Shown here in pieces: positions 1-64,000 of a DNA stretch of 64,000 bases; position 1 is the stretch's first letter; each line of letters begins with the position of its first letter. The DNA is from a virus: the IMG/VR virus record IMGVR_UViG_3300042539_000280, positions 1-64,000 of that record, one strand, 5' to 3'. A program made the position numbers and the translations under genes. Under the pieces are notes generated by a model. The model ran no database searches and was not told the origin of the DNA. It saw only the letters and a list, made by a program, of their open reading frames with translations.

Positions 1-990
1 ATCAGGATGTGAAAGAATAGCGACACTAGGACCGCCAAGATCGACGGCACTCTTACTCTGGATTCTGTCTTTTGCATATTGTAAGGCATTTTGAAACGCT
101 AACTCCGATTGCGATAGACCGTGAATGGCACAGCCTAATCTAAGTTCATTCATCATAACGAACATTGCTTGGAGACCCTTGCATCGTTCGCTTACAAGAT
201 ATCCAACAGCACCATCAAAGTTCATAACACAAGTTGGCGAACCATGAATACCCATCTTTTCTTCAATAGCACCACATGAAACCCAGTTTCTTTTATTCTT
301 ATATCCAAACTCATTGATAAACTTAGGCACAGCAAACAGACTAATGCCTTTGACGCCTTCTGGATCACCTTTGAAACGAGCAAGGACAAGATGGACAATG
401 TTTTCTGTTAGATCATGTTCACCACCAGAAATGAAAATCTTTTGACCAGTGATTCTATATGTACCATCTTCTTCACTAACCTCTGCGTATGTCTTGAGCA
501 AACCAAGATCGGTTCCGCAATGTGGTTCTGTTAGACACATTGTACCTGTCCATTCACCAGATACCATCTTAGGAATGAAATGATTTTTCTGTGTGTCATT
601 AGCAGAAACTAATAGTGCTTGGATAGCACCACGAGTAATGCCAGGAAACAAAGACCATGCCATGTTAGAAGAAGAAACATATTCATTCGCTGCAACAGCA
701 AGGGTGAATGGTAGACCTTGCCCACCATATTCCTCAGGGACCGAAAGACCGATCCAGCCGCCTTCTGCAAACGCCTTGTAAGGCTCTTTGAACGCTTCTG
801 GCGTTTTAACTTTACTTTCTTCTTTGACATACTTACAACCTTCAATATCACCAATCGCATTAGTTGGTGCAATGCTTTCTTCTGACAGTTTTGCAATCTC
901 TGTTAGGATTGGTTCTAGTAAATCGTTGTCAAACTTTAGAACATCACGAAGAAGGAATAGTGTGGAATCTACTGGTGCTTTATACTGCAT
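1..990 (-). CDS. Acyl-CoA dehydrogenase, MmgC/DmdC-like long type (runs off left edge; absent from ORF track)
   Basis: Manual translation from ATG at 990 (TAATG overlap with upstream stop): MQYKAPV..., EYGGQGLP, GTMCLTEPHCGTDLG, GQKIFISGGEHDLTENIVHLVLAR, IEEKMGIHGSPTC, MFVMMNELRLG, YAKDRIQ. Confidence 0.93.
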   Translation of the reverse strand, partial: MQYKAPVDSTLFLLRDVLKFDNDLLEPILTEIAKLSEESIAPTNAIGDIEGCKYVKEESKVKTPEAFKEPYKAFAEGGWIGLSVPEEYGGQGLPFTLAVAANEYVSSSNMAWSLFPGITRGAIQALLVSANDTQKNHFIPKMVSGEWTGTMCLTEPHCGTDLGLLKTYAEVSEEDGTYRITGQKIFISGGEHDLTENIVHLVLARFKGDPEGVKGISLFAVPKFINEFGYKNKRNWVSCGAIEEKMGIHGSPTCVMNFDGAVGYLVSERCKGLQAMFVMMNELRLGCAIHGLSQSELAFQNALQYAKDRIQSKSAVDLGGPSVAILSHPD

Positions 991-1262
991 TAGGATAATC
1001 CTTCTAAGTTCTCTAGCATCTTCTTCCAAGTTGCTCTATCAAATTCTGGTACATCTGTATAAAGGAAGCCCTCTGGCTTCTTCACTGCCATAATCTGTGT
1101 ATGATCTTTGATATGATGCCTCTTTTCTCTCGCATCTAGTTCATCCATATACTTTAGGTAACGCTCTGTAACATTATGTTCAAATCGCTTATCATGAGAG
1201 TAATGGACGGCATGAGAAATGTCCGCCTTCAATAGTTTTCTAAGTTCTTCCCATTTATCCAT
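990..1262 (-). CDS. Hypothetical protein (90 aa)
   Basis: ORF coupled to neighbours; no recognised motif. Confidence 0.7.
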   Translation of the reverse strand: MDKWEELRKLLKADISHAVHYSHDKRFEHNVTERYLKYMDELDAREKRHHIKDHTQIMAVKKPEGFLYTDVPEFDRATWKKMLENLEGLS

Positions 1263-1263
1263 T

Positions 1264-1860
1264 TTAGTCCTCGTATGTCATTGAATTGAAAGATATGGTT
1301 GCTCTATTATCCGAGTTGTTTTCATGTCCATTAGAACCGTGTTTTATCCAACCAGGAAAAAGTATCAGTTCACCCTTAGATGGTTTCATCCAATATGTTT
1401 CGCATGAATATACCGTGTCTGTTTGTTTAGGTATGAAACAAGGAATTTGGCTTGGATTACTAAAGATAATATTATTTGATCCTTCAGGTACAGACAGATA
1501 TAGACAACCTGAAACATAACTCAAAGGATGCATATGATCATGTAAGGCACTACCTTTTCTTTGTATATTGAACCAGCTGTTTGTAATTTTTGTAGGTAGA
1601 AATCCTGTAACATCAGAATACCGTAACAGAGTATCATTTATTCTACTAGAAAAATCTTCAAAACCCCGGATGGTATTCGTTATATCATCAATTATACACG
1701 AGTTGCTTCCATGTGAACAATTAGCATCATTAGTAAAATAGTCATGTTTTGAGGCCATATTTTTATATGTATCCACTAATAGGTCACATTTAGAAGATTC
1801 TAAAAAATTAGGAAATCTCATAACCAAAACAGGAAATAAATTTACTATTTCATAATTCAA
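1264..1860 (-). CDS. Putative 2OG-Fe(II) oxygenase (TIGR02466-like), AT-rich
   Basis: SWFN, HxH (HMH), SGCLYL, GELILFPGWIKHG, RATISFN. Confidence 0.85.
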   Translation of the reverse strand: MNYEIVNLFPVLVMRFPNFLESSKCDLLVDTYKNMASKHDYFTNDANCSHGSNSCIIDDITNTIRGFEDFSSRINDTLLRYSDVTGFLPTKITNSWFNIQRKGSALHDHMHPLSYVSGCLYLSVPEGSNNIIFSNPSQIPCFIPKQTDTVYSCETYWMKPSKGELILFPGWIKHGSNGHENNSDNRATISFNSMTYED

Positions 1861-2789
1861 ATTTTCATGCTCTCTATAATCTGGTCTAACGAATACTGCG
1901 GTTCAAATCCGATTGTTTCTTTTGCCTTAGTTGTATCAGCAACTAGATATGGAACATCACCTGGTCTTTTGTCCTTATATTCAATATTCATTTCACCATT
2001 ATGAATGATATTGTTCACTTTGTCAACCACTTCTTTTACGGAATAACCTTTACCACTACCGACATTCAATACAAGATTTTCTTTATTTTGTTCCATATGA
2101 CGATAGGCAAGAGTATGGGCCCGACAAATATCCCTAACGTCAATGAAATCTCTTATACAAGTTCCGTCTTTTGTTGGGTAATCATCACCGTATATTGTAG
2201 CATTTTTGTTTTGAACTAGGAGGGGAATAAGGTGAGTTTCAGGATCATGTTCTTCAAACAGGTTGGCCTTCTTGCTTCTACCTGCCACATTGAAGTATCT
2301 AAGAATGGCACTATTGATACCTTTTTCGTCCTGTAATACCTGCTCAACCATATACTTGGTCTTACCATATACAGAGAATGGATTAGGCGGAGTGTGTTCG
2401 AACAAATGCCCAAACATAGGATTCTTAGAGTTACCATATACTGCGGCAGTAGATGAAAAGATAAAGTATGGTATCTTTTGTTCTAAGGCCCTGGCAATGA
2501 GCCGTAAACTCCCCACGACATTATTTCTGTAGTATTTGAACGGGTCTCTTTCTCCTTCTTCGACACTGATGTAGGCGGCGAAGTGAAAGATGGCGTCCGT
2601 TCCCTCAGGTAAACTAATGGGATCCACAGCCAGATCAACATGATCATAACTATCATAAAGATGCCTAAGATGTCTTTTATCATTCTTATCTATTCCGTGT
2701 ATCTTGCAGTCATTATACAATGTACCAAGTTCGTGACACATATGACTGCCAATATACCCGTTACAACCTGTGACTACAAATGTTTTCAT
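1857..2789 (-). CDS. galE: UDP-glucose 4-epimerase
   Basis: VTGCNGYIGSH, HFAAYISVEE, FSSTAAVYG, YGKTK, LRYFNVAG, PETHLIP, TKDGTCIRDFIDV. Confidence 0.92.
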   Translation of the reverse strand: MKTFVVTGCNGYIGSHMCHELGTLYNDCKIHGIDKNDKRHLRHLYDSYDHVDLAVDPISLPEGTDAIFHFAAYISVEEGERDPFKYYRNNVVGSLRLIARALEQKIPYFIFSSTAAVYGNSKNPMFGHLFEHTPPNPFSVYGKTKYMVEQVLQDEKGINSAILRYFNVAGRSKKANLFEEHDPETHLIPLLVQNKNATIYGDDYPTKDGTCIRDFIDVRDICRAHTLAYRHMEQNKENLVLNVGSGKGYSVKEVVDKVNNIIHNGEMNIEYKDKRPGDVPYLVADTTKAKETIGFEPQYSLDQIIESMKI

Positions 2790-3334
2790 TTTGTTGCTAC
2801 CATCAATAGAACTGCACCTCTGGCAGGTTCTGGGTTTCTTTCATCTGGTATACGACGGATATCTTTGAATCCGGCGTTGAATAGTTCTCTTTCTAGTGAC
2901 TGTTCACTGAACCCATTGATATGTCCCATGCCTGGTATTTTATGTTCTTCTGGATGGCGCCATCCACCAAATAGATAGTCCATAGCATTATCCCATGAGT
3001 CCGTATTCTGACAGAGCCAATCTACATTAGCCTTTTCAAACCAATCGTTATTGACTATGCGAGTCATGATCCATAGAACATCAGGACAAGATATCTCAAA
3101 TACACCACCTGGTTTCAGGATACGATGTATCTCTTTCAATACCTTGGGTGCATCAAACTTTGTTAGGTGTTCGATAACATCACCAAGATAAATCTTGTCA
3201 GCGGAATTATCTTCATATGGATATGGAATGTGGCGCAGGTCGTGAACTTTAGTCACGCCTGCCCACTGGTGCATATCCATTCTGTCTGTAGCATCTGATT
3301 TAGGATGCGGACCAGAACCGATATCTAATATCAT
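2786..3334 (-). CDS. SAM-dependent methyltransferase (type 11-like)
   Basis: ILDIGSG, DVIEHL, EIHRILKPGG. Confidence 0.85.
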   Translation of the reverse strand: MILDIGSGPHPKSDATDRMDMHQWAGVTKVHDLRHIPYPYEDNSADKIYLGDVIEHLTKFDAPKVLKEIHRILKPGGVFEISCPDVLWIMTRIVNNDWFEKANVDWLCQNTDSWDNAMDYLFGGWRHPEEHKIPGMGHINGFSEQSLERELFNAGFKDIRRIPDERNPEPARGAVLLMVATK

Positions 3335-4323
3335 TTACCCTCCACGATATACTTGAGGCACATACGAACGGAGTCGTCAACCTTCATCTTTGCTTCCCAA
3401 CCAAGTTCTTCTTTGGCCTTGTCAACATTTGGAATACGAACACGGACATCGTTTTCATAATCACCAATGGAGTCGTATAGTAGGAAGTAATCATCAAGTA
3501 GTCTAAACTCGTTAGCAGCAATGTCCTTGATCTTCTCGGCCAAGACACGCATAGAGATTGGTTCCTGATTACCAAGATTGTAAATCTCGTTATCAGTCTT
3601 TTCAGAGAACGAATGATCGGCAATAGCAGCGGCTACTTCGTCAATCCATGTGAAGCAACGAACCTGGAAGCCATCACCTAGAATTGGTAGAGGACGCTTC
3701 TTTTCAATTACAATGTTCTTGATGTAATCAGCAAAAACGTGGGAAATACCGACTTCTTCGGACTCTGACTTCTCATATGGAGTAATGATGTTGAATGGAC
3801 GCCAGATTGTATATTTTAGGCCATGCTGCTTTAGATATGCCTTAGACACACGTTCACCAACAAACTTTGATAGACCGTAATCGGTGTATGGTGCTGGATT
3901 AGTATCTACAATATCTTCACGGACTGGATAAGCAAGTTCCTGTGGACAGTTCTCATAGACCATAGAAGATGAAATGTAGATTACCTTCTTGACGCCATGA
4001 GCAACGGCAGCACGAAGAACGTTATCGTGTAGAGTAATGTCCTTATACATTTCACCACAATACTTATTGAAGCCACCAACACCATAGATCGTAGCAGCAG
4101 CCTGAATGATATAGTCTGGCTTGACTTGCTTGATTAGATTATCAACGTTCAATCTATCGGTGAGGTCACACTTGATAAACTCATAATCATCGCCAGCAAT
4201 ACCTAGACGACCACCATAGCGGGCCAAATTGTCCACGCCATAAACAATATACTTCTTCTTTAGTAGAAGCGGAATTACCGCCTGCATCAAAGAACCTTCT
4301 GAACCTGTCACTAAAACTCTCAT
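3331..4323 (-). CDS. NAD-dependent nucleotide-sugar epimerase/decarboxylase (extended SDR, UXS/ArnA-like)
   Basis: RVLVTGSEGS, ISSSMVY, YGLSK, WRPFN, QVRCFTWI, YNLGN, RIPNVDKAKEELGW; start taken at MRVLV. Confidence 0.85.
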   Translation of the reverse strand: MRVLVTGSEGSLMQAVIPLLLKKKYIVYGVDNLARYGGRLGIAGDDYEFIKCDLTDRLNVDNLIKQVKPDYIIQAAATIYGVGGFNKYCGEMYKDITLHDNVLRAAVAHGVKKVIYISSSMVYENCPQELAYPVREDIVDTNPAPYTDYGLSKFVGERVSKAYLKQHGLKYTIWRPFNIITPYEKSESEEVGISHVFADYIKNIVIEKKRPLPILGDGFQVRCFTWIDEVAAAIADHSFSEKTDNEIYNLGNQEPISMRVLAEKIKDIAANEFRLLDDYFLLYDSIGDYENDVRVRIPNVDKAKEELGWEAKMKVDDSVRMCLKYIVEGK

Positions 4324-4327
4324 TTTA

Positions 4328-4945
4328 TTACCTTTCATATTCTGTATTTGTATTGAAACTTATGACACATCTATTTTCTGTATTGTTTAGATTAGGAGCA
4401 CCGTGTTTTAGATAACTAGGAAAAATAATCAAACTACCCACTTTAGGTAAAAAAGAAAAATTTCCATATGTATATTCGGTCAATTCTTTTTTATCTATAT
4501 AATCACAAAAAGGATTTGGATTTAAAATTTGAAGGTGACTGCTATCTTTATCTACATTTAGGAAAACTGCTCCAGAGACTACACTAGAAGAATGTGTATG
4601 ATACTTTAGTAAACTGCCTTTCTTTTGTATATTATACCAGCAGTTTGAAACCTTTAGTCGTTTTAAACCCATATTCTTACTAAAAGTATCCAAATAACTT
4701 TTTAATTTATCGTCAAAAGATATACCAATTTTTTCTAAAAAAATATTACGAATATAATCATCAGTATCAGAAAATTTCCATGATGTGTAACCATCACCTA
4801 TTGCGTTGTATAAGGACTCGGGAGTCTTTTCAAAATTAGTTTCTGGCAATAAATGATCGAAAAGTAATTTACATTCATCTTCTGTGAGGAAATTTTCTAT
4901 TTCCATGACAAGAGTAGGAAAAAGTTTCCACTCTTTTATGTTCAT
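4328..4945 (-). CDS. Putative 2OG-Fe(II) oxygenase (TIGR02466-like), AT-rich
   Basis: CWYN, HTH, SGAVFL, GSLIIFPSYLKHG, RCVISFN. Confidence 0.85.
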   Translation of the reverse strand: MNIKEWKLFPTLVMEIENFLTEDECKLLFDHLLPETNFEKTPESLYNAIGDGYTSWKFSDTDDYIRNIFLEKIGISFDDKLKSYLDTFSKNMGLKRLKVSNCWYNIQKKGSLLKYHTHSSSVVSGAVFLNVDKDSSHLQILNPNPFCDYIDKKELTEYTYGNFSFLPKVGSLIIFPSYLKHGAPNLNNTENRCVISFNTNTEYER

Positions 4946-6189
4946 AGCATATCTCCAACTTTATAAATGCCCGTATTACTTAGCTTACTTTCTGGAAACA
5001 TCTTCCAGACGTCCGCAATGATACAATCTTTTCTGAATAATGAAATGTTATATGCCATTTCTTTACCATCCATAAATTCATCATGTGGTGTCATTACAAT
5101 CACAGCATCAAATTCACCTTCACGAGGCACATTCAAATCCTCAATATGAAATGGGTCGATCATCCAAGATTGAACACCATGTTTCTTACACACCTTACGC
5201 ATCTTGAATGACAGACTGTTACGAGTATCATCACAACCCTTCTTGAAGGTTGCACCAAGGATCAACACCTTGTCTATCTGCGGGTTGAGTTCTTTGATAC
5301 GGTTAAAGACATACTCTGGCATGCCTTCATTGATAAGGAAGCTAGTTTGAATAAGGTCGCCGAAAGGAATATCAGAAAGAAGAAAACGACCATCTTTGAA
5401 TAGACAAGGGCCTCCGACATTAGGTCCAGGATGAGGTACTTCCATTCTCGGATAATCGAAATTACATGCGTCGATAACTTTGTCAATGTTCACTCCATGC
5501 TTTTCACCAATCATCCACATTTCATTGGCAAACGCAAAAGTAACATAACGATACATATTGGTCATCAACTTGCCAAGTTCTGCCTCTTTAGGAGTCAGTT
5601 GGAAGATTTGATTAGTAATAAATGTGCTAAAAAACTCCTTAGCAGTTCTATATGAAAAATCATTGAACGCACCAACAATCTGTGGTAGTTTGGTAGTTTC
5701 AATGATAGACTTACCCTGAACCACTCGCTCAGGACAGAATACTAGAAAATAGTCCATTCCCTCGACCCACTGTTTAGCATTGTTGATATGCTTTTTGAGA
5801 ACCTCAGTGGTACCAGGAGAAACAGTTGACCTAAGAACAATCAACTGGTGTTTTCTCATACGAGGAATAAGAGTAGTGTCAAGAAAATCAAAAAGATCAT
5901 CCAAGCGGGCATTGCCTTCTCCATCTACTGGTGTACCAATCATAATGGCAACAACGTCAACGTCCTTGATAAAATCAAAATCAGTTGTAAATAACAAACT
6001 CTCCTTGCGAAGGTTCTCCTGTAGAAATTCTACAGCACCTTCTTCAACATAAGGAACGAAACCTTTATTTAGTTGGTCAACCGCACTCTGGTTGACATCG
6101 ATACCATAGACAGTATGACCAGCATTAGCAATCACACATGAGAATGGAAAACCAACATGGCCGCCGGCACCAATTACTGCTACTTTCAT
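4942..6189 (-). CDS. Nucleotide-sugar 6-dehydrogenase (UDP-GlcNAc/ManNAc dehydrogenase, WecC-like)
   Basis: VIGAGGHVG, RSTVSPGTT, FCPERV, AELGKL, catalytic GGPCLFKD, GATFKKGCDDTRNS. Confidence 0.9.
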   Translation of the reverse strand: MKVAVIGAGGHVGFPFSCVIANAGHTVYGIDVNQSAVDQLNKGFVPYVEEGAVEFLQENLRKESLLFTTDFDFIKDVDVVAIMIGTPVDGEGNARLDDLFDFLDTTLIPRMRKHQLIVLRSTVSPGTTEVLKKHINNAKQWVEGMDYFLVFCPERVVQGKSIIETTKLPQIVGAFNDFSYRTAKEFFSTFITNQIFQLTPKEAELGKLMTNMYRYVTFAFANEMWMIGEKHGVNIDKVIDACNFDYPRMEVPHPGPNVGGPCLFKDGRFLLSDIPFGDLIQTSFLINEGMPEYVFNRIKELNPQIDKVLILGATFKKGCDDTRNSLSFKMRKVCKKHGVQSWMIDPFHIEDLNVPREGEFDAVIVMTPHDEFMDGKEMAYNISLFRKDCIIADVWKMFPESKLSNTGIYKVGDML

Positions 6190-7136
6190 CGTAACGTCTC
6201 CAATAAAACATCTTCAATATCATTACAGGTGTCTTGAATGGTATGATTAGCCATAACATAGTTATAGGCATCTTCAATCTTCTTATCGTTCCGTTTATGC
6301 TTACGGAGAAGTTTCATCAATTCCTGTTCGTCATTGTAAGTGGTGCCATAATAGCACATATCTTTAGCGCCGGCAATATCTCTCGCATACCAAGGAGTCT
6401 TATTCATCATGGCCTCTAAAAGGACAAGTCCGAAACCTTCCTCATAAGAGTTCATAATGTAAGCATCTGCCGATGCAATAGCAAATAATACATCCGTTTT
6501 AGATTTACCAAAGAAACACTTGACCACATCATTCTCGGTAGGCATCAAATGCTCCTCACCATATCCATATAGATGGAGTTCGGCATTAGGAATCTTGGCC
6601 TTCTTGAAAGCGGTAGCAAGAGGTGACATTGCCTTATGGGCCCAGAATCCACCAGCAGAAACAAAGATAGTCTTTTCTTTTGGTTTAGGTGTAAACCTCA
6701 TATGTCTTTCTATCACAATACCGTGACGCACACGGCGCCCTTTATCCATAACATTATGCTTTTTGAGGTGTTCAATGTCCATAGAGGTAGAGTAACCAAG
6801 AAAGCGATGGTGCATAAGGCCATGAAAACAACTTTGACTAATAGAAGGTTTGACGATTAGATATAGAACGGGTGACCGTAGTTTATCAGCATTGATATGA
6901 ACCATAGTCTGTGAGATAACATCACCACCATGAACAATAATCAAATCCCATTTCTGGTTCAGAATGGTGTTGTAATCATTTGTTACGATAACTCCATTTT
7001 GGTCACCTTTGTGTTCATGTGCTAGAACGGTAACATCATGCTTACGCTTTAGCATTTCCTCGGCCATATCTCTGACATAGTATTCAGAACCACCAGGATA
7101 TGGAACATAACGATGCACAACAAATAGTAATCTCAT
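6186..7136 (-). CDS. Glycosyltransferase, GT-B fold (GT4-like)
   Basis: YPGGSE at N-terminus; SYEEGFGLVLLEAM (EX7E) motif; ATGA overlap sets start at 7136. Confidence 0.88.
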   Translation of the reverse strand: MRLLFVVHRYVPYPGGSEYYVRDMAEEMLKRKHDVTVLAHEHKGDQNGVIVTNDYNTILNQKWDLIIVHGGDVISQTMVHINADKLRSPVLYLIVKPSISQSCFHGLMHHRFLGYSTSMDIEHLKKHNVMDKGRRVRHGIVIERHMRFTPKPKEKTIFVSAGGFWAHKAMSPLATAFKKAKIPNAELHLYGYGEEHLMPTENDVVKCFFGKSKTDVLFAIASADAYIMNSYEEGFGLVLLEAMMNKTPWYARDIAGAKDMCYYGTTYNDEQELMKLLRKHKRNDKKIEDAYNYVMANHTIQDTCNDIEDVLLETLR

Positions 7137-8020
7137 TTTCCACCCATCACATTTTGTTCCCACCAGTCACATAGATTGATCATGCTGGTGTAACAGTTAG
7201 GTATATCATTCTTGAAAGCAGGTTGTTCTATAATATCTAGGTACTCTTGTTTACCAGCAGGTGAATCGAGGTGCTGAATATAGTTTACCAACTTTTGGAA
7301 ATCACCATGATCGGACGCATTGATAAAGGCACGACTATTGAAATCTCTACCTACAGTAGGAGAACCCCAATAGATTGGCATAGTCTTGACCTGTAGAGCA
7401 TTGTATAGTTTTTCGGTCACATAACCTGGATAAGAACCGTTTTCAAAACAGATATTGAAACGGTAACTATTCAGAAAGTCCAGTTTGTAATGGAGTTTGT
7501 CTCTAGGTAGAACATGACCAATATTGTTTAGATGTGGTCCGCCAGAATCAACATGCTTATATTCATTGATAAAATGAAAAGCACGGTTACGCATTTCTTG
7601 ATTGGGATTAGATACAACGAAAGAGCAAAACTTTCTTTCATCATAATCTCTTTCATAATCATGTTCAAGATCGACCAATTGATAATAGTTAGTCGTCCAC
7701 TTTTCAGTAACCGCACCACACATATCGATCACATATAAAGGCAAACGATAGTGTCTAATACTATTCTCGTGGTCAAATGTCATGGCAAACTGACATTCAC
7801 CCCATGGCGGCCGGCAGTTTTCACCTGTATAAAAGATTTTGGTGACTTCTGTTCCAAAACTACGGTGGTTTTGTCCGTAGACTCCTTCACCGTAGATTAG
7901 ATATTCTGGGTGTGCATCGTCACGAATGATATGGAATCGCTCACTCAATGCCTTGGTAAAAAAGTTTACCGCAGTAGAAAAAGTATCAGCGAAGCCAAGT
8001 TTCAATGGCTTACGATTCAT
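7133..8020 (-). CDS. Alpha-1,3/4-fucosyltransferase-like glycosyltransferase (GT10)
   Basis: IFYTGEN, FCSFVVSN, YRFNICFENGSYPGYVTEKL, PIYWG, FINASD. Confidence 0.9.
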   Translation of the reverse strand: MNRKPLKLGFADTFSTAVNFFTKALSERFHIIRDDAHPEYLIYGEGVYGQNHRSFGTEVTKIFYTGENCRPPWGECQFAMTFDHENSIRHYRLPLYVIDMCGAVTEKWTTNYYQLVDLEHDYERDYDERKFCSFVVSNPNQEMRNRAFHFINEYKHVDSGGPHLNNIGHVLPRDKLHYKLDFLNSYRFNICFENGSYPGYVTEKLYNALQVKTMPIYWGSPTVGRDFNSRAFINASDHGDFQKLVNYIQHLDSPAGKQEYLDIIEQPAFKNDIPNCYTSMINLCDWWEQNVMGGK

Positions 8021-8604
8021 TACTTATACCAGAAAAAAGCGGAGTTGGTTGAAAGGTTGATTGGTGCGGTGATTCCACGCTTATCACGGAAATCAGTGAC
8101 AGCACGTTTTACATCCTCAATAGATGAATAATCATGACCGCAGAATAGACCACCCTTCTTTAGTTTAGGATAGTATCTGATACAATCGGCAAGTGTAGCA
8201 TCATATGAATGATCGCCATCAACAAAGATAAAATCATAGGATTCATCATCAAACTTATCAGCAGCATTTACTGATTCCTGACGGACCATTTCAAATCTTT
8301 TGCCATATGGTTTTAGATTGGCCTTGGCGATTTTCATAAACTTGTCCACAGTCTCCTGTGTAATTTCACCATTCCAATCATCATAACCCTTATAAGGATC
8401 CACAGTATAAATTTTCTTGATGTTTGGACATTTCTCTAATAGAAATGCAGTAGACTCGGCACGACAGGTGCCAATCTCAATACCAACCACATCGTCTCCG
8501 AGTCTACGAATATAAGGTGCCAATCCACGGGTAGAAACCCATTCATAGGGCCACTTCTCACCAAGTTCCTTGATGGTCATAAAATCTTCATCAGTCAAAG
8601 CCAT
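8020..8604 (-). CDS. Class I SAM-dependent methyltransferase (Methyltransf_24-like)
   Basis: GIEIGT, VDPY, DFIFVDGDHSY, LKKGGLFCGHDY; GGAG Shine-Dalgarno before 8604. Confidence 0.87.
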   Translation of the reverse strand: MALTDEDFMTIKELGEKWPYEWVSTRGLAPYIRRLGDDVVGIEIGTCRAESTAFLLEKCPNIKKIYTVDPYKGYDDWNGEITQETVDKFMKIAKANLKPYGKRFEMVRQESVNAADKFDDESYDFIFVDGDHSYDATLADCIRYYPKLKKGGLFCGHDYSSIEDVKRAVTDFRDKRGITAPINLSTNSAFFWYK

Positions 8605-8605
8605 G

Positions 8606-9181
8606 TTATTCTCCAAATATAAATTCAATATCCAAGTTTGTTAGGAATGCTACTGCGTTACCTGCATAGTAAGGATGGTTATACTCAAAATCAGAGAGAG
8701 GTTGTCCTTTAGCAGGTGACCAGTTATTATTCTGATCACGTTTCATTATTATATATGGTGCCTGGTTTTCTGTCAAGACCTTTTCAAAAGGTTTATTATA
8801 TCCGACAGGAAAACTTATAAGATAGTTTTGGGATTCGTTTCTGATCTTTTCGTAAATTTTCCAGGCCTTGTTATCTTCGGCCTTATGTCCATAATCAGTT
8901 GTACCAACATGCTCAATAGTGCTAATGGAAACTACATTCTTACCTTTGTAGTCAACGTCCATTGCATCTTTATGTATAGTGGTATTCTTATCAGTTACCA
9001 AGTCATATACAGGGTGTTCTGGGTCAGCATAGAAAGGAGTAACCTCACCGATTTCAATGAGGTTATCCTTATACTCTTTCATAAACCAAAATGCGACAGG
9101 TAATTCTACCCTTCTTTCATTTCCATTCGGATTGTTATATCCGTTCCATGATCCGTATTTTAGTTTTATTAGGTCAGCCAT
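8606..9181 (-). CDS. Hypothetical protein, methyltransferase-like
   Basis: ERRVELP, IEIG, SISTIEHVG motif seen in glycan-cluster methyltransferase-like proteins. Confidence 0.6.
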   Translation of the reverse strand: MADLIKLKYGSWNGYNNPNGNERRVELPVAFWFMKEYKDNLIEIGEVTPFYADPEHPVYDLVTDKNTTIHKDAMDVDYKGKNVVSISTIEHVGTTDYGHKAEDNKAWKIYEKIRNESQNYLISFPVGYNKPFEKVLTENQAPYIIMKRDQNNNWSPAKGQPLSDFEYNHPYYAGNAVAFLTNLDIEFIFGE

Positions 9182-10082
9182 ATTTCTCCTCGAAAGCGAC
9201 TCTCCATTCGGGCACACGGTCCCACTGATGAACGACAGTCACTTTCGAACCATTGGCAAATACTTCGCCATTGGTAAATGTATAATCAACATTTCTAACA
9301 AATGGAAGAGGCATGTTAGGGTTTCTTTGGTATTCTTCACCAATACCACCTGAACCAGCCTGAATAGCAGGGAGGGAGGTACCCGCATGAACAACCCAAC
9401 CCTCAGTTGGATTGCTAAACTTTGTATTATACTTGTATGCTTCCATACCAAGAGCAATATTCATTGCTGCCTGATCTGGACCTCCGCCGCCTGGCACCTG
9501 TGGGTTTAGACCACGGCAAATTAGCCAGAGGTTTAGAGCAAAGTCTTTTAGTGCCATTCTTGTACCAGCAATTACACCAGCACAATAGATTTCTTTTGCC
9601 TTATTGTTCTCTAAGAAATACTCACCAAAGGCGTGCTTCAAATTGTTACGACCCCATGGTTCGGAAGCATAAGTCATGTTCTCCGAACCGACAAGCAATT
9701 GAGTGTTGGTAAGGAAAAATGTATCCAACCACTCGGTAGGATTAGACTGAAACACAACGTCTCTAACGTCTGTCATAACTACACGGTCAACGTCCATAGG
9801 ATGCTCTAGCATTTCAAGCAGACTGTATAGATGGAAGAAACGGTCGACCATGACCGAACCACGAGAATTATCGTGAGTGAAACCAGTGTTTTCATCAAAC
9901 TGGTTACAACCGATAATCATGAATCCTTCATCGGTTAGTTTCTTGACCGTAGGTGCATCCATGTTATAAACAAGGAGGGCCTTGTGTCCGGTGAATCCTG
10001 ATTTCTTGATTGAGTTGGCCCAATACTTGATCTGGTCCCAATTATAACGATCAACTACACCAACGATTAGGTCTTTAGCCAT
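9174..10082 (-). CDS. Putative GT-A fold glycosyltransferase-like protein
   Basis: VVMTDVRDVVFQSNP, AGVIAG, DQAAMN, VVHQWDR; lies in the glycan operon. Confidence 0.65.
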   Translation of the reverse strand: MAKDLIVGVVDRYNWDQIKYWANSIKKSGFTGHKALLVYNMDAPTVKKLTDEGFMIIGCNQFDENTGFTHDNSRGSVMVDRFFHLYSLLEMLEHPMDVDRVVMTDVRDVVFQSNPTEWLDTFFLTNTQLLVGSENMTYASEPWGRNNLKHAFGEYFLENNKAKEIYCAGVIAGTRMALKDFALNLWLICRGLNPQVPGGGGPDQAAMNIALGMEAYKYNTKFSNPTEGWVVHAGTSLPAIQAGSGGIGEEYQRNPNMPLPFVRNVDYTFTNGEVFANGSKVTVVHQWDRVPEWRVAFEEKYG

Positions 10083-10819
10083 GGGTATTTTCCTCCATAA
10101 TAATTCTCTTGTGTTTTGTTACCTTCAACGAAAAATTCTTTTGTCACAGACCCCTCATTACCATCTAATCGGTAGCAAAGTGTGTGTTTACTGTTCGTAT
10201 CATATTTAGCATGTTCTTTGACAGCATAGAAATAACGGCGATCACCACCCCATCCAGAATGCCATAGATGACAAGTCTTTTGAATAAAATCTCGTGTGAA
10301 ACAGAATGATGATGTGTCGATTAGGTATTGCTTGCCATGATTAGAATGACGGGAACCGAAAATCTCCCACTTACCTAAGGATTCACAGTTATCATCCAGT
10401 AGATACTTTTTATCAGGTGAGTAAATCTTACGGAGAGAATATGAAAAGTCCAGTTTCTTGGATTCAATAGTCTTGACCAGTGTTTCAACGTGGTCTGGTT
10501 CGTACCAGTTATCTTCGTCTAGGAATAGAATATAATCTGAATTGATTAGATGTGGATATGCCGCATAGATGCGGTGACCATAAAAGTTACCACCTGTCTT
10601 ACCTGTGTTCTCTGGTGTCTTTACAATAATGCTATCATAACCATCATGCGGCCATGGCAAGCGGTCTGCTTTGACATCCTGTCCATCAAGGACGATTAGA
10701 TGCTTACAAGGATATGTCTGTGCTTTGACACTTTCAACAGCATCCCAAAGTTTAGGGGAACCAATTGTAGGAGTAATAACCGTTACGGTCTTGGGAGATT
10801 CTTCAATCACGAGTTGCAT
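10067..10819 (-). CDS. Glycosyltransferase family 2
   Basis: TVITPT, ESVKAQTY, LFLDEDNW (DxD), IDTS, GGDR. Confidence 0.85.
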   Translation of the reverse strand: MQLVIEESPKTVTVITPTIGSPKLWDAVESVKAQTYPCKHLIVLDGQDVKADRLPWPHDGYDSIIVKTPENTGKTGGNFYGHRIYAAYPHLINSDYILFLDEDNWYEPDHVETLVKTIESKKLDFSYSLRKIYSPDKKYLLDDNCESLGKWEIFGSRHSNHGKQYLIDTSSFCFTRDFIQKTCHLWHSGWGGDRRYFYAVKEHAKYDTNSKHTLCYRLDGNEGSVTKEFFVEGNKTQENYYGGKYPWLKT

Positions 10820-10825
10820 GATACC

Positions 10826-11137
10826 TCACATAGCATTATGATGATGGGTCTTACCATCGTGCGTATTTATATGTACCGATCTAACGTAGAAACATTCTTT
10901 TGCACCAGGAACAATAAACTTGTCACCTTTTTGCATTGTCTTATGATGTAGTTTAGAACTATATGGTGACTCACACTCACCGCCATTGATTAGAATGGAA
11001 CTAATCGCAACTCCATCTTCTTTAGCCTTACATTCAACATCACCACCATCTTTCTTATGGCAGTCAAATGCTTCGGCTAATGCTATAGAGGGAATAAAAC
11101 AGAGTAGAAGAATAAGTTTTTTCATCACAGGATCCAT
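10826..11137 (-). CDS. Small exported protein with signal peptide
   Basis: MKKLILLLCFIPSIALA signal peptide; four further Cys; His-rich C-terminus. Confidence 0.65.
   Translation of the reverse strand: MDPVMKKLILLLCFIPSIALAEAFDCHKKDGGDVECKAKEDGVAISSILINGGECESPYSSKLHHKTMQKGDKFIVPGAKECFYVRSVHINTHDGKTHHHNAM
10864..10871 (-). promoter_or_regulatory. T4-type late promoter TATAAATA upstream of the glycan operon
   Basis: Exact TATAAATA on the minus strand about 45 nt upstream of the GT2 start (10819). Confidence 0.6.
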
Positions 11138-11144
11138 AGTAAGT

Positions 11145-11164
11145 GGGGAGGGTTACCCCTCCCC
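11145..11164 (-). terminator. GC-rich stem-loop after hsp20 (possible terminator)
   Basis: GGGGAGGG-GTAA-CCCTCCCC; U-tract is weak. Confidence 0.5.
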
Positions 11165-11209
11165 GAATAAACCTTCTGGTGCGCCTAGGCGTGAAGGTTC
11201 TTATTAGCA

Positions 11210-11746
11210 TTATTTAGGAGTTACGGCATCCATGGTCTTTTGTGCCATATCGGCCCAGACCTTAGTGCTTTCATTCAGTAATTGCTTCGTCGCCTCGCCC
11301 ACACCGAATGGATCCATGATGTCGATTTTCTTCGCCTTCTTTTCTTCGGGGATATAGCGTTCAAGAGCAATTCTAAGTAGACCATTGACCAACTCCGCAT
11401 TTTTTACAACTACAGTATCAGCAAGGGTAAACTGGCGAGTGAAGGCACGATTGGCGATACCTTGATAAATATAGTCCTTATCTTCCGCTTCATGCTTACC
11501 AGTGATTGTTAGGGTATCATCCTTCAATTCAATATCAAGATTTTGCTTGCCGAAACCGGCAACGGCCATTTCGATTTCAAAATGCTCGTCGTCAATCTTT
11601 TTGATATTGTATGGTGGATAGGTAGGGATCTTTGGCATTGCTTCTGCTGCCTCACGGAAACGTTCCAGAACCTGGTCGAATCCAATAAATTGCTTAGTGA
11701 GGTTAGGAATACCAAAGTTTTCGGTATTGAATTTATAGTTTGTCAT
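11210..11746 (-). CDS. Small heat-shock protein (Hsp20/IbpA-like)
   Basis: FIGFD, YPPYNI, IEMAVAGF, YIYQGIANRAF, AELVNGLLRIAL, PEEKKAKKI. Confidence 0.95.
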   Translation of the reverse strand: MTNYKFNTENFGIPNLTKQFIGFDQVLERFREAAEAMPKIPTYPPYNIKKIDDEHFEIEMAVAGFGKQNLDIELKDDTLTITGKHEAEDKDYIYQGIANRAFTRQFTLADTVVVKNAELVNGLLRIALERYIPEEKKAKKIDIMDPFGVGEATKQLLNESTKVWADMAQKTMDAVTPK

Positions 11747-11797
11747 TGTAGTCTCCTTTTCAGCGAGATATAAAAACGATACCTTTCGGCTATCGTC
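11747..11797 (-). promoter_or_regulatory. ROSE-like RNA thermometer in the hsp20 5'UTR
   Basis: Hairpin ACGAUA-g-CC-GAAA-GG-UAUCGU followed by UCUC-G-CU-GAAA-AG-GAGA, in which UCGCU pairs with the AGGAGA Shine-Dalgarno. Confidence 0.7.
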
Positions 11798-11801
11798 ATA
11801 T

Positions 11802-11831
11802 ATTATATAGTAAACTTTATACGTTTGTCAA
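11802..11831 (-). promoter_or_regulatory. Sigma70-type promoter for hsp20
   Basis: TTGACA-N18-TATAAT. Confidence 0.7.
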
Positions 11832-11838
11832 GAAAAAT

Positions 11839-12174
11839 TTATCCAATCAACCAATATGTTCCGTTAGAAAATACAGGAACGGCATTTGAACCACCACCAA
11901 ATACTCTTGTATTGAAAGTTGTATTATTCGCATCAGTAACAAATGAACGAGAACCTAAAGTAGGTGAAGGAAGAACCGCAACCGTATTGGGTCTCGAATA
12001 TTGTGTGCCTACCGTATCGACATTGAAAACTGTATTACCGTCTACACTAAAATTCAATACTTTTGAATTGGTATTAGCGCCATATCCAAGAGTAGAAATG
12101 GACATAGAAATAGCATTATATACGTTGCTATTGGACATCCAAACTTGTGTCATATTTGCAATTGATACTGTCAT
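11839..12174 (-). CDS. Small Asn-rich virion-type protein (tail-fibre C-terminal module-like)
   Basis: C-terminal TVAVLPS...SFVTDA...GGGSNAVPVFSNGTYWLIG resembles a recurrent phage fibre end module. Confidence 0.6.
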   Translation of the reverse strand: MTVSIANMTQVWMSNSNVYNAISMSISTLGYGANTNSKVLNFSVDGNTVFNVDTVGTQYSRPNTVAVLPSPTLGSRSFVTDANNTTFNTRVFGGGSNAVPVFSNGTYWLIG

Positions 12175-12890
12175 ACTGTTATCACCGATGCTGTTAGATT
12201 TTGTGTTGGATATAAATTGAAATAATCGTCAATAACTATATATTGGCCGTCATCTTGAACAAGAGCGTTAGTAACAGTATCCACGGCAGGATAACTATAT
12301 TCATATGAAACAACTCTACTGTCAATAACATTAGAAAACGAAAACGTTACACCCGACGTTTGCCCCGTTACGGTTGTACCTGCTGTGATTGGTGTGCCTT
12401 GCATGTTATTCAATTGTGCAACGGCAGCACCACCACCTATCTGTGTAAAGTTTTGTACCGTACCTATAATCTGGCCTGCAACTGATACCAATTCACCTAT
12501 TTGCAGCGGATTGAATCCTATAATTTGACCTAATCCACCAAGAATAGGTTGCATCATACCTAGACCGGCCATACCTGATCCCATACCAATCATCACATTA
12601 GGCGAACCCATTATAGGTATAGGCAAACCTTGAACATGAGGTATAAGACCCAACACATCTGGTGATGCCATACTAACAATTGAAGGAATAGCAGGTATGC
12701 CGCCGATCATTACATTGTGTTGTAATACATTTATAAGCATACCCAAATTGTTATGTGTATCTCTATCACCTTCTACTGCGGGAACCATATTGTTTATTTT
12801 GATAGGAAGCGCAGAGGCTAATCCTGGTACAGTAATACCACCACACATTCTCATAGCATATGATAGACAAAGGTGAATTGGAAATGTCAT
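12171..12890 (-). CDS. PAAR-like spike-tip protein with C-terminal extension
   Basis: IKINNMVPAVEGDRDTH, NVMIGGIPAI, GSPNVMIG repeats. Confidence 0.55.
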   Translation of the reverse strand: MTFPIHLCLSYAMRMCGGITVPGLASALPIKINNMVPAVEGDRDTHNNLGMLINVLQHNVMIGGIPAIPSIVSMASPDVLGLIPHVQGLPIPIMGSPNVMIGMGSGMAGLGMMQPILGGLGQIIGFNPLQIGELVSVAGQIIGTVQNFTQIGGGAAVAQLNNMQGTPITAGTTVTGQTSGVTFSFSNVIDSRVVSYEYSYPAVDTVTNALVQDDGQYIVIDDYFNLYPTQNLTASVITV

Positions 12891-13552
12891 GCTTTCTTCT
12901 TAGGTCTCCCCGGTCCCTTTTTCTTTACAACCGATTTAGATACTTCTTCTTTGGTAACTGATCTTCTATGATTAGATGTCTTTGCTGCTCTCTTTACAAA
13001 ATCAGGAATCTCAGGTTCTTTGATATTTAGAGTGATTGTGCCTGCACTCTCGGTAATGCCAGTTGAACCCATACCACCTGTGCGGTCAGTCTTGAGAATA
13101 GGTCTGACAGCGGTTTCTACGATATCAAAATCTTCGTCTTTGACTAACTCAGCTTGTGCAATACGGTCACCACCACTAATAGTAATAGGATTTCCACTAA
13201 TATTGTAAACAAGTACCATTACCTCCTGAACATAGTCGGAATCAATAACACCCTCGGCATTAGCAAGTACCAGGCCTTGCTTCAAGGACGCACCGGAACG
13301 GGCGTGGAGACGCACCGAGTAACCCTTTGGTATGTCCATGATCAAACCAGTTGGCACCATAATCCTATCGCCTGGCTGAACAATAATCTGATTGTTCATA
13401 GGACGTTTGAAGTTCTTATTGTTGGTGCTATAACCTTCATAGTTACTCTTACCGAATCCTTGAAAGGATAGGTCAAAACAAGCCGACTGTGCCGTTTGCT
13501 TTTGTGGGAGTTTTATCATGGAATGTGTTCTATAAATTTTCAATGTAGTCAT
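12887..13552 (-). CDS. dut: Trimeric dUTPase with basic C-terminal tail
   Basis: SACFDL, ARSG, GVIDSDY, GDRIAQ, RTGGMGSTG. Confidence 0.93.
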   Translation of the reverse strand: MTTLKIYRTHSMIKLPQKQTAQSACFDLSFQGFGKSNYEGYSTNNKNFKRPMNNQIIVQPGDRIMVPTGLIMDIPKGYSVRLHARSGASLKQGLVLANAEGVIDSDYVQEVMVLVYNISGNPITISGGDRIAQAELVKDEDFDIVETAVRPILKTDRTGGMGSTGITESAGTITLNIKEPEIPDFVKRAAKTSNHRRSVTKEEVSKSVVKKKGPGRPKKKA

Positions 13553-13567
13553 AACAAACTCACTTTC

Positions 13568-13984
13568 TTATTCTGGATAACGCTTCTTACCTAGTGAATA
13601 CTTGGCAACAAGGTTCCATTCATTCTTTTCACCGTATGAAATAATTTTGATTCTGTTTAGTGGAGTTAGAGGTTCTTCTGATTTGGTAGAATCGATTAGT
13701 TCAACCAATCCCCATTCTGCTAGTAGATTAGCAATGGTGTTTCTTCTACCACGATCCTCTTCCGAGAAATCGGTTGGTTTACCATCTAACATAAACATTT
13801 CTTTGAAATGAACTAAGTAATATCTACCCTGCTTATGAAGGATATGACATGACTGGTACAAAGTTTTGTCCTTCTTGGACGCAACACCAATACGGGTCAA
13901 TGTTTCTTTTACCTTCAAGAAGGCTTGTGGGTCAGGTAATCTAACTTCCACGAAGTCGTCTAGGTTTACTGTCATCTGTGCCAC
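13568..13984 (-). CDS. regA: Translational repressor RegA
   Basis: FLKVKETLTRIGVAS, LYQSCHILHKQGRYYLVHFKE. Confidence 0.96.
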   Translation of the reverse strand: MAQMTVNLDDFVEVRLPDPQAFLKVKETLTRIGVASKKDKTLYQSCHILHKQGRYYLVHFKEMFMLDGKPTDFSEEDRGRRNTIANLLAEWGLVELIDSTKSEEPLTPLNRIKIISYGEKNEWNLVAKYSLGKKRYPE

Positions 13985-14357
13985 CTTTATAAATTCTTTT
14001 TCTAATTTCTTCTAGTTGGGCATCGCTGAGTAGAACCATCACATCTTTCGCCTTGGCGTCTGAATATCCATAATATTCTTTCACGGCTTCGAGGTCATCA
14101 GGTTTCTCCCTTTTGACCCATTTCTGATATGGTCTTTTATACCCTCGTATCTTATTTAGTAAATAGTGGTATTGCATAGTACCAGGCAGATTAGGCAACT
14201 TATTCATTTCATTAGATTGTAGCACACAGTCATAATGAAAAGACAATGCCTTATTTACGATAAAGGCATTATAATCTTTCTCATTATCCAAAACGTCTTT
14301 CTTATTCTGGAGGACAGATGGAATGATATCTTTGAATAGATCAGTCAACAAGGTCAC
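13941..14357 (-). CDS. gp62: Clamp loader small subunit
   Basis: YNAFIVNKALS, NEMN, AVKEYYGYS; synteny gp44-gp62-regA. Confidence 0.92.
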   Translation of the reverse strand: MTLLTDLFKDIIPSVLQNKKDVLDNEKDYNAFIVNKALSFHYDCVLQSNEMNKLPNLPGTMQYHYLLNKIRGYKRPYQKWVKREKPDDLEAVKEYYGYSDAKAKDVMVLLSDAQLEEIRKRIYKGGTDDSKPRRLRGS

Positions 14358-14760
14358 CTTTCAAATAATTTATGGCCCGATTCATTATCTCAATGTTATC
14401 TTGGAACATACCTATACCTCTGTTACAAGAATGACAGATATATCCTCTATACTCTCCTGTAATATGATCGTGATCCATAACCCAACCACTTTTCAAATGC
14501 ATACCTCCTGAACCCAGGACTTCATCATGGTTTCTTTTACATATAGGACATATATGCTTGTTGGGATCTTTCAGAGGATTCTGTTCTTTTAGTAGTTTTC
14601 TAACCTTGTTATGTTTTCTGGTACATTCTTTACATTCATAGTAAAGATAGTTTGCCCCGGATGCTTTTCCAAAACAACTTAACGGTAGATCCCTACCGCA
14701 CTTTCTACAGTATTTAGTTTTAACTTCTTTACCGAAGATTTCATCCGGAAACAAACTCAC
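14341..14760 (-). CDS. Free-standing EndoVII-type (His-Me) endonuclease
   Basis: CxxC zinc fingers; DHDHITGEYRGYICHSCNRGIGMF. Confidence 0.85.
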   Translation of the reverse strand: MSLFPDEIFGKEVKTKYCRKCGRDLPLSCFGKASGANYLYYECKECTRKHNKVRKLLKEQNPLKDPNKHICPICKRNHDEVLGSGGMHLKSGWVMDHDHITGEYRGYICHSCNRGIGMFQDNIEIMNRAINYLKGDLVD

Positions 14761-15695
14761 TTGGTTTCACACTCCACCATAATCTCTGTTAGACATGCCA
14801 CGAGATTGATTTCTTTATCAGCAACAAAGGCCTCTTGATACTGATACTTACCAATGGTAACAACAGCATATGGGATACTATCAGGTTTTAGAAAGTCCGT
14901 CAACCCGTCATAGATATCACGGTAGATACGAGCCGGATCAACGTCAGAGTTTACAACAACCCACTTACGCATGGCACCAAAATCTTTCTCACGCAAGGCA
15001 CTCACGAGTTGTTCTAGTTTTCTTACGCCATCGACTTGAGCAAGAACACCAGCATCAATGCTTCCAGCAGAAGAATAGCGTTGTAACTCGTTGAGAGTTC
15101 GTCGATAGTCTGGGAAATAACGTTCGACAATCTTTGCCAAAACTTGCTTGTCATAATCAATACCCTCCTGTGTGCAAATGTTAGTTAGTCTCTTGAACAT
15201 CTGTGCGGCCATCTTGGACTTTTCATCACCTTTTAGTGTAAAGTCCACTACAGCAGAACGAGAATGTAAGGCATCCATAAGGCGTGCCTTGAAATTACAA
15301 GTAAAGATAAAAGAGCAATTAGCAGAAAACTCCTCAATCGCACCACGCAGGCCTGCCTGTGCCTCTGGAGTTAGATAGTCTGCCTCGTCAAGGATGATAA
15401 CCTTACGGCCACCTGTTAGAGATATAGTAGATGCATAACTCTTGATACGGTTACGCAGCATATCGATACCACGTTCCTCAGACGAATTGATAAAGATATG
15501 GTTCAAACCAATCTCCTCACACATCGCCTTGGCAACTGTAGTCTTACCGCAACCGGCAGGACCGGTCAACATAAGATTTGGAATATCACCGTTCTTCACA
15601 TACTCCTGAAACACCGCTTTCAGGCGTTCAGGAAGAATACAGTCCTCGATCTTGTGAGGACGATACTTTTCCACAAACAAAAATTCTTCCATCAT
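14757..15695 (-). CDS. gp44: Clamp loader large subunit
   Basis: VEKYRP, GPAGCGKTT, IILDEAD, FPDYRR, ADKEIN. Confidence 0.96.
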   Translation of the reverse strand: MMEEFLFVEKYRPHKIEDCILPERLKAVFQEYVKNGDIPNLMLTGPAGCGKTTVAKAMCEEIGLNHIFINSSEERGIDMLRNRIKSYASTISLTGGRKVIILDEADYLTPEAQAGLRGAIEEFSANCSFIFTCNFKARLMDALHSRSAVVDFTLKGDEKSKMAAQMFKRLTNICTQEGIDYDKQVLAKIVERYFPDYRRTLNELQRYSSAGSIDAGVLAQVDGVRKLEQLVSALREKDFGAMRKWVVVNSDVDPARIYRDIYDGLTDFLKPDSIPYAVVTIGKYQYQEAFVADKEINLVACLTEIMVECETK

Positions 15696-15701
15696 TCACC
15701 T

Positions 15702-16394
15702 TCATTTCATAACAAGCCAAAATCTTTTGAACCATACGTTACCTTCCATCTGTTCATAACATCCGGAAATATATTTCTCGTAGGTCCAATCATATATAAA
15801 AGATATCTTTTGATTGTTCAACCATTGGTTTTCGACATTGAGTTCACTGTCATCTAATCTAAGAAACTTACAACCATTGTTGGTGAGTTCCCTCTCCACT
15901 TCTTCCTGCGTAAAGTAAGTTCTGGTATTTTTCTTGGTGCAGTATCCATATACTGTATCAAAATCATTTAGATTCAATACGGTATTGTTTTGTGCAACAT
16001 TAGCAGCAACAGTGGATTCTAATATCATTAGATTGGAATGATTCAGGGCATTTGTTATATCATTCCTCCAATTTTGAAGGTGATATAACAGACCCATATG
16101 TATGACTAGATCAAACTTTTGGTTTAGGTCATAATCATTATCATTGTCTATCAATGCAAAACCAGCGGAGTAATTATATAAGTCTTTTAGTCTTTTGTCA
16201 ATATCCTCTAGGTATTCCATTCTCTCGTCGGAAAAGACTACCTCTGATCCTAGTCTGAGAAATTCCATACCAATGTCTCCATGGGCGCAACCCAGTTCCA
16301 AAATTCTTTTGTTTTGGAACCAGGTTTCACCGAAGATATTGACTATCTTGTTTAGTCGCTTTTTGTAATACTGTTCATAAAACAGTGATTTCAT
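15702..16394 (-). CDS. Class I SAM-dependent methyltransferase, AT-rich
   Basis: ILELGCAHG, FDLVIHMGLLYHL. Confidence 0.8.
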   Translation of the reverse strand: MKSLFYEQYYKKRLNKIVNIFGETWFQNKRILELGCAHGDIGMEFLRLGSEVVFSDERMEYLEDIDKRLKDLYNYSAGFALIDNDNDYDLNQKFDLVIHMGLLYHLQNWRNDITNALNHSNLMILESTVAANVAQNNTVLNLNDFDTVYGYCTKKNTRTYFTQEEVERELTNNGCKFLRLDDSELNVENQWLNNQKISFIYDWTYEKYISGCYEQMEGNVWFKRFWLVMK

Positions 16395-16690
16395 TAGGGC
16401 GCAGTTTTTTCAATAACAGTTGAATAAAACTCCTCAAAGTCGGTATTCTCCTGAACCTCGTCCTTGAAGTTTGCCTTGAAATAGGCCTTTGCCATACGAC
16501 GAAAGAGTTTCTTATCAACACCTAACTTGTCACAGTTCTCATTGACAATCTCTTTCATCAACTCACGTTCGGCAGCAATGCGGGTCATGGAGTCATTCAT
16601 TTCCATGATGGCCTTGCGGAACAACTTACGATCCTCATCTGTAAGACCCTGTACCGAACGCTGCTGCTGGTTATGACCAATCATACTCAT
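16394..16690 (-). CDS. dsDNA-binding protein (T4 DsbA/GapR-like)
   Basis: IGHN N-terminus; LGVDKKLFRRMAKAYFK...E..YSTV parallels T4 DsbA. Confidence 0.7.
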   Translation of the reverse strand: MSMIGHNQQQRSVQGLTDEDRKLFRKAIMEMNDSMTRIAAERELMKEIVNENCDKLGVDKKLFRRMAKAYFKANFKDEVQENTDFEEFYSTVIEKTAP

Positions 16691-16799
16691 TATAGACCCC
16701 CATATCCAATACCACAATGCTTCTGCTTTGCGGTCTGCTTTGTTTCAAGTAGTTCAATAACCTTCAATAGAAGGCTTACCATATAACGATCATCAAACA

Positions 16800-16961
16800 T
16801 TAGTCCACCTCTATAACTGCCGAAGGATTGATACATACTGAAGGTGTGGCATAAACTCCGCCAGCATCTTGACATTTCTTTTCGAGACTTAGTGTTAGGG
16901 TTATATCTGCTGCTGTAATAAGAACCAACAAGAAAACCGATCCAATAAGAATTTTATCCAT
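16800..16961 (-). CDS. Small membrane protein (53 aa; not in ORF track)
   Basis: MDKILIGSVFLLVLITAA...; TAATG coupling at both ends. Confidence 0.55.
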   Translation of the reverse strand: MDKILIGSVFLLVLITAADITLTLSLEKKCQDAGGVYATPSVCINPSAVIEVD

Positions 16962-17614
16962 TACTTTGCCTCTTGCGAAACAAAATACTTGAGGTTGCCG
17001 TCCTTATTCACAAACTGGGCAAATGCACCAATCTGTAATTCAACGTCGTAGTCATCAGGGACAAGTTTGAGATTTTCAGTCTTGAATGTGGCCTTGAAGT
17101 CATTGCCAGCATAATCACCAAGGCGTGATGCACCATGATTGGAAGTATCATTACCTGGATCATAGACCTTGAGAAGAAGCGAACCATTCTCACCAACAAG
17201 TGAAATGTGGGTTAGAGAGTTCATGTTGGCAACCTTGAGTAGACGAGAAAAGTTTGCGTTAGATAGTTCAAACTTTACATCAACCGACTTTAGTGCCAGT
17301 TCCTTGTTTGGAGGTGTGATGATTAGATTGGGTGAACAGGCCATATAGGTGAGGGTAAAGTCACCGTCTGTCATAACGGCATGTTCTTTGGTAAAGTTGA
17401 GTTCTGGATTCTTGAGTGAGGTAACGTTACCTAGAAAGTTATTCAGATCATAGATACCAAACTCGGACGGAAAGTCGTCATCAAGGGTTGCCTCAACAAG
17501 GATCTGTTTATTGGCATCAATAGACTTCTGCACCTTACCTGGGCGGAAGACCACACCAGAATTGATTGAAGCAAAATTCTTGAGAACGGCAAGGGTCTTA
17601 TCACTAAACTTCAT
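16961..17614 (-). CDS. gp45: Sliding clamp
   Basis: MKFSDKTLAVLKNFASINSG, FGIYDLNNFL. Confidence 0.96.
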   Translation of the reverse strand: MKFSDKTLAVLKNFASINSGVVFRPGKVQKSIDANKQILVEATLDDDFPSEFGIYDLNNFLGNVTSLKNPELNFTKEHAVMTDGDFTLTYMACSPNLIITPPNKELALKSVDVKFELSNANFSRLLKVANMNSLTHISLVGENGSLLLKVYDPGNDTSNHGASRLGDYAGNDFKATFKTENLKLVPDDYDVELQIGAFAQFVNKDGNLKYFVSQEAK

Positions 17615-17630
17615 TATATACTCCTTTGTA

Positions 17631-18224
17631 TCACTGTATATGTTTCATTATATTATTATTTTCGAGCATTGTCAATAGATCACTGATACCATCTTTCAGT
17701 TCTTCCATTGTTCCGTTGTTTGTTATTGTAGCATCAGGAACAATATTGTTCCAAGCCGTTTCTGAGATATGCATCTTGGAACGTTCCTCGAAAGAAGGAT
17801 CTTCGCCTCTTTTGACACGAAGAATGATGCCGCCGGCACTCCGCACAAAATCAATTTCGTTAGGAAAGCGAACGTCGGAGATAACCACATCATCATATCC
17901 CTGAATACGTTTCTCCAAGGCCGCAATCCAGATGTTATCTGCAATTCCGTGCCTACAGGATTCGGTACCCATTTTCTGTAGAATAAGGCGAGGTGTTACC
18001 TCATAACCCAACTTGTTAGACCACCAGGGATCCACTCTCTCACGGAAGGCCCGTGAGGCATTACTATCACCTTCTAAAAGTCCACGAGGCCACATAAAGA
18101 TTGTGGACGTGGCATCTTTCAGAGCATCAGCAAAAGCAAACTTGGTGTATTGGTGATCTCTCACCAATATGTCACCAACGGTGCCCTTGCCGGATCCGAT
18201 AAACCCGACAAGGCCGATAATCAT
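17631..18224 (-). CDS. Deoxynucleoside monophosphate kinase
   Basis: GFIGSGKGT, FADALK, TPRLILQKMGTE, ISDVRFPNE, HISE. Confidence 0.92.
   Translation of the reverse strand: MIIGLVGFIGSGKGTVGDILVRDHQYTKFAFADALKDATSTIFMWPRGLLEGDSNASRAFRERVDPWWSNKLGYEVTPRLILQKMGTESCRHGIADNIWIAALEKRIQGYDDVVISDVRFPNEIDFVRSAGGIILRVKRGEDPSFEERSKMHISETAWNNIVPDATITNNGTMEELKDGISDLLTMLENNNIMKHIQ
17647..17675 (-). promoter_or_regulatory. Sigma70-type promoter for the gp45 operon
   Basis: TTGACA-N17-TATAAT. Confidence 0.8.
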
Positions 18225-19039
18225 CGCAGGTTACCGCTCAATGCTGCTACGGCAGGAAGGTCACCCTGGAATCCGTATGTACCAACGTGAGTTGTTTTCA
18301 TCCATGGGCATAGCCATACCTTGAAACCAATCTCTCTGGCATTCTGACAGAACATATAGTCCTCAGATAGGTAGCGGTGAGATTTTGGATCAATGACAGT
18401 ATCAAAGTAAGCATGAATGTATCTCGAACCATCAAAGTTGGCCTGACCAACGTGGTCTGGCTTATAATGAAGGTGAGGAAACTCCTCAGCATACTTGTCA
18501 AATACTTCACGCTTTACCATCATGAAACCTGTACCAATCTCCATAACCTCGACTGGTTCGGTCACACGGAAGGAGGTGGTGCCTGGAACTGGGTTGAACA
18601 CAAAGTCACCTGTTACACCATCAAGCATACCAGGATTGAAGTCTTTGTTATCGACATTCTTCTTGACGGCATTGACGATGTTATTCCAGTTGATTGACTT
18701 CTTTGGATATGGTCCGCCGATAATGTCTTTATCAAGTGCCAATAGTGCTAGAATATCCTGTGGGTTGAATTGGATATCAGAGTCAATGAATAGTAGGTGA
18801 GTGCAACCAGAACGTAGAAATTCATCCACGAGATAGTTGCGGGCACGGGTGATTAGTGACTCATTGAAGATAAACGAAAAGCGACATTCCATCCCATATT
18901 GGATGCAAGTCGCTTGAAGGTCTAGGCAGGCCTTGGCATAAAGACCGAAACACTGGCCTCCGTAGCAAGGTGTAGCAACAAATAACTTTTTTGTTCTCAA
19001 TTCTTCGGTTGAAATTTTCAATTCCATAATGTTCTCCAT
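18221..19039 (-). CDS. GT-A-like conserved phage protein
   Basis: VATPCYGG, SLITRARN, LLFIDSDI, GTGFMMVKREVF, LSEDYMFC. Confidence 0.7.
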   Translation of the reverse strand: MENIMELKISTEELRTKKLFVATPCYGGQCFGLYAKACLDLQATCIQYGMECRFSFIFNESLITRARNYLVDEFLRSGCTHLLFIDSDIQFNPQDILALLALDKDIIGGPYPKKSINWNNIVNAVKKNVDNKDFNPGMLDGVTGDFVFNPVPGTTSFRVTEPVEVMEIGTGFMMVKREVFDKYAEEFPHLHYKPDHVGQANFDGSRYIHAYFDTVIDPKSHRYLSEDYMFCQNAREIGFKVWLCPWMKTTHVGTYGFQGDLPAVAALSGNLR

Positions 19040-19044
19040 AAACG

Positions 19045-19086
19045 AAAGAGGACGGTGCCTAATATTATATAGGCGCCATCCTCTTT
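19045..19086 (-). terminator. Long stem-loop, probable terminator
   Basis: AAAGAGGAUGGCGCCUA-UAUAAUAU-UAGGCACCGUCCUCUUU. Confidence 0.6.
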
Positions 19087-19106
19087 TATGCTACTAGTTT
19101 AAAATC

Positions 19107-19334
19107 TTAGTAGGTATCTGCAAGGCGATAGAAAGCGGTGCGCTTACCATTTACATTGCGATAGTTGGTGTAAATCTGGTAGTATTCACGCAGATCATGA
19201 ACACGCTTTGAGACTGTCTCATAAGGCACACGAGCCATGTTAGCAATGGCCTGGGCGGTGACGCCTGGCGTAGCCGTGTGGCGGAGTAGGACGTTCTCAA
19301 TCTTCTCAATCTGGGTCTTGCGTGGGGTAGCCAT
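19107..19334 (-). CDS. Small winged-HTH-like DNA-binding protein
   Basis: VTAQAIANMARVPYETVSKRVHDLRE...FYRL; GGAG Shine-Dalgarno before 19334. Confidence 0.65.
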   Translation of the reverse strand: MATPRKTQIEKIENVLLRHTATPGVTAQAIANMARVPYETVSKRVHDLREYYQIYTNYRNVNGKRTAFYRLADTY

Positions 19335-19415
19335 AATATATTTCTCCATTTCAAAGTTATCGGTGTTGGTGGTGATGAAAGGAAAGGACCCGTGTATAAC
19401 CACCAACACCATTTT

Positions 19416-19455
19416 ATTATACACGGGTATTCTTGTTATGTCACGGACTTGTCAA
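19416..19455 (-). promoter_or_regulatory. Sigma70-type promoter with overlapping inverted repeat
   Basis: GTGACA-N17-TATAAT (19444-19416), plus a further TTGACA at 19455-19450. Confidence 0.6.
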
Positions 19456-19479
19456 CCAAGTTCCCGGGACAGGAGCATT

Positions 19480-20685
19480 TCAAAACGCTACTTCTTCCGT
19501 AACGTTAGGGGTCGCCTGTTCCACAGGAGCAACCGGGTCAATAGTTTCATCGACCTTTTTGTATAGTTCCATAAAGGCATTCTTTGTATCCACATCAAAG
19601 CGGTTCAGGCACAATTCAATGGCCTTGACCTTGTTTTCACCAAAGATGGCATATGCCTCGCAGATATGGACGAGACGACGGGTTGAGATAATCTCGGACA
19701 AAGCACCTTCATAGAAGGACTTGCGGATAACATCCGCCCAAGTAACCAACTTATCAACAAAATCGGAGTTGGAGATACCCGAAGAACCAAGGACATTGTT
19801 GAGGATTTTGGACTCAACCTTAGCAGACGGATATTCCTGTTCCATTGTAATGCTGAAACGTTCGAGGAACGCCTCATTCATAACATTGGTACCGATAAAG
19901 CGACCATCATCAGAACCTTTACCCTTGGTATTGGCAGTCGCAATCACATTGAAACCAGGTGCAGGGTGAACCACACGATTAGTCTTTTTGAGATAAACAG
20001 ACTTACCTTCAAGGACAGGCTGGAGGCACATCATCTTATTGGAACCAAGATCGACCTCGTCCAACAGAAGGACAGCACCACGGGTCATGGCCGTGATAAC
20101 AGGACCATCCTGCCACACAGTCTCACCATTAACAAGACGGAAACCACCGATAAGGTCATCTTCGTCCGTTTCAATAGTGATATTGGTACGGACCAATTCA
20201 CGCTTTTCTTGGGCACAAATCTGTTCAACCATCATAGTCTTACCATTTCCAGAAAGACCAGTGATGTAAGCAGGATAAAACTTACGAGACTTGATAATAG
20301 AGCGGACATCAGCAAAGTTTCCAAACGGAACATAGCCAGTAGCCTTTTCAGGAACGAGTGACAATTCAGCATTATGCGAAAGGACAGACGGAGCGACCAT
20401 CGCAACAGCAACGGCGGACTCTTTAGGTGCCAAATCAGGAAAAGGTTTCATAACGGCACGTTTTGCATCTTGAACCTTAGCGGCAGGTGTAGAACCGTTT
20501 TCGATCAGAGCATAAACACCACGACCAATACGACGAGAAACGTCATTCAAGATCCAGTTAGGACGGTCGAGATTATACTTTTCGCAAATCTCAAGGACCT
20601 GAGGACGGGTAATTTCACGAATAGCACCAAACTCGAAACGAACCTTATCAAGGAACTCGCTGCGGTCAATACGCTTAGTCATCAT
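19480..20685 (-). CDS. MoxR/CobS-like AAA+ ATPase
   Basis: GLSGNGKT, ETDEDDLIGG, LLLDEVD, ATANTKGKG, NEAFLERF, ISTRRL. Confidence 0.9.
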   Translation of the reverse strand: MMTKRIDRSEFLDKVRFEFGAIREITRPQVLEICEKYNLDRPNWILNDVSRRIGRGVYALIENGSTPAAKVQDAKRAVMKPFPDLAPKESAVAVAMVAPSVLSHNAELSLVPEKATGYVPFGNFADVRSIIKSRKFYPAYITGLSGNGKTMMVEQICAQEKRELVRTNITIETDEDDLIGGFRLVNGETVWQDGPVITAMTRGAVLLLDEVDLGSNKMMCLQPVLEGKSVYLKKTNRVVHPAPGFNVIATANTKGKGSDDGRFIGTNVMNEAFLERFSITMEQEYPSAKVESKILNNVLGSSGISNSDFVDKLVTWADVIRKSFYEGALSEIISTRRLVHICEAYAIFGENKVKAIELCLNRFDVDTKNAFMELYKKVDETIDPVAPVEQATPNVTEEVAF

Positions 20686-20715
20686 CTTTCCTTTCACAAT
20701 CATCATTATATACGG

Positions 20716-20753
20716 AGTATAGCATACGGAGGGTCACTTGTCAACCCTCCGTA
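20716..20753 (-). promoter_or_regulatory. Sigma70 promoter embedded in a 10-bp inverted repeat
   Basis: TTGACA-N17-TATACT; TACGGAGGGT/ACCCTCCGTA arms flank the -35 box. Confidence 0.75.
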
Positions 20754-20764
20754 AGTCATTGATT

Positions 20765-22948
20765 TTACGCAACCTTCTTGGACTGGCCGGCAATCCGTTC
20801 CACAAACTGGCGGAGAAGGACACGATTTACGGATTTCTTAGCGGCAAACTTGGAGAATGCCGAAGCCATCTTTTTGACCGTCATCTTCTTATCACCAGTA
20901 TTGTCGATGGCCAGATCATTGGTTGTATCCTTCATGGACGGTGTATCGATGATGTAGTATTCATCATACCCGGCACTCTTGACAGGATAGAACTTGTTAG
21001 ACGACCAGAACTTACGGGCCTTTTCATATGCCTCAGGATTACCACTCGACACATTAAAGTCACGATCAACAATCTTAAAGTTGGAACGCTCATACAAGAA
21101 GAAACCAACCAGATTGCAACCGGTGCTATCTTTCAGGATACGCAGCAACGTATTGGTGTTGTCACGAGTCTGACTCCAGTTATAGGGATACCAGTCATAC
21201 GTTTTATTCGTATTAGGATCCACATAGAAGTACCGATTATTCTGACCACGAACAGCGGTACGAGGAGTGGTATCGTTTTCAACACCAGCAGAACCGTTGG
21301 ACTCACCGTCGGTGAGGAAGATGACGTTAGTGATTTCCAGTTTGTTGCGGACAGTAAAGTCACGAACAACCTTAGGAGCAATCATAATGGCATCATTCAA
21401 CGGCGTGCCACCCATACCATCAGAATTGATATGGTAATGACAACCAGCGGCCCAGAGGACACCCATTGCAAAATTCATTTCCTCTGTATTCATACGGGAG
21501 GAAAGAAAGTTACGCAGGACGACACGTTCACCACGGATAACATTCGTCTTACCAATGTAAGAGAACGGAGAATCCGCACCGTAATCCTTGAAAGCATAAA
21601 GTTCGAATGGAACACCGATTTGCTTACAAAACAAGGCAAGCGAAAAGGTTTGCTTCAAAGTTTCCAGCAGATTGTAATGCATTGAACCAGACCAGTCAAT
21701 GAACATCACAAACCCGTGGTTCTTACCCTTAGGGATAGTGGTCAAACGACGGAAGATATCGTCATTATACTTGTAAGTATGGAGTTTATTCGTATCGATA
21801 ACTCCAGTCTTGGCAATATTCTGACGGGCATAAAGTTCGGCAGCCTTACGCTGTTCAAACTCTTTTACCATGAAGGAGATAGACTCACGTTCTTTCACCT
21901 TCCATTCCATCATCGCCTTGCGGGCGTTGGCATAGTCTGATGCCTGAAGGCCACGGTTCCAACGATCCTGCATTTTACCAGCAAGTTCATCTTTCCAATC
22001 AGCAATGACTTTTTTGAAGTCATGGATCGCCTTGTCCCAGTTAACAGTCGGCAGAGAAAGGTAAACGAAATTTACGTTTTCGTTTTTGACAATGCTTTCC
22101 GACTTTTTCTGCCAAGTATCGTCCGTTTCAGAACGAGGAGCAAGAGGACCTTCCTGGGAAGGACCAGCACCTTTACCGTAACCGGACTGGCCGCTTACAT
22201 CACCTTCACCCGGACGGGCACCTTGACTGCGGCCGTTCGGATCGCCGTCACCATCTTCGTCACCAAAATCAAATTCATCACCGTCAATGTCAGCATCGCC
22301 TTCTCCTTCACCAATTGAGAGAGTCATTTCCATTTCATTCATTTCTTCCAGTTTCTTCTTACAGTAGATATAGATTTCTTCTGTAAGAGCAACTACCTCG
22401 TCCCAAGTCTCGGCATTCTCAACTTTCTTGAGCATGACCTTTTCTTCGGGTGAGAAAGTAAGATTTGAATGAATGTTACCACCCTTGAAATACATATTCA
22501 AGCGGTCGATAAAGTTCATAGCATTAACGTCACGTTTGGCGGTACCAAAGAAGTCACGATCAACCAGTTCCTTATAACCAAGGAGATAGTTTTTGCGAGA
22601 ACCAGGATAACGACGCTTTTGACGCTTATCGATACGGGCATCCTCAATAACATTCAAGAAGCCTTGAACGGTACGACGAAGTTGTTCCGTAACAGTTTCA
22701 CCAGGGAAGATTTTAGCAGCAAGGTCATCGGCAGTCTGCTTATAGACCTCGGCTTCGGGAGTATCAAGGGCATGACCAGTCTCATGGACTAGCAACAAAT
22801 CTTCAAGGTCGTTTGAAATGCCTTGCCAAATCGGCAACATAAGAACACGGTTCTTGAGGTCGAACATAGCCGTTTTAAGGGCAGGGTTCTTTTGAATAGT
22901 AATGTTTTCCGTGGCAAGCAATTTTGCGAGAAGCGACTTATCCGACAT
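20765..22948 (-). CDS. HExxH metallopeptidase-like + vWA domain protein (partner of the MoxR AAA)
   Basis: HETGHAL, NVIEDARI, acidic linker, MIDAS IDWSGSM, GGTPL, FLTDGE. Confidence 0.85.
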   Translation of the reverse strand: MSDKSLLAKLLATENITIQKNPALKTAMFDLKNRVLMLPIWQGISNDLEDLLLVHETGHALDTPEAEVYKQTADDLAAKIFPGETVTEQLRRTVQGFLNVIEDARIDKRQKRRYPGSRKNYLLGYKELVDRDFFGTAKRDVNAMNFIDRLNMYFKGGNIHSNLTFSPEEKVMLKKVENAETWDEVVALTEEIYIYCKKKLEEMNEMEMTLSIGEGEGDADIDGDEFDFGDEDGDGDPNGRSQGARPGEGDVSGQSGYGKGAGPSQEGPLAPRSETDDTWQKKSESIVKNENVNFVYLSLPTVNWDKAIHDFKKVIADWKDELAGKMQDRWNRGLQASDYANARKAMMEWKVKERESISFMVKEFEQRKAAELYARQNIAKTGVIDTNKLHTYKYNDDIFRRLTTIPKGKNHGFVMFIDWSGSMHYNLLETLKQTFSLALFCKQIGVPFELYAFKDYGADSPFSYIGKTNVIRGERVVLRNFLSSRMNTEEMNFAMGVLWAAGCHYHINSDGMGGTPLNDAIMIAPKVVRDFTVRNKLEITNVIFLTDGESNGSAGVENDTTPRTAVRGQNNRYFYVDPNTNKTYDWYPYNWSQTRDNTNTLLRILKDSTGCNLVGFFLYERSNFKIVDRDFNVSSGNPEAYEKARKFWSSNKFYPVKSAGYDEYYIIDTPSMKDTTNDLAIDNTGDKKMTVKKMASAFSKFAAKKSVNRVLLRQFVERIAGQSKKVA

Positions 22949-22974
22949 ACATCAATCCTTTCCTGATTTTCAGT

Positions 22975-23003
22975 ATTATAGCAAATCGCTTCTCACTTGT
23001 CAA
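22975..23003 (-). promoter_or_regulatory. Consensus sigma70 (early) promoter
   Basis: TTGACA-N17-TATAAT. Confidence 0.85.
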
Positions 23004-23023
23004 GTTCGTTTAGGATCAATCAC

Positions 23024-23158
23024 TTATCGAAAGCGATTGTAAACCCATGATACGGAAAAAATTAGAATGTAGACACCGGCGACCATAACAACGGCATTCA
23101 AAAGTTCCATCTTATGTTCGAGTCCATCAAAGTCAAAGTATGTCGGTGTATATTTCAT
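23024..23158 (-). CDS. Small membrane protein (44 aa; not in ORF track)
   Basis: MKYTPTYFDF...LLNAVVMVAGVYILIFSVSWVY; ATGA overlap. Confidence 0.45.
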   Translation of the reverse strand: MKYTPTYFDFDGLEHKMELLNAVVMVAGVYILIFSVSWVYNRFR

Positions 23159-24174
23159 AACTTGATTACCTTTTTCTTGTTCAATTCGGACACTTTTTGT
23201 GGCAAAGCACCTTCGATTCGATATGCCTTTAGAGAAGGATTCTTTTTCTTCCAGTTAGCATATGCATCAAAGATACCAAACACTTCTTCGAAACCTTCCA
23301 CAGAACCATGTCGAAGATCATCGATATCTACCTGACCATGAGGCATCTTTGTGTGAATAGTCACATAAGAGGTATTACCTGTTTCAGCAAGTTTCTTTAG
23401 AATGTTTAGTGCAGTTTCATGTTCGTAACCTGTCTTACAAGTCCATCCATGTTCGCCACGAGAAAGGTCATAATTGCCTTGTGATGCAATACCAAAACGA
23501 CCTAGGCCTTTCTTGATATCATTGGGTGAATAAAGGACGATGGCATCTTGTGATCCTTCAGCGGCAGCAACTTCATTAGCAATAGCGGTTGCCGTTGCCT
23601 GGCCGATGCGACACACATTCACGATCCAATTAGCAATGGTTGGAATATCGCACTCCAACTCTTTCTTCTCTACTAGATTTCGAGCAGCCTTGAAGATATC
23701 CTTGTTGGTCGATGGAACCTTGGGAAGGTCAACGTTTGAGGACATTGCAAAGTTTGTTCTAGCCTTATCATATGATATATTTTCATCACCAAAAACAGCA
23801 ACATCGAACCAGTATCCAAGACATCCTTTTTCTTTCAATGCTTCAATACGGTTATGACCGTCTACCAACTTAGCATAATAATATTCAACATTACCATTTT
23901 CGTCGATATACTTCTTAGGTGTTGGATGCATTTCAACAACAGGAATACATGCACTAAACCGAACACCTCGTGAAAAAGATTCCACAAGTCTTGCGACAAG
24001 GGCAGGAATCAATCCACCGTCACGGTGATCCGCATTGTTTACAGCATTTGCTTCTAGGTTTTTGAATAGAATCCATTTACGACCTGTATATTTGACACCT
24101 TCAACGATATCAAAAAGATCATTATGGGCAAACAGACCTGAGTCTGTCTTTTCATCGACAGTTATATTCATCAT
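23155..24174 (-). CDS. ParB/Srx-like N-terminal domain protein
   Basis: IPVV...LVDGHNRIEALKE motif. Confidence 0.65.
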   Translation of the reverse strand: MMNITVDEKTDSGLFAHNDLFDIVEGVKYTGRKWILFKNLEANAVNNADHRDGGLIPALVARLVESFSRGVRFSACIPVVEMHPTPKKYIDENGNVEYYYAKLVDGHNRIEALKEKGCLGYWFDVAVFGDENISYDKARTNFAMSSNVDLPKVPSTNKDIFKAARNLVEKKELECDIPTIANWIVNVCRIGQATATAIANEVAAAEGSQDAIVLYSPNDIKKGLGRFGIASQGNYDLSRGEHGWTCKTGYEHETALNILKKLAETGNTSYVTIHTKMPHGQVDIDDLRHGSVEGFEEVFGIFDAYANWKKKNPSLKAYRIEGALPQKVSELNKKKVIKL

Positions 24175-24240
24175 ACTTTCTCCTTTGCCGATCTCAAATA
24201 GATACGGCGATCATGGCCACCAAAATGTGGACCAATCTCT

Positions 24241-25497
24241 TTATCTACCAACTTGTGGCAGGTATTTCGTTTTTGTTTCTTCCCAATCCATATAGATTAG
24301 GTCATCATAGAATAGAGTTTCCTTTGTAAAACGGTCGTTCTCAATCAAGGACTTTACCCGTCTAGCAACATACTTCTCTTTCCATATTCCAACCAGTGCA
24401 TTATAACTGGTATCGAACGCTTTGGCAAGTTTATCTTCGGAGATTTCCTTACGAAGAAACTCATTAGTGTTTGTATATAGTGGACTGAAATAGATACCAC
24501 GAGCATGTTCGGATCTAATCAGTTCCTTGTCGATACCAAGTTGTGAGTAGATAAAAGTATAGGAACGGTTTTTATGATCACGCTTATAAGGCATACCATC
24601 AAGGTTCTTGGCCACATACCATTCAAAATACTTTCTTGTATGGTTCTTCTTCAACCAGTTTAGCATAAGTGCTACAGTAGGTTTTCTTGCCTCATAAGAG
24701 ACAGAGCCTGATGTGTAGCCCATCTTTTTCCAATGTTTGAGATTATCATATTGTGATAAACCGCCAGCCTTATTCTGACCGTATAAAGATGTAGTAGTAA
24801 CGCCAATGAGTGTATCATTATATTGCTCTTTCCAATCTTGCTGAACCTTATCGGTAAGGCACATCAATGCTAGTAGTTTACCACCAAGGTAATTGAAACC
24901 TAGTGGTTGTAGAGGAACGATTGTCGAACCGATTGCGGTATGATTGATCATACCTTGACTGGTCTTGACATCACGGGACCACCCAATGTGGTTATCTCGT
25001 GGAGTTAGATCGAGGAAGTCAGAAGAAATGCAAATTACCCCTAGGTAGTTTCCGGTAACTTCGTCTTGAACGATGTAATTGAGATTGCGGCCGATGTTAT
25101 TGTTGTTCTTCATGGTAGAGGTGAACGTGCGGATTGTGTTCCACTTTTCCGCAAGTTCGGTACCATTTGTGTAGATTAGACGAGGTTCAAGTTTCATATA
25201 GTCCATAGGATCATTAGGAATCCAAATGTTATCTTTCACCTGATCAATATAAATTCGGTCTGCCTCGTTTAGTTCAGCACCAAAAAGGCCGTCAACCAAA
25301 GGATATTTGATATGGATTTCTAACCACTTTTGATAGAGTGTATATTCCTCTACAGTCATTTTGGAGACGTTAGAAAGGTCCTCAGTAACGACGGCCTTTA
25401 GTTCATCATCGGTTAGTGCGTCTGGTGCTTCAAATGTTGCCTGAAAGGCATCCCACTGGCGTTCAACGGATTCAAGTTCTTCATTACTCTTTGCCAC
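24241..25497 (-). CDS. DUF4338/DruA-like protein
   Basis: GRNL, RDNHIGW, VPLQPLGFNYLGGKLLAL, TTTSLYG, SQY, WKKMGYTSG; family recognised from memory. Confidence 0.7.
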   Translation of the reverse strand: MAKSNEELESVERQWDAFQATFEAPDALTDDELKAVVTEDLSNVSKMTVEEYTLYQKWLEIHIKYPLVDGLFGAELNEADRIYIDQVKDNIWIPNDPMDYMKLEPRLIYTNGTELAEKWNTIRTFTSTMKNNNNIGRNLNYIVQDEVTGNYLGVICISSDFLDLTPRDNHIGWSRDVKTSQGMINHTAIGSTIVPLQPLGFNYLGGKLLALMCLTDKVQQDWKEQYNDTLIGVTTTSLYGQNKAGGLSQYDNLKHWKKMGYTSGSVSYEARKPTVALMLNWLKKNHTRKYFEWYVAKNLDGMPYKRDHKNRSYTFIYSQLGIDKELIRSEHARGIYFSPLYTNTNEFLRKEISEDKLAKAFDTSYNALVGIWKEKYVARRVKSLIENDRFTKETLFYDDLIYMDWEETKTKYLPQVGR

Positions 25498-25711
25498 TCA
25501 TTTCTCCATTATGTATAAGTTCAAATGCTTCATCTGGAAATGTTTTGTTGTAAGGCAAACCTTTTAGTGTCACAACGCCAGCGTCAGCAATCATTTTCTC
25601 TATAGTATATATTTCACCATCTAATAGCACTCTATTGACATAAGGAAAACCTGGTCTCACCCTTACAATGTCGCCAGGTTTGAATGTCTCAAAGTTCTTT
25701 CTTACTTCCAT
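25484..25711 (-). CDS. Hypothetical protein (SH3/KOW-like)
   Basis: FKPGDIVRV. Confidence 0.6.
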   Translation of the reverse strand: MEVRKNFETFKPGDIVRVRPGFPYVNRVLLDGEIYTIEKMIADAGVVTLKGLPYNKTFPDEAFELIHNGEMSGKE

Positions 25712-25878
25712 CGATCAGTAATTTCTTTTACACGATCCTGCATATACTGTTCAATAATCTCACGGACGTTATCATACTTTGGATTCTTTCTCACATGATA
25801 GATTTCTTGTGTGTAAGCAAACTTTATAATCTGTTCATGTGAATAGTTGTGAGTCATATGCGGATCAGTTTTTTCCAT
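25702..25878 (-). CDS. Hypothetical protein
   Basis: ORF in a coupled early operon; start uncertain. Confidence 0.55.
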   Translation of the reverse strand: MEKTDPHMTHNYSHEQIIKFAYTQEIYHVRKNPKYDNVREIIEQYMQDRVKEITDRWK

Positions 25879-25972
25879 ACTGCTTACTCCAGACGAAGTT
25901 GTTGGCATTTACAATAAAACGGGCCAAGCAATTCATAAACCAAGAGTTCCAGAACCAGTGATTGTATCTCAT
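25865..25972 (-). CDS. Small Trp-rich hypothetical peptide (35 aa)
   Basis: MRYNHWFWNSWF...; ATGA overlap with upstream gene. Confidence 0.4.
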   Translation of the reverse strand: MRYNHWFWNSWFMNCLARFIVNANNFVWSKQYGKN

Positions 25973-26220
25973 GTGTGTATTACTCCCTTATCGATAAGAC
26001 CAGCAACATAGATGAATGATATCACCAACTGGATAACTATTAGTGACGGTCTGCGCCACATTAGAGAAACGACCAACCATCCTAGATTGCCTGCTAATGA
26101 TAGAAAGACATTCATAGGGTAGATGTTCAAAGAAGTTAGAGCGGCGCCGGCCAATAGAATAAAGGTCGAGGCCCACTCAAAGAAAAACTCAATTTGTTTC
26201 GAGGTTAACATTGACATCAC
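25969..26220 (-). CDS. Small integral membrane protein (about 3 TM)
   Basis: Hydrophobic segments; LNIYPMN motif. Confidence 0.7.
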   Translation of the reverse strand: MMSMLTSKQIEFFFEWASTFILLAGAALTSLNIYPMNVFLSLAGNLGWLVVSLMWRRPSLIVIQLVISFIYVAGLIDKGVIHT

Positions 26221-26299
26221 CCATTTGTGAGAGACCAGTCCAAAGGTTGTCGATGCTATAGGTATAATAACCGTAAGGTGTGTTTACTATGGTGATCAT
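26189..26299 (-). CDS. Small hypothetical peptide (36 aa)
   Basis: AAAGGA Shine-Dalgarno directly after a consensus promoter. Confidence 0.45.
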   Translation of the reverse strand: MITIVNTPYGYYTYSIDNLWTGLSQMGDVNVNLETN

Positions 26300-26323
26300 A
26301 GATATTCCTTTCATTGATGGTTC

Positions 26324-26352
26324 ATTATAGACCATCAGGACTCTTTTGTCAA
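26324..26352 (-). promoter_or_regulatory. Consensus sigma70 (early) promoter
   Basis: TTGACA-N17-TATAAT; the -10 box lies in the loop of a TGATGGT/ACCATCA inverted repeat. Confidence 0.85.
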
Positions 26353-28059
26353 GGTGCTAAAGTTCTTTACCTTCTCGAAACGGATAGTTCTTTGGAATCT
26401 ATCGATCATTGTGTCCTTATGGGAAATGACAAAGATATTTGTTCCTTTATCACCCATTTCCCACATGATCTTGATAAACTCGTCCGTTCCTGCACCATCC
26501 ATTGCTCGGTCTAGGATTTCGTCAAACACTAGAATGTTGACGTTGACCGAGTTTTTCATCTTGGCAATCTGTCTCCATGTTAGAAGAATAGCCAAGTCAA
26601 TTCTTAGCTTCTCTCCTTCCGAGAAGTTGTGGTAAGAGAACTCGTCTCGGTATCTGGACTTGATGGATTCTTCGAAGGATTCGTTAATATTGAAGTTGAC
26701 AAAGAAACCCAGTTTTGCCAGGTATTTGTTGATGTGCTTGTTGATGATAGGAAGATATTGTTTAATAATCTTCGTCTTGATTCCACCATCTTTGAGTAGA
26801 GTAGTTGCGAGGTCGATGTATTGTCTATCATCTAAAAGGGTCTCCTTCTCCGTTTGTAGGGAGGAAATATCATGTTCCACTGTTTCGAGTTGTCGTTCTG
26901 ACTCTTGGGTGGTCTTATCTGACCCAGCGAAGGATTCAATCTGCTCAATAACTTGGCGCAGATTATTAGCAATATGGTTATAGGAAGACTTAGCAGATGA
27001 AAGACCCATTTTGAGTTCGTTGATCTTTGTGAGAACTTCATCAATCTTCTCAATCTCTGATAGAACTGTGTCTATCTGCTCGGAAACCTTATTTAGTCCA
27101 TCCTCAATTTCTGTAATCTTCTGAGTGTTAGTTGAAACCGCCTCACTCTTGAATGATTCTCCAATAGTTTGCCGGCAAGTAGGACAAGTATCATTCTCCT
27201 CAAAGAACGAATTATCTTTGCGTAAACGTTCAACGTTATTCTCCATCTTGGCCTTGAAACCAATGAGTTTGGAATGCTTTGACTTTAGAGGTGTAAGGTC
27301 TAGGTCTTCCTCCATTGCCTTTTCAAGCAACACCTTATGATTTGAAACACCAATGTCGGCCGATTTGAGGTCGAGTTCCAGATCATCTTTCTTGGTCTGT
27401 AATTCTTTTAACTTTTCTTCGCTGTTGGCCTTCAAGGACTTTAGTGTCTGTTCAATATAGGTCTTATTCTCTTCCTTGCTAGTCAACTGAATACGGTTCT
27501 TCTCAAGGCCTTCTCTATTCATTTGGAGGCGGTTCTTGACCACTGTAGACATGGCAGAGAAGATTTGAATATCAAGCAAGTCCTCGATGACCGCACGACG
27601 GTCACCTGGTGACAACTGCATGAAAGGCACAAACGAGGCCGATCCTAGAATGACCACCTGTGTAAAGGACTTATAGTTCATTCTTAGGATATGCTTTTCA
27701 AGGTATTCTTGATAGTCTTTGGCCGCAGCATCTTGATTGACCATATTACCTTCACAATAGATTTCGAAGATATTAGGTTTGGTACCACGGATAATTCTGT
27801 ACCGCTTGTTATTGGAACTAAACTCAATCTCAACCGCACAGTTCTTACCGTTGACCGAGTTTACCACATTACCTTTGTTCACCTTACGAAAAGGTTTACC
27901 GAACAAGGCAAAAGTCAATGCGTCGAGGAAGGTTGACTTCCCCGACCCATTGTGTCCCATAATAAGGGTATTCTTGTGTGTATCTAGTTCAATTTCTGTC
28001 CACTGATTACCTGCGGACAGAAAGTTCTTCCACTTGACATAATGAAAAGTTATCATCAA
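26335..28059 (-). CDS. gp46: Recombination endonuclease ATPase subunit (Rad50/SbcC-like)
   Basis: [18 protein letters not shown] zinc hook, [20 protein letters not shown]. Confidence 0.96.
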
Positions 28060-29843
28060 TAATCTCTTGTTGGTACCTTACCTTCTAGCAAATCCTTGAT
28101 TTCTTCACCAGACAAGGTCTCATACATTATAAGCCCTTCCGCTAAGGTGTCAAGGTCTTTTCTTTTCTCTGTGAGGATTTTCTTAGCAGTAATATATCCA
28201 TCCTCTACCAGATCAAGGATTTCACCATCAACAACCTTCTGTGTTGCTTCGGCAATCTTAGGTGTATGGAACATATCAGCATTAGGTGTTGAGTATGCCA
28301 TTCTACCTAGTTTCTTGGAGAATCCATACTCGGTAACCATAGCACGAGCCAACGAGGTTGCCTGCTGAATATCACCAGATGCACCAGAGGATACCTTGTC
28401 TTGACCAAAGATCATTTCCTCTGCTACACGACCACCCATTGCCATAGCAAGATTGGCGATCATTTCATCATAGTGCATGGAGATTTTATCACGCTCTGGT
28501 AGAGATTGAACCATACCCAATGCACGACCACGAGGAATGATTGTTGCCTTATGAATTGGAACAGAACCAGGCATGTTGAGTGACACTAGAGCATGTCCAG
28601 CCTCATGATAGGCAGTCATCTTCTTTTCTTCTTCTGTCATCATTAGGGTGCGACGTTCTGGTCCCATTAGGATCTTATCACGGGCATCCTCAAACTCAAG
28701 GTTTGTAACAATACGCTTTGAACGTCTTGCTGCTAGTAGTGCCGCCTCGTTTACAAGGTTGGCTAGATCAGCACCAGAGAACCCTGGTGTACCTTTTGCT
28801 ACTCGCTTTAGTTCAACGTCTGGACCGATTGGAACCTTACGGGTGTGAACCTTTAGAATTTTCTCACGACCCACAAAGTCTGGATTTGGAACAGTAATCT
28901 GTCTATCGAAACGTCCAGGGCGGAGTAAGGCCTTATCAAGGACATCAACACGATTGGTCGCAGCAATAATGATAATACCTTCATTGTCATTGAAACCATC
29001 CATTTCAACCAGCATAGCATTTAGTGTCTGGTCTCGTTCATCATTACCTGAAATACCATTTGCTCTTGAGCGACCAACGGCATCGATTTCGTCAATGAAG
29101 ATGATACATGGAGCGTTCTTCTTTGCCTGTTCAAACATATCACGGACACGGCTTGCACCGACACCCACGAACATTTCAACGAAGTCAGAACCAGAGATAG
29201 AGAAGAAGGGAACACCTGCCTCACCAGCAACGGCACGGGCAAGCAAAGTCTTACCAGTACCAGGAGGACCAACGAGCAATACGCCCTTTGGAATCTTACC
29301 ACCTAGGCGTTCGAACTTATGTGGGTCTTGTAGAAACTCTACAACTTCTTGTAGGTCTTCCTTAGCTTCATCAACACCAGCAACATCTTCAAAGGTCTTG
29401 CGGCCATGTTCTTCTGTTAGTAGTTTTGCTTTAGACTTACCTAAGCCCATAACACCACCGCCGGCGCCGCCTTGACGGCGTGATAGCATGAGCCATAGTC
29501 CAAAGAATAGTAATACAGGAAGAAGATTGATCAGTAGACCAATCCAAAAACCATTAGAACCTTCTTCTTTAACGGTGATGTTTACTTTGTGTGCTTCTAA
29601 TCTAGGAAGGAGATTACCGACACCAGTAACCGTAGTTGAAAACTGTCGATTATCCATAAAATGGCCGACAATATCTTGACCGATAATTGTTACATCATGG
29701 ACTCTACCTGCATCAACTTGTGCAACAAAGTCAGAGTAACCGATTTCGGATACTACCTTTTGTTTCGGGCCGTCTAGCATAACTGCCATCAACACGATAG
29801 TCATAAGCAGTAGCAAAACCCATGGTAAATGTTTTTTCATCAT
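28056..29843 (-). CDS. ftsH: ATP-dependent zinc metalloprotease FtsH, full length
   Basis: Two TM segments, [13 protein letters not shown] pore loop, IFIDEID, TNR...[24 protein letters not shown]. Confidence 0.97.
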
Positions 29844-29869
29844 ATCAAACCTCTAGTGTGTTATTAGAC

Positions 29870-29877
29870 TATTTATA
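29870..29877 (-). promoter_or_regulatory. T4-type late promoter upstream of ftsH
   Basis: Exact TATAAATA overlapping the gp47 stop codon. Confidence 0.65.
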
Positions 29878-30949
29878 CAGTCTCAACCTGTAAGGCCTCA
29901 TTGTATATGTCCATCATAAAGTGCTTCATTTTGCCGCTATCTAAGGGTAACGTTAGTGTATCGATATACTTACGAAGGATCGTAGGTGTATCTTCCGCTT
30001 CGTTTACTTCGTCCATTTCTTCATTCTCTAAAAGAACCGTCGGGTCCTCAACAATAGTAATATCAAGTGGTCCCACCTTATAGATGGAATCAAACAGTAG
30101 GTCAAAAGCATATGGATTCGATTTATTAACCACGACCAACTTAACATAAGCATCCTTATACTTAGAGAAATCAGTCTTTTGAATTTTGTCCACAATCTCT
30201 GGATTTGCAACGTCGTCATATTTGGCTATCCTAAACATTTTGTGTGGGTTTTGTATAAACTCTAAAACAGATGTTTCCGTGTCAAACACCGAAAAACCTC
30301 TGGGATCGTTATAATCATGCCAAGTATATTCCCCAAAAGCGCCAATGTAGGATACATTACCAAGAGTGCTACGGTGATGGTAATGACCTGAATATACCTT
30401 ATCAAACTTATCAAAGACGCTGCGATCCAATCCATGGTCTGCTATCAATCCTCTATGCATAGTAAATCCATTCAACTCAAGGTGACCCATGAGAACAGAT
30501 GCTTTTGGTTTTGTGATTGCTTCCATGGCCTCCTCACGGTTAGAATCCGTGATCCATGGCATTATTTGAATGGGGAATCCATCAACAGAAATAAGAGTAG
30601 GGACAGAATAAGTATGAATGTGATTATATCGTCCAACCACAAGTTCATCCAAGGCGTTAACCTCATGCGTGTCCTTGTAATAAGAGTCGTGATTGCCTTG
30701 AATAATGTGAGTCTCAATGCCTCTCTCCTCTAATGGTTGTAGGAAGTCCTCACGCAGCCGCTTTGACGACATGAAATTGACATACTTACGGCGATCATAG
30801 ATATCACCAAGATGGATAACGGTCTTGATATCATTTGTATCGATATAGTCAAAGAACCATTTCCAGCATTTCTTTTGATACAACTGAAATGCCGGGTTGT
30901 CATTTCTGACCCCGGCATGTGTATCGGTTACCATTGCAATCTTTGTCAT
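29873..30949 (-). CDS. gp47: Recombination nuclease subunit (Mre11/SbcD-like)
   Basis: TDTHAG, HLGDIYDRRK, GNHD, GHLEL, SGHYH. Confidence 0.96.
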   Translation of the reverse strand: MTKIAMVTDTHAGVRNDNPAFQLYQKKCWKWFFDYIDTNDIKTVIHLGDIYDRRKYVNFMSSKRLREDFLQPLEERGIETHIIQGNHDSYYKDTHEVNALDELVVGRYNHIHTYSVPTLISVDGFPIQIMPWITDSNREEAMEAITKPKASVLMGHLELNGFTMHRGLIADHGLDRSVFDKFDKVYSGHYHHRSTLGNVSYIGAFGEYTWHDYNDPRGFSVFDTETSVLEFIQNPHKMFRIAKYDDVANPEIVDKIQKTDFSKYKDAYVKLVVVNKSNPYAFDLLFDSIYKVGPLDITIVEDPTVLLENEEMDEVNEAEDTPTILRKYIDTLTLPLDSGKMKHFMMDIYNEALQVETV

Positions 30950-30953
30950 TACC

Positions 30954-31571
30954 TTACCTTATGTGAAAGAATGTGGAGAAACAAAATCTTCCATTGGAAT
31001 TATACCGGTCCATTTTATCATACATTTCGATTTTGTCAACCTTGTGATCTACCCAAGAAGGAAATAAAACACCCATATTACTTTTTACATTCACCTTATA
31101 GTTTAACTCAGGAAAGGACAAATCACCTCCAGAAAACCTTTTAGGTTCTTTAAACAACCAAAAAACATAGGTATAACAAGCAATATCTATGTGACTTTCA
31201 TAATAATCCTCATTCTCATAATAACTCAACAATGTAGAATCAAAATTAGTCATAAAAAAGAGTTTTAGATTTATATCATACTTAGTCAAGTCATCTTTTT
31301 GATTTGAGAGTTGATTCAAACCTTTTTTATACAAACTCATATAATTTGAGGAATTATTCGAATAGTATTCACTTATCCATAATCCTTTATTACTTTTTTT
31401 GGGAGTACCGTCATTTCTCATGTCGCTCCCTGTGCCGAAAGGATCTTGTAGTTTATTTTCATCACATAAAAAATCAACTTCTTTCCAAAGATATTTTTGT
31501 TCTTTATCATCAAAGATATCTTCTAATACAATGAAAGAGGCCTTATCACATTTGATATGTTTTATTTCCAC
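30954..31571 (-). CDS. 2OG-Fe(II) oxygenase (prolyl-hydroxylase-like), AT-rich
   Basis: HID, FSGGDL, LFPSWVDH, GRF. Confidence 0.85.
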   Translation of the reverse strand: MEIKHIKCDKASFIVLEDIFDDKEQKYLWKEVDFLCDENKLQDPFGTGSDMRNDGTPKKSNKGLWISEYYSNNSSNYMSLYKKGLNQLSNQKDDLTKYDINLKLFFMTNFDSTLLSYYENEDYYESHIDIACYTYVFWLFKEPKRFSGGDLSFPELNYKVNVKSNMGVLFPSWVDHKVDKIEMYDKMDRYNSNGRFCFSTFFHIR

Positions 31572-31634
31572 ATCATGTCTCTAAAGTCTAATAGCAAATT
31601 TTTGATCACCGTGTAGATCATAAACAGAACTTCA

Positions 31635-31817
31635 TCAATCTTCTTTGGTAATTTCAATGTATGTTTCCATTTCGGACTGACGCAACCAACCTAAATTGAC
31701 CATACGTTCCATTATTTTCTGTTTACTTTGCTTGTCGAGAGGAACAGGTTCAACAATACGGTCACAGAACCATTCTATATTCTGTTCAATCTCTTGCACG
31801 ATATCATCAACGTCCAT
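31635..31817 (-). CDS. Hypothetical protein
   Basis: Likely start MDVDD, overlapping the upstream gene. Confidence 0.55.
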   Translation of the reverse strand: MDVDDIVQEIEQNIEWFCDRIVEPVPLDKQSKQKIMERMVNLGWLRQSEMETYIEITKED

Positions 31818-32010
31818 TGGACTTACGGCGTGTAGGTGCCGTCCCCATTTCATTGTCATAGTCCAGTAATGCCTTATCGATGGCCTTACGGATACCTTCA
31901 AGTCTCATGCGATAGTTGCCACGAACATGGACACGTTCCTTCTTATCTTTCAAGGTGGTGATCAATGTCTGCACCTGAAACGGAACCTCAAACTGATTCT
32001 CTTCCTTCAT
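31807..32010 (-). CDS. Hypothetical protein downstream of gp55
   Basis: VPFQVQTLI...RGNYRMRLEGIR. Confidence 0.6.
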   Translation of the reverse strand: MKEENQFEVPFQVQTLITTLKDKKERVHVRGNYRMRLEGIRKAIDKALLDYDNEMGTAPTRRKSNGR

Positions 32011-32560
32011 CGTCATTCTCCACAAATTTCTCTAAACCTTCTTTTTTCTCTTTGCGTTTCTCTTTTTTGACCTGTTCTCTGGCCTCAAAGTTCCTGATAA
32101 AGTCATTCAGGTTATCATACATGGTTGAGGAAATCAAGTGATTATCATCACTATCAACCATCAATGCCGCATCAGAGGTATCTAGGACACTTTCCTGAAA
32201 CTTCTTATAGATTATATAGCGATTTTTCTCCTCTTTGGAGATACGTCTATGGAAGGCATAGTAGATGATCTGAGTAAAGTAGGCAAAAGGATTACTAGAC
32301 TTGGCGGGATCAAAGTTATCGAAGTATAGAAAGCAATTCTCAATAGCATCGGAAACCAATTCATCACGGAACGAATAGTTCATAAAACGAGGCTTATGTG
32401 ACAAGTTCTCGGCAATCAAGTAGATACACTTACCAATGTATTCGGAAATACGAGGTTTTTCTTTGCCCTGATCTAAGGCCTCTCTACATTGTCTCTTATA
32501 CTCAACAATCTCTTCCAAGAATTTTACGTTATCTACATAATGCTTTTTTGCTTTTGCCAT
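31988..32560 (-). CDS. gp55: Late-transcription sigma factor
   Basis: HYVDN, YIGKCIYLIAENLS, FDPAKSSNPFAYFTQI. Confidence 0.96.
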   Translation of the reverse strand: MAKAKKHYVDNVKFLEEIVEYKRQCREALDQGKEKPRISEYIGKCIYLIAENLSHKPRFMNYSFRDELVSDAIENCFLYFDNFDPAKSSNPFAYFTQIIYYAFHRRISKEEKNRYIIYKKFQESVLDTSDAALMVDSDDNHLISSTMYDNLNDFIRNFEAREQVKKEKRKEKKEGLEKFVENDDEGRESV

Positions 32561-32561
32561 A

Positions 32562-33308
32562 CTATTCCCCAAATCCAAACGGACACTTTTTATCGTTATC
32601 TTTTATCATATTTTTACATGCTCTCCATCCATGAAAATATACCAAAGATGGATTATATGACATTTTCTTATATTCCTCTTCCGTTATCAGATGGTTTTTT
32701 ACCACCAGTTTCTTTTCCGTCAGTGGTAAAAAATTTGTAAGAGGTTGATTTACTGGTATGATAAACTTATTTTGTTCTTTTGGCAACATAATATTTACAT
32801 TAGTGAAACTATTTACCCTAAATTCCATAACTCCGGGTAATACTCTGAAAGAAAATTTATCCAAATTCCATTCCGCACCTAAATTTATAAATTTTATTCC
32901 TGTTTTTTCTTTAAAAATCCAAGGACTAGACAATTTCATATGATGATAATCTTCAAACCCCTTTCCTATCTGTTGTCTATTATGTTCTATCGGTTTATCT
33001 CCTGTCGAACAATAATAGTTATATCCTTCTTCCGAAGTTTCAACAAAAAGGTCGGCCCAATGTCGGACACATATGGAGTTTTGAAAATATTCCAAAAAAC
33101 CATAACAATTTTTTAAATTCAATCTACTCTGGTTGGTCAGAATACCCTGATCATCTTTACCTAATGTAAATTCTTCATTGGGTAGTTCTTTCCACCAGTC
33201 AGGAATAGTCTTAGATGATTTAACAATAGGAGTGAATTGATATACATGAGGTTGTGTGGTGTAACAATCCAAATGAATTTTTGGTGTTCGATGAAAAAAA
33301 CTAAACAT
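32562..33308 (-). CDS. Hypothetical AT-rich protein
   Basis: IPDWWKELP, KLSSPW, LPGV; GC lower than flanks. Confidence 0.7.
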   Translation of the reverse strand: MFSFFHRTPKIHLDCYTTQPHVYQFTPIVKSSKTIPDWWKELPNEEFTLGKDDQGILTNQSRLNLKNCYGFLEYFQNSICVRHWADLFVETSEEGYNYYCSTGDKPIEHNRQQIGKGFEDYHHMKLSSPWIFKEKTGIKFINLGAEWNLDKFSFRVLPGVMEFRVNSFTNVNIMLPKEQNKFIIPVNQPLTNFLPLTEKKLVVKNHLITEEEYKKMSYNPSLVYFHGWRACKNMIKDNDKKCPFGFGE

Positions 33309-33334
33309 TTTATCACTTTCTTTCATTTTGGGGC

Positions 33335-33362
33335 TTGACAGGTTTTAGGAACTGTGTATAAT
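33335..33362 (+). promoter_or_regulatory. Sigma70-type promoter pointing against all genes
   Basis: TTGACA-N16-TATAAT on the + strand. Confidence 0.7.
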
Positions 33363-33440
33363 ATTCTCCGAATCCAACCAACCAATAACCAAACCAAAAC
33401 CGTCGAGCGAAGCGAGACAACATGCGTAAGCATGTCCTAC

Positions 33441-33698
33441 CTATACCTCGGTTAGAGACTTGAGTTTTGCTATCTGTTTCTTTAGTACCGGCTCACGATT
33501 GGGCCATTTGATAATAGGCTGTTCGGGGTTCTTTGCTAAGTTCTCCAACAAAGGAAGATAAATCTTCCGAATGGCCTGTAGTCTTTGCTTGAGGTCGTCT
33601 ACCTCGTCTGTAATCGGAGTTAGATCGGCTTCGTCGTCGAAAGTAAATCCGAAATCGTCTCCGCCATCTAAATCGAGATATTTATTCTTCTCTACCAT
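33441..33698 (-). CDS. Hypothetical protein
   Basis: DDFGFTF, PLLENLAKNPE..IKWPNR. Confidence 0.75.
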   Translation of the reverse strand: MVEKNKYLDLDGGDDFGFTFDDEADLTPITDEVDDLKQRLQAIRKIYLPLLENLAKNPEQPIIKWPNREPVLKKQIAKLKSLTEV

Positions 33699-34102
33699 TA
33701 GTGATAAACCTTCTTTTCGCTATTCTCTGCTAATTCATCCAAAACTTCTTTTATTCTATCTAAGTCTGTTCTGGATTCCGGTTCTTGTGGTTGTTCTTCG
33801 GAAACACCCGTTAGATGATCGATACTATTCCAATAGTATTCTTCCATATAGTCAGACACACTATGGGTTAGCATAACCTCAACCGCATCGATGACAAATT
33901 CCTGTGTATCACATAGTTTACTATACACCCAAGGCACAAAGGCTACTTGAAGGTAACCTGCGCCTCGGTTTGAAGTCATATATAATCCCTTGAGAGGATT
34001 CATTAGAACATAATACCTACCATTGTCATCTTCGTATTGATAACATTCCGATACAATATCATCACCGTTCTTTAGTCGCAGAAACATAACAACACCAGTC
34101 AT
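33698..34102 (-). CDS. Hypothetical protein (Sm-like, uvsW-adjacent)
   Basis: LRLKNGDDIV, NPL, VPW; coupled to neighbours. Confidence 0.7.
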   Translation of the reverse strand: MTGVVMFLRLKNGDDIVSECYQYEDDNGRYYVLMNPLKGLYMTSNRGAGYLQVAFVPWVYSKLCDTQEFVIDAVEVMLTHSVSDYMEEYYWNSIDHLTGVSEEQPQEPESRTDLDRIKEVLDELAENSEKKVYH

Positions 34103-34105
34103 GGT

Positions 34106-35593
34106 TTAACCTTTCATATCTATCTTATATATCTTGAACCGGAACCCTTCTTCACTGTAGACTTTTACCCTCTCCATAAAGTGCTTGAGGGTATAATTAT
34201 TTTTCTTTTTCCAACTAAAGTCGTCGGCAATGTCAAAGAGGGTGGCGGATTTCTTTGTGTCACTAATCCGAAGGCCTCTACCGATTGATTGTAGGTTACG
34301 AATCTTGGACTTGGAAGGAGATGCAAAGATGACGTTATCCAAGGCCACGATGTTAGTACCAGTGCTAAGAACACCAACGGACCCAACAAGAATAGCGTTC
34401 CGCTCGTGTTCCAGGATTTTTCTAATTTGTTCTCTATCTTCAACGTCGGTTCCTCCGTGGATAAAGAAAACCTTTCGGCCATCCTTTACCCGTTTGTTGA
34501 GCATGTCATATAGAACCTGACCATGCTTCTCAACATAGTTGAAAAACACAATCGTATTACCTTCCAATGACAATGCAAGGTTGCAAATAAATTTATTTCT
34601 TTCTTTGTTGGCGACAATATAATTGATCTCCGACTTATAGTCCGCAGATTTCATATATTGACATTCTTCCTCACTATACTTTAGCATAAGGCATTTGATA
34701 GTAAGGTCGGCCAGTTGCTTTCTCTCCATAAGTTCTTTGGAACTGATAACTTTATAGATATCACCAAAGAGACCAACGAGAGAAAAATCTACACCAGGAC
34801 CTTTTGGAAGGGTACCGGTTACACCAATACGATACTCCGCATTGACGCAGTTGGTGACGATATTAGACATCACCTTCATGTTCTGGGATTTCTCCACAGC
34901 ACCATGAACTTCATCGACTATAACATAGTCGAATCTCTTGAAATAATCTTTAGGTAAATTCTGCAAAGATTGCCAGGTGGAAATAATGAGTGGACAATCC
35001 ACATCTTTATCCTTGCCCGCATATACACGGTGACAATACTTGGACATATCCTTGCCATTCTTGGTAGAATAGTCCTGAAAGTCAGAATACATCTGTTCGA
35101 CAAGGGCAGCACGAGGAACAATTAGTAGTCCTCTCTTACCTTGTTTCATCAGATACATAAAGATCATATATTGCAATAAGGACTTACCCGAACCAGTAGG
35201 AGATATAACAATCTTCCTTTTAGAACGAATAGCATGGACGAAACCGTCCATCTGATAATCTCTGGGCGGATGCTTAGGATTTAGAGACTCAACAAATTCC
35301 TCAGCCTCGCTAAGTGAAAATGAATTGTCATAAAGTTGATCCGGATATTCTACTTCGTATCCTCTTTCCTCGGCCCATTCAACAACCTTATTAGCAAGAC
35401 CACGGTATATCTGTCTTGTGTTAGGATTGAAAGCACGGATGTATCCATCCCACAACTTTTGTTTGTAGGAAGGTACAAATTGGAATCCTTCTGGACGGAA
35501 AGCAAAGGCGTCACGGAGTTCCCATGCTACATCAACATCACAATCTACACGAATGTAGGAGTGGTTTGCATTAGAAATTTTCAACACTTTCAT
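34106..35593 (-). CDS. uvsW: RNA-DNA/DNA helicase UvsW
   Basis: WDGYIR, RDYQ, SPTGSGKS, DEVH, LQSIGRGLR. Confidence 0.96.
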   Translation of the reverse strand: MKVLKISNANHSYIRVDCDVDVAWELRDAFAFRPEGFQFVPSYKQKLWDGYIRAFNPNTRQIYRGLANKVVEWAEERGYEVEYPDQLYDNSFSLSEAEEFVESLNPKHPPRDYQMDGFVHAIRSKRKIVISPTGSGKSLLQYMIFMYLMKQGKRGLLIVPRAALVEQMYSDFQDYSTKNGKDMSKYCHRVYAGKDKDVDCPLIISTWQSLQNLPKDYFKRFDYVIVDEVHGAVEKSQNMKVMSNIVTNCVNAEYRIGVTGTLPKGPGVDFSLVGLFGDIYKVISSKELMERKQLADLTIKCLMLKYSEEECQYMKSADYKSEINYIVANKERNKFICNLALSLEGNTIVFFNYVEKHGQVLYDMLNKRVKDGRKVFFIHGGTDVEDREQIRKILEHERNAILVGSVGVLSTGTNIVALDNVIFASPSKSKIRNLQSIGRGLRISDTKKSATLFDIADDFSWKKKNNYTLKHFMERVKVYSEEGFRFKIYKIDMKG

Positions 35594-35608
35594 ACACCTA
35601 TTTAGGTC

Positions 35609-36070
35609 TTATCCCTGACCCTTAGTATATTGAAGATATTTGACGTAGTTGCCTAGGTCCCAGGTACGATTGTTTAGAGACTTTAGAACAGTCTCACAAT
35701 AGGATACAATCTCCTCGTGGGCACCTTTTTTGAGTAGGATTTTGGTGAGGTGAGGATCGGTGGAGAGTTTTTCTTCCTGTGCTGTCCTCATAGTGATAGC
35801 ATTACCCTGCCACTGTTCCCAACCATACTTATTCAAGGTCTCCAGATCGGCATGGCCTTGATAGTAATCACGGCGAATCTCTTTCATATCCTTGTAATCA
35901 TTATCTAGTTTACGGATGACATGACGATGGTAAGACATAATATTGAGGTATTTACCATGTAGATAGGAAATCTTTAGCAGTTCCTTCTCCATGGATGACG
36001 GATCGATATTAGTGTCCTTTGACCATTCGGACATAAGACTGTCAATAGTTACAGGCGGTTTCATAATCAC
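35609..36070 (-). CDS. uvsY: Recombination mediator UvsY
   Basis: WSKD, LHGKY, YYQG, LNNRTW; synteny gp3-uvsY-uvsW. Confidence 0.85.
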   Translation of the reverse strand: MIMKPPVTIDSLMSEWSKDTNIDPSSMEKELLKISYLHGKYLNIMSYHRHVIRKLDNDYKDMKEIRRDYYQGHADLETLNKYGWEQWQGNAITMRTAQEEKLSTDPHLTKILLKKGAHEEIVSYCETVLKSLNNRTWDLGNYVKYLQYTKGQG

Positions 36071-36108
36071 TCCATTTCCTAATCACATATTATACTATAA
36101 GATTGATA

Positions 36109-36639
36109 CTAAGTCAATCTCTCAATTTCATAATAATCGTAGCGGAAGGTAAAGTCGGCTACAGGAATGATATCCGCATCCACCTTAGTATCGAAGGAAA
36201 CCATACCGATTGAGGTAGGGTGACAGTTACGGAACTTGAAACGAATGTTAGGATTATTAGAGTTGGTATTTACAGTTAGAAACCCATCAAAGTATAGAGG
36301 TGCAGTAATAGGATTCTGGTGAGGTTTTCTAGCATAATCTTCCCAGTCAGTGATACGGGTAAGAGATTTCAACCATTTGTAAGACTCTTCCCAAATGCGG
36401 AGGTCTTCGTCAATGATGGCCGTGATAGTAAGAGCATCAAAGGTGAGTTTATCACCATGACGATATGTATTGACAAAAGGAGTTGGAACCGATACCTCTG
36501 TGGTAGAGATAGAGGGAATGTTTACGGTCTGACAAAAGTATTTCAAGAATGGTTTATCTGGAATCAAAAACGTAAATTTTGTAGACTGGAGAATAGAGGT
36601 ATTCTCCGGTGTATTGACGTTGAAATTTTCTATTGTCAT
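36109..36639 (-). CDS. gp3: Tail completion/tube terminator protein
   Basis: YFCQTVNIPSI, GDKLTF, IDEDL, FRNCHPTSI. Confidence 0.85.
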   Translation of the reverse strand: MTIENFNVNTPENTSILQSTKFTFLIPDKPFLKYFCQTVNIPSISTTEVSVPTPFVNTYRHGDKLTFDALTITAIIDEDLRIWEESYKWLKSLTRITDWEDYARKPHQNPITAPLYFDGFLTVNTNSNNPNIRFKFRNCHPTSIGMVSFDTKVDADIIPVADFTFRYDYYEIERLT

Positions 36640-36654
36640 GGTTCCTCCGTCTAT

Positions 36655-36661
36655 TATTTAG
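36655..36661 (-). promoter_or_regulatory. Late promoter (CTAAATA)
   Basis: The same (C/A)TAAATA motif recurs upstream of gp22 (39604), gp21 (40285), gp20 (46150), gp19 (46754), gp18 (48496), the NUMOD3 gene (50651), the fibre (53610), gp13 (56296) and uvsW (35599). Confidence 0.7.
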
Positions 36662-36665
36662 GCAT

Positions 36666-36693
36666 AAAAAAAGAGAGGCCCGAAGGCCTCTCT
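36666..36693 (-). terminator. Rho-independent terminator with cUUCGg tetraloop after gp23
   Basis: AGAGAGGCC-TTCG-GGCCTCTCT-TTTTTT. Confidence 0.92.
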
Positions 36694-36724
36694 CTGAGTT
36701 TGCTAACTCTAATCTTATAAGCGA

Positions 36725-38116
36725 TTAGGTTAGGTTTCTTACACGGAAGATGCGGTAATAGATGTTTGTGTTATTACCTGAGTTGGCCTCACGACCAGCA
36801 ACAACACCGTCACCAGCAGCGGTAGCAAATGGGTTTGCAACCATGCCGTAACGAGTCTTGAAGCCAATCTTTGGCTGGAAGGTATCCTGACCGATTGCAC
36901 GAACCATCTGTAGTGGAACGTATGGGCAGTAGAATAGACCAGCGTCAAATGGTGACTGACCACGGTAACCAACGGTTACTAGTTCGTCGCCGTTTGCTGA
37001 ACCACCGAAGTAAGGATCGATGTAAACCTTGATACGACCATGTAGCATACCAACGAAGGTGTTGCCTGTATCGTCAACGGTTAGGTCGGCAGATAGGGCT
37101 GGTGTATAAGAAAGAACACCGGCCATTGCCATGGCGGATGCAACGTCTGATGAAACGATCAGAACGTTACCCTTACCACGACGGGTTGCCTTGGCGATAG
37201 CGTTGGCTTCACGTTCGATGTGGAAGATTAGGCCCTTGAACTTTTCAACTGACCAACGACCGTTTGAGTCGGTGTCTAGATCGAAAGTACCGGCAGTTGT
37301 AACACCATACTGGGCACCAACTGTAGCAGAACGATAAATTGTGCGGATAACCTCACGATTGATTTCAGCAAGAATCTCTGTGGAGAGAATGTTTGCTAGT
37401 TCTGTTTCTGCGTCAAGACCGTGGATTGCCTTTAGGTCCTGTGCAAGTTCAGTGGTGTATTCTGCCTTTAGCGCACGGCTACGAGCAGTAACAGTTACCT
37501 TGTCAATGTTGAATGCCATTTCAGCAAATGCGTTAGAAGCGGCATCGCCTAGTGCTTCTGCCTGTGCTGTGGTCATACCACGGCCAACACCAAATGCAGT
37601 ACCGTCGCCAGATAGGTCGGCAACTGGGTTGTTGTTAGCGGAGTCACCGAATGAGGTGTTTGCCCATGCGGTACCAGCATCACCACCGGTGTTACCAGCA
37701 GCGTTCTTGGAAGAAAATGCGGTATTTGCTTCGAAGAATAGTGCTTCACCTGTAGTGCCTGCACCCTGTGCCTGCTGCTGCTTATAACGTGAACGCATAG
37801 CAAAGATTAGTCCTGTTGGACCAGTCATTGGCTGAACGCCACAAACGTCATAAGCGATTAGGTTTGGAAGCGCACGACGAACTAGGGAGATAAGAATTGG
37901 GTCGTATGAACCAATTGCAGTACCAGTACCTAGGCCACCACCAGCGTTTGTTGGTGCTGCTTCGTTTAGTGTGCGGGCTTCCTCAGCCATTGCCTTTTCT
38001 TGGTTCTCAAGGATAACGGCAGTGACCGCACGGCGGTATGGATCCTTGATCTGGGTGAGACCGTCGTGGTCAAGAACTGGTGACCACTTGGACTCTAGTT
38101 GTTCTGTAAGATACAT
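36725..38116 (-). CDS. gp23: Major capsid protein
   Basis: GVQPMTGPTGLIFAMR, SRALKAEYT.ELAQDLKAIHGLDAE, FYCPYVPL, FQPKIGFKTRYG. Confidence 0.99.
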   Translation of the reverse strand: MYLTEQLESKWSPVLDHDGLTQIKDPYRRAVTAVILENQEKAMAEEARTLNEAAPTNAGGGLGTGTAIGSYDPILISLVRRALPNLIAYDVCGVQPMTGPTGLIFAMRSRYKQQQAQGAGTTGEALFFEANTAFSSKNAAGNTGGDAGTAWANTSFGDSANNNPVADLSGDGTAFGVGRGMTTAQAEALGDAASNAFAEMAFNIDKVTVTARSRALKAEYTTELAQDLKAIHGLDAETELANILSTEILAEINREVIRTIYRSATVGAQYGVTTAGTFDLDTDSNGRWSVEKFKGLIFHIEREANAIAKATRRGKGNVLIVSSDVASAMAMAGVLSYTPALSADLTVDDTGNTFVGMLHGRIKVYIDPYFGGSANGDELVTVGYRGQSPFDAGLFYCPYVPLQMVRAIGQDTFQPKIGFKTRYGMVANPFATAAGDGVVAGREANSGNNTNIYYRIFRVRNLT

Positions 38117-38144
38117 TTTAGTTTCCTTCTTTCTTGGTTACTAA

Positions 38145-39572
38145 TTAGATTAGTTTAGTTTTTCCGATAGCCTGGACATACTTTGCCATTGGACCATTTA
38201 GGTTACCTTCAACGAGGGCCTGTGGATCGTCTGACACTTCGACCTTGTCAAGAACGTTGTCGGTCTTGACTGTGGCAGGGAAATAGTTTTCTCTTAGTGT
38301 AGAAATCTTTGTAATAAATTCGTCATCGTTGGAATATTCAACACCCTCAACGAGAGACTTTAGTTTCTCGGCCTGGGTTGTTGTAAGACCTTCACAGACA
38401 TAAGATGTCAATTCACTCTTGCGTGACTCAGAAATCATGCTGGTTAGTTCAACGTTGCGGTTGATTTCTTCGTTTATCTTTGCTTCAAGGGACTCAACGG
38501 TCTGTGATAGTTCCTCAACTACGTTGACTGAATCTTCTGGAATGTCAATGTAGTGTTCGGCAAATAGTGAACGTAGGCCAGAAATGAAATCTTCGGTTAG
38601 TTCGCTACGGAGAGCGGACTCAACGGCAACTTCATTCTCCTCAATCCACTGTTCAACAACGTAGTTTAGATAGTTATCAACATCTTCTGCTAGTTGTGCC
38701 TGAATTTCAGCAACTCTTTCCTCTAGGGTCTCGGCATATGCCTGCTCTAGTAGGGCAACTTCTTCTTCTAGTTTTGCCTTGACAGCAGCTTCGAAGATTG
38801 TGGTTGCTTTAGCATGGAATTCTTCTGATAGATCCTCACCTGCTAGAAGGGCGTCAACATGCTCAGACATATCAACCTGATAATCTTCAACTGCGGATTC
38901 TTCTAGTTCTTCTTCCTCTGAAATGATTTCAAAGTTTTCGTCGATAGCAGCAAGAATTTCTTCCTCAGAAAGACCGGCTTCGATGCCTTCGTTGATAAAT
39001 GCTTCTAGTTCTTCGGAGAGTTCAAACTCTTCCTCTTCCTTCATGCACTTGTCATCGTCATCATCTTCGTGGTCATCATCGTCATGCTTCATCTTGGACT
39101 TCTTTGCAGCTTCCTTGATGATTGCAACACGCTCGGCAACTGCGGCAGCATTATCTTCTGCTACTAGTGCTTCACCTTCTTCTTCCATCTCCTCGGCCAT
39201 TGCTGGCTGGGACTTTAGAGATTTCTTTGCTTCTGGTGCCACGCTTGAACGTGAGGACTTAGAGGTGTCCTTACCAGTCTTACCAGCAGCCTTAGCACCT
39301 AGATTTTCACCTGGTACTTCTGTTGGTGTCTGACCGCCTAGATCATCAACACCAGAGAAAGATGCAACATCAGCCGCACCTGCGGATGCGGGATGTCTTC
39401 CTTCTACTGCCTTTGAATTTGGGCGTAGTGTCTTAGCATTGCCTGTTGAAGCGGTAGATGGATCTACAGGATTTGGATTAGAAATCTTACCAGGGGAAAC
39501 CTCTGGATAATTACCCTCCTCTAGGACCTTACCTTCTAAAACAGCCTTTGCTGCTTCTGTTAGTGATGCCAT
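38145..39572 (-). CDS. gp22: Prohead core scaffold protein
   Basis: LSEEFHAKATTIFEAAV, VDNYLNYVVEQW, LFAEHYIDIPE. Confidence 0.93.
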   Translation of the reverse strand: MASLTEAAKAVLEGKVLEEGNYPEVSPGKISNPNPVDPSTASTGNAKTLRPNSKAVEGRHPASAGAADVASFSGVDDLGGQTPTEVPGENLGAKAAGKTGKDTSKSSRSSVAPEAKKSLKSQPAMAEEMEEEGEALVAEDNAAAVAERVAIIKEAAKKSKMKHDDDDHEDDDDDKCMKEEEEFELSEELEAFINEGIEAGLSEEEILAAIDENFEIISEEEELEESAVEDYQVDMSEHVDALLAGEDLSEEFHAKATTIFEAAVKAKLEEEVALLEQAYAETLEERVAEIQAQLAEDVDNYLNYVVEQWIEENEVAVESALRSELTEDFISGLRSLFAEHYIDIPEDSVNVVEELSQTVESLEAKINEEINRNVELTSMISESRKSELTSYVCEGLTTTQAEKLKSLVEGVEYSNDDEFITKISTLRENYFPATVKTDNVLDKVEVSDDPQALVEGNLNGPMAKYVQAIGKTKLI

Positions 39573-39614
39573 TTGGAATATACTCCTTTTCAGTATTACC
39601 GTTTATTTAGTATT

Positions 39615-40262
39615 TCAAAGTTTTGAAATGTAATTTTCAAAAATCTTTAGAGCCACTTCTTCTAAATCATGGCGAGAAGTTTCTTTTATGAGTTTTCTTG
39701 CATAGTCATTGTTCTGTTCGGTCCATTGACCATTCAAGAATACCCACTCTTTACCTTCCATAATGCCACGAACGAAAGCATCTGGTGCCGATGGGTCAGC
39801 CACAACATCTGCTGCTGTTGCTAACTTGTAGTCGTCTTGTACCAACTGGTAACCATTGTGTGGTCTAAGAGACCCTACGCCTCTTGTTGATACACCTAAA
39901 CTTGCACCACCATCTAATAAACTCTTTACGATCTTACCGTTTGGAGTATCCAAAATTTTAGCTTTACCAATAAAGTTATTACCGTCACGATGTAATGATG
40001 TAATAAGATGTGAAACTCTGTCTAGGTTGATTTGTGGATTCTCTGGGTGTCCTAGTTCACCAAAGGCACGGTTCTTTGTAACATATTCCCGATTATAACG
40101 ATCTGCCTCTTTGGCAAGCACGTTGACAGGATAAACACGACCATTACGGTTCTGCTTTTCTGCCTGCATAAAGATGCCGGTGATAAAGTGGTTCTTACCA
40201 CCCTTACCATCGGATTCTGTCAAATATTGAACGTCTAAAATTTCTTCGGTAATAAGTTTCAT
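39615..40262 (-). CDS. gp21: Prohead protease
   Basis: MKLITE, NRNGRVYP, GELGHP, GVSTRGVGS, DPSAPDAFV. Confidence 0.97.
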   Translation of the reverse strand: MKLITEEILDVQYLTESDGKGGKNHFITGIFMQAEKQNRNGRVYPVNVLAKEADRYNREYVTKNRAFGELGHPENPQINLDRVSHLITSLHRDGNNFIGKAKILDTPNGKIVKSLLDGGASLGVSTRGVGSLRPHNGYQLVQDDYKLATAADVVADPSAPDAFVRGIMEGKEWVFLNGQWTEQNNDYARKLIKETSRHDLEEVALKIFENYISKL

Positions 40263-40298
40263 TGTTTCCTCTACCTATTAGGTATATTTAGTATATTT

Positions 40299-41090
40299 TT
40301 ATTCCGTATCTTCTTGTAATCCGCTAATAATACCTTTAGCGAATCCACCCATTGCTTTACCATAATCACTAGCAACTCTTTTTGCACCGATCTTTTTACC
40401 GGCAGATGACCACTTTAGTCTGCTAATAGCACCGGTCTTGCCTCTGCGTTCTAGTCTCTTTGCTCTTTCCATAGCAGCATCATATCTGTCACCAGCATCG
40501 ATACCAACAGAAGGTGCCTTTAGTTTCTTGACACCACCAGATGGTTTCTTGACATCAGATGGTTCAAGTTTTACCTCTGGTGCTTTGCCTGTTTCTGGTT
40601 TTGGTTCTGCCTTAGGGGGAGCAACGTATGGTTTACCTGGTTCGGCGGATGCTCTTTTCTGTTTTGCTGCTCTCTTTTCAACTTCACGTTTTACACGTTC
40701 TGCTCTAGCCTGTGCGGCACCTTTTACTGCTGCACCTAATTTACCAGCAGCCTTCTTAGCACGAGCCTCAAGTTCTTTATCTGATCCTGAACCTGTACCA
40801 GTAAATGCTTCTTCGACTTTCTTTTTCTTTTTACCTTCGATATCGCTTTTAGCCTTCTTTTCGATTTCTTTTGCTGTGTTCAATGCTGCAAAATAATCAG
40901 AGGCCTTCATGAATCCGGCCTTCTTGCGTCTTTCGATATCTGCCTTGGTCATACCACCAAAGGCCTCTGCCTGAATCATCTTTTTCTTTTCGTAGAGTTT
41001 CTTTTCTAGGATTTCACCTAGTCTCTCCTCAAAGATTTCCTGTGCAGAAACATAATTTTCATTTAGGATGTTTTCTAGTAGTTCTGACAT
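40299..41090 (-). CDS. Lys/Ala-rich prohead/internal protein
   Basis: Position between gp20 and gp21; N-terminal core-like helix; [LIV]-x-E sites. Confidence 0.65.
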   Translation of the reverse strand: MSELLENILNENYVSAQEIFEERLGEILEKKLYEKKKMIQAEAFGGMTKADIERRKKAGFMKASDYFAALNTAKEIEKKAKSDIEGKKKKKVEEAFTGTGSGSDKELEARAKKAAGKLGAAVKGAAQARAERVKREVEKRAAKQKRASAEPGKPYVAPPKAEPKPETGKAPEVKLEPSDVKKPSGGVKKLKAPSVGIDAGDRYDAAMERAKRLERRGKTGAISRLKWSSAGKKIGAKRVASDYGKAMGGFAKGIISGLQEDTE

Positions 41091-41584
41091 TAGGTTGCCT
41101 TATGAACGTTGAATGCCGCTGGATCTCTTGTCTGACCCTGATCATAATCACGGCCATCTTTCTTTATTTCAATGAAAGCGGTCCATGTATCGGTTGCACC
41201 GGCGGTCGATGTGAATACAATATCGCCTGTGCAATTTGCTGGATCAGGAATCTCGATTGTACCTGGTGTTGAACCTGCATCAAAGTTATAATCGAATGGC
41301 CCGTTACCAAATGTAACAATAGAAGTATTAGTATTACCGCCCCACTGTAGAGTAACTGCCTTAGCAGCGGTCATCTGTCCTTGACCCCAAATACGCTTGA
41401 TAGCAACTCTATTGAGGCGCTTTGGATTTGATGTGCTTACTTGGCCAGTAGCATTGATAGCATATGCTAGGTTTGCTGCTACGATCATTGAAGCATTAGC
41501 ATCGCTGCCACCAACACCAACAACCTTGATAACGGAAATTCTATTGGTATCAACCAATGTTTGTGTAGTTAGAACTGTTGCCAT
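41090..41584 (-). CDS. Putative virion structural protein
   Basis: Head cluster position; beta-rich sequence. Confidence 0.6.
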   Translation of the reverse strand: MATVLTTQTLVDTNRISVIKVVGVGGSDANASMIVAANLAYAINATGQVSTSNPKRLNRVAIKRIWGQGQMTAAKAVTLQWGGNTNTSIVTFGNGPFDYNFDAGSTPGTIEIPDPANCTGDIVFTSTAGATDTWTAFIEIKKDGRDYDQGQTRDPAAFNVHKAT

Positions 41585-41588
41585 TTAG

Positions 41589-42383
41589 TTATGCCTTTAT
41601 TGAAAAGTTTAGTAGTTTCTTGAAGGATTCAAGGTCCTCGTTTAGCATACTTTCAACAATCTTTTTGTTCTTAGTATTGACCGAATCATAAACTTCAAGG
41701 ATTCTTTTTGCCATAGATGTATTTAGTGTAACTTGTCTTCCGTTGATAGAAAGGTCAGTTGACTCAATACCTTCGCTAACCATCTTGCGAATATCTGCAA
41801 TCTTATTTTCTTTTAGAGAGGCCTGCTTTAGTCTTGCTTGATATACAGGATCACTTTTTGGTGCCTTTTCCCAGGTGCTATAATGCTTGGATTCACCTTT
41901 TTCTGCTGGTGTCTTAGAACCTGGTTCTGATAGATTTACACCAGATTTCTTTTCTTTCTTATCTTCATCATCGTCTTTTTCTTTACCTTTGAAAAGACCT
42001 TTCATGCCACCTTTCAGAGCACCACCAATACCGCCTTTAGCATAACCACTAATAGCACCACCAATGGCATCTGCAATACCTTCTTCAAGGGATTCAAGAG
42101 AGTCATATACTTTCGACTCACTCAGATTTAGATTACCATCAGGTCCAAATGGGATTGATAGATACTTGTTTAGCAACTTAGAATAGTAAAGTGCCACAAC
42201 CTGTTTGTTAGGATAAAGTCTATATGATATTCTTCTAAAGATAAGTAGTGAAGGCATTTCTTTAGAAGAAGGTATGGTTTTTACGATACCTTTTTCCTCA
42301 AGCATCATTTCATCAGGAAGATGATCTACCTGATTTACAAAATTACCATCATATTCTTCACGAATCTGCTTGAGAGTTTTCAT
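41589..42383 (-). CDS. Prohead core-associated protein (gp68-like C-terminus)
   Basis: MKTLKQIRE start; AKRILEVYDSVNTKNKKIVESML C-terminus. Confidence 0.6.
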   Translation of the reverse strand: MKTLKQIREEYDGNFVNQVDHLPDEMMLEEKGIVKTIPSSKEMPSLLIFRRISYRLYPNKQVVALYYSKLLNKYLSIPFGPDGNLNLSESKVYDSLESLEEGIADAIGGAISGYAKGGIGGALKGGMKGLFKGKEKDDDEDKKEKKSGVNLSEPGSKTPAEKGESKHYSTWEKAPKSDPVYQARLKQASLKENKIADIRKMVSEGIESTDLSINGRQVTLNTSMAKRILEVYDSVNTKNKKIVESMLNEDLESFKKLLNFSIKA

Positions 42384-42385
42384 TA

Positions 42386-44230
42386 TTAGTCCTTTACAAA
42401 GTAGTTAGCAGCAATTTCTTTCTTACGCTCTTCCAACTTTTCGATAGCCTTTTCCTGTAGAGCAACCATTAGGTTCTCTTTCATAGCACCGAGATTATCT
42501 TCCATAATATTCTCGATTGCTTCGTTGATTAGTTTGTTTTCCATTTTAGTTTCCTCGTAAACTGTTTTGGTTGTGCCCATAGCACCAGGCTCTTTGATAG
42601 TATCTGGTTTATTTATGTTAGCATCTTCCCTGAATGGAACATTTTCGTTCCAGTCTTTATCCTGAGAAACTGCTTCGGATGTTAATTTCTTGATAGCAGT
42701 TCGGATACCGTGTTCTCTCTTGGACCAAGTCTTGATATCTGGTTTTGGACCTTCGAGAGACTTCTTACGGGATGCAGCGGCCTTCTTGGTGTATGAACCA
42801 AGAGTTTCTGCCTTTAGTTCATTGATCTGTGTTTCTTCTTCACAATTCCAACGGCGTAGTGCCTTATTGATGCGTGAATCCGGATCTCTTGCTGTCTTAG
42901 CAGAGGTCAAACGCTTCTTCATTCCACCCATGCGTGAACAGAATGATTTACGGCGTGATGCTCTTTTACCAGTAGGATTCTTTTCGGTTACGGCAGTTTG
43001 TAGTTTGGAACCTGGATTCTCACGCTTATAGGCATCAACTGCCTTCTGTGATAGACCATCGGTCTTATCTTTACGATTTACGGACTGCCAATCTTCTTTG
43101 ACAGGCTTGACCTTATTTACGTTAGTACCACCTTGCTTTGAACCTTTATAGGTATCGTCCTTTTCATCGTTCTTTGTGGTGGTTGGTTTTGGTTTGCTAC
43201 CATAAAACTTTGCTCTACGATTTACGTCACCAAAACGGTCGAATGGATGACCGATTAAAGCATAACCTTCTTGTTGATAGATACCACGTTCTGCGGTGTC
43301 AGGATACTTGTTTTCTTCATAGGTTGGACGCTCGGTATAACGAGTAGCAGATGAACCTTGTTCTGAAACTGGTACGCAATTAGGGACTTTCTTTCCACCC
43401 TTCTTCTTCATACCAACCATTTCGTATCCCTTCCAGCAGGGATCTTTATCTTCTTTCATATGTCTTTTTCCTTTGACAAGATCGTATGCTTTCTTTGCAT
43501 AATGAACGCCCGTAGCACCCCAACCTGCGGCGCCCGGTAATGTAGATGCCATTCTAACAACGTCACCCTTTGGTGAACCGTGACCGGATGATGCTTTACT
43601 CATAACATCACCCATGGTATAAATGTTAGCGGCAGTCATTCCTGCCATAGCAATTCTTTTGGCTTTCTTTAGTTTTTCACCTTCAACTTGAACGTCTTTT
43701 CTCATAGCACGAAGATCATTTGTTCCTTCGTATCCAGTCATACCGCCTAATTCATTTAGTTTACTGTATTGTGAAAGACCAATACCTTGTTCATGCAAAG
43801 CACGATTAGATGTTGTTTCGATTTCTTTTGGATTGAAAAAATTATATCCTAATCCAGAATTGTGAAGATCAAGATGTGCCTTTTTGATCCATGCAAACTT
43901 ATTACCGTTCTCGTCCTCATAGGACATAGAGTTTGTATCAATGTATTGTTGAACAAAGTTTGTACCAGCAGGATCACCAGAATAATATCCTAGACCTCTT
44001 ACACCATATGATGTTGATTCTTCCTCAATCTTGGATAGTTTCTTATAATAGTCCAACTTTTCACCAAGATGATCCAAAGCAATCTCTCTGGCAATCTTAG
44101 GATTATTAGTATGTTCTTTTTCTACTTTTATGCCATGCATCAACTGTTTTCTAACCTCAACGGAAGAAACACCATATTTCTTGGCCAAATCATTTACAGT
44201 TGGTGTTGGATTGTTTAGCAGTTTACTCAT
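42386..44230 (-). CDS. Multi-module internal head protein
   Basis: GIKVEKEHT...ALDHL module; PCWKGY...VPNCVP module; RRKSFCSRM...RINKALRRWNC module; core-like C-terminal helix. Confidence 0.7.
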   Translation of the reverse strand: MSKLLNNPTPTVNDLAKKYGVSSVEVRKQLMHGIKVEKEHTNNPKIAREIALDHLGEKLDYYKKLSKIEEESTSYGVRGLGYYSGDPAGTNFVQQYIDTNSMSYEDENGNKFAWIKKAHLDLHNSGLGYNFFNPKEIETTSNRALHEQGIGLSQYSKLNELGGMTGYEGTNDLRAMRKDVQVEGEKLKKAKRIAMAGMTAANIYTMGDVMSKASSGHGSPKGDVVRMASTLPGAAGWGATGVHYAKKAYDLVKGKRHMKEDKDPCWKGYEMVGMKKKGGKKVPNCVPVSEQGSSATRYTERPTYEENKYPDTAERGIYQQEGYALIGHPFDRFGDVNRRAKFYGSKPKPTTTKNDEKDDTYKGSKQGGTNVNKVKPVKEDWQSVNRKDKTDGLSQKAVDAYKRENPGSKLQTAVTEKNPTGKRASRRKSFCSRMGGMKKRLTSAKTARDPDSRINKALRRWNCEEETQINELKAETLGSYTKKAAASRKKSLEGPKPDIKTWSKREHGIRTAIKKLTSEAVSQDKDWNENVPFREDANINKPDTIKEPGAMGTTKTVYEETKMENKLINEAIENIMEDNLGAMKENLMVALQEKAIEKLEERKKEIAANYFVKD

Positions 44231-46088
44231 TTGTATTTACTAACTTTCCTCTGTCAGCAATGTGAGTTACTTTACCTTCATTATTCATGTATCTGTTATT
44301 GCCTGCATAAACCAATCCAAGGTCTTTTGCTTCTTCGGAAATAGTTTTCTTCTTAGCAGGCACCTGTTTCTTTTGTTTCATTTTTTCAAGTTCAATCTTT
44401 TTATCCATCATAGTGGATTCATGATCACGATTAGCAAGTTCTGCCTTACCAGGTCCTTCATCAGGTCCTGTAATCTTATCAACTTCTTTTTGAACTTGTG
44501 CCTGTGCAATTTGCTGTTGAGCACCAAAGGCAATCTGGTTCTGCATATCCTGTTGCTGTTGAACCGCTTGTGCTTCGGCATCAGCCTGCATTTGAATTTG
44601 CTGTTGCTGTGCAACGATAGCAGTTTCTTGTTCCATTTCGGCATTGATTTCTTCAATATCCTCGTCGGATTGCATTAGAATATTTTTACGAACCCATAGT
44701 TGTGAATAATACTTACCAACGAAAGGATCAACCTTTGTTAGTGTGTCGAGACGCATATTGAGGAGTTCTGCCTCTTTTAGTTCATCAAAGTTATTGTCTT
44801 TTTTGAAGTCGTACCAAATATCTTCCTTGAACTCTTTCCATTCTTCTTCGGTACAAACCTTCTTAGAAACCAACTGGACTCTTAGTAAGTCATCGAATAG
44901 AATAGAGAACTTATTGCGGAGTCTCTGAATAAACTTGGTAAATTTTAGTTCGTCTCTGGTAATTTCAGTAGAACGACCTAGAGAGAAACCTTGTGATGGT
45001 TCCATACGACCAATTGGAACATTTAGCGAACGATATAGTTTAGACTGGAAATACTTGACATCTTCCAATTCACCAAGGTTACGAGCACCTTCTAGTGTAG
45101 AGATTTCTGTACCTTTTGAACCTTCACGGCGTGGTAACCAAAAGTCCTCAAGCATTGATAGATGCTTACGGTCGTCCTTGATTTCACCAGTATTGGAATC
45201 GTATACCAACTTGTTACGATACTTGACCATGATATCACGGACATACTGTTCCGCTTTGACTGTGGGCATGTTACCAACGTCAATATAGAATACACGGCGT
45301 TCTGGTGCTCTTGATAGACGATAGATAACGGTAGCATCTTCAACCATTCTTAGATTGTTGAATGGCTTGATGGCCTTGTGGAGATAAGAAAGAACCATGG
45401 TCTGTTTAGGATCCATAAGTCCTGAGTTTACGTTTACGATGGAGTCTGGTGCAATCTTGGCACCTAAATTGGTACCTGAACCAATCATACCCTTTTCGTT
45501 ATAAAGATAGTATTCAATCTGTCTGCGGATTAGTTCGATGCCGGTTTGCGGATCACGCATTTTTTGAATTTCACGGATCTTTCTAATGCGACGTGGATCT
45601 ATATACTTTAGTTCTTGAATGCCTGCATCAGGCATAGTTTCGTCTATAACAATATGATAGAACATTCTTCCATCAACGTAGTAACGGCGGAAGATATCAT
45701 GTCCCATATTGTTGAAATTCAGTAATTTTAGAATGAAATTGAACTCGTCCTCAATACGCTTTTTGATAGCAGGAGGAACTTTTAGTTCATCCATGTTGAG
45801 TTCTACGCATTGACCACCATCTTCGACAACGATTGCTTCGTTTACGATTTCGTCAATTGCGGTTTCTACTTCTGGTTGGATTGAAAGTTCACGGTATTTG
45901 GTGATAAGTTGAGTTTCGTTACGGAAGGTGCCATCGAGGTCTACATATGTGCCATAATAACCGGCGCCAGCAACCGTTACTGCACCATCATCATTCTGAG
46001 GCAGTGTAAATGTTTTATTCTTTGGTTCGATTAGTTGCTGATCTTCAACCTTTTTAGGTGAACCGATTTCAAATCCGAAAAGTTTTAT
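44223..46088 (-). CDS. gp20: Portal vertex protein (start extended to an ATA codon)
   Basis: Frame open 98 codons upstream of the ORF-track start: (I)KLFGFEI...AIDEIVNEAI; also YRLSRAPERRVFYIDVGN, LEDFWLPRREG. Confidence 0.95.
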   Translation of the reverse strand: MKLFGFEIGSPKKVEDQQLIEPKNKTFTLPQNDDGAVTVAGAGYYGTYVDLDGTFRNETQLITKYRELSIQPEVETAIDEIVNEAIVVEDGGQCVELNMDELKVPPAIKKRIEDEFNFILKLLNFNNMGHDIFRRYYVDGRMFYHIVIDETMPDAGIQELKYIDPRRIRKIREIQKMRDPQTGIELIRRQIEYYLYNEKGMIGSGTNLGAKIAPDSIVNVNSGLMDPKQTMVLSYLHKAIKPFNNLRMVEDATVIYRLSRAPERRVFYIDVGNMPTVKAEQYVRDIMVKYRNKLVYDSNTGEIKDDRKHLSMLEDFWLPRREGSKGTEISTLEGARNLGELEDVKYFQSKLYRSLNVPIGRMEPSQGFSLGRSTEITRDELKFTKFIQRLRNKFSILFDDLLRVQLVSKKVCTEEEWKEFKEDIWYDFKKDNNFDELKEAELLNMRLDTLTKVDPFVGKYYSQLWVRKNILMQSDEDIEEINAEMEQETAIVAQQQQIQMQADAEAQAVQQQQDMQNQIAFGAQQQIAQAQVQKEVDKITGPDEGPGKAELANRDHESTMMDKKIELEKMKQKKQVPAKKKTISEEAKDLGLVYAGNNRYMNNEGKVTHIADRGKLVNTNE

Positions 46089-46117
46089 GGCCGTTACTCC
46101 CTATTCATGATGTAGTT

Positions 46118-46141
46118 CCCGTGGAGAGAAATCTCCACGGG
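46118..46141 (-). promoter_or_regulatory. Stem-loop in the gp19-gp20 intergenic leader
   Basis: CCCGTGGAGA-TTTC-TCTCCACGGG. Confidence 0.6.
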
Positions 46142-46164
46142 GTTTATTATATTTAGGACACTAA

Positions 46165-46731
46165 TTAGATCGAAGCAACCGAATCGGTTGTTGGTAGTGG
46201 GAAGATTGATTCCCACCACTGATATGCTAGTGTAACACTAAATTCTTCAATCTGGTCACCTGAAGCCCAATCAAGATCAATTGCAGCAACGTCAGTTGGA
46301 AATGCACCAACAATGTGATACTGCTTGATCAATTCACCGGTCTTAGCAAACTGTGAAACCCAAGCATCTGCCTGATAAAGGTTAGCAGTTGCTAGTGCAG
46401 GGTTACGGAGGTTGCCAACGTGTGAGTTGAGTCCAGACATCCATAGTTCTAGGTTATTACGGATACGGAAGTTTTCATCGTTGATAACGGTGAAAGACCA
46501 ATCTGTAAATGTGCGGGTACCAGCAACCTTGATTTCACGTCCAAAATATGGAACTGAAATTGAAGATACGCTGTCACCTGGTAGCGATGTTGCTCTTGCC
46601 TTGAAACGAATTTCCTGGTCAAGAGCGGTGAAACCTGCTGCCGGAGGTAGGTTCATCACAACCTCAAATAGAGAGGCACGTGCCCCGTCTAGTTGTAGGC
46701 TTGCTCTGAAATTTTGAACATTAAATGCCAT
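46165..46731 (-). CDS. gp19: Tail tube protein
   Basis: GARASLFEV, GREIKVAGTRTFTDW, IEEFSVTLAYQWW. Confidence 0.96.
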   Translation of the reverse strand: MAFNVQNFRASLQLDGARASLFEVVMNLPPAAGFTALDQEIRFKARATSLPGDSVSSISVPYFGREIKVAGTRTFTDWSFTVINDENFRIRNNLELWMSGLNSHVGNLRNPALATANLYQADAWVSQFAKTGELIKQYHIVGAFPTDVAAIDLDWASGDQIEEFSVTLAYQWWESIFPLPTTDSVASI

Positions 46732-46759
46732 TTGTTATTTCTCCTTGTCTCTCTATTTA

Positions 46760-48445
46760 TTAGAATTTACCGACGATTTCGGAGAAAGCAACTCCGGTGC
46801 TGACCGCTACGAAGTTCAACTGGATGAAGTTGATTGAGCGGGCTGGCTTGATGTAGATATCACCAACGAAGCGGTTGCTGTCGATGACCTCTGGTGTATT
46901 GTTTGTTTCGTCACAAACTACCTTATAATCAAAAATACCACGACGGCCCTTGACATCACGGAGGAATGGTTCTACTAGAGCAACAAACTGTGAACGGGTA
47001 AATTCATCGTTGAACTCGAATAGAGAATACTTGGCGGCCTTGGAAATTGACTTTTCAAGGGTAATGAATAGGCGACGAACGTTGATACGATCAAATGCCG
47101 ATGGCTTGTTGGTCATTGTCTTATCGCCGTATAGAACTGTTCCTAGACCCTGCATTGTTACAACTGGGTTGATGGAGTTCTTGTATAGGTTATCACGATC
47201 TGTCTGGTTTGGTGACCATGCAAGTTGTGTAACATTCTTGACTAGACCACGATTTAGACCTGCTGGTGAGAACCATGGATCTCTTGCCATGTCTGTGTAT
47301 GCACATAGACCTGCAATGTCACCGTTTAGTGGAACCCAACGATATACCTTGTTATACTTGTCAAACTGCTTCTTCCAACCAGAATCCATAACGGCATAGT
47401 TAGATGGGTTATAGTTTTCTTTGGTTGCAATAATAGCAAGTGTTTCACCACCTTGATTGTTTACAACATCGTCCATTTGTGGAGATAGGAATGTAACAAG
47501 ATCTTTTCTTGATTCAGCAATATTATCGACAACATATTCCGCAACTGTTGAATCATGTGGACCAGTCATTAGTAGTGAAACATCAACTTTATCGATATTG
47601 TTGAATAGATCATAAGCCTGTGTTAGATCACCAGTGGTTGGTGTACCAACTGAACCACCAGATAGTCTTGATGTTACTGTATTGGCAGTATCAAATGTGG
47701 TTGTTAGTGATTCGGAACCCCAATTGGTAACGTCAGCAGGATGCTTTAGAATGTAAAGATACTGTGATCTATCTTCGATTACGTTTACATAGTAGTTAGA
47801 AGAACCATCATCGTTCTTAGCATCAGATGCCTTAGAAACGTATGAGAATTTTTCTAGGATTGTGTTTGGAACACCAGTAAACTTACCACCAGCGTCAACA
47901 ACGATAATGTGCATTTCGTCGTTAGCACCTTGACGATCTTCGGTCCACTTTGATGTGCCTGTTGGACCATTGAAGTTTGGTGAATATTCCCACTGAGCAA
48001 ACTTTGTGGTATTTGCGGAAGAGAACATTGAAACTTTGATGCTATTACCTAGTTCACCAGGATAACGTGCAGCAAATGGGCCAGTATTTGCGGATGCTGA
48101 TAGATCCTTATACTGTAGGTCATAAACGTCTTGGTTCTGAATGACGATATTATCGACACCACCAGTAGCGTTATTTGCCTTAGTTAGATCAGCAGCACGA
48201 ACCAACTGTAAGTTCTGTGCATATGAAAGAAAGTTTGCAGCGGTAAAGAATGATGTAAATGTGTTCTGGCTTGGCTTACCGAACCATCTAACAAGTTCTA
48301 CCTCGTTAGAAATGGTCATAACCTTGTTTACAGGACCCCAATCAAAGTCGCCGGCAAAACCTCCTGCTGTAGTGGATAGTGATGGTACGATTGTAGTCAG
48401 ATCAATTTCGGACCAAATCACTCCAGGGGAAAGTTGATATGCCAT
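46760..48445 (-). CDS. gp18: Tail sheath protein
   Basis: SPGV..SEID, WGP, PWFSPAG, AFDRINVRRLF, IKPARSINFI. Confidence 0.97.
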   Translation of the reverse strand: MAYQLSPGVIWSEIDLTTIVPSLSTTAGGFAGDFDWGPVNKVMTISNEVELVRWFGKPSQNTFTSFFTAANFLSYAQNLQLVRAADLTKANNATGGVDNIVIQNQDVYDLQYKDLSASANTGPFAARYPGELGNSIKVSMFSSANTTKFAQWEYSPNFNGPTGTSKWTEDRQGANDEMHIIVVDAGGKFTGVPNTILEKFSYVSKASDAKNDDGSSNYYVNVIEDRSQYLYILKHPADVTNWGSESLTTTFDTANTVTSRLSGGSVGTPTTGDLTQAYDLFNNIDKVDVSLLMTGPHDSTVAEYVVDNIAESRKDLVTFLSPQMDDVVNNQGGETLAIIATKENYNPSNYAVMDSGWKKQFDKYNKVYRWVPLNGDIAGLCAYTDMARDPWFSPAGLNRGLVKNVTQLAWSPNQTDRDNLYKNSINPVVTMQGLGTVLYGDKTMTNKPSAFDRINVRRLFITLEKSISKAAKYSLFEFNDEFTRSQFVALVEPFLRDVKGRRGIFDYKVVCDETNNTPEVIDSNRFVGDIYIKPARSINFIQLNFVAVSTGVAFSEIVGKF

Positions 48446-48522
48446 CTTTTACTCCTTTTTATAGGTTGGAATGGTGTAGAATATCCATTTCTACTTATTT
48501 AGCGTTTTGATGTTTTCCAAAA

Positions 48523-50190
48523 CTATAGTCTTGGGTCCCAATTGTCGTGGATATACAGACCATCCTTATCACTTTTCAACCATAGGTCACCGTTGTCATC
48601 TTGTTCCACATAATCATCTAAACCGTTGTCAATAAAACCAAAAGGTACGTTCTCCACATCTTGAAGATAACCAAGTTCTTTCTGTAGAGCATATCTAATG
48701 TCGTTTGAAACTGTTTCTTTGAATAGTTTTTGTGCTGTCAACCAACCAAAATGAACCAATGTCATGGCCAAGTCGTCGTTGGTTCCTTCTTCTGCCTTGA
48801 ATGTCTTTTTATCCGCAGCAAAAGAAAATAGTTCTGTAATTGTATCTTCATCATTGAGAATAAGTTTATCACTCTCAACCAGGGTTTTGAGGTTAGCACA
48901 ACCGATCATCTTAGATTGTGCGGTAATCTTTAGACCGAATGCCAACTTATTCTTACCTGCCGCAAACCCACCTGAGGCCTGCATACCTTGTTTGCCTTTT
49001 ATCTGGAATTTCATAAGATTTTCGTAGTTCAATTCAAAATGCAGAATGTCGGCCACCTGTAAACCAATTGAATTGATTTCAATAAGGACAAATGCTTCGT
49101 TGTATCTAGTTGCTGCCGAGTATATTACGGCAGGTAATAGCATAGGACTAATTTCGTTGTTTCTATATTTAGCAACTTGTTTATACGGAATCTCTGTAAC
49201 GTCAAAGATAGAGAATGTCGAATAGTCTAATCCTTGACCCTCCGAAACATCGGCACACAAGACATATGTATGTTTTGGAATAGGATCTTCAAATACATCC
49301 ATACATTCGTTTCTATAGATAGGTTCTTTCCAATGCAATGATGCTAGTTTAGAACCGGAAATAAGAGTATTGGATGAACCTAAGAACTCACAACCAAACT
49401 CTTGGTCGAACTGTCTTTGAGAGGTGTTTCTGATAGTTTCTTCTGCCCACTTGGCATCACGACCAGGAACCATACTCCAGTGAATTTCGATAGGTACATA
49501 GGTACTGGTCTTTTCGACCGCTTTCGTCCATAATTTGTAAAAAAGATTCATGCCGTTTGGTGTCGAAACAATAACAACCTTTGAACTTTGACCAGATGAA
49601 ATAGTAGGATAGGTTGAGTTGAAAAACTCCTCCGCCATATTATTAGGTACGAAGGCAAACTCGTCCAGAAAAATCAAGTTGAACGAGAAACCACGGACAG
49701 AACTACCGCTCGTGGAGTCAGCCAGAACTCTCGATCCATTAGCTAACCAAATAGAACCTTTATTCCACTCTTTGATGCCTTGCTTGAGGAACATAGGTAG
49801 ATACTCGAACGCAAGTTTCAACTTACCTAAAAGTTCTCTTGCTGTTGGAGCACGGTTAGCAAGGATTGCCACAACAAACTGTTCATTGAACAAAACTTGG
49901 TGTAGAATATAGGCCACGGATGTTGTAGATTTTCCAACCTGTCGAGGTAGTTTACATATAGAAAAACGATTTTCGTGGAATGTATTCAACATTTTCTTTT
50001 GAAAGTCCCACATAGAGAATGGTATGAGACCTTTATCGACGTTGATGATTTTTATGTATTTTTCAGCAAAGTAAACAGGATCGGCAGCACATTTGATATA
50101 TTCATCCAACTCATGTTGAGTAAATGAATGTCTGTATTGCTCATTAGGGAGATTGGGGTTTGATTGATAACTAAACGGTAATCTGGCCAT
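48523..50190 (-). CDS. gp17: Terminase large subunit
   Basis: PRQVGKST, FLDEFAF, VSTPNG, DVSEGQGLDYS, NDDLAM. Confidence 0.97.
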   Translation of the reverse strand: MARLPFSYQSNPNLPNEQYRHSFTQHELDEYIKCAADPVYFAEKYIKIINVDKGLIPFSMWDFQKKMLNTFHENRFSICKLPRQVGKSTTSVAYILHQVLFNEQFVVAILANRAPTARELLGKLKLAFEYLPMFLKQGIKEWNKGSIWLANGSRVLADSTSGSSVRGFSFNLIFLDEFAFVPNNMAEEFFNSTYPTISSGQSSKVVIVSTPNGMNLFYKLWTKAVEKTSTYVPIEIHWSMVPGRDAKWAEETIRNTSQRQFDQEFGCEFLGSSNTLISGSKLASLHWKEPIYRNECMDVFEDPIPKHTYVLCADVSEGQGLDYSTFSIFDVTEIPYKQVAKYRNNEISPMLLPAVIYSAATRYNEAFVLIEINSIGLQVADILHFELNYENLMKFQIKGKQGMQASGGFAAGKNKLAFGLKITAQSKMIGCANLKTLVESDKLILNDEDTITELFSFAADKKTFKAEEGTNDDLAMTLVHFGWLTAQKLFKETVSNDIRYALQKELGYLQDVENVPFGFIDNGLDDYVEQDDNGDLWLKSDKDGLYIHDNWDPRL

Positions 50191-50590
50191 ATTTTTCTGC
50201 TCTATATCCTTTATATGTCCATCCGTGTATTAGATTGGATTGACCATATTTCAAATCATTGTCTCTACAGAATTGAGAGAGGTTTACTATTATTTCTGTT
50301 TGACCATCAGGATAAGTTATAATCCATTTTGAACTTTTGTTCATGGCCTTTTTATATTTATGCTCGGCCGACTGTTTATGACCTTTTTTCTTAGGTTTTC
50401 TCAAAGCCTGCTTATGCTTTTCGGACTTTGGTTTACCTGTAAGGGATTTACGAATGGCATCTTTGGTTTCATCTGTATGTCTTATAGGTATGTAATCCAT
50501 AGGAATACAGTTACTATAATCATCGTAGTCAATAGGATGATCTGGTGGAAGAATATTGAGTGCTTCTGATAGAGGACAATAAATAGACAT
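50171..50590 (-). CDS. NUMOD3-repeat DNA-binding protein (homing-endonuclease derivative, no evident nuclease domain)
   Basis: HTDETKDAIRKSLTGK, KSEKHKQ, QSAEHK; C-terminal NLSQFCRDN...KGY; GGAG Shine-Dalgarno before 50590. Confidence 0.7.
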   Translation of the reverse strand: MSIYCPLSEALNILPPDHPIDYDDYSNCIPMDYIPIRHTDETKDAIRKSLTGKPKSEKHKQALRKPKKKGHKQSAEHKYKKAMNKSSKWIITYPDGQTEIIVNLSQFCRDNDLKYGQSNLIHGWTYKGYRAEKYGQITV

Positions 50591-50653
50591 GCTGGCGCTC
50601 CTGTTTAGCGTTAGAGTCCGTGGGAGGTGGTGCTCCGTGACGGACATTCCTAT

Positions 50654-51112
50654 TTAGTTTTCTATAGTTTTCTGCTCGTCTTCCTGCTGTTTCTGTTTGA
50701 TTGCCGACAATAGTTCGGCAGTAGAACCTACGAATACGGCCTGTTCCACGTTGATGTGGTCTGCACCCTTCTTTCTTGGATCGGATGCAGGATCAGGTTC
50801 TTTTAGGTCCCTTTTCATTTTCTGTAGGTTATATAGGTCCTTGGACGTTTCTCCTACAGTTTTTATCAGGTTGGCAACTACCTCAAACCCTCTAGCGGAT
50901 TCGTTCTGTCGTGCAATAGTGGAAATGTCCTCTAATGCATCATTACCCTTTTCAATTAGATTACGAAGGGTATTTCTAACAAGTAGATAATCTTCATCTT
51001 GATCGTCAAGAGGTTCTACTTGATGCACAGGTTCATATGGAACCACTTCTTTTTTAGGTGGTTCCTCGTGGTTGATGCCTAAGGCATCTGATAAGTTTTT
51101 CTCAAGTCCCAT
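50654..51112 (-). CDS. gp16: Terminase small subunit
   Basis: DYLLVR, ARGFEVVANLIK, VFVGSTAEL. Confidence 0.92.
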   Translation of the reverse strand: MGLEKNLSDALGINHEEPPKKEVVPYEPVHQVEPLDDQDEDYLLVRNTLRNLIEKGNDALEDISTIARQNESARGFEVVANLIKTVGETSKDLYNLQKMKRDLKEPDPASDPRKKGADHINVEQAVFVGSTAELLSAIKQKQQEDEQKTIEN

Positions 51113-51123
51113 AATAATTCACT

Positions 51124-51531
51124 TTACTGTTTTCTCAAATGTTCCAATATAACAGTAGGATCATTTGAAAGTTTACCTTTTTCAATCAATTTCGAAACTT
51201 TTTTTAGTTCGCTGTCAGGATATGTTTTGATTTCGGTAAGAATATTATCCAACTGTTCAACATATAGTTTTTCTTCATCAGTCATTTCACTAATTATATA
51301 TTTGTCTTGCCATCCATAATTAGTTTTCTCATAGACAACACCTTCAATTTTTTGAAAACGGTCTAATTCTGGTGGAGGTAAACGTGTAAATCTTTCGTAA
51401 CCTTTTGGAGGGTTTTCTGGATTCAGATCAGGATGAAACATACGAAGATTCCATCCTGCAATAGGATGATCTACTGCTTTGCCTTTTTCCACTCTAATGT
51501 ATAGTTCTTCGTCCATTTTATTCCCACTCAA
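51124..51531 (-). CDS. Hypothetical protein (possible fibre assembly factor)
   Basis: Follows the fibre/adhesin pair; GKAVDHPI...NL motif. Confidence 0.55.
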   Translation of the reverse strand: MSGNKMDEELYIRVEKGKAVDHPIAGWNLRMFHPDLNPENPPKGYERFTRLPPPELDRFQKIEGVVYEKTNYGWQDKYIISEMTDEEKLYVEQLDNILTEIKTYPDSELKKVSKLIEKGKLSNDPTVILEHLRKQ

Positions 51532-52231
51532 TAGTTACAGAACCGGCAGTACCATTACCACCATTAGTGCACCATTGACTACCACGATAACCGCCTACAC
51601 CTGCACTACCTACTGTTACCGTAACATTGCTTTTCCAAACAGGAGTATTATCAGTTATAAGATGTGTCCATTCTTTTATTGCTCTACCGCTGTCACCACC
51701 TTGTCCACCATCTGAATATACACCGCCTGGTCCAGATCCGTGTCCTCTTGAACCGCCTGTATGTCCTGTAGTGTTTGTGTCGCCGCCAGTACCTACTGAG
51801 TCTGCCGCATCTAAGTCACCTACACCATATCCATAACAACCACCTTGTGATGCACCGGCGCCACCAGGACCTACAACAGGAACAGTTGATCCAAATCTTG
51901 AGGTACCACCTGAGGTACCAGGTCCGCCGCCCCAACAATACAAATATGGAAAGTGATCGGATCCACCACCTCCACCGCCTGAACCTCCTATTACATCAAC
52001 TGTAAGTGTAACAAATGGTGGAACAAGAAATGTATATGTACCTGGTGTGGAATATGTTCTTGAACCAGGTGCTGGTTTAGAATAGGCGTCGGATAATTTG
52101 ATTGTGCCTTTTTCTTTGCCTGCCAAATAACGAACATCCCAATCAGACAAGTTTATCTGTTGATTGGTGTTACCTCTTGCTAGATTGGATATATCTGATA
52201 AAGATATAGGGCCATTACTTTGAAGTGCCAT
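51518..52231 (-). CDS. Gly-rich fibre-tip adhesin-like protein
   Basis: MALQSNGPISLSDI N-terminus; GGGGG runs; VTVGSAG, GSVTIEW. Confidence 0.7.
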   Translation of the reverse strand: MALQSNGPISLSDISNLARGNTNQQINLSDWDVRYLAGKEKGTIKLSDAYSKPAPGSRTYSTPGTYTFLVPPFVTLTVDVIGGSGGGGGGSDHFPYLYCWGGGPGTSGGTSRFGSTVPVVGPGGAGASQGGCYGYGVGDLDAADSVGTGGDTNTTGHTGGSRGHGSGPGGVYSDGGQGGDSGRAIKEWTHLITDNTPVWKSNVTVTVGSAGVGGYRGSQWCTNGGNGTAGSVTIEWE

Positions 52232-52233
52232 TT

Positions 52234-53583
52234 TTATCCTTTGTTTATTTTAGATGACAACTCATTTATGGCTTCGATTAGTAGAGGAACAACTCTTTCA
52301 TATCTAACTGCTTTTGTTCCATCTGGTCTTGTAATAACGGCCTCTGGTAGTACCTTTTCTAATTGTTGTGCAAGGACACCAACATCATGTTTTCTAATAA
52401 AGTAGTCATCAAGACCTCCATGATTGTTGATATATTCTTCTGACCAATCGAACTCAACACCTGTAATTGAGTTTACTTTTTCAAGTGCATTAGGTATTTT
52501 TGTTACGTTTTCTTTGAATCTTTCGTCAGATGTAAAGAATCCGGAAATGTCACCATATGTTCTGATATCACCGGATGATGTAATTTTTCCTTGAACAGTG
52601 ACATTAGATGAAATGTGTGCGTTGCCGGTATTTGCATAAATGCTGGATAGAACTGTGCTTCCTGATGCATTATAGAAATAAAGATAGGAAATACCAGATG
52701 CAGGGTTTGCCTTGATCTTTACAGTTTTGCCAAAAGTAGCACCATTAGAATCCAGAATATGTGAACCAGATGCAAATGTGCTTGTACCATAAACTACAAG
52801 ATTACCTTCTGCGGTAAATGTTCCAGTTGATACACCATCTACAGTATTGATTTTGGAATTTGCTGTACCAAATGCGGCATTTACTACAGTATATGCGGAG
52901 TTTATCTTGAAGAATCCAGCATTAGCAGCACCATAAGCAACATTGGTAACATTATAGGATGAATTAGCAACTCTATATGATGCCGTGGTATTTGTAGAAA
53001 CACCATTAGCAAATACAAAGGCAGCGGATGCATTGACGCCTGCACCAAGAGCAAGTATTGTGCCTACATTTGCCTGACTCCACGCCAAATCGGATCTGAC
53101 ATATGCAGCATTGGCCTGATCAAAACCTGCCGCAGCATTTCCATCTACTACTGATAGAATAGCATTGATTGTATTAGCAATACCACTAAGATTTAGAATT
53201 AGATTGATAGCAGTATTAGTTGCGGTATAATATGAGAAGAATGTGGTATTGACCGTATTGGCAAGGTCAAATGCGGCTTTAGCATTAGCAGCAGCACCAT
53301 TTACTGTATTAGCAATTTGTGTGGCAGCCTGGGCCGAACCAAGAACAAGATTAGCATATCCATATGCATCATTGGCAACATCAAATGCGGATGATGTTAG
53401 AAATAGAAGATCACCATCAGTAGTATCGACTACGGTAATAAGATTAGCAAGGTTTGAAGTAACATTGCTTACATTATTATAAAGTTCATTGAAGTTGTTA
53501 CTTGCTTTACCGAACGCATTTCTTAGCGTATCACCGGTACCATCATTAGCATTTGTTCCAATGTTGATTGTCTGTTTTGCCAT
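52234..53583 (-). CDS. Tail/collar fibre with gp9/gp10-like N-terminus and C-terminal S74 intramolecular chaperone
   Basis: INIGTNANDGTGDTLR; SDERFKEN, GVEFDW, GVLAQQLE, LLIEAINEL. Confidence 0.85.
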   Translation of the reverse strand: MAKQTINIGTNANDGTGDTLRNAFGKASNNFNELYNNVSNVTSNLANLITVVDTTDGDLLFLTSSAFDVANDAYGYANLVLGSAQAATQIANTVNGAAANAKAAFDLANTVNTTFFSYYTATNTAINLILNLSGIANTINAILSVVDGNAAAGFDQANAAYVRSDLAWSQANVGTILALGAGVNASAAFVFANGVSTNTTASYRVANSSYNVTNVAYGAANAGFFKINSAYTVVNAAFGTANSKINTVDGVSTGTFTAEGNLVVYGTSTFASGSHILDSNGATFGKTVKIKANPASGISYLYFYNASGSTVLSSIYANTGNAHISSNVTVQGKITSSGDIRTYGDISGFFTSDERFKENVTKIPNALEKVNSITGVEFDWSEEYINNHGGLDDYFIRKHDVGVLAQQLEKVLPEAVITRPDGTKAVRYERVVPLLIEAINELSSKINKG

Positions 53584-53612
53584 TGCCTTTTCCGCAGTTG
53601 TTCGTTAGGTAT

Positions 53613-54620
53613 TTATAATTCTGTTTCTGGCCATTCGGTGACTTCAATATTATAACCATAATCATCGGTAGGTTGTGCCGTTGATGGATCTGGAGTAATT
53701 ACTATCTCTGCAAGTTTCATTGATATGACATAGAATGAATCTAATGTGCATACGCCGTTTGTAGATAATGCATGAATTTCAGTATTTACCTTGAATGTTC
53801 CTTGAACCGCACCAATCACCATCTGATCTAAATCGGAGTTATATTTGACAACCGAACCATATGCAGTAGCAGTCTGATATGTATTACCCTGATAGACCAT
53901 ATCATCTACTTTGAATACACCATTAGCATTGGCCACATTTATTCTGGCAATGTAACCAGACTGTAATGCAGGATCGTTGTAAATGTTGGTGTAGATAGAA
54001 CGAATGATCTTTGGATATGAGATTGGACCATAGTAATACATCTTCATGGTAAAGTTTAGTGTCCAATTGACATATCTTACTGAATCATAATCACCCTCAT
54101 ACTGAATATCATTAGAGACATTGTTGAGAATGATTGGAACGTCCTTATACATTCCTAGATCAGGAATCATATTAGTGGTAACTGTAAAGTCAGGATTGAA
54201 GAACGGTAAAATCTGCTCTACAATATGGGTACCGTCGTCAATGTTTCTTGTATAAATATTCAATTGAAAATTGATATCATACGGAACACCCATATAAGAC
54301 GCCGAAACATGAGTAGTGGTATTCGATCTTGCGGCCTTTAGTAATGAGTTTTGTTTGCGAGAGGCATCATAGGTAATACCAGTAATCTCGAAACCCATTC
54401 TTGGTAGCATAACCTGAATTTGTCTTAGCAAATCTGGATCAGAGAAGATACGAGTAACCATCTTCTCTTTTGGTGAATAAACCAAAGGAACACGAAAGCG
54501 ATTGACCTCCTCACCGGACTGGTCATTCTTTCTAACTACAATGATATCATCAAACAAACGGCCGAATAGAACGACCGCCTTACGAGTAAGTTGATGATAG
54601 AATGGACTATTACCTAACAT
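53613..54620 (-). CDS. gp15: Tail sheath stabilizer/completion protein
   Basis: FGRLF, VPLVYSPKEK, LPRMGFEI, IVEQILPFFNP. Confidence 0.95.
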   Translation of the reverse strand: MLGNSPFYHQLTRKAVVLFGRLFDDIIVVRKNDQSGEEVNRFRVPLVYSPKEKMVTRIFSDPDLLRQIQVMLPRMGFEITGITYDASRKQNSLLKAARSNTTTHVSASYMGVPYDINFQLNIYTRNIDDGTHIVEQILPFFNPDFTVTTNMIPDLGMYKDVPIILNNVSNDIQYEGDYDSVRYVNWTLNFTMKMYYYGPISYPKIIRSIYTNIYNDPALQSGYIARINVANANGVFKVDDMVYQGNTYQTATAYGSVVKYNSDLDQMVIGAVQGTFKVNTEIHALSTNGVCTLDSFYVISMKLAEIVITPDPSTAQPTDDYGYNIEVTEWPETEL

Positions 54621-55517
54621 TTATGGTGTTCCAAATGGATTGAACTCGGACAAATCTAAAATCTCTCCGGCATCGGTGTTTAGTTGTTTGTTGTCGAACA
54701 TATCATATTCCGACAAATCTGAGATTGTATCGACATTGATAGTAGTATAAATGGCATTACTGGTATTACCAATTATCGTATAGTTATTAGTAAACTGACC
54801 AACAATGTTATAGAGTTGCAATGTATTATTAGATGCAAACCACTGTTTGACAGTTGCCTGTGCATATGCAGAATTTATATTACTGTTAGATGACTGATAT
54901 ACAGTTTCACCCATAAAGTAATCGATGGGTGAAATATTTGCAGAAGGTACAAGATTGATATTGATTGTATAAAGATTGTCTGTACCTACCTGATCAACTT
55001 CATCAATACCAGTAGCAATCTGTTCCTGAGAAGCACGGAAGGCCTCACATTTCAATTCATACACATAAGGTAGTTTCTTACCGATTTGGTGGAACATAAC
55101 TTCATGTTCAACAAACTTTACTTCAAACATTTTATGAAGAATAGGAACATAGACAAGATCACCTTCTTGTGGTCTTTGTCTAATAGAACCAGGCATAATG
55201 CTACGGAATGATCTGCGTGATATAACAAAGTTATCGTTGTCTCTAATCTCTAAACCAAACTTAGAGAAAAAGTCTTGCTGTCCTTCGTGCCCACCAACAT
55301 TCAATAGATATGCCTCAATTAGATAGGCCTTCTTGAATGCCGAGTTTTTATATTCACCAAAGATCATATCACCTTCATCAAATGATTCTCTTGGAATATA
55401 ATAAACGTTGTGACCCATAATCTGGATGGATTCAACAATAAGGTCTTCCATCAACAAATGTTCATTGTTGATTCTTTCTTGTGACGGATAATTGTTGAAA
55501 TAACGGTTGACTGCCAT
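54621..55517 (-). CDS. gp14: Neck protein
   Basis: ESIQIMG..YYIPR, SKFGLEIRD, PQEGDLVY, SEFNPFG. Confidence 0.95.
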   Translation of the reverse strand: MAVNRYFNNYPSQERINNEHLLMEDLIVESIQIMGHNVYYIPRESFDEGDMIFGEYKNSAFKKAYLIEAYLLNVGGHEGQQDFFSKFGLEIRDNDNFVISRRSFRSIMPGSIRQRPQEGDLVYVPILHKMFEVKFVEHEVMFHQIGKKLPYVYELKCEAFRASQEQIATGIDEVDQVGTDNLYTININLVPSANISPIDYFMGETVYQSSNSNINSAYAQATVKQWFASNNTLQLYNIVGQFTNNYTIIGNTSNAIYTTINVDTISDLSEYDMFDNKQLNTDAGEILDLSEFNPFGTP

Positions 55518-55518
55518 A

Positions 55519-56268
55519 TTATCCTACTAGGAATCCTGGTGGTTCTTGATAAGTATCACGAATAGTTTGCTCTAAGTCTTTGATTTCTGCCACCGCTTCG
55601 TCAAAAACTTGCTGGCCATTCATGGTTATACCACCTGCCAACTGCATTCCACCATATTTCTTCATATTATTTCCCCACTGACGCTTGATATATGCTGTAC
55701 CTAAGGCCTTGAGCATACGATCATTCCAGAATAGGTTATAGGCATTTGGATCGGTAACGACACGACCTTGTGCAATGATAAACTGTCCTTCTTCAATATC
55801 ACTACCCCAATCCCAGTCGATATAGAGACGGTTGTTGATCTTGTTATAACGGATTGGTGTTTCACCTGAGAAGATCATGTCCAATGTTCTTAGATGCTGC
55901 ATGGTTAGAGCATAATTGACATAGGAGGTGGATGAAAGATCCCAGAGGTCGTTTAGACGCAACTGGTACCTTAGATCGAAAAATGTCATGGATTGATTGG
56001 TGCCACCGACAGGGAATACCTGAGTAACGGAATTTACACCTTCGGACATTTGAATATAATTGTTGGCAATATCACCGGCGGTGATTTGATGTTTTAGATA
56101 TGACTTTTCGGTTCCATCATAGTGGAATTCCTGAAAATATTGGACTGCAATAGTTATACAATCTTCGGCCTGCACATCATCAACGTTGACCTTGATTACA
56201 GGTTCACCTAGTTGACGAAAGCAAAGAGCCTTAAATTCTTCTCTATTTGCTGGTGCTGACTGTGACAT
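55519..56268 (-). CDS. gp13: Neck protein
   Basis: LGEPVIKVNV, HYDG, IKRQWGNNMKKYGG. Confidence 0.95.
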   Translation of the reverse strand: MSQSAPANREEFKALCFRQLGEPVIKVNVDDVQAEDCITIAVQYFQEFHYDGTEKSYLKHQITAGDIANNYIQMSEGVNSVTQVFPVGGTNQSMTFFDLRYQLRLNDLWDLSSTSYVNYALTMQHLRTLDMIFSGETPIRYNKINNRLYIDWDWGSDIEEGQFIIAQGRVVTDPNAYNLFWNDRMLKALGTAYIKRQWGNNMKKYGGMQLAGGITMNGQQVFDEAVAEIKDLEQTIRDTYQEPPGFLVG

Positions 56269-56307
56269 GGCAATCCTTTTAGTAGTTATTCATACTATTT
56301 AGGATTC

Positions 56308-56928
56308 CTACCGAAACTTAGGACCCTCTACCCATATCACAATTGATTTACGAACACCTGATAAAACAGGGGTCACACGATGAATCATAAATGAAGGAAA
56401 AGCAATAATAGTTCCTCTTTCCATACAAATTGTCAAAGGATTTTTTTCTTGCCCGGTATTTATTTGAAAATCACCACCTTCAAATTCATTTCTATCATTC
56501 AAAAGCATAACAAGTGTAAGTTTTCGGGTATCAAGCATTTTCATAACAGGTTCTAATTCATAACCAAGTACCGTATCACCGTGCCAATCATATTTACCTT
56601 GTTCATTTCCATTATACACTGTATATTGAATAGTATTATATCCATGCAGATCGAATTGATAAAACTGATCATTTATGGATTCAATCACATTATTATAGGT
56701 ATCAAATATCCAGGATGTTTCATCATTTCTTTCGAAAAATTTAATATCCGAAACTCTGACCGATCCATCTACTGTCTGTCCGTTTTCTTTTACAACTCCA
56801 CCTCTATACAAATCAAATTTACTACACATATTTTCAAAATGATCTAATTGGACGTTGGTAAAAGCATCTTTCCACCACACATAAAATGGTGTTATTCTTC
56901 TTCTAGTAAAGGTATCATTATGTATCAT
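56308..56928 (-). CDS. 2OG-Fe(II) oxygenase (PKHD-type), AT-rich
   Basis: QYTVY, YDWHGD, RKLT, FEGGDF, FPSFMIHRVTPV, RKSIVIW. Confidence 0.9.
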   Translation of the reverse strand: MIHNDTFTRRRITPFYVWWKDAFTNVQLDHFENMCSKFDLYRGGVVKENGQTVDGSVRVSDIKFFERNDETSWIFDTYNNVIESINDQFYQFDLHGYNTIQYTVYNGNEQGKYDWHGDTVLGYELEPVMKMLDTRKLTLVMLLNDRNEFEGGDFQINTGQEKNPLTICMERGTIIAFPSFMIHRVTPVLSGVRKSIVIWVEGPKFR

Positions 56929-56948
56929 ATTATATCTTTCATTATGTG

Positions 56949-57470
56949 TTAAATAGATTCAATTTTTATTGTAGGAAGTGTGTTTGCCGATGCTGAATTA
57001 GTAAACGTAATTGTCATATCTTTATTAGGAAATTCTTTGTAAAGTTTCACAAAGATTTCGTTAAAATAACTAAGAGGATCCTTTGAAGGATCTGTTGGTG
57101 AATCTTTATCAATTGTATAATTAAATTCATTTTTTTCATGTAACATTGATTCAACCACATCCAAATTTGGTTGGTTGTTAGCTAACATTAATTTTTCTTT
57201 TAGTAAAAACCACTCTGATGGTGCACCCTTTTCTATTGAATAAAGTATATCTTCTCTCGTTGGATTAAAATTAGTACCTAAAGGTACATTAATGTCAGAC
57301 TGACATCTTACCGGATAACCATCAGAAGTTCTTGCTATATCTCCTACAGCATCAAAATGTGTTGCCAAAGAATCTTCGGTAATAATATCTGTCCAATATC
57401 TAACAACAAAAGAATTATTCTCTTTATCAATTTCGATTATTCTATAGTAGATTTTAATATTATTTTCCAT
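56949..57470 (-). CDS. Hypothetical AT-rich protein
   Basis: Downstream of the adhesin; SFVVRYWTD. Confidence 0.65.
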   Translation of the reverse strand: MENNIKIYYRIIEIDKENNSFVVRYWTDIITEDSLATHFDAVGDIARTSDGYPVRCQSDINVPLGTNFNPTREDILYSIEKGAPSEWFLLKEKLMLANNQPNLDVVESMLHEKNEFNYTIDKDSPTDPSKDPLSYFNEIFVKLYKEFPNKDMTITFTNSASANTLPTIKIESI

Positions 57471-57487
57471 TTAATCCCTCTATTTTA

Positions 57488-58840
57488 TTAGACTTGTCCG
57501 CCATTAATTGTACCTGCATTTATATATGTGATGTTGGTAGTACCAGAAACACCACTACCAATACCACCTGCTTGTCCAGACAGACCAATACCACCTGCTT
57601 GTCCAGACAGACCAATACCACCTGGTTGTCCAGACAGACCAATACCACCTGGTTGTCCTGCTAATCCCGTTAGACCAATACCGCCAGGTTGTCCTGCGGT
57701 ACCAATACCACCTGCAACACCACCACCGCCGCCGGCGAATATAGGACCGTTGACACCGGCGTTACCGCCTTGACCAATTGAACCACCTCGACCACCTGGG
57801 CCGGCAGGAACACCGCCGCCTGAACCGCCTGCTCCGCCAGCGCCGCCTGTATTTCCTAATCCAGCTTGGCCAACTTGTCCTGGAGATGCAGGTGGACCAT
57901 ATGGTCCAAACGGCGAAAGGGCGCCGCCGGCACCTACAGGAGATCCACCACCGCCGCCGCCGCCGCCGCCGCCGTATGAATATGAACCGCCACCGCCGCC
58001 GCCACCGCCGCCTCCGCCGCCAGCAGCACCACCGGCGCCGCCGCGTCCGCCGGGCCCGCCTGGACCACCAATTCCTCCTCGACCACCAGTGCCACCTGCG
58101 CCGCCTGGGCCGCCTGGGCCGCCGGCGCCGCCTGGCCCACCTGATCCTCCGGGACCACCGGTTCCGCCAGTAATAGTTGTTGTATTATTCAATAGAATTT
58201 TTATTCCTGAAATAGTATCTGCTCGAAAAGCCACACCTCCAGATTGACCGTTATTTCCTACACCGCCGATGCCGCCGTTATTTCCTACACCGCCGATGCC
58301 GCCGTTATTTCCTACACCGCCGATGCCGCCGGCATTTCCTACACCGCCGATGACTCCTATTAGACCATTATTTCCTCTACCTCCGATGCCTCCAGCGCCG
58401 CCCGCTTGTCCTGCACCTCGACCGCCGCCGGCGCCGGCACCACCTCTGCCGCCTGCACCGGATGCACCAGGTTGTCCGGCGGTCCCGGCGGCACCAACAC
58501 CACCTACGGTACCATTTGCACCAGGATTTCCTGTATTACCAGCGGCACCAACACCACCTACGTTACCTGCGGCTCCGGGGTTACCTACTGTTCCTGATGC
58601 ACCGACAGCACCAGTAATCGTGGCAGCATTTTTGATATACAGTAGCGAACCTCCCTTCCAGGATGTTCCTGTTCTAAATGCTGGTGTTGCAACGGAAGAA
58701 CTACCAATGTTGGCATTGATAAAACAAAGTAAGTTTAGAGGGTATGCTGGGCTACCCGATGTAGAATAAAGATCGACATTGTTAGTTGCTGCCGAGAGAG
58801 TTACGATCTTAGTTGGTCTAAGAATAGGAAATAACATCAT
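57488..58840 (-). CDS. gp38-like polyglycine adhesin with long Gly-X-Y strands
   Basis: LYIKN..TITG, LLNN..TITGG, GGGGGSPVGAGG, C-terminal ITYINAGTINGGQV; local GC much higher than flanks. Confidence 0.75.
   Translation of the reverse strand: MMLFPILRPTKIVTLSAATNNVDLYSTSGSPAYPLNLLCFINANIGSSSVATPAFRTGTSWKGGSLLYIKNAATITGAVGASGTVGNPGAAGNVGGVGAAGNTGNPGANGTVGGVGAAGTAGQPGASGAGGRGGAGAGGGRGAGQAGGAGGIGGRGNNGLIGVIGGVGNAGGIGGVGNNGGIGGVGNNGGIGGVGNNGQSGGVAFRADTISGIKILLNNTTTITGGTGGPGGSGGPGGAGGPGGPGGAGGTGGRGGIGGPGGPGGRGGAGGAAGGGGGGGGGGGGSYSYGGGGGGGGGGSPVGAGGALSPFGPYGPPASPGQVGQAGLGNTGGAGGAGGSGGGVPAGPGGRGGSIGQGGNAGVNGPIFAGGGGGVAGGIGTAGQPGGIGLTGLAGQPGGIGLSGQPGGIGLSGQAGGIGLSGQAGGIGSGVSGTTNITYINAGTINGGQV
57557..57658. 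repeat. 27-bp coding tandem repeat (about 4 copies; GGIGLSGQA/P)
   Basis: accaataccacctg(c/g)ttgtccagacag at 57557, 57584, 57611, 57638. Confidence 0.9.
58248..58352. repeat. 27-bp coding tandem repeat (about 4 copies; GGIGGVGNN)
   Basis: ccgttatttcctacaccgccgatgccg x3 plus a variant copy. Confidence 0.9.
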
Positions 58841-58867
58841 GGTTGTTTGTGCCTTTATCCTTCTAAA

Positions 58868-61800
58868 TTATCTACAATCAGGAATATATGTACCGTAAAG
58901 GTTTGTACCATCGCACCAGAATGAGAATACGTCAGTGGTTGATGCGGTAGTTGATAATGTTGGTGCTACTGCGGCAGGCCACTTGAATACCGATCCCCAT
59001 GTGGTGATGGTTTTAGAACCTACGCCATCCTGCTTACATATGAATATATAGGAGCCAGCCTTTAGATTGGTTGGGTTTGCCATTGTTCTACCGGTACCAG
59101 ATAGTGTCACGGTTGCCATTCTTGATGTTGATGCATCCCATGAGATTGTACCAGAGGCATCGGACAATGAGGTTACGGTCATTGACTGTGCGGCCAGGCC
59201 GGTATTGAATGGGGAATAGCTAGAAACCGCACCAGCAGTATCGGCATAACCAGCAGAGATTTTCTGCCAAGAACCTAAAGCATTAGCTTCATTATATCTG
59301 ATGGCAAGGTAAGGTGTGGATACGTTTCTTGGAATAGCAAGTTGCATACCATACGAACCAGCACCAGTGGCTGCATAATCGTTGCCTAATCCAATATATA
59401 AACTATAATATTGGCCGGCACCGTTTACACCAGGTCCGTTAGTTGATCCTTGAACAAATCTCCAACCAAAATTATAAGATGGTGTTGTGGCATCAAATGC
59501 TGTTCTTGTGCTGTGATTATCGCCCATGTTATTGAAAACACGGTGTTCATCGGTAATGTTATCAATAGATGCAGAGAGTGTACCACCAAGTGTCAAACTG
59601 CCTGTTGATGTTACTGTTCCTGTAAGAGTTAGTCCGGAAACCGTACCAGTGCCGGAGACAGAGGTAACACCAGATGATGTGACATAACCAGCAGATCCGG
59701 TAACAGATGTTACACGACCATAGGCATCGACTGTAATAGCGGAAATACCGGAAGAATACGATGCTGCGCCAGCACCTGCTGTTGCCAAATCAACTGTGAT
59801 TGCTGTGGTGCCGGTCGATGTAACACGTCCTGATGTACCAGAAACAGTTGCAACCTTTGTACCAGCAACCGCATTGGCAGCATTGGCCATGACACCAGCA
59901 TAGTTATTTGCTGCCGTAGTTGATGTATTGGTATAGGCGTTAGCGGCACCAGTCGAGGTATTCACATAAGCATAATCCATACCAGAAACGGCAACGTTTG
60001 ATGCGCCGGTGATGCGACCATATGCGTCTACAGTAAGAACTGGAATCTGTGTGGCGCCGCCGTATGTGGTAGCAGTTACACCAGAGGTTGAAAGGTCAAG
60101 ATAGACAGTTTCGATACCACTGACACTAACAGTATTGGCCCAAACTCTTGCCGTGCTATTACTTGTAACAGAGGAAACTTTGGTATTTGACCAATCATTA
60201 GCAGATGACACAGAAGTATTGGTATATGCTCTGGCAGTTACCAGGTTAGCATCTACAATGGTCTGTGTCCAGGCATTACCGGAGTTAGCCATTGCACCGG
60301 CATAGTTGTTAGCAGAAGTAACATCAGTATTGGTTGCAATGTCATACCAGGTAGTACCATCTTCTGTGAGAGTCCATGTATCTGAACCTTCTCTCCATAG
60401 AATGGACACATTAGCGGAAGAACCACGTTTGATTTCAATACCAGCATCTTCCGATGGTGCCACCGCAGCAGGAATATCATTATTGAGTGTAATGATACTA
60501 TCACCAATCAATAATGTCTGTGTATTGGCATAAGTTGTATTACCAGAAATGGTAAGATTGCCTTGAATAACAAAATCACCAGTAACGGTATCTCCGGCCT
60601 TCTTTAGATAAGTTGATCCTGCATATGTGTTAGCATTATTAGCAACCACGCCGGCCTGGTTAGCAGCGGCAAATGCCGCATTGGCAATAACACCTGCTTG
60701 GTTGGCAGCACCAAAGGCACCATTCGCAACAGTACCAGCACCATTGGCCATTACACCAGCATAGTTATTAGATGATGTTCCAACGACTCCTGCATAAGCA
60801 TTGGCACCAATACCTGTGTTATAAGCCAAGACGTTTGCGGAGTTGGCCTTATCAAAGGCAGCATTGGCAACAGTATAGGCGTCATTAGCCTTATTGAAAG
60901 GAGGAGATAAGTCTGGTGTCAGTGAAGAAGCATAAGCATTGGCGGCGTTTGCCATGACGCCGGCATAATTGTTAGCAGAAACGGCAGTATTTGCTAAATC
61001 GCTTGATACTGTGTTTGCCTTATCAAATGCTGCATTAGCAACCACATAACCAGCATTTGAAGAAGTATATGCGGCATTTATAACACCAAAGGCACTGTTG
61101 ACTGCTGCATAAGTTGTATTGGAGTGACCAAAGGCAGCAACAGCATTTGTAGCAGGCCCTGTGTTATTTTCATTGACATTTTCAAATCTACCGTTAGCGG
61201 AAACATAACGAATCAAATCGCCGTTAGTAAGTGATCCGTTGAAGTGTGCTAATTCGTCGTCAGCAAGTGATGAACCACGCTGAACCGCAGCAAAGATCAT
61301 GCCTACTGTGGAAGACTTAGTAATAACAGTACCAATTTGCACTTTATTGTTTGGAGCAGTTGGTTTGGTATTCTGTAATGCACCAGGATTTGATGAACTT
61401 ACATAAAGGATATCACCTTCACTAAACATACTGGTATCGATCTTACGAACTTTACCAAATGTTGTGACAAAACCTTCTTCGCCGTTCGGAATATCTTCTG
61501 TAGCAATACCAAGAATATACTTAGAGTCATATGAGTTATTAGCAATGGCACGACGGACAGTTAGTTTACCAGAATTTCCTACTGTAGAAAGATACGCAAC
61601 TGCATTGGAATTGTAAATAGTTTCCCCGGACTGATTCAATACTCTATAGTATTGCTCTTGACCAAGTTGCAATATAGACTCACCTGTACCAACATCAAGT
61701 GTTTTGTCGTCTGGATTCCAAGTTACTTGGCCTTCTACAACCTGACCGTTAGCAGCAGTTAGAGAAGTTGTGTCAAAGAAAATACTATTGACACCTGCAA

Positions 61801-62632
61801 GGTTATCCCTAATGTTTAGTGTACCGTCGAATATAACACCATCGGTATTAGCAAGTTTGGTGTTTGCCCATCCATTAGCAGAGTTGGACATAACACCAGC
61901 ATAGTTATTGGATGCCTGTGTAGAAACGTCCGTATAAGCATTAGCACCAATACCGGTATTATATGCAAGTAAATTGGCAGCATTGGCCTTATAATATGCT
62001 GCATTAGCAGTATCATATGACGACTCAATGAATAGAATATCGTTGGAAAGATTAGCACGATCAAATGCTGCCTGGGCTAATGTTAGAGTTGCATTAGCAT
62101 TTGTATATGCTGAATTTGCTACGGTATATGCAGCATTGGCAGTATTGAAAGCAGGTGATAAATCTGGTGTCAGTGAAGATGCATAAGCATTGGCAGAATT
62201 TGCCATCGCACCGGCATAGTTATTTGCGGCAGTAGTAGAAACATCCGCATATGCATTAGCACCAATACCTGTATTATAAGCAAGGACATTAGCAGAGTTG
62301 GCTTTATCAAAAGCAGGTTTTAGATTAGCAGTAATAGTAAAAGAATCGGTAAAAATATCGGCAGATAATTCAATATTATCACCTTTATCAATAGTAAGAT
62401 AGTCACCCGAGGTATCAGCAACGAGTAGTGATCCGGCGACGTTTACTACGCCAAAACTATCAGCACCTCCGCCGCCGCCACCTCCGCCAGCAACTTGGAC
62501 GATATGTGAGGTTAGATTTTTATAATAAAGTTTACCATCCGCATAGTTGATGGCAAGTTCACCATATTCTAGCGTAGATGGAACTTCATTAGGTGTAGAT
62601 GATTTCTTGAGTTTGATTACTGTGTTTGCCAT
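58868..62632 (-). CDS. Long modular tail fibre protein
   Basis: GELAINYADGKLYYK N-terminus; ANxY helical repeats; TVDAYGR repeats; KQDGVGS...FKWP..VAPTLST C-terminal module. Confidence 0.85.
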   Translation of the reverse strand: MANTVIKLKKSSTPNEVPSTLEYGELAINYADGKLYYKNLTSHIVQVAGGGGGGGGADSFGVVNVAGSLLVADTSGDYLTIDKGDNIELSADIFTDSFTITANLKPAFDKANSANVLAYNTGIGANAYADVSTTAANNYAGAMANSANAYASSLTPDLSPAFNTANAAYTVANSAYTNANATLTLAQAAFDRANLSNDILFIESSYDTANAAYYKANAANLLAYNTGIGANAYTDVSTQASNNYAGVMSNSANGWANTKLANTDGVIFDGTLNIRDNLAGVNSIFFDTTSLTAANGQVVEGQVTWNPDDKTLDVGTGESILQLGQEQYYRVLNQSGETIYNSNAVAYLSTVGNSGKLTVRRAIANNSYDSKYILGIATEDIPNGEEGFVTTFGKVRKIDTSMFSEGDILYVSSSNPGALQNTKPTAPNNKVQIGTVITKSSTVGMIFAAVQRGSSLADDELAHFNGSLTNGDLIRYVSANGRFENVNENNTGPATNAVAAFGHSNTTYAAVNSAFGVINAAYTSSNAGYVVANAAFDKANTVSSDLANTAVSANNYAGVMANAANAYASSLTPDLSPPFNKANDAYTVANAAFDKANSANVLAYNTGIGANAYAGVVGTSSNNYAGVMANGAGTVANGAFGAANQAGVIANAAFAAANQAGVVANNANTYAGSTYLKKAGDTVTGDFVIQGNLTISGNTTYANTQTLLIGDSIITLNNDIPAAVAPSEDAGIEIKRGSSANVSILWREGSDTWTLTEDGTTWYDIATNTDVTSANNYAGAMANSGNAWTQTIVDANLVTARAYTNTSVSSANDWSNTKVSSVTSNSTARVWANTVSVSGIETVYLDLSTSGVTATTYGGATQIPVLTVDAYGRITGASNVAVSGMDYAYVNTSTGAANAYTNTSTTAANNYAGVMANAANAVAGTKVATVSGTSGRVTSTGTTAITVDLATAGAGAASYSSGISAITVDAYGRVTSVTGSAGYVTSSGVTSVSGTGTVSGLTLTGTVTSTGSLTLGGTLSASIDNITDEHRVFNNMGDNHSTRTAFDATTPSYNFGWRFVQGSTNGPGVNGAGQYYSLYIGLGNDYAATGAGSYGMQLAIPRNVSTPYLAIRYNEANALGSWQKISAGYADTAGAVSSYSPFNTGLAAQSMTVTSLSDASGTISWDASTSRMATVTLSGTGRTMANPTNLKAGSYIFICKQDGVGSKTITTWGSVFKWPAAVAPTLSTTASTTDVFSFWCDGTNLYGTYIPDCR

Positions 62633-63195
62633 TAAAAGTCGTCATTCTCGTCTTCCGGCTGATCATTTGCCACAGGAGCATTTTCAACCTCGGTTGTCTT
62701 TTTCTTATTTATAACTTTTTTAGGAGGCGGAATTAGTTGTGTGAGTTTGACGATTTCGGCCTCCTTTTCAGAAAGTCGGCCTGTCATAGTGGCATTTTCT
62801 AATTTTAGTTTTTCAGTCTCATTTTTCAGATTTTGAAGTTCATTCTTTAGAGTATCATATTCATTGTTCTTAGTCAACAATGCTTGTTTAATTTCATTCA
62901 TCTGTGAGGTCAAAGCATCCATATGTGAGACTTTATTTTTTATAGCCTCATATGATGCCTTTATATTATCTGCTTCCTCAACACTTTTCTCAACACTTTT
63001 GGTTAGTCCCGACGCCGTATTCTTACATTCGTCCAACTGCTCCTGGAGGGATGCTATCAAAGCATCCTTCTCAGGAACAATTTCTGTAGCGAGTCTTAGT
63101 TGAGTTCTCAACTGTAATATTGTTGACACTTGATCGTGGATCATACCCATTGCATGATCAACATATGCATTTATATACTTTTGTGGGTCACTCAT
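62632..63195 (-). CDS. Coiled-coil protein
   Basis: Long heptad pattern; coupled to the fibre gene. Confidence 0.65.
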   Translation of the reverse strand: MSDPQKYINAYVDHAMGMIHDQVSTILQLRTQLRLATEIVPEKDALIASLQEQLDECKNTASGLTKSVEKSVEEADNIKASYEAIKNKVSHMDALTSQMNEIKQALLTKNNEYDTLKNELQNLKNETEKLKLENATMTGRLSEKEAEIVKLTQLIPPPKKVINKKKTTEVENAPVANDQPEDENDDF

Positions 63196-63218
63196 ATTCT
63201 AATTCTCCAATATTACTG

Positions 63219-63998
63219 TTAGAAATTACCTCCGTCGAGCATTCCAAACTGTGGAACACCAGAACTATTCACTTGTAAGACATTACCTTCGGTACCAGCG
63301 GCGGTAACCTTTAGATCACCCGATGTATTACCGAATAGGATACCGTTTTCGGTGAATGAAGTCTGACCTGTGCCGCCGTATGGGACTTTGACTACGCCGG
63401 TGCTGATATAAGAACCATTAGCAGCATTTGTATTAGCGGCACCGCCAACAACATCAGCATATGCATTGGCCGATGTTCCTACGGAGTTAGCAAATACTCT
63501 TGTATAAGCATTAGCAGAGTCACCAACTACCTGTGCATATGCATTACCGGATGAACCGACAACTACTGCATAAGCATTGGCCGCTGCTCCAACAAAATCA
63601 GCGTAAGCATTGCCTGACTGTCCTACTGTTACAGCATAAGCATTGGCCGCATTTGCCATGAATCCTGCATAATTATTTGCTGATGATCCAACCGAGTCTG
63701 CATAACCATTTGCAGAGTTGGCCATAACACCGGCATAACTATTTGCAGAAGTTGTAGCTGTCTCAACATCTGTATTGGATGCGATATTTAGATAGGTAGA
63801 ACCGTCATTTGTAAAGGTCCACTTTTCTGATGTTTCATTCCATAGAACAGAAACGTTAGCGGATGAACCACGATTGATTTCCATACCTGCATCTTGTGTA
63901 GGTGCTGTAGCACCATCAAGATCGGAATTTAGAACAAAGATATTATCGCTAACAAGTAGTGACTGGGTATTGACATATGTAGTCGTGCCAGTAACAGT
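63219..63998 (-). CDS. Tail fibre protein, C-terminal part (runs off right edge)
   Basis: Frame open to the window end; DAGMEINRG module, SANAY repeats, YGGTG, LDGGNF terminus. Confidence 0.8.
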   Translation of the reverse strand, partial: TVTGTTTYVNTQSLLVSDNIFVLNSDLDGATAPTQDAGMEINRGSSANVSVLWNETSEKWTFTNDGSTYLNIASNTDVETATTSANSYAGVMANSANGYADSVGSSANNYAGFMANAANAYAVTVGQSGNAYADFVGAAANAYAVVVGSSGNAYAQVVGDSANAYTRVFANSVGTSANAYADVVGGAANTNAANGSYISTGVVKVPYGGTGQTSFTENGILFGNTSGDLKVTAAGTEGNVLQVNSSGVPQFGMLDGGNF

Positions 63999-64000
63999 TA

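Follow-up and report, generated by a model that had tools for sequence, protein, structure and literature searches.

Ala-Asn enrichment in the outward-facing tail proteins of an uncultured T4-like phage lineage and its uncertain relation to a conserved glycosyltransferase island

Background

Tailed phages reportedly can decorate their own particles with sugars, as Freeman et al. 2023 are said to describe for the O-linked glycosylation of capsid and tail-tube subunits in mycobacteriophages, siphophages of Actinobacteria. The phage studied here is likewise a tailed phage with transferases of its own, but its candidate acceptors are Asn residues on the fibres and baseplate of a myophage, and its tube and capsid are unenriched for them. 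In the chlorovirus PBCV-1, the capsid protein Vp54 is N-glycosylated at NTxT or NIPG sites (PMC9614988). Our phage resembles PBCV-1 in encoding soluble transferases and sugar-nucleotide enzymes, with fucose and methylated sugars as the likely themes, and in placing Thr after Asn outside the N-x-S/T rule; unlike in PBCV-1, where the capsid is the target, its capsid protein does not stand out from those of relatives without GT1/GT2-family genes, NTxT shows hardly any rise, it is the preceding Ala that carries the signal, and the glycan itself is hypothetical.

Two further comparisons concern structure and the host surface. Trimeric coiled-coil stalks, such as those of trimeric autotransporter adhesins and the tail needle of phage P22, contain polar Asn layers, including Asn-Thr (PMC13580157). 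Here too Asn recurs periodically, often followed by Thr, in heptad and hendecad repeats of fibrous trimers, but it probably flanks an Ala/aromatic core instead of occupying position d, and the motif also occurs in the non-fibrous gp7, gp8, and VrlC-like proteins. Pelagimyophages and cyanomyophages have LPS/O-chain gene clusters, usually read as serving host-surface modification (PMC7029224), that like our locus join transferases to deoxy-sugar enzymes in T4-like phages of marine and fresh waters; our locus differs in its fixed three-transferase core, its single conserved site, its late-promoter-like box, and its lack of a membrane or export part. The original prediction held that the island and small-residue-Asn motifs across the virion form one phage-encoded glycosylation system.

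Methods

The window analysed here is the first 64 kb (64,000 nucleotides) of the 164-kb genome of an uncultured T4-like phage (IMG/VR record IMGVR_UViG_3300042539_000280), and the genome searched for transferase families was 94% complete. Ala-Asn statistics were compared among the fibres (n = 4), the non-fibre structural proteins, and about 125 non-structural proteins, and per-protein z scores were derived from within-protein shuffles, which correct for each protein's own composition. The outgroup set for enrichment consisted of 11 complete T4-like phages. The division of proteins into outward and inner parts was chosen after the data had been seen. Features are listed in Table 1.

Table 1. 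Features of the window discussed in the text
Feature	Position	Strand	Remarks
Sugar-nucleotide and glycosyltransferase island	1264..10819	-	Pfam
2OG oxygenase gene, island	1264-1860
2OG oxygenase gene, island	4328-4945
GT10 alpha-1,3-fucosyltransferase homologue, core gene 3	7133..8020	-	PF00852 and FucT_N
302-aa phage-only protein, core gene 2	9174..10082	-	no Pfam or PDB match
GT2-family transferase, core gene 1	10067..10819	-	PF00535, E 8e-11
TATAAATA, late-promoter-like box	10864..10871	-	44 nt upstream of GT2 start
111-aa Asn-rich ORF	11839..12174	-	doubtful; no family match; overlapped by a 131-aa plus-strand ORF
2OG oxygenase gene	30954-31571
gp23 major capsid protein	36725..38116	-	phrog_138, E 4e-158; hypervariable loop at about residues 117-185
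gp18 tail sheath	46760..48445	-	phrog_23; three Ala-Asn-Thr sites
449-aa fibre	52234..53583	-	gp9/10-like N-terminus and Peptidase_S74 chaperone domain
gp15 and gp14 neck proteins	53613..55517	-	no enrichment
2OG oxygenase gene, structural module	56308-56928
1254-aa mosaic tail fibre	58868..62632	-	strongest Ala-Asn carrier
402-aa fibre	63219..63998	-	gene continues beyond window end to genome position 64427

Results

Asn preceded by Ala, Ser, or Gly made up 53% of Asn in the fibres, 29% in the other structural proteins, and 18% in the non-structural proteins (Fisher p 9e-27), and the latter two classes also differed from each other (p 3e-8). The predicted enrichment of all three dipeptides stood for Ala-Asn and fell away for the others: Ala-Asn was observed 117 times against 48 expected in the fibres (ratio 2.4), 86 against 42 in the non-fibre structural proteins (2.05), and 109 against 108 in the non-structural proteins (1.0), the last figure bearing out the impression that replication enzymes lack the pattern, and in the same order the ratios were at chance for Ser-Asn (0.93, 1.22, and 1.07) and showed no enrichment for Gly-Asn (0.75, 0.84, and 1.01). 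Ala-Asn-Thr was in 5.5-fold excess in structural proteins, with 21 observed against 3.7 expected outside the fibres (z 9.5) and 9 against 2.1 once gp7 and VrlC were removed as well. The canonical N-x-S/T (0.72, 0.97, and 0.99) and D/E-x-N-x-S/T (0.24-1.13) motifs were not enriched, and NTxT was only weakly up in the non-fibre structural proteins (9 against 4.8, z 1.9). At the nucleotide level GCNAAY fell almost solely in frame 0 (counts by frame 117/1/1 and 86/3/6), with every synonymous codon pair in use, which rules out a DNA-level motif and shows that selection acts on the protein.

Contrary to what had been supposed, the excess was not virion-wide; besides the four fibres it lay in a gp7-like and a VrlC-like protein and, less strongly, in gp8 (shuffle z 7.2, 3.8, and 3.1 for these three, with 2.6 for gp23 and 1.7 for gp18). 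In the post hoc split, outward-facing non-fibre parts held 78 Ala-Asn against 31.8 expected, and the inner parts gp13, gp14, gp15, gp19, gp20, gp3, gp5, and gp25, among them neck, tube, portal, and hub, together held 8 against 10.2, with zero Ala-Asn-Thr. The peptides originally quoted from the gp23 loop and C-terminus, gp18, gp14, and gp15 were all found where claimed, but these proteins lose their role as the decisive non-coiled-coil evidence: the Ala-Asn counts of gp23 (8 against 3.5 expected) and gp18 (6 against 3.2), like those of gp6 and gp8, lie inside the range of relatives without GT1/GT2-family genes, those of gp15 (2 against 1.1) and gp14 (1 against 1.3) are not raised, and neither the gp19 tube nor the capsid has a special signal. 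The excess did persist when all four fibre proteins were removed. Hand counts of Asn, and of Asn after Ala, Ser, or Gly, were right for the 111-aa ORF (15 and 8) and the ORF at 63219-63884 (27 and 19); the former, however, lies among early genes, is without a homologue in each of the close relatives G006-G009, and is overlapped in antisense, so it cannot be counted as structural and was rejected as a virion protein.

The four fibres account for 117 of the 203 Ala-Asn sites counted in structural proteins, spaced with peaks at 7, 14, 21, and 28 and at 8, 11, and 22 residues, and their repeat unit approximates Ala-(Tyr/Phe)-x-x-Ala-Asn-x every 7 or 11 residues. The 1254-aa fibre (53 observed against 18.8 expected, z 9.1; peaks at 7, 14, 21 and 11, 22 residues) contains segments matching annotated tail fibres of unrelated phages; the 402-aa fibre (22 against 7.4, z 6.2) is modelled with helices at residues 52-123, 211-281, and 309-343, at low confidence (mean pLDDT 35); and the 449-aa fibre holds 16 against 7.1 (z 3.8). 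This heptad/hendecad periodicity was found in all four fibres and not in gp7 or VrlC, and since the fibre share is periodic it is probably structural. Outside the fibres the motif is a looser (Ser)-Ala-Asn-(Thr/Asn/Val) in variable, lineage-specific segments, and in gp7, gp8, and gp23 the sites fall where distant homologues are gapped or unrelated. The predicted structures of the 402-aa fibre and of the gp7-like protein (pLDDT 43) are too poor for placing sites on their surfaces. Of the 30 Ala-Asn sites in gp7 of a relative (L098), nine align with the 26 of this phage at 34% identity; density is thus kept as positions turn over, which looks like selection on motif number and not on fixed structural positions. 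Asn at Ala-Asn sites was conserved more often than other Asn in both G001 (77% vs 59%) and L098 (65% vs 35%).

The proposed sugar and methyltransferase operon is present, by Pfam matches. Its genes run, in order of transcription, GT2, the 302-aa GT-A-like lead, an unassigned 203-aa protein, a TylF-type O-methyltransferase, the GT10 fucosyltransferase, GT4, a UDP-glucose/GDP-mannose dehydrogenase, a 2OG oxygenase, an epimerase/dehydratase, a methyltransferase, a second epimerase/dehydratase, and a second 2OG oxygenase. None of the enzymes has a transmembrane-like segment and all are soluble, and Pfam and the segment check found no flippase, polymerase, initiating lipid-carrier transferase, or membrane or export gene in the island. 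It thus has the soluble transferases, dehydrogenase, epimerase/dehydratases, and methyltransferases of a PBCV-type system without a lipid-carrier route, and lacks the parts of an O-antigen-type one, although host components could still serve the phage for surface modification. In G006-G009, as in further IMG/VR loci, the island occupies the same site, with Hsp20 on one flank and the gp43 side on the other; the core of three transferases is conserved, and the downstream sugar genes differ between strains. The GT2 protein has relatives of 56-86% identity in the 80 IMG/VR loci listed, of 205 contigs encoding one, and no sequence relative of GT2 was found in PDB. The 302-aa gene follows the GT2 gene in every relative examined, and its Atlas neighbours are phage clusters, one with PF03407 in 10% of members; the protein is a possible nucleotide-sugar transferase. 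GT10 matched the Helicobacter pylori FucT 2nzw (E 8e-34). Boxes similar to that ahead of the island precede gp3, gp18, gp19, gp21, gp22, gp8, and gp25, and many structural genes have an NTAAATA box 15-50 nt ahead of them; the TATAAATA octamer itself occurs 5 times in the window against 4.5 expected, so it was rejected as proof of late expression, its support coming from position. Neither GT41 (PF13844), the HMW1C/NGT family, nor STT3 (PF02516), the PglB/AglB family, had a match in the 94%-complete genome, and hence no protein N-glycosyltransferase of the two known families searched is encoded.

All eight genomes bearing the core were enriched, with Ala-Asn-Thr raised 3-9 fold in gp6, gp7, gp8, and VrlC; they form a single clade, and the association therefore amounts to one evolutionary event. 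A second enriched clade (phiM12 and G018) has a lone GT1 and no core, and G005, a sister contig, shows enrichment although its insertion site is empty and its 78.5 kb contain no GT. Three close relatives (G001, L097, and L098) are enriched too, but the stretches analysed stop short of the island site and give no test of co-occurrence. Enrichment persisted at 31-46% gp7 identity and was absent in nine of the 11 complete outgroup phages (Ala-Asn ratios of 0.81-1.35 across the orthologous proteins, none of which reached p<1e-3), the exceptions being phiM12, which is enriched, and P-SSM2, with a weak Ala-Asn excess (28 against 16.8, z 2.85) and Ala-Asn-Thr at chance. P-SSM2, G016, and G017 have GT1/GT2-family genes, yet neither Ala-Asn-Thr nor [A/S/G]-Asn-[T/S] is enriched in them. 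One or more genes of the GT1 or GT2 family occur in every enriched complete or near-complete genome, and most non-enriched ones have none. Co-occurrence with specific transferase families, put forward as a check, thus holds in the eight core genomes and fails in that no single family tracks all enriched genomes: PF00534 is absent from G007, G008, G012, and G013, PF00535 from G018 and phiM12, and PF00852 from G018. A general property of T4-like structural proteins was rejected by the nine unenriched outgroup genomes, and an effect of alphaproteobacterial hosts by the unenriched HTVC008M and RHph_I46. The Ala-Asn excess is a real lineage trait; its link to the operon is a hypothesis.

Discussion

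We consider it roughly an even call that Ala-Asn is an unmodified, protein-level, lineage-specific signature of outward-facing tail proteins and that the sugar island is a separate matter. The statistics, periodicity, protein-level selection, and phylogenetic spread are direct observations; beyond them, the Ala-Asn unit of the fibres would be the repeat of a helical shaft, probably a trimeric coiled coil whose small core is flanked by Asn in the register we infer, the motif would have a structural role in the non-fibre proteins also, the Asn would stay unmodified, and the island would be a cytoplasmic glycan-building module presumably independent of the motif. Consistent with this are the restriction of enrichment to Ala-Asn, in frame and with all synonymous codon pairs, the fibre periodicity and the fibres' share of sites, the long helices modelled at low confidence over the repeat stretches, and the known occurrence of Asn-Thr at polar core layers of trimeric coiled coils (PMC13580157). 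The ordinary counts in gp23, gp18, gp6, and gp8, the enrichment of two clades of differing transferase content and of G005 with its empty site, the absence of GT41 and STT3, and the unenriched N-x-S/T argue the same way. Against it, the non-fibre Ala-Asn-Thr excess has no structural explanation, the excess is limited to outward parts, gp7 keeps its motif density despite positional turnover, and a GT1/GT2-family gene accompanies enrichment in every complete or near-complete genome, most non-enriched ones having none.

N-glycosylation of the virion is a reading we judge fairly unlikely. Soluble phage transferases, expressed late (GT2, the 302-aa protein, GT10, and strain-variable enzymes), would work in the cytoplasm and assemble glycans carrying fucose and methyl groups on the Asn of Ala-Asn-(Thr), the acceptors being fibres and peripheral baseplate proteins and not capsid, sheath, or neck. 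The membrane-free island, the box ahead of it, its conserved core with variable downstream genes, the Ala-Asn-Thr excess in all core-bearing genomes, the GT1 gene of the phiM12/G018 clade, the restriction of the motif to outward parts and its steady density under positional turnover, and the NTxT sequons of the chlorovirus capsid (PMC9614988) favour it. The association, however, spans only two clades, P-SSM2, G016, and G017 have such genes without Ala-Asn-Thr enrichment, G005 has enrichment with an empty site and no GT in its 78.5 kb, NTxT is weakly raised, GT41 and STT3 are absent, and the periodic fibre share is probably structural. In its specific form, that the phage-only GT2, GT-A-like, and GT10 core of a freshwater T4-like clade, followed by strain-variable enzymes, N-glycosylates these Asn and gives the host-recognition apparatus a variable fucosylated and methylated coat, we hold the proposal to be unlikely. 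Compositional drift with module exchange, in which an Ala/Asn/Thr-rich style of recombining outer tail modules has no site-specific function, fits the mosaic fibres with modules common to unrelated phages, the gapped or unrelated segments of gp7, gp8, and gp23, and an enrichment that follows phylogeny; it is quite improbable, given an excess in residue order after composition-correcting shuffles, the better conservation of Ala-Asn-site Asn, and enrichment at 31-46% gp7 identity. Asparaginyl hydroxylases are known in the 2OG oxygenase superfamily, and the four 2OG oxygenase genes, in the island, the structural module, and elsewhere, could suggest another Asn modification, such as beta-hydroxylation, with Ala-Asn as the recognition element. 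We find this very improbable: the same oxygenase families are common in cyanophages, which are unenriched, and the structural-module gene has a collagen-like protein close by, a hint that its target is proline and not Asn.

Conclusions

If the Asn are unmodified, the lineage offers a clear sequence signature of its outward-facing tail proteins, together with a warning that fibre motifs made of a small residue and Asn mostly reflect the repeating architecture of the shaft; the examples from capsid and sheath, decisive as they seemed by eye, are family traits common to phages with no GT1/GT2-family transferase gene. Modified Asn would instead mean a form of protein glycosylation new to tailed phages, placed on their host-recognising parts and, if the glycans are N-linked, the first of that type in a tailed phage, its initiating enzyme and its sequon both being new. 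A widespread trio of phage-only transferases would thereby gain a role, and the sequon could be recognised in hundreds of uncultured freshwater phages by sequence alone.

Ala-Asn enrichment

The original prediction held that Asn following Ala, Ser or Gly is enriched across the whole virion as candidate N-glycosylation sites; the observation is real yet was mis-described, and is an excess of Ala-Asn, most sharply of the tripeptide Ala-Asn-Thr, on fibres and peripheral baseplate proteins. Every peptide quoted was found in the protein named, and two hand counts (the 111-aa ORF and the part of the 402-aa fibre inside the window) were correct. Each protein was shuffled within itself as the null, so composition cannot produce the signal, and four fibres, 14 non-fibre structural orthologues, and about 125 non-structural proteins were compared. 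Only the fibre-like proteins, gp23 (p 0.007), and a pair of non-structural proteins with comparable p values stood out under the pooled [A/S/G]-Asn measure; taken residue by residue, the enrichment held for Ala-Asn and failed for Ser-Asn and Gly-Asn. Enrichment of the canonical N-x-S/T, bacterial D/E-x-N-x-S/T, and chlorovirus NTxT motifs was absent or weak. Because all synonymous codon pairs were used and GCNAAY fell almost solely in frame 0 (by frame, 117/1/1 in fibres and 86/3/6 in non-fibre structural genes), selection on Ala-Asn acts on the protein and not on a nucleotide word.

Observed/expected ratios of dipeptides, and observed versus expected counts of Ala-Asn-Thr
Motif	Fibres	Non-fibre structural	Non-structural
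Ala-Asn	2.43 (117/48)	2.05 (86/42)	1.01
Ser-Asn	0.93	1.22	1.07
Gly-Asn	0.75	0.84	1.01
Asn-Thr	1.46	1.51	0.87
Ala-Asn-Thr	19 vs 5.5	21 vs 3.7 (z 9.5); without gp7-like and VrlC-like, 9 vs 2.1	4 vs 5.8

Genome layout and carriers of the motif

The source genome, of which the window covers the initial 64 kb, is a single 164,392-bp contig of a T4-like myophage, 94% complete by CheckV estimate, with nearly all genes on the minus strand; gp8 shares only 30-35% identity with the nearest phage-collection records. ORFs were called over the whole genome, the layout was taken from PHROG and Pfam scans, and proteins were ranked by z from within-protein shuffles of Ala-Asn. The collagen-like protein, which lies two genes upstream of a prolyl-hydroxylase-type oxygenase, may be a hydroxylated virion protein.

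Features in transcription order, then those outside the window and the 111-aa ORF
Feature	Position	Ala-Asn z	Remarks
402-aa fibre	63219-64427	6.2	runs past window end
Coiled-coil protein
1254-aa fibre	58868-62632	9.1
Collagen-like protein, 450 aa	57488-58840 (-)		Ala/Ser/Gly 57%; long Gly-X-Y runs
2OG-Fe(II) oxygenase	56308-56928 (-)		PF13640; between fibres and gp13
gp13, gp14, gp15
449-aa fibre	52234-53583	3.8	S74 chaperone domain
gp16
HNH homing-endonuclease-like	50171-50647 (-)		between small and large terminase genes
gp17
gp18		1.7
gp19, gp20, four unknown proteins, gp21, gp22
gp23	36725-38116	2.6
gp3, UvsY, UvsW, gp55, gp47
AAA-type ATPase, 595 aa	28056-29843 (-)		phrog_30773 (E 6e-223); inserted
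gp46, clamp and clamp-loader genes, RegA, dCTP deaminase-like, Hsp20
Sugar island	1264-10819 (-)
GT2	10067-10819
302-aa protein	9174-10082
GT10	7133-8020
Acyl-CoA dehydrogenase-like ORF	1-1029 (-)		N-terminal and middle domains; island end; unusual for a phage
Further fibres	just outside
682-aa fibre		3.4
260-aa protein	genome 67242-68024		short Gly-Asn-Ala-x-Val repeats, beta-helix-typical; between fibres and VrlC-like
VrlC-like, 2110 aa	just outside	3.8
gp8	just outside	3.1
gp7-like	just outside	7.2
gp6	just outside	2.3
gp25, gp5	just outside
206-aa unknown Asn-rich protein	genome 124459-125079	3.7	8 vs 2.7 expected; conserved and equally enriched in related contigs G001 and G007
111-aa ORF	11839-12174 (-)

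The pattern is not virion-wide: under an inner/outer split drawn after the data were seen, the pooled Ala-Asn count was 8 (10.2 expected), with Ala-Asn-Thr absent, for the neck proteins gp13/14/15, gp19 (tube), gp3, gp20 (portal), gp25, and gp5, whereas it was 78 (31.8 expected) for gp23, gp18, gp6, gp7, gp8, and VrlC, which also contain every one of the 21 Ala-Asn-Thr. Several cited examples fell away, as neither gp14 nor gp15 is enriched and the supposedly structural 111-aa ORF lies among early genes, matches no family, is overlapped by an antisense ORF, and lacks homologues in the four close relatives compared.

Comparison with related phages

The same orthologues were scored in eleven complete T4-like genomes. 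Ala-Asn ratios in nine (pf16, Melnitz-3, S-SSM5, P-HM1, P-SSM2, phiM12, a T4-like coliphage, IME-SM1, and S-B64) were 0.81-1.35 with no protein at p<1e-3, and HTVC008M and RHph_I46, scored as pooled sets, were at chance; Ala-Asn-Thr was at chance in all but phiM12 (11 vs 2.9 expected, z 4.4). The gp23 of this phage (8 vs 3.5 expected), whose loop is a hypervariable insertion rich in Gly/Ser/Thr/Asn/Ala, matches those of Melnitz, S-SSM5, P-HM1, P-SSM2, S-B64, and phiM12 (5-8 vs 3.3-3.8), and gp18, gp6, and gp8 fall inside the relatives' range. No GT1- or GT2-family gene was found in Melnitz, S-SSM5, P-HM1, S-B64, pf16, or IME-SM1, so capsid and sheath cannot serve as the evidence for glycosylation that they were proposed to be: their counts are equalled in relatives lacking such genes, an outcome that the prediction itself had named as refuting. 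The lineage-special carriers are the fibres and the gp7-like protein (26 vs 7.6 expected), and less clearly VrlC.

In gp7 within the clade, Asn was conserved more often at Ala-Asn sites than elsewhere (77% vs 59% in G001; 65% vs 35% in L098), and of the 30 sites in L098 gp7 (34% identity), only nine aligned with the 26 of this phage. Density is maintained while positions shift. Selection for a surface property or for a modification signal accounts for this more readily than structural positions that stay fixed, although alignment error in variable segments weakens the case.

Sugar island and co-occurrence

The predicted sugar/methyltransferase operon exists. By Pfam it encodes GT2, GT4, and GT10, two 2OG oxygenases, two methyltransferases, of which one is TylF-like, two epimerase/dehydratases, and one UDP-glucose/GDP-mannose dehydrogenase. 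GT10 is clearly homologous to the alpha-1,3-fucosyltransferase of Helicobacter. The family of the 302-aa protein is confined to phages, and a connection to nucleotide-sugar transferases is weakly indicated. GT2 is preceded, at 44 nt, by a TATAAATA box, the octamer count itself being at chance, and NTAAATA boxes precede gp3, gp22, gp21, gp19, gp18, gp13, gp8, and gp25. Relatives of GT2 are encoded on 205 contigs, with identities of 56-86% across the 80 IMG/VR loci listed. Gene order (Hsp20, GT2, 302-aa protein, GT10) does not vary among four near-complete relatives and numerous shorter contigs, and the island head occupies one insertion site here and in G006-G009, with downstream sugar genes differing between close relatives.

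Co-occurrence was scored in gp6, gp7, gp8, and VrlC. All eight genomes bearing the three-transferase core (this phage, G006-G009, and G011-G013) were enriched (Ala-Asn-Thr z 3.2-10.5), and three contigs in which Hsp20 is followed directly by the gp43 side (G015-G017) were not. In a quick gp6 tree, from which G009 was left out because no gp6 was found there, the remaining genomes with the core group in a single clade (SH-aLRT support 100), so that the association counts as one event. Their sister G005 (support 89; a 78.5-kb contig, 43% complete) has an empty insertion site, with Hsp20 adjoining the gp43 side, and no GT1 or GT2 gene in that contig, yet is enriched all the same (Ala-Asn-Thr 13 vs 3.4 expected, z 5.1).

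A separate enriched clade comprises phiM12 and the uncultured G018 (93% complete), the latter with baseplate Ala-Asn at 50 vs 24.4 expected and [A/S/G]-Asn-[T/S] at 37 vs 17. Each carries a lone GT1-family gene (NC_027204 108348-109295 in phiM12); neither PF00535 nor PF00852 matched in G018, and a PF00535 search of phiM12 likewise gave no match. GT1/GT2-family genes are present in P-SSM2, G016, and G017 without enrichment of Ala-Asn-Thr or [A/S/G]-Asn-[T/S], P-SSM2 showing a weak Ala-Asn excess (28 vs 16.8, z 2.85).

Interpretation

We give roughly even chances to a purely structural or surface-architecture origin, in which the fibre Ala-Asn would be a coiled-coil repeat and the island would act on another acceptor. 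Spacing in the four fibres peaks at 7, 14, 21, and 28 and at 8, 11, and 22 residues, the unit being roughly Ala-(Tyr/Phe)-x-x-Ala-Asn-x, and AlphaFold, in a poor model of the 402-aa fibre (pLDDT 35), draws the repeats as long helices. Trimeric coiled coils, among them a phage tail needle, are known to have polar Asn layers with Thr as the next residue (PMC13580157). The coiled-coil caveat attached to the prediction is therefore right for the 117 structural Ala-Asn sites, out of 203, that lie in the fibres. The excess persists without all four fibres, and gp7 and VrlC show no periodicity. The variable sugar-gene tail resembles O-antigen loci, and such clusters in pelagic myophages have been read as modifying the host O-chain (PMC7029224).

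Cytoplasmic N-glycosylation of the Ala-Asn Asn appears unlikely. A transferase of some kind is present in every enriched complete genome and missing from most of those that are not enriched, and no island enzyme has a membrane segment, nor does the island encode a flippase, polymerase, or lipid-carrier transferase; GT41 and STT3 genes are absent from the 94%-complete genome. As no single transferase family tracks the trait and just two independent lineages carry it, a link between motif and transferase is neither established nor refuted. Compositional drift through module exchange we hold to be somewhat less probable again, and another Asn modification the least probable of these. The Ala-Asn(-Thr) trait belongs to one freshwater T4-like lineage plus a second clade, and that clade, phiM12 and G018, offers a second lineage open to testing the glycosylation idea, phiM12 being in culture.
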